Assembly: GCA_036172245.1 (NCBI GenBank)
Contig: JAYWIR010000011.1
Coordinates: forward strand, 4,030,001 to 4,094,000
DNA: 64,000 nt
Source: Raillietiella orientalis
Lineage: Eukaryota
Direction: 5' to 3'
Part shown: piece after piece, positions 1 to 64,000 of the stretch
Layout: the number at the start of each line of letters is the position of its first letter
How positions within the stretch are numbered: the stretch's first letter is position 1
The notes under the pieces: generated by a model
The model's database searches: none
What the model was told of the DNA's origin: nothing
The model's input: only the letters and a program-made list of their open reading frames with translations
Made by a program: the position numbers and the translations under genes

Positions 1-1
1 T

Positions 2-2442
2 ATCTGGACATATGTGCTGAATGGAAATCTGAACTTGAGTCTTACCATGACTTTCATCACTACCGTTTTGGCATTTGGTGAGTATATTTGTGAACTTGTG
101 TTATGCTTGTAGGAGCATTCTGCAGGTATTGTGATGATTTTCAACAGTGTTGTGTGTTTGTGTCTTGAAAGTGCTTTTGTCATCATGTGCTTGCACTTTG
201 TAAATTATGCCCGAGTTGTACTTAGGAATTCAAGTAATCCCGTGATGGTTTTGGTTTTGGAGAAATGCAGAAAGTGTGTCATTGCAGAATGTTTAACCTG
301 TTTTGTGTGTGGATTTCCACGGGCTGCATGCATTACATGCTGTGAAAGATTGGAAGATTGGTTTTGTATAAATGACAGTTGAGCACGGTGTTTTGTTTTT
401 TGCTCTAGAAAACTAGATTCTTTGCGTATTGAGTATTACACAGACGATTGAGTGCTGCTGCATTCCTCCACCAGCCTTGCAGTTGGAGGAGCAGAGGCCC
501 TGCATTCTGTTTGAAGCAACTGCAATTGTTGTTGACATTTTTCTCAAGTATGTAGAGATTGTGTAGGTAACTGTGAGCTGGTGTGTTTGCTGTGTCCTGG
601 ATGTATAAGAGAACCATGTAGTTTCCTTTGGATTAGTGGCTTTTGTTGCTTCTGTGTTTCATTTCCTAGTTGTTGTGGTTTTTTTCGTGTGAACACATTG
701 CAAGCAGTTACAAATTGCAATTGCGACGTCTCTTGGGGGTTCTTAGATCCAGCTTCTTCCTCAGGGTTGCAGCCTCAAGGGTTGTGATTCGACAGTTTGT
801 TGTTCCTTCTGAAATGTTCAAAAGACAGCAGCAAGGACAAAGTTTACCTGCAAACAATAGAGTGTGTGCCCAGATAGCACGACATGGCCACATGTTTGGA
901 GGCATTAGTGCTCATGGGGCATTGTTTCTGGTGCCGGATCTCTCTTTTTCTTCTCCAGTAAGAAGTCAACGTACATGTGTGCAAAGTACAGGCAGGTGAT
1001 TTTGTTTCTGTCAACAGAAGGGCATTTGGAAAGTTGTTGTGTTTGTTCCCCTGTGTGGAAAGCTGCCTCTTCCTATGATCCTGTTTTATGCTGTGGAATG
1101 CTTGTCGCGCACTTTTATTAGCTTTCATTGTTTCGATGGGTTGCGAACTCGAGCGTTTGCTTTGCTTGGATTCCGACTGCCCTTCAACACATCCGATGAT
1201 TGCAGTTGACGGGGGATTTTTGAAATTTGAAGCTCATTGATTAATGGGTGTTTGGTGCTTTCTTCAGTGGCTATGCTTCCCATCTCTGCAGCATTTGGTT
1301 CAGTGTTGTTGCCACCGAAAGATGCCGGATCATCACCTTAAAGGGCCTTACGGGTTTTGGTTTTGAGTTTTTCTTTGGATTTGTGTCCTGAAAGGACTAA
1401 GGGAATGGAGGAAAACAAGAATAAAGGAGCAGGCACGCGAACACCTGTGAATTCGATTGAGGATGCCGAAAATCGCTAACCCTTGATTTTGTGCATGTCC
1501 AAACTGGTTAACTGGTACTGGAATGCTAGCTGTTGCCAAGTGCTTTTGTTAGCTGGCAAATCGTGGAGCGGTTATTGATTCGTTAATTGAAGCAGAGTTG
1601 ACATGTAGGGACCGGTATTTAGGGGGTTTCTTCAAAGAAATGTTATCACTACTGTATTCTTAAATGCATAATTACTTTTTTGAATGCTCCCTGAAGGTAT
1701 GCTTTGCTTGGTTGCATTTCAGGACTAATGCCTGCTTGGTTGTTCACTCTTGGTGATGTTTTATTCAATGAGGCCAACTTACATGTACCGTACATGCAGA
1801 TAGCCACTGGAATATTCTCCTTGGTGATTCCGTTGGGCATTGGTTATCTGATACAGCTGAAACTTCCCAAAATCAGCAAGTTTATGGTGAAACTGCTCCG
1901 TCCTTTGTCTGTTTGCCTGCTTGTCTACATTGTGTTGTTTGCAATCATCACAAATTATAGTTTGTTTCAGCTATTTTCATGGCAGGTGAGTACCTAAGTG
2001 ATTTAGCATGTGTTCAAGAAAAAAACAAACAAAAACAGATTATACTCAGTGGTTTGAGTTTACCTTGGTTAGGTTTTTTATTGGGTTACGTAGTTACAAG
2101 ATGTGCAAGATTAGCAACTGAAGATGTTATTGCAATATCTATAGAGACAGGAGTCCAGAACACCGGTATCAGCATTCTCTTGCTTCGTGTGTCATTGGAG
2201 CAACCTGATGCTGATATTGCTACAGGTGATTTATGGTGCTGAATTATGAAGTGTTAAGTGATTTTGTTTTAGTTGTGCCCATTGCAGTTGATATTATGAC
2301 TTTCATTCCTCTAGTGTTTTGGTGGGTTCTAAAGAAATCTTGCCATTGTCGAAAAGAGGAAAGTTTGGAGAAATTCGATTTTTCTTATACTAACGAAGTT
2401 GCAATGGAAAAGTATAGTTCTGATAACCAGCAAAGTACTTAG
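2..2442 (+). CDS. SLC10-family sodium/bile-acid cotransporter-like gene, 3' part. Exons 2-77 (5'-incomplete), 1723-1985, 2039-2225, 2273-2442
   Basis: Spliced translation IWTYVLNGNLNLSLTMTFITTVLAFG-LMPAWLFTLG...VIAISIETGVQNTGISILLLRVSLEQPDADIAT-VVPIAV matches SLC10 motifs (GxLNLSxxMT; IETGxQN). GT-AG introns keep the frame. Stop TAG 2440-2442. Confidence 0.9.
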
Positions 2443-5400
2443 AGCATGCTTTTTGTGTTGTCAAATTTTCAGTGTAGACAAAGGACAGTCCTATTCATCC
2501 CTAGGACTTTGTTCTATTGTAGTGCTTCTTATGCTTAATTGCAAGCGGTTTTTGCTTTTTGGAATGTTTTTTCACCTGCATGATTACCGTATTTTCATCC
2601 CTAATGTGAGTAGTTGGTCAAAATGATTTATTGTGTGCACTATGAGTTACAGTGTACTTTAACAAAAGTGTTTTTGTTTTTTTCCTCCCCTTCTGTTTCT
2701 TTTTCTTCAAAAATTTAAATTATTTTTGAGTTATTAACTTTGTATACTTTTTTATTTTGTTAACATTGCAGTATTTTCGTATTAAATGCTTTAATTTGGT
2801 TTTGAAGCTTTATTATAATTATTTTCCTTTTGAACAGTGAAAGATTCAGGTTATTGCCTGCAATATATTAAATATGTTTGCATGATAAAAGGTGGTTGCC
2901 CTATGTCTTTTTCAGTAGATAGTAGTGATGGATAGGTCGGTATAATCTTAATCCTGTGCACAGGAAAGACCATTTAGAGTAATGTTTGAACCCCAGACAG
3001 TGGAGGTAGGTATTTAGAAATATTGGTTCGTGTGGCATATGTGAAGTATTAGTCTTTGGAGCTTGCTTATTGTTGATAAAGCTTTGCACCTATGTTATAA
3101 AGCTTCAGCAGCAGTATTTATGTTCTTTGCAGCAAAGTACCTGTATTGTATGGCAATTTAGAAGTGATACTAGGTGTACTGGATCACAGAATGAAGGCAA
3201 CAGGCAGGTTCAAGCATTGAGATCTGATAAAAGAATTCAATGCTCGAAACAGTGAAATTTTCGAATCCGCTTTTCGCTATGTTGGGAATGATTATCCAAA
3301 GCACAAGTGAAGCATATGCAAGTTTCTAGAAGTATGCAAATTAGACAGGTGATGAGATTTTAGACTTCTTTTTGCCAGAGGTGCATCTGCAGTTCCTCTG
3401 CTTTATGTAATTGACATGGAGTAACAGAAACATATCATGTATACTTTGTTGTTAGTTAAATGAAGCATTGATGAGAAGGTAAAAGCAGATTGGAGGAGAT
3501 GAGCGCAATAATTTCTGGAATGCATGTAGCCGGTTTCAGGGGTCTATGGTCTAAAAAAACAAGAAGACCTGCAAACAAGAAAATGAACTGGCATGATTTT
3601 CTTATTTAAAGCTTCACTACACAAATTCAACTCTGTACCTTAATTCCATAACAGAAGCATTCAGACTCTCAAAATAAGAAAAATGAATGATGTTGACCTT
3701 TATAGGAAATCAAGGAAAAAACGGAAACGGAAGGCTTTCATCTTTCGTTTTTTAATGAGCATTATGGACGGTGTTTCCTTCTTTGGGAGGTTTGTAATGA
3801 GTAAGCTGATTTGCATTATGCTCTTGCATTTGAGCTACACTTTAAGTACTTCTAGACTTGAGCAAAAATATTTTTATTTTGCTTTGTGTATCACAACTGA
3901 TGGGGAAAAAATAACTATTTCCTTAGGAAGCTTTGTTTGCTTCCCTAGAGCAAAATAAACATTGAGAAAATTACTGATCATTTTTCCTCTGTACCACATG
4001 AAATTTGAAATCATTCCTTAAGTATGGATTCTAATGTATCTAGCTGGAACATTTGCATCTATTATGGGATTTCAAACACAGCTCGAATATTATATGCGTA
4101 TCGAAGTATGATTCTGAGTTTTCACATGAAAATTAAATTCATTTTTACTTGATTAACTCCATTGCATAAATTCTTGGGAGTGCCCACTTATTATCTTGAA
4201 TGGGGTTGTTAAGATCTCAGTTCTTTTAGATACACTATAGTATCCCTACAGATATTGGTTATGTGTTCATTTAGGACATGGTTAGATTTGTATTTCAAGA
4301 CTATTGGTTTCTTACATGGGGCAAACAAATAGGGTTTCTGTACGTTAATTTAATTGGGAAACTGATTTTGAATATTTTTTAAAATATTGGCTCACATATC
4401 TTTGTTGGCTGCTTCATAAGTCTCTGTTTTATGTGAACGGAGAGTTGCAACTTTAGTTTTCTAGGAACGTAACTTAATTGAAAATACAGAAAGCAACCTA
4501 CCAACATGGACAAAGGGACATAACAGATGAGGTTAAGAATAGTTGCTTCTTCAGAACACTTATGTTAATATCACATCACTAGGATTTAACAAGTCACCTA
4601 TATGTAAAATATTCCACTGACCATAGGGTATGACCTTTTGAAATTGTAGCTTGCAAATGCTCTTCATTGAAATGTTACCATTGAACTTGTGCATATCTGA
4701 AGTCAGTCACCAAGTTTCAAGGCAAGAACTAGACATTGGTCCTTATAAGTGCTTTTTTGTGGAAGTTATCCGGTGCAGCATTAATATTTATTTGTTAAAT
4801 GGTAAATATTTGGAGCAGCAGCGTTGTTATAGACAGAAAGTTGCAGTTGCCTGAGTTGTCAGTCCCGTTGCTGCCGATAGTTCTTAGGAAACGTCTTCAA
4901 AGAATGTGTGCTGAGTGTCTTGTAATTAACGATCCCAGGAATCTAAGAAGTGTAATTTTAAAATGGTAAACGATGGAAATTTTAAAAAATGTGAGGGCAA
5001 GGGTGAGTTTTGAGAGAGTTCAGCAGTGAATCGATATCTGCGTGTCTGAAACTAATCGAGGAGCGTTGGCGTCAACTCAGTATATTCCATTTCACCTTCC
5101 GTCAAACTAAAAATGGCGATGCCAGAAAAATAAGTAACGAGTGAAAATTTGCCCCCGTACTCGGCTTCCTAGTGGTAGATGCTGATATGTGAACACATCA
5201 CTGCGCCACCGTGCCTATCCTCAGAATTGGTCAACCCCGAGTTGTGGAATTCACGGTGGAAAAGAGTCGTGCAGGTCTCGGAAATGATTTCGGCGTGCAA
5301 TCGTGTCGTGGACGTCTCCTTGTGACTTCGTGTCGTAACGTAGGAAGAGAATTGCCAGCGGTTCCCGAGCCCCGCGGCCGAAGAACAGCTTTGCCGAAAG

Positions 5401-7899
5401 AAAGTGCAAACATTTTCTCTGCCTCATGCAGTCAGTCATGTATTCACCGTGGGCTGGCTCCATGCATTCATAGTTTCAGCGTCCCTTCACCTTACAGAGA
5501 GGCTGTTTCGTACCGGGCCCCTCCCGGTTCCGACTGAGCATCGGGTCAGATACTCATCGGGCGCAATGATCCGAAGGGAAAACCGATTCCGAGGTCGCTG
5601 AAAATTGGACATGGGAGGGGTGAACCGTTCAGTGGCGGTTTGAAATGGAGGACTGAAGTCGCAGTTATTTGCCAACGTATCCGTCATCGATGGAGACGGA
5701 GGTGCCTCGACCCCACGACGTACTCACCTATGTATGGAACGGGAAAACCGGAAGTAAATAAAATCATCACCAGCGAGGGAGGAGAACCTTTGCGTCATTT
5801 ACTGTTGTTGTTGTTGTCGCACGGTTGTGCCCCTATGGAGGCATTGTGGAAAAACGCTCATGAAACCAAGGATTTCATTAAATGAGGGGTAGATGGAAAC
5901 CTTAATACCTGTATACTTTAGGTTAAGGGTTTGTTTTGTTAGTCTTACTCCTACAGGAGCACATGCAGCATACTCGCGGCGGTGTGGAAGCCCTTATGAA
6001 CGTTTTCCCCCGCGTTTGCGTTTATAAAACGAAATGTTCAAATCACGACAAGGTCAAAACGGTGTGCGCGCACCAAAATGCACAGGGAATTTCGGGGGAA
6101 TTGAAGGTTACCAAATTCCTAACGAAGTCACAGTCACGAAACGGGGAGGCGTCCTGATTTGGAAACTGCCCACCACATCCTGTTTGGAAGCCACCCATGA
6201 CATCGATCGATCGTTGAAAGACAAAATGACACGGCGAAAACATAACTGTAGGAGGACGAGTCAGTCCCTGAGAGGTGTAATTCGAGACACTTAAATAGGT
6301 CACGAATGGAAGTTGTGAGATCATCGTCGAAGGCATTGATGGTGAACCACTGTTTGGAGCCATACTTTTCTTTTGCAGAAACAGCAGCGCAAAAAAAAAA
6401 AAACACGTGACCGTACCCAAGTTGGTTATGAGGGCAACCCGACCATCAAGGTCTTGAGGAGCTTGCTCACCAAAGACGAAGATAGATGTTGCTTGCATCC
6501 TTAGATCTGCATTTTGATTGAGGGATAACTCGCATTCGAAAACTTGATTTTCTATACTGCTCGCATTGCATTCTTTTATGAAAGTGACCAGTGCCTTGTG
6601 GGGCGAATTTCGAAGTGACCGTGTTTTTATCGGCTCTTTCGATTTCCTTCCTAGCACGAACTAGAGTCATGGTGAGATAAAGTTGTTTCCATTTTTTTTT
6701 TTTTCTTTTTCTTTTATTATTTCGTTCGTGAGCTCCCTCCCCCCCCCCATCTAGTTCAGGTTAGGTTATCTGGATAGGTCCCCGTTCATTAGACTTGCTT
6801 TCGTTAGCTTTACTTGTGAAGTCTGCATCTGCGAGCACATTTCTTACAGATAGGGTTGTTGGGATCGTTGTGACCTCTAAGGTTTGCCTCGAACCCGGTT
6901 TCCCCTCGGGCCGCAACGCACTTCCGAGCCCTCGAACAGCGAGCGGCCTTTCCTTATCCTCCCTTTTGGGGGGGGCATTTCGTGGATAGTGCTTTGAGAT
7001 CTTCGCTGCCACGGGAAACGAAACCAAACGGGACCACAGCTCGGAACCGTCAAACCAGATTTCAAGACTCTTCCGGTCCGAAAAGAAGGACCCTCGAGAT
7101 TGTCCGTCGGCGGTGATTCGAAAACGCACTGCGTTTCAGTTGTTTTTGTGAATTCCTAGGACGGATGCTCTTTGTGAGAAGATCGTTTTGTACATTTCAG
7201 AGGAAATTCGATTGCATTGAAATTTCAGCCGAGTGCCGAAGCACAAAAAATGCTGCTTTTTTTTGTGTGTGTCTGTTTGTTTCTTACACAGAGTTTCAAA
7301 TGGCTGCTGTGCACAGTATGGGACCTCTAAACCAATTTTTGGAACTGCTGCATTACTTGAAAAGAATGGTAATCGTGCAAAAAAGAAGAACTGTGGCTTG
7401 AAATCGAGGCTGCCACATTGCCAGAAGATTTCTTGACCCAGCCCCAACTGCAGCGACTACAGGAGGGACCCACTCAGGATGCACGCGCGCAACTTTAAAT
7501 CGCAGATGACACTGGCGTTTGCAGGGATCGGTTTTATTTCTTGTGATCTCATCTGTGTACCTTTCCGGAACAAACTAGAGTGAGGCACTCAGCAGACGAA
7601 TAATAGGACCTTAGAAGCATGGGTAATCGTGACACATACCAGTTGGCCAGCCTGAGCGGGTTCAAGATCTCATCTTGTGAAGCAGCGATGCATTGGTGTT
7701 TGCTCGTCTTGAACAAGGGAAGCATTTTCTCCGTACCCGAAAGACATTTTGCTGTTCAAAGATGACGTATTAAAATTCTGCTTCCATGTATCAATGTAGA
7801 GATGCATCGGTGAAGGCATCTATTTGATGTGCACGTGCGCTGCAGTGTTGCAAGTGCATACTTGCGAGGTTGAGGGGTGCACAATTCACCTTGCAAAAT

Positions 7900-8400
7900 T
7901 CGAAATAGCTGGGTCTTCCAGAAAGGAAAACTTCCCAAATTGCATACGCCTGCCAGAATGGAAGCGAATTTCCATTGCGAACGCGAGTAGCCACGTGTAA
8001 TCGAGTTATTATTCTTAACGCGGGACGACTGGGAACCATTCAGTGGGCACGAAGACTCTCGAACACAAGATGGCGACCATTAAGGAAAGTGCAGCCAGAA
8101 GAAGTCTCCTGCCAAAATATCGTTATCATCATTTCGAAGAATCGTAACGGAAATGCAGGCTCTTGGCATGAGGAATAACCGTGTGAATTTTGTGAAAATC
8201 CTGGGTGGGTCGAACACGTGGAAAGCAGTAATCCATCAAGCATCAGAGCATTGTGAAATTACTACGATTAGTTTTTTCAAGCAGCAAGCTGTTGGCTGGA
8301 AGAAGGAGCTCGCATCTTTCTTTGTACACGCAGTTGAAGAATATCTTCATGTGAATTTGCAGCCTTCTATTTATTTAGGGACGGGAGCGAGGGAGGGTTA
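7900..8400 (+). mobile_element. Heavily decayed non-LTR reverse transcriptase remnant
   Basis: Peptide fragments EWKRISIANA, MQALGMRNNRVNFVK and ELASFFVHAVEEYL occur in the same order as RT segments NWRPITIVNAD, LDRMGF and LSPLLFSTYFE of the copy at 45-46 kb. Many stops and frameshifts. Confidence 0.35.
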
Positions 8401-9862
8401 GTAGCTGCGTCGAATGGTAATCTGCTAATACCTGGACCTCCTCATTCCAGTTCAGGAGAATGCCCAGGAGCATGCAATTTAAAAAATGTATATGAGATTT
8501 GTTGTTCAGAGATTCTGGATTGATTTTGTTTCTTTTTTTTCCTGCTGCTGCTTTTATTATCTTGCATTTTTGAAAGGCGGAATTGTTCCTAAATTTTATT
8601 ACTTCTCAAGTTTTGCGTTCGTTTCCGTTTCGAAGACTGCCATTTTTCTTTCTTTCACTGTTTATCTCAGCTATTTTTGAAGGAATTCAAAATTCAACTC
8701 GCGAACCTTCCCGGTTCTCGGTGTAATCCTTCTTCATTTCTTTTAAAGAGATTTCTGCTTCAGCCGTCATTTTCCAAATCAAAGAAAACGATATATCAGA
8801 GGACTCATCCAGTCTGTGACTACTTCGTTTTTTGTTCTTCCTCTTCCTCTTCCATACAATAGTTTCAATTTGTGAAATATTAATAAAAAAAGAAAAAGTC
8901 TGCTAAATCATTTAATGGAAAACCAGTTTGGCGAATCCTTTGTTTGGTGCTTGTTGCCAGAATTTTTTCCTTTTTTTCCTTTTTCTCATTTCAAATTTTT
9001 TTTTCGATACGGAATCGGAAGATTGCACGCACAGATTCATCTTTTCCAAGAAGTGAACTGCTCTCTGCAGAGGAGTCTTCTTCGACGGCGGACGCAAGCA
9101 TCCTGTTTCAGTACCACTGCCCGAGTTTCAGAGTTGGAGTGTGCCGTTTCGTCGTGGAGCCTCTTCTACGCAAGAAGTGCCCGCATATCAAGGCAACGAC
9201 GTCAGCATCTCTGTTACGAGTGAGGCGTTTTTTTAATGAGTTATTGTTCGTTGTTCTGAGAAATACGAGGAAGATCAGACCTTTTTTCGAAACTTCACCA
9301 TCGGCAGACTTTTGCTTTCGGTTCCTTTTGTTTAGAACTTCATGGAATGCGCAGAGAAATTTCACGGCGGTCCTTCGCCGCACACTGATTTTTCCTGTGT
9401 GACTTTTCAGGCCCGGACTGTGCGGCCATCGATTTGGTGCAGCGAATTCCAAGACCTTTCCGTTCCTTTGCCAATCGCCTCCTTCTGTAGAATCAACTTC
9501 ATGAGGCGAAGTTGGATTTTGGATCGTTCCCTGTCGATAATTCGGAGTGGTTGCATTTTTTAACCATCCTCGTCATAATTTACTCGTTGCGGTTTCCCTT
9601 CAGCAAGGTCTTTTCATAAATGACGGTCCGATTCAAGCGACAGATGCCCTGATTTCGGGCTATTGGATCATCACGGGATGCACATGGGGAGCTTTTGATT
9701 AGCACCTAACGAAGCCATACCACACCATTTTGCGTACGCCACACGGTTGCTGCCAGAATCTTTAGTCAAGATCGAGGAAGCATCGATCAAAAAGGCTATC
9801 GGCTTTCGACGATTTTGAGAGCAATTGACAGCGTCCACACATCCGTGGGTTTTAAGAACGGC

Positions 9863-10595
9863 GCGTCGGAGGCCGTGTGGTTACGGTGGGCTCCGCGCGT
9901 GGCACCACCAAGCGTCGTGGGTTCGAATACTACGAAGGAATCGACGCAGTGCGTCGTGGGTTCCGAGTTCACCCCACAAGATGACGCTGGTTGGCCTACA
10001 TTCATCCGGGTGCGGCACTGGTAGCGGTTGAAACCGGATGCTCCCGATGAGTGGCCGGGACAAATGGGAGTCGACTTCCGAGTCCTTCAAGGAATCACGG
10101 AGTGGGAGCTCCCCTCCGGTTGTGAAGGGGCAGACCTCCGCGTCGCCACCACCTCTCCAGAGAGAGCAGAGACGCGAGCCGATCCCTTCGGGGAGGCTAC
10201 GTCCTTCTGAATTTGGGAAGCGTCCCTTCTGGGTTCTCTTCAGAGAAGAAAAAAGTGGAGCGGATCCCTTGCGGGGGATCCCTCCGGAGAAGAAATTCCA
10301 GGATCGGATCCTTTCCGGGTTCCCTTCAGAGAAGAAAGAATGGAACGGACCCCCCGGGGGTCTTCCGAAGAGAATAAGGAAGGAAATTCCCTTCAGAGTT
10401 CCCCTTAGTAGACAACCAGGGTGGAGGTGATCTCCATTTCGAGGGATCCCTCCCCAGGCGTGAGAGGAACGGACTCCGAGTCCTTCCTGGATTCATAGGG
10501 CGGTCTCTTCCCGGGATACCCCCTATCTTGAAGAATTGCCCACCCTCGGGTGGCGTGGAACCGTGTCGAAGAACTGCGAAGACAGAAAAGAACGG
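9863..10595 (+). repeat. Dispersed GC-rich repeat (block G), copy A; possible tRNA-derived SINE
   Basis: Aligns by eye with 44098-44830 (+) and 37120-38010 (-). The run GCGTGAGAGGAACGGACTCCGAGTCCTTCCTGGATTCATAGGG is identical in copy B and close in copy C. All three heads start GCGTCGGAGG and contain GTTCGAATAC. Confidence 0.85.
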
Positions 10596-11243
10596 CAACT
10601 TTCATTTTTGACTCAAGTGCCGCTCAGAGTGCGTCTAAGAATCGAACCAAGAGTTCGTGTCATCTCTGCAGATTCCCAACCCGAGGGAAGGGCGGGATCG
10701 CGGCCCTCAAGTGAAGATGTAAACCGAGCTGTCCCTTGCAATTGTGGCTCACTGAGCGGTAAAAGTGGCACCTGAAAGTTTTCGCTGGACCAATTCCCGA
10801 GAGGGACTGCATGCTTCTTTCAGCACGTGCCGGTTCCACGCGCCGATCCTTCCTGTTGCCCGTCTGTTCCCGAAGTGGTCGAACCTGCACACGCTGGCAA
10901 GATGCACTGGAAGGCTGTTACACACAAGTGGCTAATCGTCGTTGCCCCTCCCTGCATAACCGGACCGAGCCATGTGGTCCGAATTCAATCACAGACAAAG
11001 AAAATACATAATAATAAATAAAGGCCCGCCTTTCCGTTTCGCTTCCAGCTCTACGTATGGAGTGCTGCTACTCCTGGTTTTGTGTGCTTCTTTCAAGCCA
11101 CGCGTGAATCGGACACACACTGTGCAAAAGGTGTGTTGTCATCATATTACATTGCTTTTACGGCAGTGCTATCAGCATACACGTTTAAAAAGTGAAAGAA
11201 CTAACATCACTGGAAAGGAAGAGGAGGGGGAGAGAAGGGGAAA

Positions 11244-11266
11244 AACACACACACACACACACACAC
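11244..11266. repeat. (AC)n microsatellite
   Basis: Directly visible run of about 11 AC units. Confidence 0.9.
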
Positions 11267-12999
11267 AAAAAAAAAAAAACTTCTTACATTCATTAATTGA
11301 AAATTATAGTACATCTCGACTCACGGCAAAGAGAACCATGAAGTATTTCAATTTCCTTTGGAGAATTTGTGATGGAGATTTTTTTTCGTATTCGTCTTCG
11401 TACTTTATCCAGGGTGAGAAAACGAATACACTTGACCTTCCAAGCACATGGCTGTGTAATTTTCTTGTCGAGAAAAATGGCTTCGACGAGAGAACCACAA
11501 AGAGAATGCTTTCAGGAAATGAGGCTGAGGCTCAGAATCACACCAGCCTTAAGAAGTATAAACTATTTCAGATTTTACGACACCTCGGCGTGTTTGTTCC
11601 TAGGGGATTAGCATAATGTGAACACAAATATTCCGCAAACATTTATTGGTGTAATGAGAGAGCTTTCTACGGTGGATCTCCCCGCTATTAACGGACTTCC
11701 CTTTGAGTGATGTCTCGGAAGTGATGGATTCTCAATTGTGTTGTTTATTGGTGAGAAATTGGTGCTCAGTTCGTTTTACGAACAAACGAGGCTGTGGATT
11801 TCGTTGCTAAAGTGTGACATTCCGTGGACGAAATTTTTTTTTTTTTTTTGTTGTTTGTTTCCTTCTCCTCTGGAGAGCCACCTCGTCCGAGTTTCACTAA
11901 GGCACCTGAACTTTGAAGGCGTCATCTTAGGTTTACATGAATCCCCCGTGCAGCCGAGAGGAACACGGTGCAGACACCAGGGATTCCTTCGGAAGGTATT
12001 TGCAATTCAAAGTTCGTAACATGTTGAAGGAATGAGTGATGCGCGTGGGTCTCCTGGAATGGAACGGTTTGGGGAAACCAGAAGGGTGAGCAAAAGGCAT
12101 CGTTTTTTTTTTTTCTTCTTCTTCTTTTCCTTTCTGCAGCAACAGAGTTTAGAAAAAGGATGAAATTACTAGAGAGTGGTGGTGCGTTTTCTGAAGAGGG
12201 ACAAAAAGTTGATATTCGATAACTGACAATGTTTTTCGGGGGGAGAGGGGAGGCGAGGGGGGGGGGCATGAACTTGCCGAAAACACCACTCCTACGGCGA
12301 TGAGGTTCCTACGCAGAACGCTGTTGATAGTTGGTGTTGGCGTTTGTCGGCCGCTGGCTTGAAAGGAAATCGCCCCAAAATGCGTAGGGCCTCCTTTTCC
12401 TAGAAAATGATTCCAGCGCCCCTTTTGCCTTGGTTTTGGCGCGCGCGCGCGCGTGTTTTTATCGGTGTGAATAGGAAATATACTACTGCCGGATGCTGGG
12501 AGGTGCCCTGTTACCAGCCTCTCTTGAAGGGGGAGGGCGCGTTAAATTGCCGCGGGCTGAGCGAGCGTTCGAACGCACGCCGTGAGCATAGAGAAAGCGT
12601 GCGCTTACGAGAAACCAAAGCTCTGGAAACATGATCTGGAAGTTTCTGCCGGCCACCAAGAAAAAAAGGAAAAAAGGAAGAGAGCAAAAAAAAAAAAAAA
12701 AAAGGTGCGGAGGAGAGCAAACCATGCAATGCCACGGACAAGTGCAGAGCGACGTGACGAAGATCCCCATGGCGTCTTAGCTCGTTAAGAATAACCAGAA
12801 TGTTCGGCTCAAACCTTGGCGAAGTCGAGGTTCGGTTCGTCTTCTCTCGAATTCCAGTACCACAATGCACACGCACAACACACGCACAGACACACCAACA
12901 AAAAAAAAAGAAGGAAAAGGGGGGGGGGGGAATGCGGCTCTGCGATCCATAAAGAATAGCTTTCATCGCCACCTTTTCATTAGGAATGGGTAAGATTCC

Positions 13000-15900
13000 T
13001 CTATCCAGTTTTGCCCTTTCTCGTGTGCGATGTAAGCGAAGAAGGAAGGAAAGGTCTCGTTAGCTTTTGGATGGGATTGTTAAGTGATGGGCTGTCGAGA
13101 GGAGGAAGAGGAGAACATTTCCATAATTTTTTGTTGTTGTTGTTCCTCTGATTGCTGATTTCATCCGAAACAGTTCGAGAGGATCGTTGATTCCTTCGAA
13201 TTCCCGATAGACGCTCTGCAAGAAACAGATGACAAGATGCAAGAGTTCCGTCGCGAGGGAAAGGACTGCAGCTCTCCCGAGGCAACGTGAGTAGCCACTA
13301 CACCACCATCACCACCACGAAGCGATTTGCTCGGAGTGTGGTAGAAGCACGCGCGTTGCTCTCCTACCACACACGCGAAGAGGGGAGACAGAAGGCTCCG
13401 TTCTTGGAGAACGCACGGGTCCAAGTCGCGGAAGGGGGGGCGAAGAGGGGGGAACCTCTGTCTTCGAGGACGTCGTCGCGGGCAGCCATCTTCGCGGGGG
13501 AGGGAGAGAATGAGGTTGCGGTCCTCGGACTTGGACTGGTGGGGCGAGCAGAAGATCGGGAGAGCGATGGCGGGCGGTCACCAGCGTATCTCTTGGAGCT
13601 GATCCCTCTGGTCGTCTCTCCGAGAGATGCGAGGGAACTTTTGGCGCAGCGCTTTTCAATGGTCGACGGGGGGGGGGGAGATCCCGGCCCCAGTCAGCTC
13701 TTTGGTTCGCTCCCCACCCTCCTCGCAGGTTGGCATTGCGCTAGAATCTCCGTTCGACCCGGGGCGCCCTCTGGCTCGAGGAACGGCAGCGAAAAGGCCA
13801 GCGGAACTGCAGCTCGTTGACTGGGGACGTTCCTCTCCCCCCCGCCCTCCCGCATTTCCTTCTCCTTCAGCGTTTTCACCAGCCGCATGTTTCCTCCTCC
13901 GCGGTCCCTTGCGGTCTTTCAAGGCGGCCGCTTCTTCTGCGGACCCGGCCCGCATGCGACACCACGTCAGGCAGGGTGGCGGCGATGGTGCTCTCAGGGA
14001 GTCACGAGCGTGCGTAGTCCAGCGCGGTCGCTCCGCTCCCGGTGGCGCAAACGGCACGGAGGGGTAGCTTTCCGGCTACGTGTGACGTCACGATCCGTTA
14101 CGACCTTTCGAGCTCTCCCTCTTCTTCCCGGTAAGGGAAGGGATGAGCGAGCTGTGGACCCCGAAACGGACGGGAGGGCAGCCCGAACCGTTGATGAAGA
14201 GAGGCCTCCGGGTGTCGGGGGGAACGGGACGCGAAGGGTCTCGGCCCGAGAGGGAGGCTCCGCCGCCTTGTTCCCGTCGCCTTGGACAACAAGGTCACAG
14301 CTCCATCGCCCCGTCGCGGTGCGGGACTCGGAGCTTCCGGGAATTCTTCCCCCCCTTTCCTATCCCGGGCGATGCGCCCCGGGAGTCTCCCGAAGACGAT
14401 CGGCAGGGCGTTGCCACCTGCCGCTTGCTTCGCGGAAAGGGAGTGCCCCTCCACGGCGGCTACAGGAAGAGGACGGGGAGAGGGGGAAGGAGGTGGGCAG
14501 GCGATCTCAACGCCGTTGCCTTGGAGACCGCCGCCGCCGCCCGCCTCACAATTCCTCTCTCGCGTCCACACACACCATCAGCATCGGGAAAGACCGCCAC
14601 CATGCTCTCTGTTCCGTCGCCGTCGCCATCCCGCGTCCTTCCGCTTCAGCACCGCCTCTTCTTCGCCGTCACGGAAAGGACCCTTCCCCGCCGCCCTCCG
14701 TCCGGGCCTCCGATACCCGGGATACCGAAGACAGTGGACGCGGCTCCGCCGCCGCCTCTGCACCTCGGACGTGTCGCGCGCACGCCAGCGTCCCTCCTCT
14801 CCAGGACTTCGCCCCGCCGTAGGCTTTTTTCCCGCCAGCTGCCAGCGCCGCGTTCAGCTCGCCCTTCCTCTCCCTTCCTCCTCCCCCCCTTGGCCGACCC
14901 CGGGACGGTGCGCCGCCCGGGGGAGGTGGAAGAAGGGAACGGCGCGCCTCAGGCAGTGCCCCGCGTTCCCGGAGAGAAGTCGCCGCTGGCGCCCGTCACA
15001 CCTCTCTCCTCCGTGCAGCGCGCCTGGAAGGGGGCGACCCGCCGAGCTCTGGAAAACAGGCAGAACTCGTCCCAGATCCCTAGGTGAGCAGGGCGAGCAG
15101 AGCACGGGGGGAAGGGAAGTTGCGTTCGGGGCCCGTAGGATGCGTCGGAGAGCACACGATGCGCCCGGAGAGCGGCGCGCGGGACAGACGGTGCCTCTCG
15201 ACGAAGGTCAGTCTGCATCCCTCCCCTTCCTTCTGCTCCTCCTTTCCTCTCCTTTTGTTGTCGCGGGATTTTCTTCCTATCTTTTTTTTTTTTTTTCTGC
15301 CTGGAGGGCATTTACCAGGCCTTGAACGGTATTAGGAGGCCGTCCGCAGCCATGCGTTCCTGTCAACTCCCCTCTCCGAAAAGGGAAGGAGAGACACGCA
15401 GCGCTCACGGCTCGGCTGCCTGGCCATCCGCGCGAGCCTTGGGCGGCGCGTTTCACCATTCCTCCCCCTCCCCCCATTGTCTCTTTTTCCCTTTCTCTTC
15501 CTCCTACTTCCCTTCCTTCTCCTCTTCCTTCCTTTCTCCTCCTCCCTCCCTTCCTCTTCTTCCTCCTCCCTGCCTCTTGTTGTTCCTGAACCCTGAAAAG
15601 TCTCTGTTCCGTCCAAGAGAGAAGCCACCCCGCTCTCCTTCTCCGCAGCTTCTCTCCCCTCACCCAGGAGCCCTTTGCAGGACGCGGGCGAAGCGGCAGA
15701 GTGGAAAAAAGGGAATTCAGAGGCCGTGGCAGAGGATCAAGTGTGAGAAGGTCAGCTGATGAGGGATCTCCATCCCTCATCAGCTGACGGGCAGAGGAGG
15801 GAGTGATAGGGGAGGGGAGCTGACGCGACCTCCTTCCCTTCTGCCTCCCCTCCCTTCCCGGTCCTCCCTCCTCTGCCCGTCAGGAAACTTTCCGCGGGCT

Positions 15901-18300
15901 TCCGAAGGAGGCGCTGCCGTTGCTGCTGAGGAACCTTCGCCTCCGGGTGGTAAGGGTCTAGGACGGGGGGAGGCTTTTCTTCGGCTTGCGTTCCCTGACC
16001 CACCGGCTCATCCAGCTGACCAGTGGTTCATGCTCCGTAGATCTTCATTCTTCGGCGATCGCTTCCGGCGTTCGACAGCCGGAGCGGAGGGGCGAGGAAG
16101 CGATCCGCCGGCGGTCTCCTGCACGGTGGACCGCCTGGAGGAGGAAGCCGCCCGCTCCCAGGGCACGCCGCTGCTCCGTCGGGACGCAGGCGGTGGGATC
16201 GACCGCAAGGTGCGTCTCGTCACTTCACTTCGTCTCCACCCCTCACCCTACCCACCCCTGCAGCTGTACGTGGAGCTGCACGAGCTGGACATCGGCGGCG
16301 GCGATCTGAAGGAAGACGTTCTGGAGTGGCACGCGGTCTCCCGGTGGATCAAGTATGAGGAGCGGGTGGAAATGGGAGAGAGGTGGGGCAGGCCCACGAT
16401 GGCCTTCCTGAGCTTTCAGTCGTTGGCGGCCCTCCGGGGCCTCGTGCAGGGCGGTAAGCACCGGAGGGGGGGGTCCCGCCCTGCGCGCTCACCTTTCCGC
16501 TTCCCTCTGCGAGCAGCGTTTACCCTCTTCGAGGCACGCGCCGAGGACGTGGATGACCTGGCCGAGAGAATCGCTGCAGGTCTGCAGGCCGCCTCGATGA
16601 TCGCCCCGGCCCAAGTCTCGCCCATGACGAAGGTCCTCACGCTGAACCGGCGCTTCGTCGGCGACGCCGTCGGCACCGTCGACGGTCTCCTCTTTGGGTC
16701 CTTCCGCTCCGACAGCGTCGTCGAGGCGGACCAGGATGACGAGGTGGGTGGGAGACCGTGCCCCCCGTGGCGGGAAGAAGAGGAGTCGGTATCATCCGGT
16801 CGCCGCAGATCTACCGGCAGAGGTACCGGATGGCGGCCAGGAACTCCCTATTCTTCACGGAGGCGGACTTCGGGGTCGCGAGGTCGCGGCTGGAACCCCG
16901 CGCTCTCTCCTACAGACCAGGAAAGCGCCGCGCCTCCGCATGGACCAGGAGGTCCCCCAGCATCCCGGTCAGTACGGCCCGTCCCCCTCCCGCCCGCACC
17001 GCGCGCGCGCGCTCGCGCCGAACCGTCCTCTTCCTTACCCGCTTTCCGGAGAGGAAGGGGCGCTCGGATCGCACGCGCTTCCCCTCCCCTCCCCCCTCAC
17101 GCACGCACGCAAAGCGAGAGGACAGAACGGAGGGCTGAAGGCCGTCGGCAACCTGAGGAAAATCAAGAGGCACAAGGGCATCCGGCAGCTGCTGCAGAGG
17201 ATCCCGGCAGGCTGCGAGGCCGCGGTCGTCATGGCCGGCGTTCTGGACTTCCTCGACAACCCCGTATGCGTCTTCGTGAGGCTTGAGAGAGGATCGGATG
17301 ACCTAAAACTCATCGAGGTCGGTAGAGCAAGGGAGAACGAGGTCTCTCCTCCGCCCCCAGCTGCCCATCCCCATCAGGTTCGTGTGCCTCGCGCTGAAGC
17401 CCATGGATAGCGCTCTGGACCACCACGAAATTGGCAGGTCGATCGGCACCCTCCTGTCCAATCAGGTACGTGATCGCCGACCTCCGTTTCCCTTACAGTT
17501 CCTTCCTTGGCCAATCTGTATTCACCCGCTGCTTCCCGCTGCTGCCTCTCCTTTTGTGACAGTCCTTTGCTCCTCTTCCGTCCTGGTCTTTCTTCTCCTT
17601 AAAAAAAGAAAGAAGAAAATTTTCCTGTCCTCCCTCTTCCTCCCCTCCCCTCAGTTATTCTGTGCTCTCTCCCGCCCACCCCGAAACGGATCCATTTACT
17701 CTTCGTGGAGCCCTGATGCCTGTCGTTCTCTCCTGTCAAGGACCAGAAGCGAGCGAGTGCGAACGTGAGAGAGAGAGAGAAACGCTCCCGCGATGCACTT
17801 CAGTCAGATACAGGGCAAGGTCTCTCGGACCTTCCCGAGGCGACTTGAAAGCCCGCCCGCGTCTCCCTGCGTGGGAGGTTTGCTCTGCCCCGCGAGATGG
17901 TTCTGTTCCCTCGTGCGAGACAGCCACACTCGTTCGGCACGCGCGGAAGCCCTGTCGACAAGCAGGCCTGCAAGTGGGCGGCGACCAGGCAGCACTTCGA
18001 ACTTATCGGCGTCCACCTTCCAGCCGCTCGAAAATCCCAAGCTCGCTCGTTCCTTTCAGAACTACTTCCGTCAGAAGAAGAGCACCCCACCCTTGCGTCC
18101 GCTCGTGCGAGTGCATTGTTGAAAAAACGCGCGCAGACTTCATTGTTGAAAAAACGCGCGCAGACTTCATTGTCGAAAAAACGCGCGCAGACTTCATTGT
18201 CGAAAAAACGCGCGCAGACTTCATTGTTGCGGCGTTTCTCCGCAAGTCCGCTTTCACGCTTTCGTCCACGAGCGCAACACGCCGAGCCGATGTGTTCGCT
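13000..18300. promoter_or_regulatory. GC- and CpG-rich island covering the 5' region of the SLC4 gene
   Basis: Visibly G+C rich and CpG dense relative to AT-rich flanks. Contains the first modelled SLC4 exons and several candidate upstream splice sites. Boundaries are approximate. Confidence 0.5.
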
Positions 18301-21300
18301 CCGCAGAAAAACGAGGGCTTTCATCGCCGTCCGCAGTTTCTCGGGAAGTGACCCTTACCAGTGTGACCGCCATTCGTTTCGTCTCCACGAAAAAAAAAAA
18401 AGAAAATACCCTTTACCTGTCCCATATAAGAAGGACATGAGAAATTGTGCAAGGCAGAGGTGGCCCTCGTGAGTGTGTAACTCAAGCGAATTAGAAAAAG
18501 GAGAAAATTTAGATCCTCTTTGAACGATTTTTGCCACTGCGTCGCAACATTTCAGCAGTCACCAGCATGAATGCTCAGCAGCATCATCTTCAAAGTGCAT
18601 CTGGTGATAGGACTCGATCCAGTGCTTTGGTGCCGCTGGGGACAAGGATATCCACCACTAACGTCACGGATCGTTGCGTTGCTCAAGCGTAAAACATCTC
18701 TGAGAAGAGTTCGTTTTGGGTTCCAATTACGCGTGAACGCAGACTTTCCATTTCTCGGGCATCTTTCCTCACTCCATCACTACACGTCTGTGACCGAATC
18801 ATTGGAGTTTAAATCGGTTCTCTCTACCTGCCAACGTTGAGTCTCATCGTTGATTTGAATATCCACCTCTCGGACAAACAAGGACATCTCGATAACCAGA
18901 GGTCCAAGTTTGCTGATTTCAGTCGACAGAGTCCCTCTCTTCATTCTTGAATACTCCACTCTTGTTAATATTTGATTGTAAATATGCTTCTCAGAAAAGT
19001 GACCTCTGCCGATGTAATTCTGTACATTAAACTTAGTGGTGGCCCAAGCACTTGGAACACGCACAAAAAAAAAGCAGATACCCTAGGCCAGAGTGCGACT
19101 ATCCTACTGGCCGGTGAACCCCTCAGCTTCTCTTTTGCTTCTCTTTCACAGTCCAGTGCTTGTAATGCTTCTACAGGTATCTGCTCTAAGAGTGGCGTTA
19201 GATCGTTTGTTTCTGCTTTTCATCCAGAAATGCCATCTATGAAAAAACAGTTCAGGGACTACAAGAGTGTACAAGCACATGGACGCGTACGCGAACAATT
19301 TTGATGGTTTTCCTTGAAACTTCCTCAGGAAATCGTGACTTTAAAAAAAATACACACACACACATCATCAGCATTAGATTTCATCCCTAGATAAGCTATC
19401 CATCTATCTATCTTTCATATACAGGATGAAACACCACTTGTAGGAAAGCTTTTTGACTCACTTGACCAACGCGTTTTCTTAAATCCTACATGTGTTTTCA
19501 AGTGAACCCCACACATTTGCAAAATGTATGGGGGGTTTGCGGCATGCAAGACATGGATTGTTCCCAAGCTTGGAGAGCAAATCGCCACCATTTGATGACC
19601 CTTTTGAAAGTGCTTTCCCTTTGTGCAGCCATTCCCATTTGCTTGTGTGCTTGTTTCAATTTCCGCTCGTCTTGATTTTTTCGTTTTAGATTTTTATTTC
19701 GAGTTTCCATTTCTGAAGATTGATGGTCTTTCCGCAGGCCAGGGATTAATCTTACATCACTAAACTCTCAATGCTTAGAAGGCCGCAAATGGGAGCCAAT
19801 AGAGGATTCTGTTCTCTTTGCCACAAAAAGCACGTTTCTCTCTTTTTCTTTACATTTTCATTTCAATTTATGCTTCTTTCCTTTGTTTCTCTTTTCTTTC
19901 AAATGTTTCTCTCTCTCTTTTTACTTTGTTCATCACGGAATTTCGAATTATTGAATTGGTATTTTTTCTTGTGTTAATCATCCAAATACTTGACTAGAAG
20001 TCAGTTTCCTCGAGTGTTTCAGAAGAGGTTGGCTCTTGGACAGAAACAGGAAGTATATCCACGGAATTATTTATGATTTAAATAGATAATTCTATGAGTT
20101 TAGTGATCCATTTTATTGAGACTACTCATTCCTTTGTAAAGATAATCGCAATGCCGTGTCAAAGTCTAAGAAACCGAAGCATAGGTTCACGAACACGAAC
20201 TTTTATGACTGTGTTCTTTGTCTTCTAGGAGTTTCGCATGGCTATTTACGCAGCCAAAGACGCAAACCACATTCTGGAAGCTTTGGACGAATTTCTGGAT
20301 AGCAGTATTGTCATCCCTCCTGGCGAACTGGAGAATGCCGAATTATTACCGATAGAAACAATAAACTCCAAAACTCTTGAAATAAAAAGAAGGAAATCGA
20401 TGGCACCGTTCGGTATCAGTGAAAGTAGTAGACAAGATGGAGTACACTATGACTTAAAAGATTCTTGTAAGCAAGTCAAAATCCTATTTGAAGTTGCCTT
20501 AATGAAAATGTTGCCTTTGTTCCCAAACATTCTGATTCTCGTAAGCTCTTCTTGTGTCTTCTCAAAAGTGCGCTCACATTTTCTCCTTCGTCGATTCGTT
20601 GCGGAAGCAACTAGCACAGTAACCAAATCAGTGAAGAGACACTGCACTCAGCCTCTTGAGAATCGAACCTTTTGAAAATCAGGAAGTCAATCGTGGAAAC
20701 TCAGTAATGCTTCCCTAAGATCTCCGCCATTTTGGGTAATCCTCCGCGTTGCTGCCGGTGCACGAAGGTTGATTTTCAAATAGCCCAGGAACGCTTTTCC
20801 ATTGAAAAATTCAAACTGACACGCCCTAACGGATGCTTTCGAATTCGGATTTAGACTCGCAAAATTTTCAAAATTCAGTTCTGACATCTCAACGAGGCAC
20901 GGAGCTCCTGCTTGCCGCTGACCACTAAAATCACTCGATGGACATCGGTTTTTCATGTTCTGAAATCAAAATAGATACAGATTCTCGTTTCAGAGATGAG
21001 ATTCTCGAAAGACGAATCACGTTTAAGAAATGCCGGAATTTCAGATGTCCTGTGTTTTCATTCAGATGTGTAATGCGTGATGAAATTGCTGATTTCCTTT
21101 TCCCCGGACAATCGGTTTTCCTCTCACTCCTACAAAGTCAGACAAGAACCCCATCGAGCGATCCGATCCGAGGTCTGACTCCACCAGTGGTTGTAGCACT
21201 TCCTGGTGTACACTTTTCAGATAAGTCACTATTTTAATTTTCACTCGCCTGATTCGCTTCAGTCTTCAGAACGTGAATTCCATTCCGGAGTATCTCCAAT

Positions 21301-24300
21301 GGCTCTGTTTAACCTTTCTCTAAACTTACCAGTATTTTCCTGTCCTTGCTTAACATGACGGAGCACAGGGTAGGTAGAGAGAGGCACACTTCTCGTGTGT
21401 GCATGTACGTGTATGCATGTGTAAAACAGTTCCAAACTGTTCAAATAATCTTTTTCAATCCCAGTCAGATTCGCTTTTCATTTCCGATCGTCCTTTAAGT
21501 TCATCTCCCGCATTTCAATTCAGCTCGAAATCTTTAACGCACGAATCTAAAGATAAAAATTCATCGACCATCCTTGCTGTTCGGGAATGAACGTTTCTGT
21601 TCCAAACGGGGCCGTCCCTTCCAAAAGCTCGAGCAGAGCAAGTTCTGAAATAAATAATCTTGTAAGAACTGAATCATTGCATTTACCCCCTTTTTTTTTT
21701 TTTTTTTCCCAAACTATTACAGGATTACAAATTGCAAATCTGGACGACAGTTTCCGTTTTCTGTAGGAAGTCAGCTGGGTATTGAGGGTTGCCATCACGC
21801 AATGTTTTATTCGTGTTTGAATCCAGTTTTACTCGCCGTTTTAGTTTCTATTCCGTAATTATCTGAATTTGTAATTGTCCATTTTTAAAAATGAAAAAAA
21901 AAAAAAAAAAAAACACTGTAGAAAGGCAGTTTTGACAAATGCATTTTGCAGAAAGGCATTTACTTTTGGGAACACGTCCGTCACACGGGCAGTTCAGACT
22001 TGGCGATGAACGGTATCGTCCAGACCAAAAATTTCTTACACAAGCGAAACTCAAATGAACCCTTTTATTGCTCTATAACTGTCCTCGTGTCTCAAAAGCA
22101 TTTTGCCATCTATTAATGGAATCTCTATCGAATTTAATTCAGCCTTAAGCATCTGTTTAACCATATTGAAATTCCAAAAACGAAATCTGTAGAATAGCCT
22201 TGTGTTCGGCCTATGTAATTTTCACATGATTTCAGCATTAAAACTGGAAGCCCAAACTTCGGCTTCTCTCAGAAGGACGCATCATTTCTTTGGAGGAGTC
22301 ATCAAGGAACTGAAGGAACGTTATGCGTATTATTGGTCAGACATTTTGGATGCGTTAAATCCTGTTGTGATCGCGACCATATTCTACATTTATTTCGTTT
22401 CCTTAGCTGGAGTTATCACGTTTGGAGGATTAAACAGTAAAATTTCAATCAATTCAGTGATTCGAAAATTTTGAAAATGACCCACAGATGACAAAACACA
22501 TAGTCTGATTGGAGTTGCAGAAACTTTTATGGCATCGTCACTGAGCGGGATCCTGTATTCACTAGTAGCTGCTCAACCGCTCATCATCCCCAGTAATACA
22601 GCCTCGTTGCTGTTATTCGATGAAAGCTTGTTCATCGTAAGAAGTAACAACTGTCCTGAGGGAAACTAATCGATCTTTTCAGTTCTGCAGCATGTGGAAA
22701 GTAGATTTCCTTCTCATAAGAGTATGGATAGGTTGCTGGCTGGTGTTACTAGGTCACGTTGTCGCTTGTTTTGAAGGCAGCGTGATTGTTCGGTTGTTTT
22801 CAAGATTCACGGAAGAAACCTTTTCCTTCTTCATTTCGTTAATCTTCATCTTCGAGAGCATTCATAAGCTATATTCGGTACTCTTTTCTTTTACAATTTC
22901 AAAAAAGGAAAAACGGTATTCTCTCTAAGATTCGATAGAAAGAAAGAAAGAAAAAAAAATACTGGAATCTGAAGATGCTACTGTTCAAATTCTAAGAAAT
23001 TATGTTCCGTGATCTTGTTCCATAGTGTCTTTAAAATTGTGACCATCCTTCACATTCATTTCTCACGTTGAAATTCCAGAATACTTTCCTATTCAAGTCA
23101 CATTTTGCCCGCTTCCTTGTTTTTTGATGTCATGGGTTTGTGTTTATTTCAGATTTACGTCGACCATCCACTAATAACAGATTACTGCAGCACGAGTACG
23201 GTTTCTTATTCAGATTTCGTCGAAGAAAATGACCACAACGAGAGCTTCCCTCTTGATTTCTTACTTTCTAGCAACCAAGCGTCGGAAATTGTCCAAAATT
23301 CTACATCCGGAAGGTAAATAAATTGGAATTTTTATCGATCGCTTTACATGCGACGAAGCCGTTCTTTTATTTTGAAGTTCTTTGAAGTTTTGCTGTTTCC
23401 GGTCTGAACCGAAGGCTGTAGGCACTCGGAGCGAACTCGAGTTTTTGGAGTGCGCTTTCATCATCCAAGATGATGGTGAATCACTAGAGGAAGAAAAAAA
23501 AATCCTCTTCCAAAGAATATAGTCTTCATATCATAAAAGGCTTAGAGGACACACGCCTTATGAAATCATTTCTTGTTATTGCCTTGACACGCAATGCTTC
23601 GGATCTGGCAGTCCGCTTGGGCCATGTGCTCCACTCGCCATTTCAACTTAAACGCATTCTTCCAATATCCAATTAACTTGAATTGTTTTACAGTTTCCTT
23701 TATGATCTCAAATCGAAGGTATGCCATGGTTTTATTCTATATGTACGATACTAAGAAATACGGAAGTTTCTTATAGACAAAAACTACGTAGATAGGTTGT
23801 TGTAAGCATGAAGATGTTTTTTTTTTTCTCTCCCTCCCTTTTGGCTTTGATGATTGATCTGTTGGTCGTGGGCAAAGCATTTCTTCTGGAAACCCAAATG
23901 CCTTGCAAACCAATCGGCTCAGAGTGGAGGTGATTTTTGGTTGAAGAAACGTGCGAGTACTTTCCACGCAAAGGATTTTCGCTCCACGCAAAGCTGCCGC
24001 GTGCCCGGCGAAGAACAACCCATCTTCACGCTGGCGCACAGCAGCTGGACCATCCTTTCGAGGGTTTTCTGTTTTTTCAATTTCCTACTGACGACTTCAT
24101 GGCGTTTTTAGTGGTAGTGGTCCATTCCACAACTCGATATTTGCAAGTGGTCTTTCGTAAAGATAGGTTCGTGGTCAGGGCTTCGACTGTTCGGTGACAA
24201 CGTTATGGGACAGTTGCGTGTCTGCAGATGAGAGGATACATATTCTCTAGATATTCGGGAAAAAACGGCAGCAGGGTACTTTTGGAAGATCCGTGGCATT

Positions 24301-26140
24301 TGGATATAAGTGCAAATTTACAAACTGCGCGATATGAAAGATCTGTACACGCTTTAAAGACTGGTTGGCCTACAGAAAGTTGTATACGGGAAATGGACAG
24401 CGAGTTTTTCGAAAAAGTTAGGAGTTTGAAAATCAGTTCCCCCTTCCCCCTCTCCCCTCATTAATTAATCAAGCAAAAATTTTCCACGTAATAGCAGTTT
24501 GAAATTCAATTTCCCAGTGGCAGTTCGAAAGGTCTGACAAGGAAATCGGTGGTAGGAATTGCTTTCCAGAGATTTGGTTTTTCTAGAATGACTTCCCATC
24601 ACTGCCGTACTTTGGCTCACGGTTTACACAACTTCCAATATTTTAGACCAACAACCATCAGGAATCAGCCCCACACGGCCCTATTGTCAACCTGTCTCAT
24701 GTTGGGCACTTTTTACATAGCCCTCTCCTTGCGAAGATTAAAAGAAAGTAAATTTCTCGGGAAAAAGGTAATGTTTTGAAAGTCTTTAGCGCATCGGAAT
24801 TCTATTGTCTGAAAAGTATACATATGTATGTATGTATGTGTAGTATAGAACTTTCCAGACAAAGGATTCGTCTATTGAACGAAAGGGAAAATCGAATGCT
24901 TTGTGAGAAGTTGAAAAGTTCAATTCAGATTGTACTGTTTAAAGTTCAAGTGCTGTATTTGCACTCATAATGCAGATGCATTATGCAATGCCCTTTTACA
25001 AGCAACGTTAATGTTTTTTGTTCTCTTTCCTCTCCAAGATACGTAATTTATTGGGGGATTTCGGAATACCTATAGCTATCGGAGTGGCAGTTTCCGTAGA
25101 TTATTTCATAGTCGACATCTACACGCAAAAACTTTCCGTTCCCGAAGGACTTCGGCCAACCGCATCAGAAGTCAGAGGGTGGTTCATCAGTCCCTCCATG
25201 AACCGCTACGATTTTCCACCCTGGTTGTGCATTGCCACAATCGTCCCAGCACTGCTTCTGTACATATTAATATTTCTCGAAACGCAGATCACCGAGTACG
25301 TTCTACCCTTTTGTTTTTTGTGTCGTCCCTTGATGTGGGGGTGGTGGTACATTCCAAATGTGTTTCAAGGTTGCTACTTAGCAAGAAAGACAGGAAAATT
25401 AAGAAGGGAACAGGCTTCCACTGGGACATCTTTTTGTTCTGCTTCCTAAACTGTGGATGCGGATTTTTCGGTCTTCCTTGGATTTCAGCTGCCCCTTTAC
25501 GTTCTCTGACTCATTTGGTGGCGCTGACCATCTACTCGACGAATCATGCCCCAGGAGAAAAGCCGTACATTGTAGAAGTCAAAGGTTGGATTGCAACTGC
25601 TTTTGGGATCAAGTCCCGAGAACTTCCCCAGAGCAGCGAATAAGCGGTGTCTGCATCGGAGTGCTTCTGGGACTGTCTGTGTTGTTGGCTTCCACTCTGA
25701 AGCGGATCCCCGTAGCCGTTATCTTTGGTGTCTTCCTTTACATGGGTACCTCTTCGCTGGACGGGTTGGAGTTGTACCAAAGGGTTAAGCTCTTGTTTGT
25801 TCCGAGAAAACACCATCCTCCAGTGATTTATGTAAAAAAAGTAAGTTCTGTAAATATCCTGTATTCGTCGCTTGTTATTTTTGGGATTTTCTCAAGGTGA
25901 GGACCTGGAAAATGCATCTGTTTACCGTAATTCAACTCGCGTGCGTGGGTAGTTTGTGGATAATCAAATCCTCGGTAATAGCCCTTTCTCTTCCTTTCGC
26001 TCTGCTGCTACTTCTGGTAATCAGGAAGTATTTGACCTGTGTTTTCACATCGGGAGAACTACAAGCGGTAAGTGCGTTAAAGTCAGCAACGTCCAATTCC
26101 TGTATCGCATCAGCTGGATGACGAAGCCCACCGCGAGTGA
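16030..26140 (+). CDS. SLC4 band-3/anion-exchanger-type bicarbonate transporter. Exons ~16030-16209, 16264-16453, 16517-16743, 16809-16967, 17141(or 17126)-17317, 17361-17465, 20229-20466, 22236-22436, 22488-22636, 22683-22877, 23153-23313, 24647-24767, 25039-25295, 25370-25584, 25632-25840, 25897-26067, 26114-26140. True start may lie in further upstream exons
   Basis: Cytoplasmic-domain motifs LYVELHEL..RWIKYEE..RWGRP, IPAGCEA..DFLDNPV.VFVRL, HEIGRSIGTL and LDEFLDSSIVIPPG. Membrane-domain motifs ITFGGL, SRFTEETF, GDFGIPIAI, LIFLETQIT, KGTGFHWD, GLPW, EQRISG, FGVFLYMG and RTWKMHLFT. GT-AG introns keep the frame. Confidence 0.93.
18114..18229. repeat. Intronic minisatellite, 27-bp unit CATTGTYGAAAAAACGCGCGCAGACTT x ~4.3
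   Basis: Units start at 18114, 18141, 18168 and 18195, with a partial unit at 18222. They differ at a single T/C position. Confidence 0.95.
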
Positions 26141-28399
26141 TTCGCGCGTGCACCATCTGGTGTGCTGCAGAGGAGCATCTCCCCATCCGTCCCGTCCTTC
26201 CGCTTTCGATGATTTGAACTGCTTCCCTTCCCCCTCCCCTCCCCTCCCCCCCATTCCCTTCCGTTGTTCTGATCCTTCAGCCAGTTTTTACTTTGGGTTT
26301 TTCGAATTTCTTCACGAGATCCCGTAGCAGACGTATTTCACATGGTCACTACGCGATGATCAAAGCTGAATTCGTTGCTAACAAGCAGAGCCATACTTCT
26401 TAAAGTGGTGGTCGGGTCGGGTTTCCTTCTTTTTTGTGTGTGTGTTTTTTAGCGCGTGTGTGTGTTCTAGAAAAAAGCTCTTGTTGTGGTTCGAATTCGG
26501 AGGGGGATCAAAACTGCGAGGCTGGAACCTGAACGAATCTTTTGCTACAAAGTCTTTTCAAGTGAAACCTCTTGTCGAACCAGGCAGGCTTCAGTGTCCG
26601 AACCACACGATCCGACCATGGTTATGGTGCGAAAAGAAGAATCTACACACCAGCAAGGTTTGCGAAGGAAGGAAAAGATCCGCCAGCTTCCCTTCACTTT
26701 CCGATGAAATCATCTTCCATTAAGTAGAAAAGGAAAAAACTCTTTCCTTCTTTCTCATGTTCTACCTGAGAAACAAGGGGGGTGGAAAAAATCAGCGGGA
26801 AAGGAGGCACGGTTTGTACCGTTCGAACGGAAGTTGAGAGCTCATGCGTAAACCACATGAGCTTTCTTTATGAGCAGCTAGCGATGGGATGATCCAGCAT
26901 CCACGGTTCGAACTTCCCAAAACTGCTGGCACGTGCGTAACGAAAAAGCGTGCGTTGTGTGTATGGCGCCTCTCTCTAAACGCAGAGAGGGGACAGAATT
27001 GCCTCGCACATGGCCGTTCTGAGTCACACAAATTCTACGGAACGAATCGTAAAGTCTCAGCGGCAAAGCGTGGAGCCGCTTCCGTGTGGATTTAAGGGTT
27101 TGGGCCGAAGCTCGTGAGAAATTCCCGAAAACGAGCGGCCGGCGGAAGCTCAAGCCTGTGTTTCCCACTACACCGACGAAGAAACATCGAATTCAACAAA
27201 ATTATGGATGCTTCTGGTATTGCACGTGTTTGCGATGGCTTGCAGATTCGAATACCCCCTACACGCTTTACTGAGATCATTTTCTCCGTAAAGTGTCCAT
27301 AAATGAAAGGCATAGTTCGATTTCCTGGCTTCTTCATGCTGTTTCTGTGAAACTTGCCTACTTCGCTCTTCATTCTAGTTTCAGAAAGTCCCAATAAGTC
27401 ATCTTCCGAAAATCAACAGTTTCACTTCAGATAGGTTCGTGCCATTTTGAAATGCATCGAACGAATTTACGTATAATTTCTAAACTTTTGGAGAAACGTG
27501 AAAACTTCGGAGGAGATCCACCAAAAGAAATGCTCTTAATGCCTTTAACCCAAGGGAAAACATCAGTTGGTGTTCATAAATTATAAGTAATAAACCAGAA
27601 AGTTCAATATTATTATTGTTTTGATGTTCTTCGGCAACCCTGATCTTAGGGCTTTCTTTTCCAAATAACACTGGTATTAATTCGGACACTATTCTATGGG
27701 TACTTAACATTAATAACAGCATTGATTCTATAGGATGATTGCATTGCTAATTATAAAAAAGATAACCACGATAAAATATTTGTAAAAAAATGCATTTTAT
27801 CTGCGATTAACAACATATTCTGAGTAGATAAATAGAGGCATTTATGGGTGTGCATGATCAGAAATTCCGACTCAATAGAAAAAAAAAAAACTGTGCTGCT
27901 TATCAAAATACGTTGAATTTCGTCAGGTTGTCCCCATTTGTGCTTCCAAAATAACATCAGGTCATCCTTGTTCATGTCGGATTATAAAATAGGAACTAAT
28001 GTTGGTTTATCCGTTCAGTTTTATATACTTCAATAGAAGAGTACCGCGAAGCTGCTGTTGTTGAAATTTCGACTTTAGTCTAAAATTGGATAAATTTAAA
28101 CATAAATGTGATGCCAACTGATTCTGAGGAATCGGAATCTCGATACTTCTTTACCTTTGGGCTGTTTACCGACGGTGGTCACGAATGCTGCTGAAGGCCC
28201 TGCATCTTGCGAAGAGAGGCGGTTCGAAGGCGCTTAGGAGGTCCCTGGAAATTACCGAGCGCAGAGAAACAAAATGGAGTTTTGCGAATAGTTTTAGAAG
28301 CAAGTAGAGTAACGAATGTGTTTCCGTCTTGTAGAATTCACCTGCATGCTATTGCAATCTGATTTGGAAGGGACGATACTGTGCGATGACGGAGTGGGG

Positions 28400-28650
28400 T
28401 GGGACAACGAATAATCGTATTCATTTCACAATAGCCAAAGTCTGCATGAATGAAGACCAATAAACTTGGAACACTACATAGGGAGTGCATTCAGAAGACT
28501 GGATCCTCGGAAGCTGAGGTTTCCCAACTGGCTTAAATCCACCAGCTTAAATGGGATCGTTTACCTTCCGCTTTCCGACATCTTGTAGCCTTTTAATATC
28601 CAGGCACACTGACAAGTCGAAGGAACTTCCTTTTCCACTTGAACACTTCT
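28400..28650 (-). mobile_element. Possible very old RT remnant
   Basis: Minus strand gives LSVCLDIK-(frameshift)-GY, resembling the RT 'xDxxKAYD' motif. No intact ORF. Confidence 0.2.
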
Positions 28651-30513
28651 GAGAAGATGTTTCTACAAATTCACATAACCTCCGCTCTGCATGGAGTAAT
28701 TTTTCAAGTAAATCAAATCCAGGTGTAACAGCTGCACAATTTATGTGCAGCTGTTACATTAAATTGAAGTGCGTAGATTACAGAAACTCTAGAAAACGAA
28801 TTGCGTGCCACATCCAAGAATGTTTTTCGAGGTCATCAATTTTTTTTTTTTTTTTGGCGAAAATGAGAGGCTTCTTTTGCGAAGTGCACTAAACAAAGGA
28901 ACACCTTGCCTATGAAAATTAGTTTCCACTCAAACTTTGGTGCTCTTGAAACTGAAGCGCGCATTTGTGCATGTTGCCAGAAGCAAACCAGCTCTTAATC
29001 GTTAAATGTAATATATATATATACATATATACACGTAACTTTGCACTTCAAGAGCAGGAACTTTATAACTTTTTATCTAACGGTTAGGGAGGGTGAATAG
29101 TTGTTATCTAGGAGGTAAAGGATGTGTAGGGAAAACTTTTTCCAGATCGTATTACGGCTCATGTTCTCTTGGGGATGTACGGTTTCATTTTTTCTTTTTT
29201 TGCTTTCACAATTTGCCTCGGAACTCCCACGCTGCATGTGCATTTTGCAATTGCTTTATTTGTAGCGAAAATGGAAATGGAGAGCACACGTAGTGGGAAT
29301 CTTAGGAAATACAAGGAATACTTTTTAAAAGTTTCCATTTGTTTCCACATGGCTTTCAACTTTCGAGCAGGCGGTTTTGTGGGTTTTATGTTTTTTTTTT
29401 GTTTTTTTTGTTTTTTTTTGGGGGGGGGGGGGGATCTTGCGAAGACTTGAATATTTTCCCAAGATGAAGCGAAGAAATGGAAAATGAGAGCATTCGAATA
29501 TTGCACTTGGATTCGGTTTGAGACCTTGCTTCTTTGGTTGGGTCAAATTATTCCTTGCACTTTCCACTTGATAAGCACTCTTTGGGGCATCGGCAGTTGG
29601 CCGTATTTTTGCATTTTGCAATCCACGCCGTTTGGCTTTAAGTAGGTGCAAGAGGGGACCTCGGAAAAGATTCCATTTCAGCTCCCATGTGAACGATTAC
29701 CCTTTTTTGCGAGTTTGAAAATTTCCGTATTACGAGCATGATAACCAAGATGGAAGACACCGAGTATGTGAATAAACTGTTGAGATAAATCACACTGGAA
29801 GAGCATTTATGGACCGACCTTGCTGTCTACTTAGTTGTTAGCTGACTAGCATTAATGTCTTTCTCTGCAATATAAAAGATGTTAGCCTCTTAGCGCCTTC
29901 TCCCCCCCCCCCCTCTCACTGGGAAAAATTCTGCACTCAAGTGTCAACATGCAATACGCCTTTTTTTTTAAATGTACTTTTTCGAGATGCCATAATTCGA
30001 AACTGTATACATGTTGGAGTTTTTGTAGATGGTGATGGCAGAAGAGTGCGTGATTGGGAAACCGAGTGATAGATGGCGGCACACCGTAAAAACCATAACC
30101 TATGTAACTTTTTTCTTACAAAAAAAAAATCATGCTGAATTACGTTACAAAGAAAGTACATCCTGGGTTCGTAGTAACAAACTTCAAATGATTTTTAACG
30201 ATACACATAAAGATCGAAAACAGCAAGACCATAAATGGCGGCCTCGCGTTATGTGCATATCAGACCAAGGAAGATTTGCTTTTCCGAAAGTGATTCGCTG
30301 GTTGTTTTCCAAAATGGAAAAGCCAGTATGCTGGAAACAAGAAACATCATGAGATTCAATGAAAACGTATCCACAAGGCTGTCGATAAAGCATCTATTTT
30401 TGAGAAAATAAATGCAAACACATTTGTAATATAAGCTGAAAATAGCTCTTGACAAGACTTTTAATTACATTTCATTGGAAAAGTAGGATACATACAAAAC
30501 ACTAAATATGCTA

Positions 30514-33500
30514 TTAAGAAATATCTGGATTCGATGGTGGAACCAATTCATATTTTAGAGAAGTTCCACTGTTTTCCCTAAGTTCTTCCAGAACTTTTGA
30601 AACAAAAAATTTTCTGGATACCACAAGATAACGTTGTCCATTTCTGTTATGGCTATGACTTTTGAGATCAGTGTATTTCCGGACAACACTAGAAGAAATG
30701 AAAATTACGTGCATTCACCCATGTTTTTGTGACATTTACTTATGAATAAGTTGGCGTTCCTCTTGTGAAAAATTTGGGGAAAAGCATAACTGATCTTGCT
30801 CTGGTTGGCAATTATATTTCTGGATAAGTAATTCAACCCGCTTAGTAAATTCTGTTTTATTTTCTTTTGTCGCCATTCCTAGTCCATTTCTTCCATGTCT
30901 CTGGCCAAGACTAAATTTAAAATACAATTTTTTAATTTCAAACTCCATGTGTATTACGTTATGGGTTCAATAATGCCTGATTCTTCCTTTCCCAAACCTC
31001 CTCCTTTCCACCCCATCAATGCCATCATATGTTTCACAATGTTATTGTTCTCAAACTGTGATTGATGAGAAGGTATGTCTGTCAAATTATCATGGCATAC
31101 ATCAGGAACAAGATTCTGAACACTGTTCTCTTTTACCTAAATCCAAAGATTTTGTAGTGAATACAGACTGTTTTCAAAACAATAATCTTGCATGTACTTT
31201 GAATACATAACGCTTGCCAATTAGAAACTTTATTACCTTAATGGTATAGTATTTGTTACGCAGAACAGCAAGAGCATTTTTAGCTGCTTCCCTTTTTGCT
31301 GTTTTCTTTGATAAACCAGTTCCAGTTGAGACCAGTCTATCATCAAGGAATACATCACACCTGAGGATAAACTGATTTAAAGTGGCACATGTAATGATGA
31401 AAACAGAAGGGTTCTGGTGCTGTATGGCACATTTATTTTTAACTGTAAAAACAAACCTCATTCCATTTGCATCCAGAAGAAATTGAAACCTGAGTATGAC
31501 TTTACACAACATGGTTGATAAATGTAGTGTGTTGATGGGCAAAAAATCATTTTTTTCAATCAACACGAAGTTATTCAAATGTGAATGTGCAGCATGATCA
31601 AGCTTCTCAAACCCAGTACTGTGTTCTGGCTGTGTCTCATTTTTTTTAATGCTACTGCAAGGTTGTGTATCTGAAAGTGTAGTATACTAAATGTAACTGC
31701 AAACCATTTGTTAATTTGATTAAATACATTTGTGATGATTATTTACTTATGAAAAAAAGTCCATGCTCAATTACACTATAAAGAAAACACAGCTTGTGTT
31801 GATGGTAACAAACTCTAAATAATTTTTAATTTCTGGTGATACATATAATAATTAAAAACATCAAGATCATGAAATCAAGAAAAATTTCTGTTCAGAAAAT
31901 GAATAAAGATTTGCTCCTTGTTTTGTAAAACAGAACAGCCAGTATGCTGGGAACAAGAAACACATCACGAGATTCAAAGAAAATTTATTCAAAAAGCTGT
32001 CAGTAAAAGCAAATTATTTACTTGGAAGTTTTACTATTAACCAGCACAAAGTGACAAAACGGAAATAATCTTTCAAACACAAGGTTGTTTGACAAAACTG
32101 CATAGGAATGAAGCAGTTAAACCAAACACTCACTTGCACAATTATTTGTGTTCATAGAAAGACAAAAATGTTTGAAAACTGATGCTTTTCTCTCACACAC
32201 TAACAGTTAAACTGGTCACAATTCACTGCATTGCTATTTCCATTCCATCTTATCAGAATAGCAAATACTATAGCTACCATATAATAGATGGCAAAAGTAT
32301 CTATATACACAGTAATCACAAAGATCTTATCATGAGTCTTCATAATTCCTTTACTGTTGCTTTTTTCCTAAAGGAACACAGTAAAGGAACTGCTCTATTT
32401 CTTTTTTTTTATAAGCATTTTATCTGTGTGAAAAAGTAATAGACTCTCTTCTTAAGTGAAATTCTTCAACACTCTAAATACTACCTGCAATTTTATATCA
32501 TATTCACTGACATTCCTGCAAATAGTACTTTTATCAGATTTTACTGAAATCACTTAAAGTTTCTGCTTTATTAAGACTGATTTCAACAAATATTTCTGGC
32601 CTTTGTCACAACATTTTGCACATTAAAACCACACAATAAACCATTTGAAAAATTTCTACCAAAAGAGGAATTGCTATTTGGAAATTATGCTACTTTAGTC
32701 CCAATTTCTGTAGTTGGGAAGACCAGTTCTTTCATTTATGAGATTATAATGATTTCTGTTCATACACAATTATGGCAGTGTAAACAGAAACAGTGATTAC
32801 CAGAGGATTACTTCTTTACACTTTCAAATGTTTGTCAAAGTGCAACTAGGAAATTACTTAGCAAAAATTTTTTCCTATATTGATACAAGAAGATTAATGA
32901 ATAAAGGGTGTCAAGATGGAGAATTCGAGAAATGCACATCTAATGTACTGAATCTACGATCCATTCGATTTGCATTATGATTTCAAGTACAATGCTGGTT
33001 ATTAACAGTCAAATAAGCACAAATGTTTACAGAACAAATGAAATACATTTTAAAATTCGGTAAAAAAATTGGTTCCAATATAAAGATGCGAACTAATCAT
33101 TCGTGTATTTAAATTCTTTCAGTTTTTTTACCATTTACAAAATTTTACTAGAATACTTGATTTGACTGCATAAAGATATTGTACTAAAAAGCAAATTGGT
33201 TTTTGATATTTTTTGAAAATTTGAACTTTCTCATTTATGCATAATTCTTATATTCATCCTCAAGTAATAAATTAGATGGAAATAATTTTGGGGGCCCTTA
33301 TTGTATAACAGATATTTATGACTTAGCGTTGTGATAAAAAATTAACATGCCCAAACATTTGCTCATTCATACACTAGTTGATTGACTGTTCTATTTAGAA
33401 TCAGAGAGTTACCTTGGTGTCCCTAGCTACAATGTACCAAATGATAACTGTTTTCAAAACTATGGTCAAGAATTACCTGAATATTTATCGATTGCTAAAT

Positions 33501-34253
33501 AATGAAAATTAACTGAACATTTACTACTATCTATATTGACCCAGTATTCTCTGCTGATTGTGCAAACCAAAGACACAACTACAATAAAATAACAATGAAT
33601 ACTTTCGGCACAAACTTACAAATACAATGCAATAATCGAATCAAAAACAAACAATACCATAACTGAATCACAATTCATAACTTTAACTTTGAGCTTCCAT
33701 CCTGACATCCATACGCATGCTACATGCTAAGATTGAACCTTTGTATTTTCTATTACAACATGTGCTTTACAATTGATTTACTGTCCAGAATTCTGAATTG
33801 ATGTGACTGGTCTCTTTACATACTTTTTAAAATAATAGTTGAATGAAGTTACGTGGAATAATTGTTGTCGAGATGTTCACTTACATAACGAAATGGAATG
33901 CATGGACTAATCAAAAACATATTGTACCTTTCAATGAACATGGAGAATGTTTTTCAGGAACATTCTGTTTGGTACAGAAATCTGCCTGAATTTCGCCTCT
34001 GTATTTTTCCATCAATTTCATTATGGGTTCTGAGTATCTAGGTTAGTTCCAAAAGTTTTCTTGGATCAAGGATATCCTACTTTACAAACCTGCATCCTAA
34101 CAGCTGAACGTTACAGAAAGTTTGGCACATACATAGGAGTTTCTCTTCTGACAGCATGTGCTTGTATTTAAAGAGAAATGTTTTTTTCAAATGCCATTGT
34201 TTTTCACTATCATGGGGCATTTTGTATTTGTTCACATCAAACATCATCTTCAT
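30514..34253 (-). CDS. NKRF: NF-kappa-B-repressing factor-like protein (XTBD + dsRBD + G-patch + R3H). Exons 34253-34090, 34037-33928, 31670-31457, 31360-31237, 31136-30958, 30910-30740, 30688-30514
   Basis: N-terminal XRN2-binding domain FDVNKYKMPHDSEKQWHLKKTFL...LLCMCQTFCNVQLLGCRY. dsRBD GTGLSKKTAKREAAKNAL. G-patch MMALMGWKGGGLGKEESGIIEPI. R3H FSQEERQLIH...KSHSH...RYLVVSRK. Splice phases are consistent. Confidence 0.9.
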
Positions 34254-35699
34254 AGGGTTGCTTTATTTATGTCTTCATATTTATTCTATATGTATGAAAG
34301 ATTCTTTTCCCAATTCAAGTTTTGTTATGCCAATGGGCACACAAATGTTCCCATGTGCACAAACCGGTCCCCTTGGAACTATTGATGAAGAACTGTGTGA
34401 TCCCAGCTGTGGAAACTGCGTCCATGGGGAAAAAGTGCTGCGAATCGATGATGATGATGACTTCTTAGCTCCCCAGCACGCACACCACCATCGTTTCGGA
34501 TGTTCGAGTGCAGTGATTTCGTTCGAATCATGAACGGAAAGTGGTTCCTAACTACCCCTTACCGAAATAAACTACTAATTACATAAAACTCGTAAGCAGG
34601 CATTAATGTTCTGGCAGAAGCAATGAAAGTTGGTTTTGAACTAAATCATAAACACAAAATTCATGGAAACGCCTCCGTGAGAACCTTCCTAAAAGTTTTT
34701 AGAAAGAGGTTATGACGATGATTACGATAATGGATTTGTGACTTGGCTGATTGCCTAACTTTACGTTAATTTCACGAAGTAATCGTGATCTAAAGATGCA
34801 TTTTTAGAAAATTAAAAATGACACGAGCACTCCTGTGCTTTCGCGATATCCGCAAGCGCGGTTGCGCGCAGTGATACCCGTTCGTTCCAGTTTTTTCACC
34901 AAAAAAGTTGCAACACGGGAAACTGAATACTATCCATTCCATAGACTTTATGTGGGTCCGTTACACGGATGAGAATCTCCCTGTTCGGAAACGTGGAAAA
35001 TAGAGTATCGGCTCTAGCGAGAGTGGTGTAGAAAAGAAAAGCATTTTCAGCTATTCGTCAACGGCGCAAAAATGGAGTAGAATAGGTTCGGTAGACATGC
35101 AAAGTGTAGGAAAGCATCTCAATAAGCTTCAGCCCTTTTGTGTGCATACACCCGCACAGAGTGCAAATTCCACATGATAGATCTTTTGCATCACAACTGG
35201 AATGTCCTGCCATGCAGCAAATACATGGAATTAACTACTACTATTACTACTACACTGAAAAATACCCTCTGAACCAAGTATCGCACAAGGAGAAACTGGT
35301 AGTTAATGGATGGAAAAGTGAAGGCATGAATCAATGTATGAGTTGCGTGGTACTTTCATTCTGTAAAGATCAGTGACGAAAGCCAATGAATTCAAGTCGA
35401 AAAAGGATTGTAGCAAGCTTTCAGACAAAATGGAAACGCAAAATGAAAGGTGATCGGTGGCACTGTAACCAACTACTAAGAAGAAGAATCAGGTCTATAA
35501 GGCAATTTCTATAAGCCAGGAAACACTTCCGTTCCTTCATAGTCCTGAAGATCTAATATCAAAAGGGACACCTCAGGAAAGAATACAATTAGACTCCATG
35601 CATTCTTTCTCAATGAATGCCCAAGGCAAATTGATTTTCTGGTTATCCATTTGTTTCTGAAGTGTTTCTCAAGTCCGAAAACACTTGCGAACTCTTTGT

Positions 35700-36900
35700 T
35701 TTTCCTACACTTTATCTGATTCCTGACCGATGCTGGCTGCAGATCAATCGTAATAAATAAGCGGTCCAGAAGTCATCAGAAACCACAAAAGATATGGCGA
35801 ACAGGCCCTCTGAGCAAGTCGTCAAATCCACTTCTTTACCAGCATCAGCTGACCGGTCGCGTACCCCAGAATGCAAATCAGCGCTCATGTCTTAGAATTC
35901 ATTCCGTGGATCATATGGACCACCACTGGACTCTCCTTTTAGCACCCATGAGCGTGTTCAGCATTCTCTGAGTCTTTTACTCTCGATGGAAAAGAACTAT
36001 CGGAATCTTCGAACAGCACATCTCAGAAGACAAACCTCAGTTGTCCATTCTTCTATGCTTTACGGCTTCCTCTATTTTCCTTAGGTCCGACAAGCGGTTG
36101 GGTGAATTTGTTATACACAAGCCATACACGAACACAATATTTACACATTCGCATCCGTATCGAAACATCATCATTCTCAGCACCCATGTAACACCTTTCC
36201 AGAGTCTTGTCGGTAGGCTTTGTTGGGCCACATCTTCAATCCTTTTCAAGATTTAGCAGCGCGTCCAGTCTGGGACTCGGCCGCAGCTCCTGATTCCGCT
36301 CTCCCTCTGAACGAGTCACTCTCAGGATGTCCATGGAAGGCGCTGCTTTCCTTGCATTCCTCATTTTTGGCCTTCTTATCACAGTGCTCATGGTAAAGGG
36401 AGCAATGTCCGTCCTCACCATGGGATAGTATCGGGAAAGCTGTTGTTCCTTTGAAACATTCCTTCCGTCCTTGTGCTGTCCTGCAATCTTGTCAGCGCCT
36501 TCAGTGCTGTCCGCTCTTGGGCGCAGCGCTCGGAGGTGAGCACGTAAAGCTGGGTTTCTTCGGACCCACACGCCGTGCAGAGCTCGTCTGGTATGCTACT
36601 AGTCCAGTTTGTTTTGTTATTTTTGCCTGAATATGGATTCATTGTTTGTGTTGAGCTTCTATCCACAGTCAGGATTCCTGCGTGGCAAAGCATGAGGATG
36701 TCGTCCTGAGCGGATCCAGCGGCAAGCCACTCCTCCAGACTGTGTTTCCAGTCGCTTGCGGGCCTGCTTTCCTGATCCCACAACGGCTGGTAACTGTGGC
36801 GAGGACGTCGTGGCTTCCGTCTGTTGGGAGGAATGAGTTTCCCAGAGATCCTTCTCTGCAATTTTTCATTTTTCCTCAGTTCGCGTGTCCTGCAGGTAAA
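35700..36900 (-). mobile_element. Decayed non-LTR retrotransposon fragments (ORF2 C-terminal Cys motif; possible endonuclease remnant)
   Basis: ILMLCHAGILT...ELCTACGSEETQLYVLTSERC parallels the LLxLHxGI...CxxC..ET..HLL.C tail of the other copies. LDRLFIT near 35760 resembles the APE 'RLDR' motif. Confidence 0.5.
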
Positions 36901-37119
36901 TCATCCAATGATTTTTACACAGTACTGGAAAGGTCGCATCTCGAGCTAGTTGCCACTGGAAGCGAACTGTTCGCATTGCCAAATAAAACCTCTGGTTTAT
37001 CCCTTTCAATGTATTCATGCGACGGAAAGGCAGCAAGGAGTCTCCAAGATCAGTTCTTCATTCCAAATTTCCTTCATTTTCTGCATTTTCTTCTTCACTC
37101 CGTATGATGGGAATCATTT

Positions 37120-38010
37120 GGGTTCTTTCTCTGTCTTCGCTGTTTTCTTTCCAACTTTTGTTGTTTTTTTTCGTTTTTTTTTTTTTTTGGTTCGCTGAGT
37201 ACGTCAGGAACCGTCGCGCCCCTGGCGGCGGCTCACGCAGCTCTTTGACATTGTTCCACGCCACCTGAGGGTGCGCGTAATTCTACAGGATGGGGGGTAC
37301 CTCTGGAGTGGACCGCCCTATGAATCCAGGAAGGCCTCATGGTCCGTTCCTCTCACGCCTGGGGAGGGATCCCCCGGAATGGAGACCACCTCCACCCTGG
37401 TTGTCACCGAAGGGGAACCCCGAAGGGAAGCTCCTTCCTTATTGTCTCTGGAGGGACTCCTGGAGGGGGTCCGCTTCAGGTTTTCTTCTCCGAAGGGAAC
37501 CCGGAAAGGATCCCCTATCGGGAGTTCCTTCTCCGGAGGGACCTCTCCGGGAAGGGAACCTCTCCTGTTTACTCCTTTGAAGAGAACCTCGAAGGGACGC
37601 TTCCCGATTTCTCTCTGAAGGGCAGCTCCCCGAAAGGAGCAGAGCGCTTCCCTGCACTCTCTGGACAGGTGGGACACACCTACTCCGTCCGAAAGACGCG
37701 GAGGGGTCCCCCACACTGGAAAGTCCGCTTTCCTTTGCACAACCGGAGGGGGAACTCCCCACTCCTTCATCTCTGGAAGGACCCGCAGGCAGACTCCGCA
37801 TTGTTCCGGTCCTCATGGGGGGTACATCCGGTTTTGAACGCTACCGGCGTCGCACCCGAATGAATGGAGGCCAACCAGCATCATCTCGCGGGTGGAACCC
37901 GAACCCACGACGCACCCCGATCTCTCGGCGCCGATTCATTTCGGAGTATTCGAACTCGCGACGCTTGGTGGTGCCACGCGCGGAGATCGTGACCACGTGA
38001 CCTCCGACGC
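37120..38010 (-). repeat. Dispersed GC-rich repeat (block G), copy C
   Basis: Reverse complement aligns along its length with 9863-10595 and 44098-44830. Confidence 0.85.
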
Positions 38011-38609
38011 GGGCTGTAGGTGCTATTTTTAGTTGGTGGATCTTCACCTGTGCCCGCTCCCTCTTCCAGGTAGGGTTGATGTCCATCCACTGTTCCCGTT
38101 TGCCAATTCTTTTGCTTTTATTAGTGGCACAGCACTTTCTGGCTTCCTGCGCTTCCTTTCCCCTTCCCTTCCTCCCGAATCCCGAGAACTCGTCTCCCTG
38201 TTGCGGCGGCAGCTTTCCTTCCCAGCACTTTTCCCTTCTTGGTTATATCCAGCTGCGTCGTCTCGGGCATGGAGGGAAAGCCCTACGTCTCGTTCTCGCC
38301 TGCTGGTATACCTCCTGCTGTTGCCTCTTCTCGTGGCCTCGAGGGTCTGCCGAAGCAACAAAGCTGCAGCTTCGTGCACGAAATGGCCGAAGTGCCCTCG
38401 CTGATCGGACCGGTGACCATAGCTCCCTAGGGCAGGCGCCGAGTCGTTGGCTGCCTTCGGCATCTTGTCAGCAGATCCTCGGGGAGCGTCGATGTTCTCC
38501 ATCCCCGGGATTAGTCGTCCATCTTTATTCGGGAGATGTCTGTCCCCAGGGAAGACCTTGCCCGTGTGCTTTCCAGATGCCACACATGCTCTTTTTTGTT
38601 TGGTCCTCC

Positions 38610-39000
38610 AAGTGCTGAAGAACCGTCTTTCACCTGGCGGGTAATGCAGCTTTTTGACTCTGACCACGCCACCCGAGGTTGCGTGCTGACTCTTCAAGTT
38701 AGGGGAGCACCTTGGGAGGAGATCGCCCGGTGAATCCAGTAAGAGTTCCGGAGGAAGGGTCCTTCCCTCTCGCGCTTGGAAGGGACCTCGAAGGGAACCC
38801 TCGTCCTGGTTATCTCTGGAGGTGATCCCGAAGGGAACCAACCACCTCTCTCTCATTCTCTCCGGAGACCCCCGGAATCTAGGGATCCGCCCCTAGATTC
38901 CTCCTCCTCCTAAGAGAACCCCTAAGAGACGCTTCCCGATTTCTCTGAAAGGCGCTCCCCGAAGGCAGCGGCCCGCTTCAGAGAAAAGAACCTAGAGGAT
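38610..39000 (-). repeat. Partial (3'-half) copy of block G
   Basis: Reverse complement contains GGGAAGCGTCTCTTAGGGGTTCTCTT, CTGGATTCA and GGCGTGG..GTCAAAAAGCTGC..CCGCCAGG..GACGGTTC, which match copies A, C and E. Confidence 0.7.
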
Positions 39001-39004
39001 TCCT

Positions 39005-39300
39005 ATCATCCTGGGCCACCAGACGTGCTGTTTGTTCGCTCCCAGCTAGTCGGTATCTGTGTGTGTGATGTTTCATTAGAGTTTCCATTGCAGTCAGTGC
39101 GCGAACTAGTTTCAGGAGTTGCCTTCCCGAACTGCAGAAGGAGCGGAACGGTGCAATCGCTCCCGCACCTGCTCATCGACTGCGGGGTACTCAATGCATT
39201 GTGGCGGACACTCGCTGTGTGTACTCAGCGAGTGAAGCGTTGTGGAGAACTCGGTGGTGGCAAAGGCAGCAATGCCTGAAACCATTACCTCGAATCAACA
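39005..39300 (+). mobile_element. Non-LTR ORF2 C-terminal zinc-knuckle fragment
   Basis: VSGVAFPNCRRSGTVQSLPHLLIDCGVLNALWRTLA is homologous to SPNCKRCGDVETFPHLLLDCGVLQGLWQRLA at 51.5 kb. Confidence 0.75.
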
Positions 39301-39429
39301 GGGGAGATGTCCACCTCTCCCGGACCAACGGAGGTGAGGGGCGGCGACCGCCCCCACGGAGCTGCTTCCCGCTCAAGGAAGCAATGGAGCGCCGTGGCTG
39401 CCGCCCCTTCAGCGGCATCCATAGCCGGA

Positions 39430-39950
39430 TAGTGAGCCTATCTGGAAGAGGGGTGTTTCTCCACACTTCCATGCAAGATCTTATTCTCCGGAGAGCACGC
39501 GCTCCTTTGCGAAGGAGATTCTCGGCCTCAACGTGGAAAATGATCTCCAGAGACTCCATTCAGAGCGGGAGGCAGTTCGTGGAGCTGACCTGCAAGGAGG
39601 AAGGTCTTGCTCAGTGGCTGCTGAAGATCCTTATCCCAATTATGGTTTGCAAGCTCCTTCCTTTTAGGGTGGACCGCTCTTTGCTCGTCCACCTAACTGG
39701 TATAACGCTCCGAATGAAGGAAGACGCCGTTCGGACCGAGTTGAGTAAATACGGTACTGTCCACTCGATGTGGGCTAAGCCCACCCTCTTCGAAAGCTTC
39801 GAGGGGGTCTTTAGTGGCGTAGATGCAGCGCACGTCACGGACCGCGCGGACAGTGGGCTTCCCCACAGACTGCAGGTCGGCAACGAGGTCATAGACCTAT
39901 GGTATGTGGGGAAACCCAAATACTGCGGGCACTGCTGCACCTCGGGTGTT
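39430..39950 (+). mobile_element. L1/Tx1-type ORF1 (gag-like) fragment: RRM-like region and start of a CCHC knuckle, truncated
   Basis: LLVHLTGITLRMKEDAVRTELSKYGTV...LPHRLQVGNEVIDLWYVGKPKYCGHC follows the Tx1-clade ORF1 pattern (LSxYGxV ... PxxLxV ... YxGxPxxCxxC). Confidence 0.75.
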
Positions 39951-39983
39951 TGCAGTGTCGACACAAGGGACATACCCATAGGG

Positions 39984-41400
39984 TTTTATCACCCGGTCAC
40001 GCCGGGACGTTTATTATAAAAAATAAACATACATGTGTAGGGCGATCGGCCCTACATTGTCCAAAAATGCTCGGAACCTGCCGAGTAACCGGCACGCAGG
40101 CCGGCGAAGTTCTCCTCAGCAGCGGAGGGGGAGGGAGGCAAACAAAAAGTAGAAAAAAAGTGTATACAAAAATTGATGAGGTTAGGAAAGGGATCGCCGG
40201 GTACTGGAGGGCGCCCTCTGCATCCCTTCCGGGATGACGGCAACTTCCTTGTAAGTATGTCCCACCCGGGGCATCTAGCTGCCGTCCTCAGGAAGTGCAG
40301 GGAGAAGAAGATGGCGTCCCTCTCGTGCCGTCTTCCTCTCGCGTAGCTGCAGGCCGCCACAATCCCACGTAGGCAGCAAAGAGTTGCTAGGGAGCGGCGG
40401 GCCTTAAAGGGTATCGAGCACGAAGAGGCGCTTCGTCACGTCCCTGGGACTGTGCGTCGGTGCACCAAGGGCCGTTGCGTAACGCGACCCCAGGGGACAG
40501 AGGGCAGCAAAGTCTACAAGGAGTTGAGAGAGAGATTCCCGTTGCCTGCACCTGCCACCGTCGTGGCCCACAGTCCCCCGGGTCCAGTGCAACCGGTGGG
40601 CGTTGCACGGGATACCCCGGTGCAACAGCAGAAGTGCCGACTCCTGCCACTTCAGGGGAGGGTCCGATTGCTCTTCAGCGCTGGGATCCACTCGAGGTCT
40701 TCCTGTGGGATTCCCAGCAGCTCAACCCCATGTGCCCTCCAGTTTGGGTGGAGCACTTGGGGTACTGCTACTTGGGGTAGCAGTGTACGTGAGCTGCCCC
40801 GTGGTCACCTAGTTTCCTCGTCTTCCGACTGATTTCCCAACTGACCTCCCATTTGGCCGGCTGGTTGCTGCGCAAGTGCTCCCAGAGATAGGACAGTGCC
40901 GCAGCTAGGGAGGTTCCTTGCGCCCACGCACACGTGGTGGGCTGCACGGCCACATCCTGCAGCGAGCGGTTGTTGTAGAAGGAGTGCAGCAGTCGCTGCT
41001 GCATCTCTGGACTCTCTTCGTTGTTCTTGGCCCAGTGAGAACAGTTCTCTGCAACCAGGCACTACCGTTCGCGGGCCAGCAAAAGATTCAGTAGTTGGTC
41101 CTAATGAGCTTTGCCACTCGTAGGAGCTCCAGTCCGCAGCTGGACACATTGCATCTGCGCCGCCGCTCCAGGAACGAAGAACACTCAGTCCCGCGTAGCC
41201 GGTGGCTCGCTTGACCAGGCTGGCACCAGTTTGTGCCCCAAAACTTCGCCACTAGGTCAAGCGTCCTCCACTGGAGCTGCCGCTCCAGGCACTGCAGCGT
41301 CAGAAAGCCGAGGCCTCCGTCGCGACGCGGAGCGCACAAGTCCTTCACGTGGACTCGGGGCTTCCATATAGGTGTACCCCGAAGAGAACCCTCGCGACAT
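39984..41400 (-). mobile_element. 5'-truncated L1/Tx1-clade retrotransposon (post-RT region to 3' end), decayed
   Basis: KDLCAPRRDGGLGFLTL motif, PPLKWQESALLLLHRGI, a degenerate Cys motif, and the shared 3'-terminal motif at 39984-40104. Confidence 0.85.
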
Positions 41401-41876
41401 TGCCTCCGGAAAGCAGGGAAAACGTACGGTCACTGGGAAAAAAGTCGAGAAAACCGGAACGACAACCTTTGCTGCTACCGCGCAGCCGTCCACGCAGGCT
41501 ACGCAGGTCTCGGGCTCGGAACCGTTTGAGCATACCGAGGAGACATGCGATGAGCCTGGCTGGACGCTTATGGGCAAGAAGGGCAAGTCAAAGAAAAACA
41601 AAAAGCCGCGAAACGCAGCAACGAGGAACTCTCGCGTAGCTATCTGAAGAAGTGCACGGGGAGCATCGAACGCTTTCCGCAATCGAACTCTGCACCGTCC
41701 GTGAACTCGCTGTTTCCGAGTCCGCCTCAGGGGTGCAAACAGTGACCGAGGAGCACCTCTCCGGCCTGCGTGCCGGTTCTCGGCCGGCTCCCTCCGTGAA
41801 ATGGCATGGCCAAGCGTCCTGCCACTGACTCGTATGTTTACCTTTTCAAAATAAATGCCTTGGCGCAACCAGGCGA
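41401..41876 (+). mobile_element. Short retroelement piece: ORF1-like basic tail joined to the family 3' terminus
   Basis: EPGWTLMGKKGKSKKNKKPR (ORF1-like by inference), followed by stem-loop 41761-41776, AATAAA 41850-41855 and stem-loop 41859-41873. Confidence 0.55.
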
Positions 41877-42959
41877 CGAGTTAAGGCCGGAAAGGCCTTA
41901 AGGCGGCCGCCCACAAGGCAGGGATTCGAAATCTGCCCTCCTAAGCATCCACTGTAGTTGTTTTGTACTTTTCGTTATACCGCTTGATCTTGAATCTCTT
42001 AGATTGTACACATGGAAATGCTAGCAAATGTAAATTTCGCACGTTATTTATTGAACCTAAAATGAAAAAAAAAAATGTTTGAATAGAACAAAATTCATTG
42101 TTCATTGTATGTTTTCAAAGTTTTGGAATTCCAGCAAGTGGGAGTGCCGTTTTGACCACAAATCTTAAGCACGGTTACTCCATCTCTGTTCGCATTAATG
42201 AATTTCTGTGGAGTGTCATTTGCATCGGTTCTTCTGAACAAATGATGATTCCGTAAACCATTTGGTGCTCTTTAGTGCAGGTTCCTAGAGGATTTATGGC
42301 TGATCAATTTCTCCTTGACCTGATATGGAACTCTGCTTATTGCGTCTCTGTCTAGCAGGAGGCACTGGAGTTTTGTTATTGAAAGTGCAAGTACCTGAGC
42401 TTCTTTGGTTTTGCAGCTGGTACTGCCTCTTTCTAAGTCTCCAGTCAGATGCCCAAAGCAAATCCTGAGCAGACGGATAGGTTTGCCATCGGAAGATAAG
42501 AGAGAAAATTGAACAGATTACAATTAGAATGTCCCGCTACGCCCACTGAATAGAGGTGAAAGAGGCGGAGAGTTTCCCATTGGCTCGGAGACTGTCTCAG
42601 ACTATTCATAAAAAAGGTATCGGAATTTCCCTTGCATTAGCTCAGGAGAAGTAGTGGCGTAGTAGATGTCGGCCTGGAATTTTAGAGGAAAATGAACTTT
42701 AAGTTCACAACGGCACACACATGCACGGAAATGAAATCCTGAAGTTTGCAGGTTTCCGAAGGGTACAGCGGATGGAGCCTTGACAAGAAAGGATTTTCTA
42801 TCCTTTGCTTGATAATCGACTCTGCGGCACAAAATCAAGGAAGGAGAAGAGCGATCTACAGATGGGAGTGCTACTGATGGAGTGCAACAAAGTGTCGAAA
42901 GCACTCATAGAGTGTCCACAATTCTCAGCAGAAAGCCGTTCCATCGTGACGCAAACCAT

Positions 42960-45204
42960 CGCGGACGGCTGACCGAAGCGGGCGTGCGGAGAGCGCACCT
43001 GATAGCTGGGGACTTCAACGTCCACGTCGGGATGCTCGTTTGGGAATCCTGACGCTGGAGCAAATCGGGATGCAAGTGCAGTTCCGAATGCTGGCACTGG
43101 CCAAGCTATGGACATTCCCGTTGTGTGCGCCTGCGCGCATCTCCCTGCGGAGATGCGCCGGCAGCGAAGGACTGCTCTCGCTGGTGCCGGGCACTCGATA
43201 CAGGATGCGAGGTTTCGGCTTCCCAGTGAGGCAACTCGGCTCACTTCTGAAAGCCCACTCATAGATCTCCTGCCACTCAATAAACTCTATCGCTTGGCAG
43301 GAGGCTGTTGAGTCCTGGGCAGCGTTCCAAGGGATGCACCCTGAAGATCTTTGCCCCCTGCGACATCTGCTACCACGATTTCTGGAAGAGGTGCTGCAGG
43401 ACCAGGTGAAGTTTCCCACCCTGGCCACCACGACCCTCGCCGCAGCGGTGTCTTCCCTAAGGAAAAGAGACGACAGCTGCCTACCGGCGAGGTGGGAGGT
43501 TTCCTGCGCCATCGCGGGAAGAGGAAAACTCCTCGGCGAGTGGAAGACGAGCGAGTTGGCGGATGCTGCCACTCGTGCTATGGCGAGGGGACTCCATCGG
43601 TGGGGAGAAGATCTTGTGCTACTTCCGAGGAACTAGTGGTCCCTCCCTGATGTGTGGATGGTTCGCTGTTCCCCCTTGCTTGGAAAAAGCCGTACTGCTC
43701 TTCATTCACTGGGGATTCCAGTGTAACGAGCGATGGCATCGTGTTTCCAGAGGGGTTACGTCCGCGAACTGTGCAAGATGCGGGGCGACAAAGTCGATCT
43801 CGCACCTACTTTTGGACTGCGGTATCCTCCGAAGACTCTGGCGAAGGCTGGCAACAGCACATTCGCATCGGAAGAATACCGCAGGAGACTTGCTGGGCGG
43901 GTTCTTCGCACCGAGCGGGCTTGGCACAGTAATTGCAACCATGGGTTGCATCCGCGCCCTCGTTTCAGCCCGACAGACGCTGGTGATCAACGGGCAGCGG
44001 CAGGAGGTCATCATGGAGACTGCCACCTCCATTGGGGCGGCCGCCAGGTGGCCTCATCTGACAGAAGAGGCAAAAGAAGAGATCACCGACATTCATCGCG
44101 TCGGAGGTTTTGTGGTTAAGGCTTCCGCGTGTGGCACCGTGCGTCGCGAGTTCGAATACTCCGGCAGAAACTGACGCCACAGCGTCGTCGGGTGCCGAGT
44201 TTCTCCTGCAAGATGGCGCTGGTTGGCCGAGACATCCGGGCTTGGCACCGGTGGTCGTTTAAGCCGGAGGCCCCTGACGAAGGCAGGAACAATGGGAGTA
44301 GACCTTCGGGTTTTTCCAGGAATCCAGGAGTGGGAAGTTCCCCCTCCGGTCGTACAATGGAGAGCGGACCCCTCTCGGCGAGGGTACCCTTCTGGTTTCA
44401 AGATGGAGCAGGAGCCCTCACGGGCACTCTCCTAGTTGTTCGATGGAGCCGACCTCCCCCTGTTGCGGAGGTCCCTCCGAGTCGTCGCCTCTTCACAGAG
44501 TGTGCACAAGGAAGCAAGCGAGAGAGATTCCTTGCGGGAAGCTGCAGCGCCCCTTCTGAGTTTCGGAAGCGTCCCTTCGGGGTTCTTTTCAGAGGAGTGA
44601 ACAGGAGCGGTTCCCTTGCGGGTTCCCTTCGGAGAAGTTAAAATGGAGAGGACCCACCCCCATTAGGGGGTTTCCCTCTGAAGAGAATGAGGAAGGAGGT
44701 TCCCTTCGGGGTTCCCCTTCGGAGACAACCAGGGTGGGAGGTGTGATCCCCGCCGGATGGGGGGAATCCTTCCCGAAGCGTGAGAGGAACGGACTCCGAG
44801 TCCTTCCTGGATTCATAGGGTGGACCCCCTCCTTCCCGAAACCCGACATTCATCGCCGGCTTATAGACGGTTTGCAGCGGCGAACTCGGTGACTCTTGTC
44901 CCCTCCCTCTCTTAATTTATTTAATAATTTGTTATTCTGAACCTTCGTTCCCTTAGACTCCGTAACTTTCTTGGTGCTTTTTGTTTTTACCTCGGTGCAA
45001 AAGGAACTTCACCAAAGAACCGTTCCCCTCCTCTCTCGTTTTGTTTCGCTCTTTGTTGTTGTCCCCCTGTTCCTCCCCCGTTACGAACTGTCCGTTTTTC
45101 CGACCTGCGTGTCGGTGGACCCTCTCTTCTGTTGTTGTTTTGGTTGCGGACTTTGTCATCGACTGGTTTATGTAATAAACGCTCGGCGTGACCGAATGAG
45201 AAAC
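42960..45204 (+). mobile_element. 5'-truncated L1/Tx1-clade retrotransposon (post-RT region, Cys motif, 3' UTR) containing block G copy B
   Basis: PRRDARLGILTLE..QVQFR, SANCARCGATKSISHLLLDCGILRRLW. Homologous to 60991-62370 and 51006-52000. 3'-terminal motif at 45100-45204. Confidence 0.85.
44098..44830 (+). repeat. Dispersed GC-rich repeat (block G), copy B
   Basis: Aligns with 9863-10595. Lies between the ORF2 end and the 3' terminus of a LINE copy. Confidence 0.85.
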
Positions 45205-47891
45205 TCTGGTCCCCATTTTAACGCATAATTCTTTCGCCTTTTACTAAAGAATTGCGTGGACGGGGACGTCTAAATGAGAAATATTCAACGTCCATCTGCT
45301 GTCAGGCGCGCCGAACGGAAGCGCCAATCTGGTCTACGAGATGTGCGCGGCAATGCATGCGCGCAACTTGACCGGACAAGTCGGATGGAGGGAAGCATAA
45401 ACCACGTGTTCCTCGACAATCCGAGACGAAGGCGATGTACCCGCCTAGTTTCGGTCAGCCAGGGTGAGGCTTATTCCAAAGGGAGGTGACCTCAGAAAGT
45501 TAAGCAACTGGCGTCCGATCACGATCGTGAACGCGGACGCCAAGCTGATTGCCGGACTGTGGGCTGCACGTTTGGGACAAGTGGCCGACTCCATAATTAG
45601 CCCGAAGCAGACGTACGCTATTCCCGGGCGAAGTATGGAGGCCAACCTGTTCCTCGCGAGCACATGGTTACACGTGCAGCGGAGTCAAAAGAAAGGAACG
45701 GGAAAATTTGCAACCCCACTTTGGGCGCGCCAGCAGGTCAGGGAAGGGACGCCCGGGTGGGAAAGGGAGCCCTAGCGATCGCAGTCGATCTCCATAAGGC
45801 GTTCGACTGCGTGGACCAGGAACTCCTCCTGGAGCTCCTGGATCGCATGGGCTTCCCACCCTCCCTACTGACCTACCTGCGCTCTTGCTGGCGCAGTGCG
45901 ATAATAAACGTTTTTTTCAGCAGTCAGAATGTGTACGGCGTGCCGGTGCGCCGCGGGATAAGGCAGGGCGATAGCCTGAGTCCTCTGCTCTTTAGCACCT
46001 ACTTCGAGTTGGTGCTGAGAGCGTAACTTTGGCTACCTTGCCGAGCTCGTGTCCCGGCACGCCCGCAGTAGCTGCGCACGCCGACGATCTTCTGCTGATG
46101 TTGCCCATGTCCGCCCCGGCAGCCGCAGTCGAGGATTTCTTCGATCTGCTAAGCCGTGGGACTGGATTGCAGGTTAACAAGGCGAAGTCGTCGGTGGTGG
46201 CGGTTGGTGCGGCGTGGGTTGGACGGCCTGACTGGATCCGCTTGGGGATCCCCACGGCCAGGTACCTGAAGTACCTTGGTGTTCCGTTGAGGGACTTCTG
46301 CCCGTCAGAAGCCTGGTCCGACCGTATCCAAAAGGTGGAGATGGGATCAGCCCGTTCCGGAACGGCAAGTTCTGCTTGCCGGTTCCTCTCTCTCTTCTGG
46401 CAAGTTCTGCTTTCCGGAACGGGCCACGGTCTGGAACTCATTTACGGCTCCTCTCCTCTGCCCTCTTCTTTTTGTTTGCCCCTCCCCACTCGACATTAGG
46501 AAAGAACCGAGGATCTCCTAAGGGAAGCCCTTCGGGGCACAGGGAGGTTCCGAGTTCGTTTAAAAGACTTGCGTGCTCCGCGTAAGGATGGTGGATTGGG
46601 CCTCCTCACGCTGGAGAGGATGGAGTGGCAGCTCCAATTCAGAAGACTCGCTCTCACAGCCAGATGATGGACGACGATCTGGTGCGTACTAGCACGCCTC
46701 CTCGCCAGTAGAGAGACCGGCTGCGAAGGATTGTCTTCGATCTTCCTGGCCTACGACCGCAACCTGAGGCATTGTGATCATCAGCTGCACCAGATGATTG
46801 CCCTGGTGCAGGAAAACACGTGGATCTCCTGCCCCACCACGAACTGCACTGCCTGGATTCTCCTGGAGAAAAAAATCTCCGGCGCAAATGAGACGGGGTA
46901 TGCCTGCCAGCAGCGCGCCATCCAAACACTCGCAAGCCGCTGGAGGAGATCGTTCACAACCCGCAGAAGATGCAGTGGGTCTCGTCTACCCCCCTCTTCC
47001 CAGTGTTATCCTTCCTAAGGGACGCAAGACAGCACCGTCCCAGCGAGGTGGGAAGTAACGAGCTGCATAGCAGCAAAAAAGAAAGTATTGGAGGCGTGGA
47101 CAATTCGGGAAGTGACGGACGCTGCGACCCCGAGTGTCCCACCCTACGGACTTGTATGCTGGGAGAGCTGCTCGGCATCCCTCCGGAGGAGGTGAATTGG
47201 CTCCCAGAATGCTGGAACAGTGCAACCGTCCCCCTCAAGTGGCAGGAGTCGACGTTGCTGGTATTGCATGGGGGAATCATATGCAAAGTACGCCTTCATC
47301 ACTGGAGACGGGATGAGCGTGGGCGCTGAATGCGACTGGTGGAGGAAGAAGGAGACCCTCCCGCACCTGCTGTTGGACTGTGCTGCCCTCCGACCACTTT
47401 GGGATCGCCCCGCGGCAATCCTAGGAATCCCGGTTGGAAGCCACGGGGACAGTTTTAAAGGGCCTCTTCGTGCGTGCCGCTCTGCCATCAGCCGAGTCCC
47501 TCGCAGTCCCCTGCTGCGTCTGTGGAATCGTAGCAGCCTGGAACGTGGGAAGAAGAGGCCAGAATGGCAGGGACGGCATTTACTCGCCATGTACTTCCTG
47601 AAGACTTCTTCGAGATGGTCCCACCTGGACACTATCCGAACATAACTTGCTAGCATCCTGAACGGGATGCCGAGGACGCCTGGCAGCTTACCGTGATCCC
47701 TTCATCTATTCCTCCTTTCCGCATGTATAAATTACCCTCTTCCGTTTTGTTATCTTTTTTGTTTTTGTTTTCCTTTCCCCCAAGCTTCCGAAGCAGACCT
47801 TGCTGGTCTGCATACCGGCCCTCTGCAGGTTCTTTGCGCGTGCAATCTGCATTTTTATTACCCAAGTAATAAATGTCGGACAACCGGGTGA
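45205..47891 (+). mobile_element. L1/Tx1-clade non-LTR retrotransposon with a pseudogenised RT domain, 5'-truncated
   Basis: RT motifs in order: LIPKGGDLRKLSNWRPITIVNADAK, QTYAIPGRS, VDLHKAFDCVD, GIRQGDSLSPLLF, HADDL, GLQVNKAKS, KYLGV, PRKDGGLG, then ETLPHLLLDC. Interrupted by stops and frameshifts. 3'-terminal motif at 47803-47891. Confidence 0.95.
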
Positions 47892-48769
47892 TTATCATCC
47901 TCGTGGGGTTGCTGAGATCCAAGCGTTGAGAGTCTCGGGTACATGAGCTCCCTGCTTCCCCGCATCGACGTCGCCGTCCTCCGTGACGGTCCACGTGCTC
48001 CCTCCCGTGCTTCGACTGGACGGGCGAGCAGCACGACCTACAGGGAGAAGGGGGGTGGGAATGCCCGAGATGCCTGTGCCTCCTGTTCCCGAGCTGAGTC
48101 GCCGTCCCTTCCCTCCTGACTTCCCCGCAACGCGCGAGGATTTCCTGCGTGCTCACGGGACGCGCAACTCCCCCCTCCCCCTCACGCGAGATGCAGCTCT
48201 CGTCTTGATCACGGAGACGACCGTCGCTCCCCTCCACCACCTGCAGCTCCCCTGCGACCCGTGACCTCTACTCACCCTCCCTCCGCTCTAGGGGAAGTTG
48301 TCAAGAAACCGTGTCAGCCCTCCTCGCCTGGAGACGAGTCTCGTCAGATGCAGCACCACGCGATCACGGCACTCACCGGTAGGGTCCTGCTCACTCAGCC
48401 ATCTCTCTGGTTCCCTTCCCGAAATCTTCCATCCTTGCGGAGTGCCACGTCGGCATGGCAGCGCCCCCCCTTCCCCCCGCAGATAGGTGCGCGCTCTCGC
48501 GACGGGGGAGCGGCTGCAAGAGACCCGGGCGAGCCATCCGCCACCACCCTCGCAGACCCACAGAGCGAAGACCCACCACTGTGGTCCCTGTTGGCGGCTA
48601 CGTGACTGCGGACTCCAAGCGTCCCGGGTTCCCATCCCACACCCCAGGGAAAAATCGATCTCGAGAAATGGGGAAGAGGGGAGTGAGCCGTGGATTTCGC
48701 GTTCCTCTGCAAGATGACGCCAGCTAGTCTATTCGGGAGGCGGTAGCGACACGGGGGGAGTTTGGCTGT

Positions 48770-49560
48770 CCCCGTCGAGTGGCCGGGATTGAGTCGACCC
48801 TCCGGGGTCCCTCCAGGAATCAGGGAGCGCATCGGTTCCTTTCGGGGTTCCCCTACGGTGGCGAAAAGGGAGCTCGTCCTATGGAGCTGGTTGACACCTC
48901 CCTCGGAAGGTTACCTCTCCAGAGTGTCCAAGAAGCGCGCTGCTTTCTTCGGGGGTCCCCCTTCAGAAAAATCCGGAAGCATCTCTGCGGAGTTCTCTCC
49001 AGAGGAGCACCAAGAAGGAGCGGCCCCCTCAGGGGGTCCCTCCGGAGAGAACGAGGAAGAGATTCCTTCCGGGGTTCCCCTACAGTTGTGCAAATGGGGA
49101 GTCCCTCCCTTCCCGGAGGGAAACCCTTTATCGAGTACCATGGAGCTGGTGGATGGATGACCCCTCTCCAGTGTCCAAGAAGCGCGCTGCTCCCGTCGGA
49201 AAGCGTTCTTCAGAGAAATTGGGGAGCGCCCCTCCGGGGCTCTCTTCGGAGGAGGAAACGAGGGGAGGATCCTTTCCGGGGGGGTCCCTCCAGAGAAAAT
49301 GAAGGAGAGGTGGTCCCCTTCAAGGTTTTCCTCCAGAGACACCGGATGGCGAAAGTTGCCTCCGGTGTTCCCCTCCCAAGTGTGAGATGGAAGGACACCT
49401 TCCTCCGGGATCCTTCCTGGATTCATGTGGGGTTAAACCCTCCGGGGTTTACCCCTCTGACTTGAGGAGTTACTGTGAGCACTCTCGGGCGGCGTGCGCA
49501 GCGATGAAGAGCTGCGCGACCCACCAGGTGGACGACGGTTCTTCAGTACTCAGCGCTGCG
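48770..49560 (+). repeat. Divergent block G copy E with an internal duplication
   Basis: Same GGGG(T/G)TCCC(C/T)TC(C/A)G(G/A)AGA sub-repeats and TCCTTCCTGGATTCAT. ATGGAGCTGGT...CCTCTCCAG..TGTCCAAGAAGCGCGCTGCT occurs at ~48881 and ~49140. Confidence 0.7.
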
Positions 49561-51005
49561 GGTTTCCCATCGCTCGCCGATGCCAGGAGCGTTTCTTTGC
49601 CTTGGACTTGTTTTCAGTCGAACCTCGCGCAGACCCTGGAAGTGCTCGGCGACCTCCAGCCGCGAGGTGACCCGCTCCTGGGGTCGACTGAGATGGGAGA
49701 GTTTTGCGGTTTATTCTTTATTGTGAACATTTCATTGCTTGTTGCCCTTTTGTCTCTAGACTCCCAGTGCCACGCAGGGCGGGGAACCAGCGAAGGAGGC
49801 AGGGACGCTCTCCGGGAGTTAGAAAATTCCAAACCAACGACGCTTTCTTGTCGTGGGTTCTGGTGTCGAAGGGGGTTCCGTGGTCGCTTTTGTATGCGAT
49901 CCCTTCCCGTAGCATTTCTCGGAGATCTGTCCCGAGTTTTCGACTGCCACGCCGTCATCCGACTCGAGGTCACTTGGTCCGGACAGGAGGCTGCTGGTTC
50001 CACCTGGATTTGTCGTCTTGTTCGTAGACCCTCACCTCGTCCCCCTACCTCCTCTCGTCCAGAGCAGCTCGCTCCTCGTCGCTCACCGGCGCTCCCACCA
50101 CTTGTCTGCCTCCCTCTTGGTGCACTTTGGAAAGGCAAAAGAGAAAAAAAAGGAAAGCAAATGAATCGCAGGCCACTTATTTCGGGAGGAGCGGCACAGG
50201 GGAAGCAGATGCGGAGCCTGCGTCCCAGGCAACCCAGCGAACCAGATCGGGTCGTTCCCAGACAATCCCAAGAACTCTGAGCGGCCAAGCAGCCAAAAGA
50301 CTCACGACCGAGAGCGACCCCGACTGACCAGCGTAACCTTTCCCGCCCAGGGAACGCATCGCTTCTCGCCGGCTTCCCAGACTGCCCCCCGGATGAGCAA
50401 GAACAGGAGGAAGAATCGTACTCACCCTGGAAGAGGGCCACGAGGGCAAATACGAGGAAGCACCTCAACATCGTTCTCAGCCTTGCTCTCTGCTTATCCA
50501 CAGAACTCCACCGCTCGAAGAGTGCCGAGTCTGGATGCTCGTGTAAGCCAACGGGGAATCCGCGAAATTTAGACAGGGACGGCCTTTTAGAATGACTCTC
50601 GCGTGCAAGCGTTTGTCTCGTTTGCTGACGTCACGTGAAAATTGCGCGCGTGGAATGCAGTTTTATGTAGCTGTGGACCGCATTCTCGTTTCGAGGACTT
50701 CCACGAGGATTTGTGAAGCTTCGAAGGCGAGCGCTCCCTGAGCTTTGGCGTCTGTCGAACTCAGGTAGGCGCTCTTCCTCACATTCGGCCCGCTGGAGTG
50801 GATGCTGACGCTTCGTAGAGAAACGGAGGAACTCCAGGGAGGAGTCTGGGTACACTGCAATCCATGAAGCTCGTCGACTCACTTTGCACCCGTTGCCCAC
50901 TGCCCGCTCTTGGGAAAATGCGGCTCCTCCAGACTTCGGCTGCACGCTTTCGCCAAGTTCGACAGGAGTCGCTTGCTATCCAGCACTGCCCGGCACGATG
51001 GGTTG

Positions 51006-52000
51006 TTTCCCAGCCAGGTGCGCCGGGGAGTTTATTACTAAACTATCCAGGAACAGGGTTCCCGGACAAAGGACACAGAAAAACAAAGGGGGGGGATCCC
51101 CGATACGCAGGTCGGTAAACTGAAAGTCCAGAACGGGAGGGAGGGGACCACAAATACACATATAAAAAAATATAAATGAAGATATGGGTAGGGGAGGGGA
51201 CAGGGATCTTTGGTTTCGGCCGTTCCTTTCCTTGAGAACCGGCGGTGGATGCCGGAGATCTCGCTCCTCACGGCCTCTGGAAGATGGACCCACTCGCAGC
51301 CGACGTCATGTTCTCGACGGCTATTCCGGTGGCTTGTCGTCGAATCGCCTGCTCCTCCAGCTCTCGGTGGACCTTGTCGATGGCGTGGGTGCAACAGACC
51401 GTTGCGATGACAGCACCTAAGGACAGGCCGCCTGGAGCGAAGAAGCGGCGCATGAATTCCCTTGCGGTGTCCTGGTGCAGGAGAGCTGAGGCCAGCCTCT
51501 GCCACAGTCCTTGGAGGACACCGCAGTCCAGGAGCAGATGCGGGAACGTTTCCACGTCCCCGCACCGTTTACAGTTCGGGGAGGCAACTCCCCCAGAAAC
51601 ACGGTTCGTCCGCTGGTTGGAGTGAAAACCCCGATGCGCCAGCATGATGACATCCTGCTTCCAAGAAAGGGGGAACACAGAAGTGTTCCAACAGGAAGGA
51701 GGGACCACAAGTTCTTCGGGGGGCACACTCAAATGTTCGCTCCACCGAAGGAGTCCCTTCGGGATGATGCGAGGCGTGGCGGCCAGGCGAGTCCAGTTCT
51801 CCTGGTTATTCCAGAACTCCTCCACGGTACAGTATGGAGAGAGGTTGGCGCAACGGAGTTCCAAAAGAGAAACATCCTGTTGCCTTGCCCAGGCATGCAA
51901 CGGTTCCTGCCGACAGTCGCTAAAGTTCATTGGGCGGCAGGAGATCCATGCGTGAGCTACCAGGAGCCGGTAAAGCGGTTTCAAGAGAAAGCGTTTCAAT
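51006..52000 (-). mobile_element. 5'-truncated L1/Tx1-clade retrotransposon (ORF2 C-terminus and 3' UTR)
   Basis: The 243-aa open stretch 51999-51268 has an intact CxxC-x7-HLLLDC motif. 3'-terminal motif at 51006-51115. Confidence 0.88.
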
Positions 52001-53089
52001 GGGTTGTCGTGGCAGATGTGAGGACAGTCCCGGCGACTCGGTGACGACGGAGACGAACGGCGTTAGGGTGCGCTCACCAGCGTTCGAACGCCGAGGTGGA
52101 TTTCGAGATGGAGCTCCCAGAAGACATGCGCCGCGAGAATTCGTTCCAGAGAGCAAGAAGAGACGCGACAACGCTCGAGTGGAGATTCTGTCCTGCTTTC
52201 ACGGTCGATTTTTCGACAAGAAGATCCTACGAAGAATGCAGTTCGACCTCCATTCCACGCATCTCGTTCAATATACTTGCGTGCTCCTTGCATCGGGGAC
52301 GGGGGGGGGGTTGACACCTCACCTCTTGGGAGCATACCGATAAGAACCTGGCACCCCTGCTCCAATTTGTGTACATTCCCGCGTTTGGGAACCTGTAAGC
52401 TTCGTCTGAATCGCTTTTATTCATTCTTTCATTCTTTGATGCACATGAAAGTGACTGACGGGAAACGTGCTTCTCTCTTCATCCATTCCCTAGCTCCAGA
52501 AACAATGTTCTTCCCGAAATGAGGAGGATGAGCTGCAAGTTTCCGTCCATGAAGATGCACCTGGACGAGAAACAACGACACCAAGACACGCGAGCAACGA
52601 CGCCTTCCATTCGTGTCGTGTGCTCTCCGAGACAGATAAGAGCTAGAAACAGTTCCTCGACATTCTGTGAAAATTTGATAGATCAGCTATGTTTTCTGAG
52701 TCCCCCTGCCGCAATTTGTCATCCTTTTCTCTCTCTCTCTCCCCACAGATGCGTTGGTGCAAACCACGAAGATTGCAGAATTCGGGTTGCACGCGCTCAG
52801 TTTCCCGTCTCCTGAGAGAAAGCCGTGAATGACCTGACAGACGGCTTCGTATTTGCGAACGCATCGTAGTGATGCATGTAGATAAAAAAATGGATTCAAT
52901 TTTTGCATGGCAATCTCAGAAAGGGGAAGCCAGAGAGACGAATTGCAGGGAAAAGAAAGCACGTGCAATTATGAAGGCAGTTCAAATGACGAATCTCAAT
53001 GTAAAGTAAACATACCACGGGGAAGAACCGGGTACACATACAACGTGCGGATTGTACAATGAAACCACGACTCGATACTAAAAAAAAAA

Positions 53090-55450
53090 AATGATGACCC
53101 CAAATCGTGCTTGCATTGAGGTCAGACCGATCAAGAAGCCTCTCGCGCCATCAGACGAGGATCCTAGGGGAATCAGTGTGGGTCAGGACCAACTGAAGGG
53201 AAATGAACTTCGACCTGGAAGCGATGGAATAAGCATTCGGGTGGCAGGAAGACAATTGTCCTTAAGAGTGAAAGCCATGCAGAAATGCCAGGTCAAAGAT
53301 CACGCTATTCCACCATCTACGAACATACGAGGAAGGTCACCTGGAGCTTGCGCGTGGTGTCACGCAAAGATCTCCAATCACCAAGAGTTCCAGATCAAGG
53401 AATGACAACGTTCTGCAAGGGATAGCATCGTTCGTTGGGCCATTTTTCTTACTATTTGCGTCCAGTGTCCTATTCACTGTGATGTTCACTTTACACTGAG
53501 ACTGGTCATTTGAACTGAGTCCGCAATAGTTCATGGTTTTCCTGAAATTAGCTCATTGGCTTCCCCTTTTAAGATTGCTATGCTTTAATTGATTTCCTTT
53601 ATGTACGTGCATCACTGCGATGCATCCGCAAAAACCAAGCCGTGGGTCAGTCAGTAAAGTCTTCCTCTCAGGAATACGAGGAAAATAAGAATCGCATAAG
53701 AAAATTCGCTTCACGCATAAGTTTGAATTTGTGCAGACTTTTTGGCGATTCCAGCCCCCGTTTCGACTCGACACTTCCAAAAGGCCTTCAACCTATTCAG
53801 CTCAACCAAGAAAAAGTACGAGAACCAGGCCGTATTCGGTGGCAGGACACGGCACATGTTTCATTGCCTCCCCTGTCGTGACAGGTGGCAGAAACTATCG
53901 AAGAACTTTTTTTGGAAACTCCATGAACTCTGGCTCTCTCTCCTGTGTTTCCTCCGACAATCTGCAGCACTGCATGGCACCGCGTGGGAACCAGGTGGGA
54001 ACCGAGCCTGAGCGACGTGCTAGCGGCGAATGATGGCTGCCTCGACACGGTTATTTGCCAGCGCTAGGTGATCTCAGGGGCATGTAGATTGCAGCGAAAA
54101 CTTCGTGCAATCCGCACCCGAACCCTAGTTTTTCGTTTACAGGAGCCGCTGCGCCGATTTTCTACCATCGGAGTTCCTTTTATTGGAGCATGTTTACGGA
54201 AACAAGAAGCAGGAAAATCTGAAAGTCGTCATCAGGATGCCAACAGTTTAGATTTGTAGGGATTGCGATCTGCTGTAACGAGCAGCAGGTGTTTCGTGAG
54301 ACATAGAGATGCTCACTTCATATGTGTTGCACATTTTCAAGATCATTTTCCTCAATAACAGTGCCAAAACCCTAAAAGGATGTGTGGTGGATCTTGTGTT
54401 CTCATGCGCACTCTTCTGCAAGGAGGGATTGCAAACCACTGCGGCAGAAGTCCACACGACTTTGGCGCGGTACTTTTGAGACGTTGCCATCAACCAGACG
54501 TGGCTGGAGGACACCTGAGTGGAAAGATGGCTCCGGAACATCGAGATCTACCTTCCTGTACTCGATGGTGGTCAGACCTATGGTGATCACATCCAGAACG
54601 GTATGGATGACCGTCATGAAAGTGCAACGTGAGAGCAGAGTAACTGCTCCACGAAAGAGAATGCTCTCTCTCTATGAGAGTGGGAAGGAGAGACAATGCA
54701 AACGATGAAGACCAACAAAGCTGTTGCATCTCCTCCCTCTCCTCGGTACGTGCCCGCCAATCAGATTAGAAAGGTTTTGGTTTCCCATAGTCACACAGGG
54801 ATCTGTAGGGGACGGCCACACAGCTTTCCATTTCGAGAAAATAGGAATGCCAAGGATCTGGCCACGGTCATCCCTCTTACCGCAAGCCAAAGAAACATGG
54901 ATTCAGAGAAGAAAAACGCCAACCATCGGAGACTGCGAGAACTTCGCGACCGATGAGAACCCCTCATGAAATGCGGGTTATACGGTATAAGCGCCAGTTG
55001 CAAGGATGGGCGACGTACAAGTCCCGCGAATTCCGGCAGGACCTGGGGTCGCAGTGGATCAGAGCCAACCTCCGAGCTTTGGATGACCACATCGAGAAGA
55101 TCACCGCCGCAGAAGTCCTGGAACGATGTGTGCCAGGATTGCGCAACCAGCCTTGAACCCACACGTCATTGGGACAGTCCTCTGAAATGCCTCCAGAGAA
55201 CCAGGACTGTCCCCTGATGCTCTACTACGGAGGGATCCTGTGCGGCACAAGGATCCAGCATCGGACAGAGAACCCGGGCAACGGAGACTGCCCTGCATGC
55301 GGGGATCTGGAAAACGGCTTACATCTCTACACCTATAACCCCCCTTCCCCCTGCCACCCAGAATGGAGAGTGGTTAAGCAGGCGGTGAGATTACAAGTTC
55401 AGTCCGGAGTAGAGATTCTTCGAGTAGTCTTCCGAGGTCGGGGAATCGTC
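53090..55450 (+). mobile_element. Decayed non-LTR retrotransposon of a more distant family
   Basis: C-terminal LMLYYGGILCGTRIQH...DCPACGDLENGLHLY at 55.2-55.35 kb parallels the ORF2 tail. The upstream part is poorly recognisable and the left boundary is uncertain. Confidence 0.5.
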
Positions 55451-56415
55451 CCCCTATATAATTCCATTGGCCTTCTTCATAAGAAGCATCCTCATCGGGA
55501 GGACAAGGGTTCGAAGGGGTGCGCAGGATCTTCTCAAGAACGAGATAGACGTACGAGACTGCGGCAGGGTGCCAGCCGAACCATATGTGACACCCTGCAA
55601 AAGACCCAACAAGCCGAACAAGTAACACCTAGACCCAGAGACCAGGGCAAAGTGCCATGCTAGCCGATTCACCCCTTCCTCTCCCCCTGCATACAGAAAG
55701 ACAGATCTTTGCCTGGTGGAAAGGATACGGAAAGACCAAAGGACTATATCGTGAAACATGTGTTGGTGTTCACGAGATGAGTCTACACTTTTGCTGTCTG
55801 TTTGTAAACGTTAAAAGAAAAAATGAAATTTGTTCCACTGCAAGACAGACTGGAGAAAAGCCTTACGCTGGAGTTTGTTTCGGGTCATGGTGGATAAAAC
55901 TGCAGAATGGGGAAATTCTACTGCCTGTTACAACGGTGAAATGGAGTGATCTTAAACCTGCAAACCTCCCTATGCCTGAAGTATGGTCGATTCTATCGCC
56001 GACATCAGATGCATGATGTTTTTGGAAAGCAATATTCAAAATATGAAAATCCAAATAAGAGCTTTCAATACCTTGGATATTAAAAACTTATCCAAAAGCT
56101 TAATCCAAAAATGAAAATGCAGAACTAGAAATGAGAATACACCTCGCGTTATTTCGTACTCGTGTATGGCGTTAGTTAGCTCAATTCTCTAGTTGCTCCT
56201 GGTTCCGAAAAACGCAAAAGCCACTGTAATCAACCAGAATAATGAAACACACGTATGGTGCTTAGAAGCAGTCATAAGAGGTCATCGACAACCTCGTGCC
56301 ACAAAACGTGGATGATCATAATAGCCCTGGGGTATGCAGAAAGCACTGAATGGTGAGTGTGCACTAAGCACCACATAAAAATGATAAATAGAGGGAATTT
56401 ATCAGAAAAATCATC

Positions 56416-56847
56416 CTAGCAAGCAGTTTCATGGGCTACTTTCGCGAAGGCTGCTTCTCCACACTTCCGGCATCTTTGTTTACAGGAAAGCACTGCATGT
56501 TTACGCTCACCGGGTCATCTGAGGAGGAAGCGTCTCACGGTTGGGATGTTTCGAGTGGTAGGGCACATTCTGTTTCCTGAGGAATTCCAAGTAGTTTTTG
56601 CTGATCCCTTTTCGTGAATCGAGATAATTGGATGCGAATCGAATCGCCCTGAGTAGGGGCTCATCGACCATTGTGGAGAAACACTTTTGACGTGAATACG
56701 TAATTTCGTTTTCATGCTCACGAACGCTGTTGGTGGCGTTTCGGCACAAAAAGTTTCATTATGAATAGAATCGGGCAAACAGAAAACATGAATTTTGGCC
56801 ATAGGTCCAAACACGATGGAAGAATGTTCTTCTTCCTCCCTGTCCAT
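56416..56847 (-). CDS. Uncharacterised ~118-aa protein with a C-terminal C-x2-C-x9-H-x3-C motif. Exons 56847-56722, 56683-56511, 56473-56416
   Basis: ATG at 56847. Two GTGAG...AAG introns (38 and 37 nt) join three frames in phase. Ends RCRKCGEAAFAKVAHETAC-TAG. No family recognised. Confidence 0.65.
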
Positions 56848-56991
56848 CCCGTAAAATGTTAAGGGGTTATGCACTGCTAATCAATAATTACGATACGTGG
56901 CGCCCTTTCGGTTGCATTGAAGAAGCAACTGCAATTGGTCTCCTTTCAACAGACTGAAAGCCATTGTGCACACGCAGAGAACTGCTCACTT
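56848..56991. promoter_or_regulatory. Candidate bidirectional promoter
   Basis: Only 144 bp lie between divergent ATGs at 56847 (-) and 56992 (+). Depends on the orphan gene model being real. Confidence 0.5.
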
Positions 56992-58570
56992 ATGTTTGAG
57001 GATCAGTATTTTGATATAATTGGTTTTAACAGTTGTGTCTGGAATAAGTGAGTATAGTTTGATTTTCAAATTCCTTCTTTTTCTTCTCTCCACTGCAGTG
57101 AAAAATCCAATCCCGACAAAAGTGTACAAACTGAAGAAATCATTGTTGCAAACACTTTCACTCAGACCAGACCAGAGGAAACTATTTCTGTAAGTTCGGA
57201 CATGGACAGTTAACATGCGTTTTCTAAGATGCAAACCATGATCCCCAGGTACGCAAACAAAGTGGACTATTCCAGTTTGCATACGTTCTTACAAAAAGTG
57301 TATCCAACAGTATCCAAAACACTTAAATCCACTGATGCATTCCATTTCAACACAACTCCCCTTTTCAAAAAGACAGGACTGGAATTGGTACATGAGCTAT
57401 CTGCAGATATACCAGAAGGTTTTCCTGTGAGTTTCTGTTCTGAGTTGCTTGAAATTTATGCGTTTATGAGTCAGTTGGTGATTTCCTGTATGTCTTGGAG
57501 CCACTGTGGCAATTTTTTGGTAGCAGGATACAGTGCATGCAAGCATGAACCATGGTGTAGCCACCAAGGAATGTTTGTTTGCTGGAATCTGCCTAGGTAT
57601 AAAAATCAATATGCTTGTACACGTGATATAAGGTTTATCTCAGTTCTGAAAAGTCTTGCAGAACAATCGATTTATCTTCATGTGTTTCCCAACTTGCATT
57701 TCATCCACTTCAACATGAGCTTCTAGCAATTGGCCATGTTTCAGGAGAAGTAAAAGCAAAGTATTTGCGCTCATATATTCCAGAAAAAATAAAGGTGGCT
57801 GTGTGGCTTGTTAACCATGAAGAAATAAAAAAACTACACCTTATCTGGGGTCATGAAGAAAGTGTCACCAGCTTACAGTGGACTGTGAGGCAGGAAAAGA
57901 CTTTACTGCTATCAGCAGCATTAGATGGCAACATACTGATTTGGAAATTGCAGGAGAATCAATTGAACAAACATCAAAAGTAAGACATATTATGTAAAAA
58001 TAATATGATGTAAGGATGATCAGACTGCAAGTGAGCTGGCAAGGAATAGACATGGGCGTACAATTCCTTAGTTTGCATCCTCTTGGAGGTGATTATTGTG
58101 CAGTTGGGACAGATACTGGACGTGTCTTGCTGGGCCTCTTGCTTCTGGATACCTGTACCGTGACCCAAGAATTGGATTCTCAGTTTTCAGAAATTCTGCT
58201 TGCAAATTTTGATGAGCATGAATGCATAATCACTGTTAGCTGTGATGGAAAACTACAAATGCACAATTCACAAAGACACTGCATCATCTTAAGACATTTG
58301 TTATCATGTGCAACTTCAGTACCACAGAAACCACATCTCCTGCTTACTGGAAATAGCTCTGGAATTATACAATTACATGATCTAGATCATCAGCAATCTA
58401 CAGATCTCTTTGTGTGTCCATCTTCAATTACTAGTCTTACATACAGTTCAAAGGAGTGAGTAGCAATACCAAATAGTTGTCTCACAAAGATTGTTAGTTC
58501 TCAAATTTTAGCTGTTAGCCAGAAAACTGGCAAGGTGTTAATTTGCAGACTTCATCACCATGGTTTTTGA
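56992..58570 (+). CDS. WDR34: WD repeat protein 34 / dynein-2 intermediate chain 2-like. Exons 56992-57047, 57099-57189, 57229-57426, 57475-57596, 57644-57749, 57795-57979, 58024-58455, 58498-58570
   Basis: MFEDQ start. QT light-chain-binding-type repeats (SVQTE, FTQT, MQT). VDYSSLHTFLQKV. SWSHCGNFLVAGY...HEPWCSH...CWNL. LAFHP...LAIGHVSGEVAVW. GHEESVTSLQW...LLSAALDGNILIW. Seven short GT-AG introns in phase. Confidence 0.88.
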
Positions 58571-59608
58571 CAACCAACAGTGATAGACTTTGCTCTACTG
58601 ATCTTAAGTGATCTTCCAACCTTTCTAATTTTTGTATGCACTGCTGCTGTTTTTCTTCCAATTCTTGGATGCGCTTATTCAGGCGCAACTCAAATCCCAG
58701 CAGTAAGCCAGCAAAATTTCTATCAAAGTTATTTTGCATAGTCACATCCTTCTGGTTTGAAGATATCACTCCAATCCTCAGTTTATAGATCCAAAAGGCA
58801 TCCATAGATTTGCAGCCCTTCAACTTTAGAAAGTTTGTAAACATTCTATGAAAAAGCTCACCTGAATGCTACATTTGGATAATGGTTGTGGCAGCAAGAC
58901 AACTGCAAGATAAACTGTCATTCCTTCAAATTCATCAAAGAATTCTGCATGTGAAGTAAACAAATATTCATGTTCTACACCAAAAACCTCTACAAATCTG
59001 GCCTAATAAATAAACAACACTGGAGCACAGACACAAGGCAGTCTTAAAAACTGTAAACATTATTAGAGGAAACACACTAGTATGAAAAGCATGAAAAAAA
59101 TATTTAGGAAATCACATGACTTCATATTTATGGATATTTTCCTGGTCAAATGTATGCACATGCACATTTATATACATAATTTTACTGCCACACAATGCTG
59201 AAAACTACATTCATAACCTTTTCATTGAAACAGCACAGCTTTTTCATAGAAGCTGCAATAACATGAAAGCACTCATGCTTTATATTGTTAAAAACAAGCA
59301 CAAGCTAAACTTACTTCTGAAGCAATACAAATAAACCGTACATATGCCGACTCTTTTGACTGGATGTTCAGCTGGAATGATCCATGCTGTAGAAGAGTGG
59401 TAGAGACATACATGCAATTCGTTGAATTCACATCATTCATCAATTTCTTTTTCTCCGACTCTGCAGAAATGGGTAAATCCCCAACGCAAACGACGTCGTA
59501 CATGTTATTTACGTCGGCATTATTTACTTTCCACATAGGATCCATTGAGATGGTCACATTTTCGGTGTGTTTTGCTTCATGTGTCATTTTAACTAAACTT
59601 TGATTCAT
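58515..59608 (-). CDS. PAAT: PAAT / C10orf88-like protein. Exons 59608-59315, 59002-58862, 58823-58515
   Basis: Spliced motif ICIASE|ARFVEVFGVEHEYLFTSHAEFFDEFEGMTVY resembles the C10orf88 'SEARxxEVY...EY' core as I recall it. C-terminal coiled coil FELRLNKRIQELEEKQQQCIQKLERLE. Phases are consistent. Confidence 0.7.
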
Positions 59609-60990
59609 TTAATACTGCAAAAAGTGTGCTATGAAATTCTGGCGACTTATTGATTATTCTTTTTTTTCCCGTATGTTATATATTTCCGTAAATTATAAGC
59701 CAAATATGGTACATCTTTTATTCCAATCTAACAGTAAAGCTTTTTTTTTTTTTTTGAATCTACGGGAAAAAAATACATATTTACACGCAAAAGTGTTTTC
59801 TAAAACTCCTAGATTAATCGTGTTCATCAACTTTTTCAACTTTGTGATCTGGCATGGCTGATACGAAAATGTTGCATTTTTAGTGAAAACTGGGGCACAT
59901 TTTATGGTATAATCAGTGGCATCGACAAACTTATTCAATCAATTTCCCGATTATCTTATTTCATGATATCAGGTAACACTTCACTCAACATTCTGGTTTG
60001 TGGTAAACACGCAAACATAACGTGCAACCGAAAATCTGGCATTAGGCTTCCACTGGTTCTACTGAGTACTGCAGAGAACTTTTCAAAAAGGTTGCCATAC
60101 TAATCAGAGTAAAAATAATGATACGAAAAGCTAAAAACTTTCGAATGGTAAACAGTTGAAATACAGCTCAGTGTAGTGAATTGTGCAAGAGAAGATGAGA
60201 AAAAACGGGGATTCCTTTGAGCTTAGCAGAGTTGAAAAATGAAGAAAAATAATAAAACTTTTTCGAATTTTCCTAACATTTCAGTCATTTTCAGATGACT
60301 TCTTGGTTGCCATGTGAATAAGTATGAATAAATTTAAACGCTGAACATTAGAAATCAAGAAGTCCATGATGCATGTAGAACAATTAGAATAACATAAAGT
60401 GCATCGTGAAGGGCAATGTCGTGTTATGCCAAATCTTGCAAACAGTGTAATCTGATATTCCAAACAAACTGCATACATTGTATAACTATCTAATGCATGA
60501 TTTTATTAGTCATTACTGTTTATTTTCAGCAGGGATATTTCAATCATAGCTGTAAGTTTCACTGCTCCATTAGTTTTGAAAACAGTGACTTGAATCAAGA
60601 TCTCGAGTATCATTTGCAAGGTTAGCAGAAAAGTATTCGATTCTCCTTGGATCCAAGAAATAGAAAATATTTTATACTGGAAGAAATTATTGCGTCTAAA
60701 AATATTCCGGAAGATGTAAAATGTCAAAGATAGCAAAAATGGTAATTTGACAAATATTATGGAATACAATGTACATACAATTGCATATATATTTCTTTTT
60801 CAGAAAGATACATGTCGAAAGCAGTTCTTAATAAAAAAAAAAATGAAGTCCTAGGAGTTTGAAGAAGCAATCTTATACTGCTGGAATCGTAAGAATTATG
60901 CAAGTTTACCAATGCCTTGCAAACCACATAAGAAACAGCGCCCTGTGCTGACCACAAGAGGCGTTACTTCTATGAAGTAGTTACTATGAA

Positions 60991-62370
60991 GTTTTCACCC
61001 GGTCACGCCGGAGAGTTTATTTTAGAAAAATAAGCCCGAAGACAAAGGAAGCTCAAGAAGGGGGAGGGGAGGGGGAAGGTCAACAGACATACAGCTCTGG
61101 ATATCCAAAAGTTCGGAACGGGGGAAGGGAAGGGGAACAACAAAAAAAAAGAAGATCCAGTTGGGGCAGGGATCCTTGAATTCTCTCCGCATGCACGGGA
61201 CGAAAACAAAAAAACCGGGGAAGTTGCGAAGAGAAGCGAGTGGGAAATGAGAGGAAAATAAAATGAAAAATAAAATAAAATAAAATAGAAGGAGGTTAGA
61301 GACAAGGGTCATCGGTATCCGCCGTTCCTTCATTTTAAAACCGGCGCTGGATGCCGGCTATTTCCTTTTTTCTGACCCGCATCTGGCACAGTTCGGGGAT
61401 GCAACCACTGCGGAAACAAGGGTGCCGGCGCTCATTGCACCGGAATTCCCAGTGGAATTAACAGCACGGCCTGCTTCCAGGAGAGGGGGAACACTGAAGT
61501 CTCCAGACAATGGGGAAGGACTACAGATTCTTCGGAGGCAACACTCAAAAGTTCGCTCCATCGAAGGAGTCCCTTCGCTACGGGACGCAGAGTGGTGGCA
61601 TCCACCTACTCGCGCGTATTCCAGTCGCCAAGGAGTTTGTCCTTCCCTCGATGGTCCGGGAAAACTCCCACCTTGCCGGTAGGCTATTGTTGTCGCGGTT
61701 GCTCTGAGGGAAAACAGCGCTGCGGCAAGGGGTGTGGCGTCCAGGATCGACCACTTCACCACGCCCTGCATCACCACTTCCAGAGCCGAGGCAGCAGATG
61801 TCGTAGGGAGCGAAGATCTCGAGGGCATTTCCTGGGATGCAGCCCGGGACTCAACAGCCTCCTGCCTCCAGGCATTGTAGTTCATTGGGCGGCGGGAGAT
61901 CCACTTTGGGGCTCCTACTAGGGAAGGCGAGTTGCCTCAGGGGGAAGGCGAGTCCCCTCATCCTGTAACGATTGCTCGGCAGCAACGGGAGCAGTCCTTC
62001 GCTGCCAGCACATCTCCGCAGGATGATGCGTCTGGTGCACACAACGGAAAAGTCCACAGTTTGGCACAGAGCACCGTCATTCGGAACTGAACCTGTAGCC
62101 CGATCTCTCCAACGTCCGAATGCCTAAGGCAGCATCTCGATGCAGACTGCCAATTCTTTCAGGCGGATCCTTAGCCTCGCAGGTCCGCCCTATACGCGAG
62201 AGCAACACAGAGGGGGACTTTGCGCAGCGTTTGCTGCCAGAGGGCGCTCCCGCATTAAGGGAGGAGGACAGATTGAACCTGAAGCAGCCTTTCTCGATGG
62301 CAAGGATACCTCTGCCATCGGAAAGCTGAAAAAGCGCAAGGCACCAGGGGAAGAAGGTCTGCCCGCGGAG
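60991..62370 (-). mobile_element. 5'-truncated L1/Tx1-clade retrotransposon (post-RT region to 3' end), decayed
   Basis: LRRCAGSEGLLPLLPSNRYRMRGLAFPLRQL is nearly the same as the 43.1-43.25 kb peptide. SPNCARCG. 3'-terminal motif at 60991-61099. Confidence 0.85.
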
Positions 62371-64000
62371 TGCTGCACTTTGCTAATTGCTCCTAGTTTT
62401 GTTCTTCATCCTCACCAAATGCTTTGTTTAGCCTTCTGAAGTGCCATCATGCACGTGTTAATTTTACTGCTTTGTGTGACTGTCTAATAGACAGTCACTT
62501 CATGATAAAAAAGTCACAAAATCTAAATGTATTAATTTCATGTTGTCGGAGTGCTCTAAACTGGCTAGAATCGCCTAACCTTTAAAAAAGATAGGCAAAG
62601 CTCTGTGCTGAAATCGGAATTTTTTTTAAATGCCTACCCTCCATTCCTCAAAAGCTGAAAGTGCTGTTTACGTGCTGTTGAATACTGACAGTCTTCCTCT
62701 CTGGAGAAAATTGATCCACCCTTCTTCGAAGCACGAGAATGAGCAAGAAAGCACATCGTAATTTGGTATTCGACGATTGCGGATATTGCTTTCCATAACA
62801 GTTTTTCTTCGAATATTTTATTTAAGGATATTATATGTAAGATATCAGTATTGCATGTATGCATGATGCCATAGTGGGTCTTTCTAATGGTAAGTTATTA
62901 TGATTTATACATTGCAAAATAGGTACTTTTTATAGTAAGTGTAAGAAACATTCTGTGAGGAGCCAAGTACACAATCCGAATATTTGTATTCAAAGTGGTG
63001 TTGAATATTTATCTTTGTTTCCTTCATTAGAGAGGGGGACCAGTCAATCAAATAAAGTCCATTTAGAAACTGTTGGATTTATGCGGTCCTTTGAAGATTT
63101 TAGAATTTAGATTCATGAGTTCTGAAATGAAGGATGGGGTCTCTGGTATTAGTTCGAGTATATGTATTCACATAAAATGTGCTTCATTAAAATGAAATTT
63201 GGTAGTGCATTGCAACTAGCGGAAACAATTGCTTGTATTCTAGGTGATTCAATCTCGATGAAAGGAACAGGGGTAGGAGAACGTTAGCTTTTTAGACATC
63301 AGTGATATTTAGTTGCACTTTGCACCTGAAAGCATTTCTTGATTGTAATAAATTGTTGAATCTAACGAGGGTCAGGAGCGAAAACCTAATTTAATCAATG
63401 ATGACTCAAGAAATGAAAAATTAGCAAAATGTTGATAAATTTCCAGAAGCCTCGATCGTAAATTCAGTGTCTGAATATCCAGTAATGCGATTCTGAGCTA
63501 TTCCGAACAAGATAATTTGATAATGCATTATGAAATTTGAAAATAGCTTCGTACAAGACCATAATATAATGAGCCAACATTAACCATAAATATCCTTTGT
63601 TCCTTTTGCATTGTTTGCATGGATTTGACGGTTCTAGTTATTTATCCCTAATAGAGATTAGGTTTAGGAAAATGAAGGGTGTTAGGAATATACAAATGCT
63701 CATAAACATTTACCTATTGCAACGGAACAAGATGTTTTATTTACTAAATTTTTTGCATCTCTGCCTATGAGGAATGAATCTGTTATGTTGACTGAAGACT
63801 CCAAGTAATTTAGTTTTATTTTATCATGCCATTGTAGAGCTCTACAGTATAATTTTGACTGCCCTGCTGTGGCATATTTGCTACCACAGCATGAGAATCC
63901 AATTTATTTGATAGCTCTAACGCGAGGAGTTTTATTTTATTTCGTGTCTTGGTAAACATGAGAAATGTTGCTTGCGGTATTGTCTGTTGTGATGTGTTTG

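Follow-up and report, generated by a model that had tools for sequence, protein, structure and literature searches.

A LINE-1-like family of Raillietiella orientalis with a fixed, poly(A)-less 3' terminus that follows three RNA hairpins

Introduction

Stringent recognition of a structured RNA 3' end has already been described within the L1 clade. Ohshima (2012) reported that an L1 lineage of maize and sorghum has a covarying 3' hairpin, and that Chlamydomonas L1-1_CR, which itself ends in poly(A), has a SINE partner (PMC3472496). In both monocot 1a (LINE1-1_ZM, with ZmSINE2/3) and L1-1_CR, the hairpin is conserved, includes compensatory changes and a conserved loop, and has been read as stringent (PMC3472496, PMC3747384). 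Human L1, which is of the relaxed type, uses a poly(A) tail and a T-rich primer (PMC3472496); for it, too, a conserved stem-loop in the 3' UTR has been put forward (PMC5135761). In the L2 clade, the terminal stem-loop of ZfL2-1, ZfL2-2 and UnaL2 keeps a constant distance to the 3' end; binding of ORF2 to the 3' stem-loop has been demonstrated for ZfL2, and the loops are cognate-specific (PMC4176376). L2 elements end in short tandem repeats, TGTAA in UnaL2 (PMC3747384). It is an open question whether L1 ancestrally recognised plain poly(A) or an RNA end with structure (PMC3472496, PMC4176376).

Preference for sites in other transposons is known from the APE-type, L1-related Tx1 families (Tx1 in Tx1D, Tx1-Mar, Tx1-8_Crp, Tx1-9_AMi), whose targets comprise DNA transposons, LTR elements, snRNA genes and microsatellites; the passages of Kojima 2015 considered here mention no hairpin terminus for them (PMC4494074). 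The L1-type LINEs Zepp and ZeppL jump into copies already present, and nested 5'-truncated ends accumulate; Zepp targets itself, in a single cluster on each chromosome (PMC8226300).

Results

Copies in the window

The window analysed is a stretch of 64,000 nucleotides. A sequence-only reading had assigned to six divergent copies a bipartite 3' structure in the order stem-loop 1 (SL1), a spacer of ~50–75 nt, AATAAA, stem-loop 2 (SL2) and a short tail. All 12 strings quoted for SL1 and SL2 were found in place and on the correct strand, and the order of the parts held. The spacer contains a third hairpin, hence three hairpins are counted rather than two. The quoted tails do end the element, except for their final C, which is the first base of the flank. 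The features are as follows.

39301..39983, plus: host ORF1 split by copy A, RNA-binding domain and CCHC knuckle (tblastn with ORF1, E 1e-36)
39984..41417, minus: copy A, 5'-truncated, C-terminal part of ORF2 and 3' UTR (tblastn, ORF2 805–1191 at 41417–40262)
39984..40015, minus: terminal module of copy A, AATAAA 40015–40010, SL2 39992–40006, tail TGATAAAA
40036..40056, minus: middle (third) hairpin of copy A, within the supposed spacer (fold analysis)
40077..40122, minus: extended SL1 of copy A (core 40089–40104), outer stem, internal loop, inner stem of 5–6 bp and CUGCGU loop
41745..41880, plus: copy B, 3' module only; SL1 41761–41776, middle hairpin 41802–41824, AATAAA 41850–41855, SL2 41859–41873, decayed tail
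42960..43024, plus: 5' piece of copy D, endonuclease codons up to GDFN
43014..43024 and 45284–45294, plus: 5' and 3' copies of the 11-bp target-site duplication (TSD) of copy C
43025..45203, plus: copy C, 5'-truncated (tblastn, TSD); SL1 45100–45115, AATAAA 45174–45179, SL2 45183–45195, tail end 45203
44099..44842, plus: SINE-like repeat with a tRNA-like head inside copy C (self-BLAST)
45204..45272, plus: 3'-truncated U5 snRNA retrocopy in the tail of copy C (Rfam RF00020, 52.2 bits, gathering score 40)
45284..47894, plus: 3' piece of copy D, rest of the internally deleted endonuclease, RT and C-terminal part (Pfam RVT_1); SL1 47803–47818, AATAAA 47868–47873, SL2 47876–47887, tail TGATTA
51006..51998, minus: copy E, 5'-truncated (Pfam zf-RVT below cut-off); SL1 51100–51115, middle hairpin 51044–51068, AATAAA 51036–51031, SL2 51014–51026
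50998–51006 and 51999–52007: 9-bp TSD of copy E
60992..62186, minus: copy F, 5'-truncated; SL1 61084–61099, AATAAA 61021–61016, SL2 60999–61011, tail TGAAAA

Copy A lies antisense inside the zinc-knuckle region of another element's ORF1, with its terminus at 39984 and its flank at about ORF1 residue 263; the Atlas look-alikes of this ORF1 are of the CCHC/ZCCHC3 type. Copy C interrupts the copy D endonuclease in sense orientation, at its GD^FN codons (host frame AHLIAGDFNVH). The U5 retrocopy in its tail is bounded by a 9-bp repeat (45195–45203 and 45273–45281), and the SINE-like repeat by a 13-bp TSD (44086–44098 and 44843–44855); ARAGORN made no call on the tRNA-like head of the latter. The flank of copy D begins with TCATCC, resembling the target of its own lineage. 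No ORF2 was found upstream of copy B by tblastn, and this copy either was very short when it inserted or derives from a longer one by deletion. TSDs were not found for copies A, B, D and F.

The terminus across the genome

Across the genome, a large LINE-1-like family has a constant 3' terminus: three RNA hairpins precede it, and there is no poly(A). The linked pattern of SL1 loop, 50–78 nt, AATAAA and SL2 gave 311 matches against 0 in the reversed control, and the looser AATAAA-SL2 pattern gave 1,453 against 3. Patterns with other loop variants gave 177, 67, 684 and 303 matches, sets that overlap, against 0 each in the control. AATAAA-SL2 matches are dispersed over all 12 Mb of contig C1 and are not confined to a single cluster.

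The order of the module is SL1, middle hairpin, a U-rich stretch, AATAAA, SL2 and TGNN followed by 1–3 A. Counted from the first A of AATAAA, the T that follows SL2 is 24 nt away in 291 of 324 collected ends. The region upstream is 48% T, and TGTA occurs there in 146 of the 324 ends (70 expected), being absent or nearly so in three of the 12 largest clusters (0/11, 0/10 and 1/31). The C-terminus of ORF2 lies immediately upstream in 151 of 185 ends.

Structure of the hairpins

SL1 combines a covarying stem with a near-invariant CUGCGU loop. In its alignment, 93.3% of 105 cells are paired and 17 changes are two-sided; neither value was reached in any of 500 shuffles, a control that related sequences can beat without structure, and slid controls were 20–48% paired. 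RNAalifold recovered the same helix. By cluster majority (n=20), the closing pair is C-G in 12, U-A in 5 and G-C in 2, and pair 2 is G-C in 13 and A-U in 4; the changes recur across separate ORF2 branches. The loop and stem are present in 16 of 29 unbiased long loci and in 196 of the 324 ends. One lineage lacks a canonical SL1, and the closing pair is broken in copies E (C-A) and F (G-G).

The middle hairpin varies in sequence by lineage and retains its fold; 14 of 31 cluster representatives, against 6 of 40 ORF2 controls, reach a z below -2. The 5-bp SL2 stem is identical at majority level in 14 of the 15 UTR clusters having at least three copies and is shifted by one base in register in the fifteenth. 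Its copy-level changes are symmetric (T-G 27, C-A 24 at the CpG pair), which gives no covariation. Thus, of the compensatory or G-U variation that had been reported for both stems, that in SL1 is borne out by two-sided changes, and that in SL2 resembles decay of an invariant stem. The SL2 stem is possibly lengthened by 2 bp beyond a one-base bulge, this extension being 85–90% paired in 289 ends and broken in two clusters.

Whole ends of 123–142 nt fold better than shuffled sequences in three of the six window copies (z -3.3, -2.8 and -2.2) and give z from 0 to +0.75 in the other three. The extended SL1 of copy A has z -3.32, equalled by 0 of 200 shuffles. Two putative tertiary contacts were considered. 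Most SL2 loop variants are compatible with an SL1-SL2 kissing loop, and the CAUAA lineage breaks the pairing without compensation; pairing of the SL1 loop with an AYGY linker shows no two-sided change and competes with the bulged SL2 extension.

Open reading frames and family assignment

The ends belong to a genome-wide radiation of L1/Tx1-group non-LTR retrotransposons of about 5.6 kb, with a CCHC-knuckle ORF1 and an ORF2 of the APE-RT-zinc finger type. The ORF2 frame of 1215 aa matches Exo_endo_phos (43 bits) and RVT_1 (80 bits) above cut-off, and its C-terminal zf-RVT match (E 0.002–0.02) is under the curated cut-off. ORF1 has 553 aa, with zf-CCHC at 20.6 bits against a cut-off of 20.8. The best solved match in the PDB is human L1 ORF2p (E 8.5e-52), R2-type proteins following at 7e-16 and weaker. 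Homologs bear RVT_1, Exo_endo_phos and zf-RVT and include fish and plant L1-like proteins; the best matches outside the family are at most 30% identical, except for fragment P0065 at 67%. Variable-length TSDs and 5' truncation, features of target-primed reverse transcription, are seen.

In a tree of 64 RT domains containing no labelled Tx1 reference, the family and its tandem-array sister form a long branch (support 0.998) with no firm point of attachment. The top Pfam RT matches belong to that different, tandem-array family and were set aside. Copies A, C, D and E share 23–37% identity in the C-terminal part of ORF2, in agreement with the earlier view that at least two ORF2 subfamilies have the 3' structure in common, and the SL2 module is unchanged across lineages of this divergence.

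Tail, target-site duplications and targets

The terminal A run is 1–3 nt in 285 of the 297 ends having A at tail position 5, and at least 7 A were found in only one of 324. No short tandem repeat of the L2/CR1 type was found at the 3' end. TSDs of at least 11 nt starting at the tail end occur in 29 of 185 ends, most loci being covered with only 1.5 kb upstream, against 1.4% of 916 controls. TSD lengths of 10–17 bp, on copies of 78–5,650 nt, prove a genuine terminus. The absence of poly(A) noted from the window was thereby upheld, as was the view that homology stops at the tail: flanks beyond it are heterogeneous. A host target repeat or an snRNA promoter was rejected on the same grounds, the U5 match being a truncated retrocopy.

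The first base after the A run is C or T in 275 of 297 ends. Among the 28 non-tandem TSD copies, 12 have an A just before the cut and none has AA, and target and element end have at most one base in common. Pyrimidine-start targets with so little in common with the element end rule out poly(A)/T-tract priming of the human L1 type.

Each lineage has its own target motif despite the common 3' end, a point that the sequence-only reading had overlooked, and the tail TGATAAA occurs with three different motifs in three lineages. Targets are often fixed codons of sister LINEs. Family ORFs form the flank in 86 of 185 ends (8 of 29 in the unbiased subset); in four clusters, from loci partly picked by ORF2 search, sister-LINE ORFs form 19/20, 10/13, 8/8 and 4/4 of the flanks, and in cluster 57, 8 of 10 flanks lie within one SINE-like repeat. 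One sequence type thus exceeds 20% of flanks, the share by which Kojima defines target preference (PMC4494074).

Other searches

Rfam gave only U5 and a sub-threshold microRNA match over 35000–64000, and three sub-threshold matches on 20 loci; ARAGORN gave nothing in the window or in 22 loci. A candidate SINE with this tail (L166) was rejected, as it consists of a SINE into which a further LINE lineage had inserted, and a search with one head-to-tail pattern for a SINE sharing the tail gave 0 matches. The terminal pattern had 0 exact matches in metagenome contigs. No published account of this terminus was found in a search that covered the subscription literature thinly, which is weak evidence of absence.

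Discussion

The fixed end is best explained by ORF2 gripping SL2 and starting at a fixed register, a stringent mode of recognising the 3' end like that of L2 and R2; judged from sequence, we put the probability of this reading at roughly 0.6. Cleavage of the RNA would fall about 23 nt past AAUAAA, and the host would probably add poly(A). ORF2 would bind SL2, helped by SL1, and this binding would set the template register, placing the start of target-primed reverse transcription at the first 1–3 A, with at most one base pair of primer pairing, at a site chosen by a lineage-specific endonuclease. ZfL2 offers a precedent for ORF2 binding to a 3' stem-loop (PMC4176376). The U5 fragment in the tail of copy C is a counterpoint, indicating that some RT here copies RNA without the module. 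Against the reading also count the lack of covariation in SL2, an SL1 that is not universal, the absence or near absence of TGTA from three large clusters, and a search for a tail-sharing SINE, with one candidate and one head-to-tail pattern, that yielded none.

Alternatively, the module may be mainly a 3'-processing or stability signal, AAUAAA and the hairpin fixing the cleavage site or protecting a non-adenylated end, with RT starting at the last RNA base and conservation due to host processing or export factors. The fixed position of AATAAA and the U-rich, TGTA-enriched region upstream fit this account, as does an SL2 that is common to all lineages and does not diverge with ORF2, unlike the cognate-specific loops of ZfL2-1 and ZfL2-2 (PMC4176376). 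However, polyadenylated RNA and a relaxed RT predict long A tails and T-rich primers, neither of which is seen, and the varying downstream flank leaves no fixed downstream element. We consider it unlikely, though a serious contender, and the processing and ORF2-recognition roles are not mutually exclusive. More speculative, and rather improbable, is a guild in which any member's ORF2 grips any member's SL2 end, RNAs being cross-mobilised into other lineages' sites; no primer pairing would be needed, as the structured tail would hold the nick open. Here SL2 and TGNN would perhaps pair with the displaced target strand, or the SL1 loop-AYGY contact would lock the tail. Were it true, an L1-group element would have an R2-like portable 3' module together with a natural panel of endonuclease specificities.

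Very little probability is given to a role of the RNA tail in choosing or opening the target by pairing, immediately beyond the nick, with the non-primer strand of the DNA, although tails are GA/GG-rich and targets TC/CC-rich. In the discovery set, tails and targets were more reverse-complementary than under permuted labels (12 tail groups, p 0.001), with striking cases such as TGAGAAA with TCTC and TGATAA with TCATCC. Against it, 132 held-out ends gave p 0.03 by group and 0.085 by copy, and their unbiased subset 0.43 and 0.76, which is no convincing replication; the non-reversed complement, which has no meaning, did better (p 0.002), which suggests an effect of base composition, and TGATAAA is not tied to one target motif. 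Least probable is that the structure is incidental, young GC-rich termini being common by descent with CpG decay mimicking compensation. The symmetric decay of SL2, the CpG/CpG nature of SL1 pair 4 and the three window ends that fold no better than shuffles agree with this. However, neither pair 1 nor pair 2 of SL1 is CpG, and their changes include a flip from C-G to G-C, pair 4 has 29 pair-keeping T-G against 9 pair-breaking C-A (copies not independent), and the module is retained while ORF2 diverges. The incidental explanation is thus already largely refuted.

With stringent recognition by ORF2 as the preferred reading, the hairpin-ended, poly(A)-less family is a known strategy in a new form. 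The earlier framing of stem-loop recognition as foreign to the L1 clade is not supported, given the published maize/sorghum hairpin and Chlamydomonas SINE partner (PMC3472496); both stringent L1-clade hairpins and Tx1 elements targeting other transposons are already in print. Compared with monocot 1a and L1-1_CR, whose L1-clade hairpin the family resembles, the host is an animal and three hairpins are present, the last downstream of AATAAA; unlike L1-1_CR, there is no poly(A), and one candidate and one head-to-tail pattern yielded no SINE partner. The terminal stem-loop at a fixed distance recalls the L2 clade, and the possible one-base bulge in SL2 recalls the required bulge of UnaL2. In contrast to L2, no tandem repeat is present, SL2 is common to all lineages, and ORF2 binding is predicted. 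With human L1 the family shares the EN-RT-zinc finger ORF2, variable-length TSDs and 5' truncation, but not the tail and primer. Like Tx1, it is APE-type with a preference for transposons, but it targets a SINE-like repeat, another repeat and, in the ORFs of sister LINEs, fixed codons. The nesting resembles that of Zepp, whereas several lineages here insert into one another, at different sites, and contigs also carry scattered ends.

The stringent L1-clade cases known so far are plant and algal. Apparently intact ORFs and thousands of precise poly(A)-less ends at pyrimidine-start targets make this animal family a clean system for the ancestral L1 question, offering a handle of 30 nt, stems that vary naturally, and one RNA end combined with different target motifs in many lineages. 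If portable, the handle would bear on site-specific RNA-templated gene insertion. The sister tandem-array family also ends in AATAAA, a hairpin and a short purine/A tail.

Structured 3′ terminus of the LINE family

All 12 stem-loops that a sequence-only reading had quoted for the six L1/Tx1-group LINE copies of the window (copies A–F) were found as quoted. The linked SL1-AATAAA-SL2 pattern gave 311 matches in a search of the own genome (210 Mb) versus 0 in the control, and the AATAAA-SL2 pattern without SL1 gave 1,453 versus 3. Patterns with loop variants gave 177, 67, 684 and 303 matches versus 0 each, the sets overlapping. A profile search of 220 loci and the window yielded 187 ends, from which two false ends were removed. 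In addition, 140 short ends were fetched and, after removal of two duplicates, 138 were added. The final set, window copy D included, comprises 324 ends.

SL2 is followed by T (97% of 185 ends), G (91%), two variable bases, A (89%) and A (85%), and conservation stops there. Target-site duplications (TSDs) of at least 11 nt were found at 29 of the 185 ends versus 1.4% of 916 controls, and they start where the tail ends. The claim of a terminus devoid of poly(A) is thereby borne out, the fixed tail being followed by the TSD and conservation being lost beyond it. The last C of the tails quoted in that reading belongs to the flank and not to the element, because the TSDs begin at the tail end. The terminal A run is 1–3 nt long in 285/297 ends; the other 27 of the 324 ends do not enter this count, since the site is not A or, in copy D, was unscored. 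Within a cluster of ends with similar 3′ UTRs the tail length is near-constant, e.g. in 12/12 and 11/11 ends.

SL1 was tested for covariation in 21 anchored sequences (six window copies and 15 cluster representatives). In these, 93.3% of cells are paired and 17 are altered on both sides; neither value was matched in any of 500 shuffles, slid partners pair in 20–48%, and RNAalifold predicts the same five pairs. Among the 20 clusters with at least two copies, pair 1 is C-G in 12, U-A in 5 and G-C in 2, pair 2 is G-C in 13 and A-U in 4, and pair 4 is C-G in 13 and U-A in 3. The variants arise again in separate branches of the ORF2 C-terminal tree (121/169 ends). Many lineages have an outer stem past an internal loop. 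SL1 is frequent, not universal (196/324 ends; in unbiased ends 34/82 versus 1.9% by chance, and 16/29 with 150 nt searched), and one lineage retains only a vestige of it.

Covariation had been claimed for the stems of both hairpins; it holds for SL1 but not for SL2. Of the 15 larger clusters, 14 have one and the same SL2 stem and the 15th has it displaced by one base, counts that are biased towards conservation because most of the 324 ends were found via patterns fixing parts of SL2. Copy-level changes in SL2 are symmetric (T-G 27, C-A 24) and look like decay, not covariation. An extension of SL2 by two further pairs past a one-base C/U bulge is possible in 85–90% of 289 ends and fails in two clusters.

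The end, described earlier as bipartite, has a third, middle hairpin in the 55 nt before AATAAA, with z < −2 in 14/31 cluster representatives versus 6/40 ORF2 controls (mean z −1.62 versus −0.20). Its sequence varies between lineages. The structural case rests on local helices, because, taken whole, the ends of only 3/6 window copies fold better than shuffles, and those of two young copies do not.

The element and its relatives

An intact-looking copy (L111) measures ~5,650 nt and is flanked by a 10-bp TSD. Its ORF1 encodes 553 aa with CCHC knuckles, and its ORF2 encodes 1215 aa with an APE endonuclease, an RT and a weak zf-RVT domain. The best solved-structure match of the family ORF2 is human L1 ORF2p (E 8.5e-52). 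Database relatives share at most 30% identity with one exception, an unnamed 619-aa fragment (P0065) that is 67% identical and is the sole close relative found outside the loci of this genome. In the RT tree (64/65 proteins), the family shares a long branch with a sister family that occurs as tandem arrays in the same genome (support 0.998). The family is filed in the L1/Tx1 group, with Tx1 itself not assigned, because the tree of 64 proteins, which has no labelled Tx1 reference, gives no resolved neighbour of this branch.

The sister family, also of the L1/Tx1 group (L061-L080; G000 C71, C114, C53, C139, C150, C76, C189, C26), is arranged head to tail in arrays whose unit recurs every ~5.5 kb, and many copies have a long open ORF2. 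At its 3′ end, AATAAA is followed by a bulged hairpin and then by a short G/A tail, likewise without poly(A).

The ORF2 C-terminus adjoins the 3′ end on the upstream side in 151/185 ends; many of the remaining ends belong to very short truncated copies or to loci whose boundaries were set too tightly. Ultra-short insertions of 78–154 nt with 12–16 bp TSDs (L155, L124:2120-2230, L027, L014, L217), two of them without SL1, are products of very early 5′ truncation. In another locus (L184:1170-1400), an ankyrin-repeat-like frame seems by eye to reach the stop codon where the 3′ UTR of the element begins.

Target sites

The flank motif is specific to each UTR cluster, and the motifs follow the ORF2 branches. 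The flanks are ORFs of sister elements in 86/185 ends, a value inflated because some loci were chosen through ORF2 searches; the proportion is 37/112 among pattern-centred loci and 8/29 in the unbiased subset. Six positions account for 49 of the 86 insertions.

Recurrent target positions in sister-element ORFs
ORF2 311-312, antisense: 16 ends, 9 host-flank groups (90% identity)
ORF2 171-172 (GD^FN), sense: 11 ends, 5 host-flank groups
ORF2 502-503, antisense: 8 ends, 5 groups, three with TSDs and differing truncation points
ORF1 441-445, sense: 7 ends, 4 host-flank groups
Position 71, antisense: 5 ends, 3 host-flank groups
Position 80, antisense: 2 ends

Where one junction recurs, some of the instances may stem from duplication of a single insertion event. 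In the window, copy C has landed in copy D at GD^FN and is flanked by an 11-bp TSD, and copy A lies antisense within an ORF1. A short copy of the 502-site lineage found at the 311 site (L009) is an isolated hint that lineages may be cross-mobilised or overlap in specificity.

Other lineages insert into a SINE-like repeat with a tRNA head (12 related flanks, the 13th of that group being unrelated) and an unnamed repeat (6 flanks), for which no Rfam or tRNA call was obtained. The latter (L138, L217, L210, L011, L205, L148; flanks ~1530–1600) terminates with a hairpin plus a run of T, and the CAUAA-loop lineage inserts into it at GGATTTCCA^TCATCC.

Proposed recognition of the 3′ end

The family combines a fixed structured terminus with TPRT hallmarks, lineage-specific sites and no primer complementarity. 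The flank opens with C or T in 275/297 ends, A being excluded by the definition of the junction. In the TSD copies (29 rows minus one tandem row; in ~7 a mismatch had to be bridged to infer the junction), the cut is preceded by A in 12 and in none by AA. Thus, the primer end is purine-rich and its pairing to the element is limited to one A at most; hence poly(A)/T-tract priming of the human L1 type is excluded. Pairing of the tail with the target is a residual possibility: it reached p 0.001 in the discovery data, but was weak in held-out data and outscored by a meaningless control.

The terminus is well supported and is probably a new form of stringent 3′-end recognition, joined to a Tx1-like target preference. 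In such recognition, the host would cleave the RNA ~23 nt after AAUAAA, ORF2 would anchor on SL2 and begin at the first A residues, and the endonuclease would select the insertion site. Host cleavage is predicted from the U-rich region upstream of AATAAA, with TGTA in 146/324 ends versus 70 expected; TGTA would correspond to the UGUA element and ~23 nt after AAUAAA to the CPSF-type cleavage distance. The main rival is that the module serves RNA processing purely.

The search of a largely open-access literature library found no account of this hairpin terminus. In a monocot L1 lineage the 3′ end carries a covarying hairpin that SINEs share, the end of L1-1_CR is common to a SINE, and L1 families without a 3′ repeat number 9/233 in flowering plants and 5/15 in green algae (PMC3472496). 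Ohshima's L1 hairpins were compared as given in the main text, and the supplementary structures could show closer likeness. The L2 stem-loop is bound by ORF2, and a bulge is required in UnaL2 (PMC4176376). Targets of Tx1 families include DNA transposons, LTR elements, snRNA genes and microsatellites (PMC4494074), and Zepp inserts into existing copies, forming nests (PMC8226300).

Other features of the window

Mobile elements are piled up over positions 36–62 kb of the window (G000:C11:4030001-4094000).

Gene and repeat family in the window
15763-25900: gene for an SLC4 anion exchanger with Band 3 cytoplasmic and HCO3 transporter domains, split by introns into several exons
9862-10578, 37179-38011, 38611-38979, 44099-44842, 48913-49555: repeat family of ~0.7–0.8 kb with a tRNA-like head and a palindrome-rich body

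The nearest named matches of the SLC4 gene are arthropod and lancelet proteins (43–56% identity), which marks the host as an animal. At 31174-31686 (−) and 57214-58459 (+) there are exons that belong to a dsRNA-binding-domain gene and to a beta-propeller protein. Segments 30111-30389 and 31742-32007 are 66% alike, and 52810-53013 forms an inverted repeat with 53482-53673. The tRNA-headed copy at 44099 has a 13-bp TSD, and the SINE-like repeat into which two LINE lineages insert carries a related head. A 3′-truncated U5 snRNA retrocopy (45204-45272) with a 9-bp flanking repeat lies inside the tail of copy C, and arose either by later insertion or by a template switch at the start of reverse transcription.
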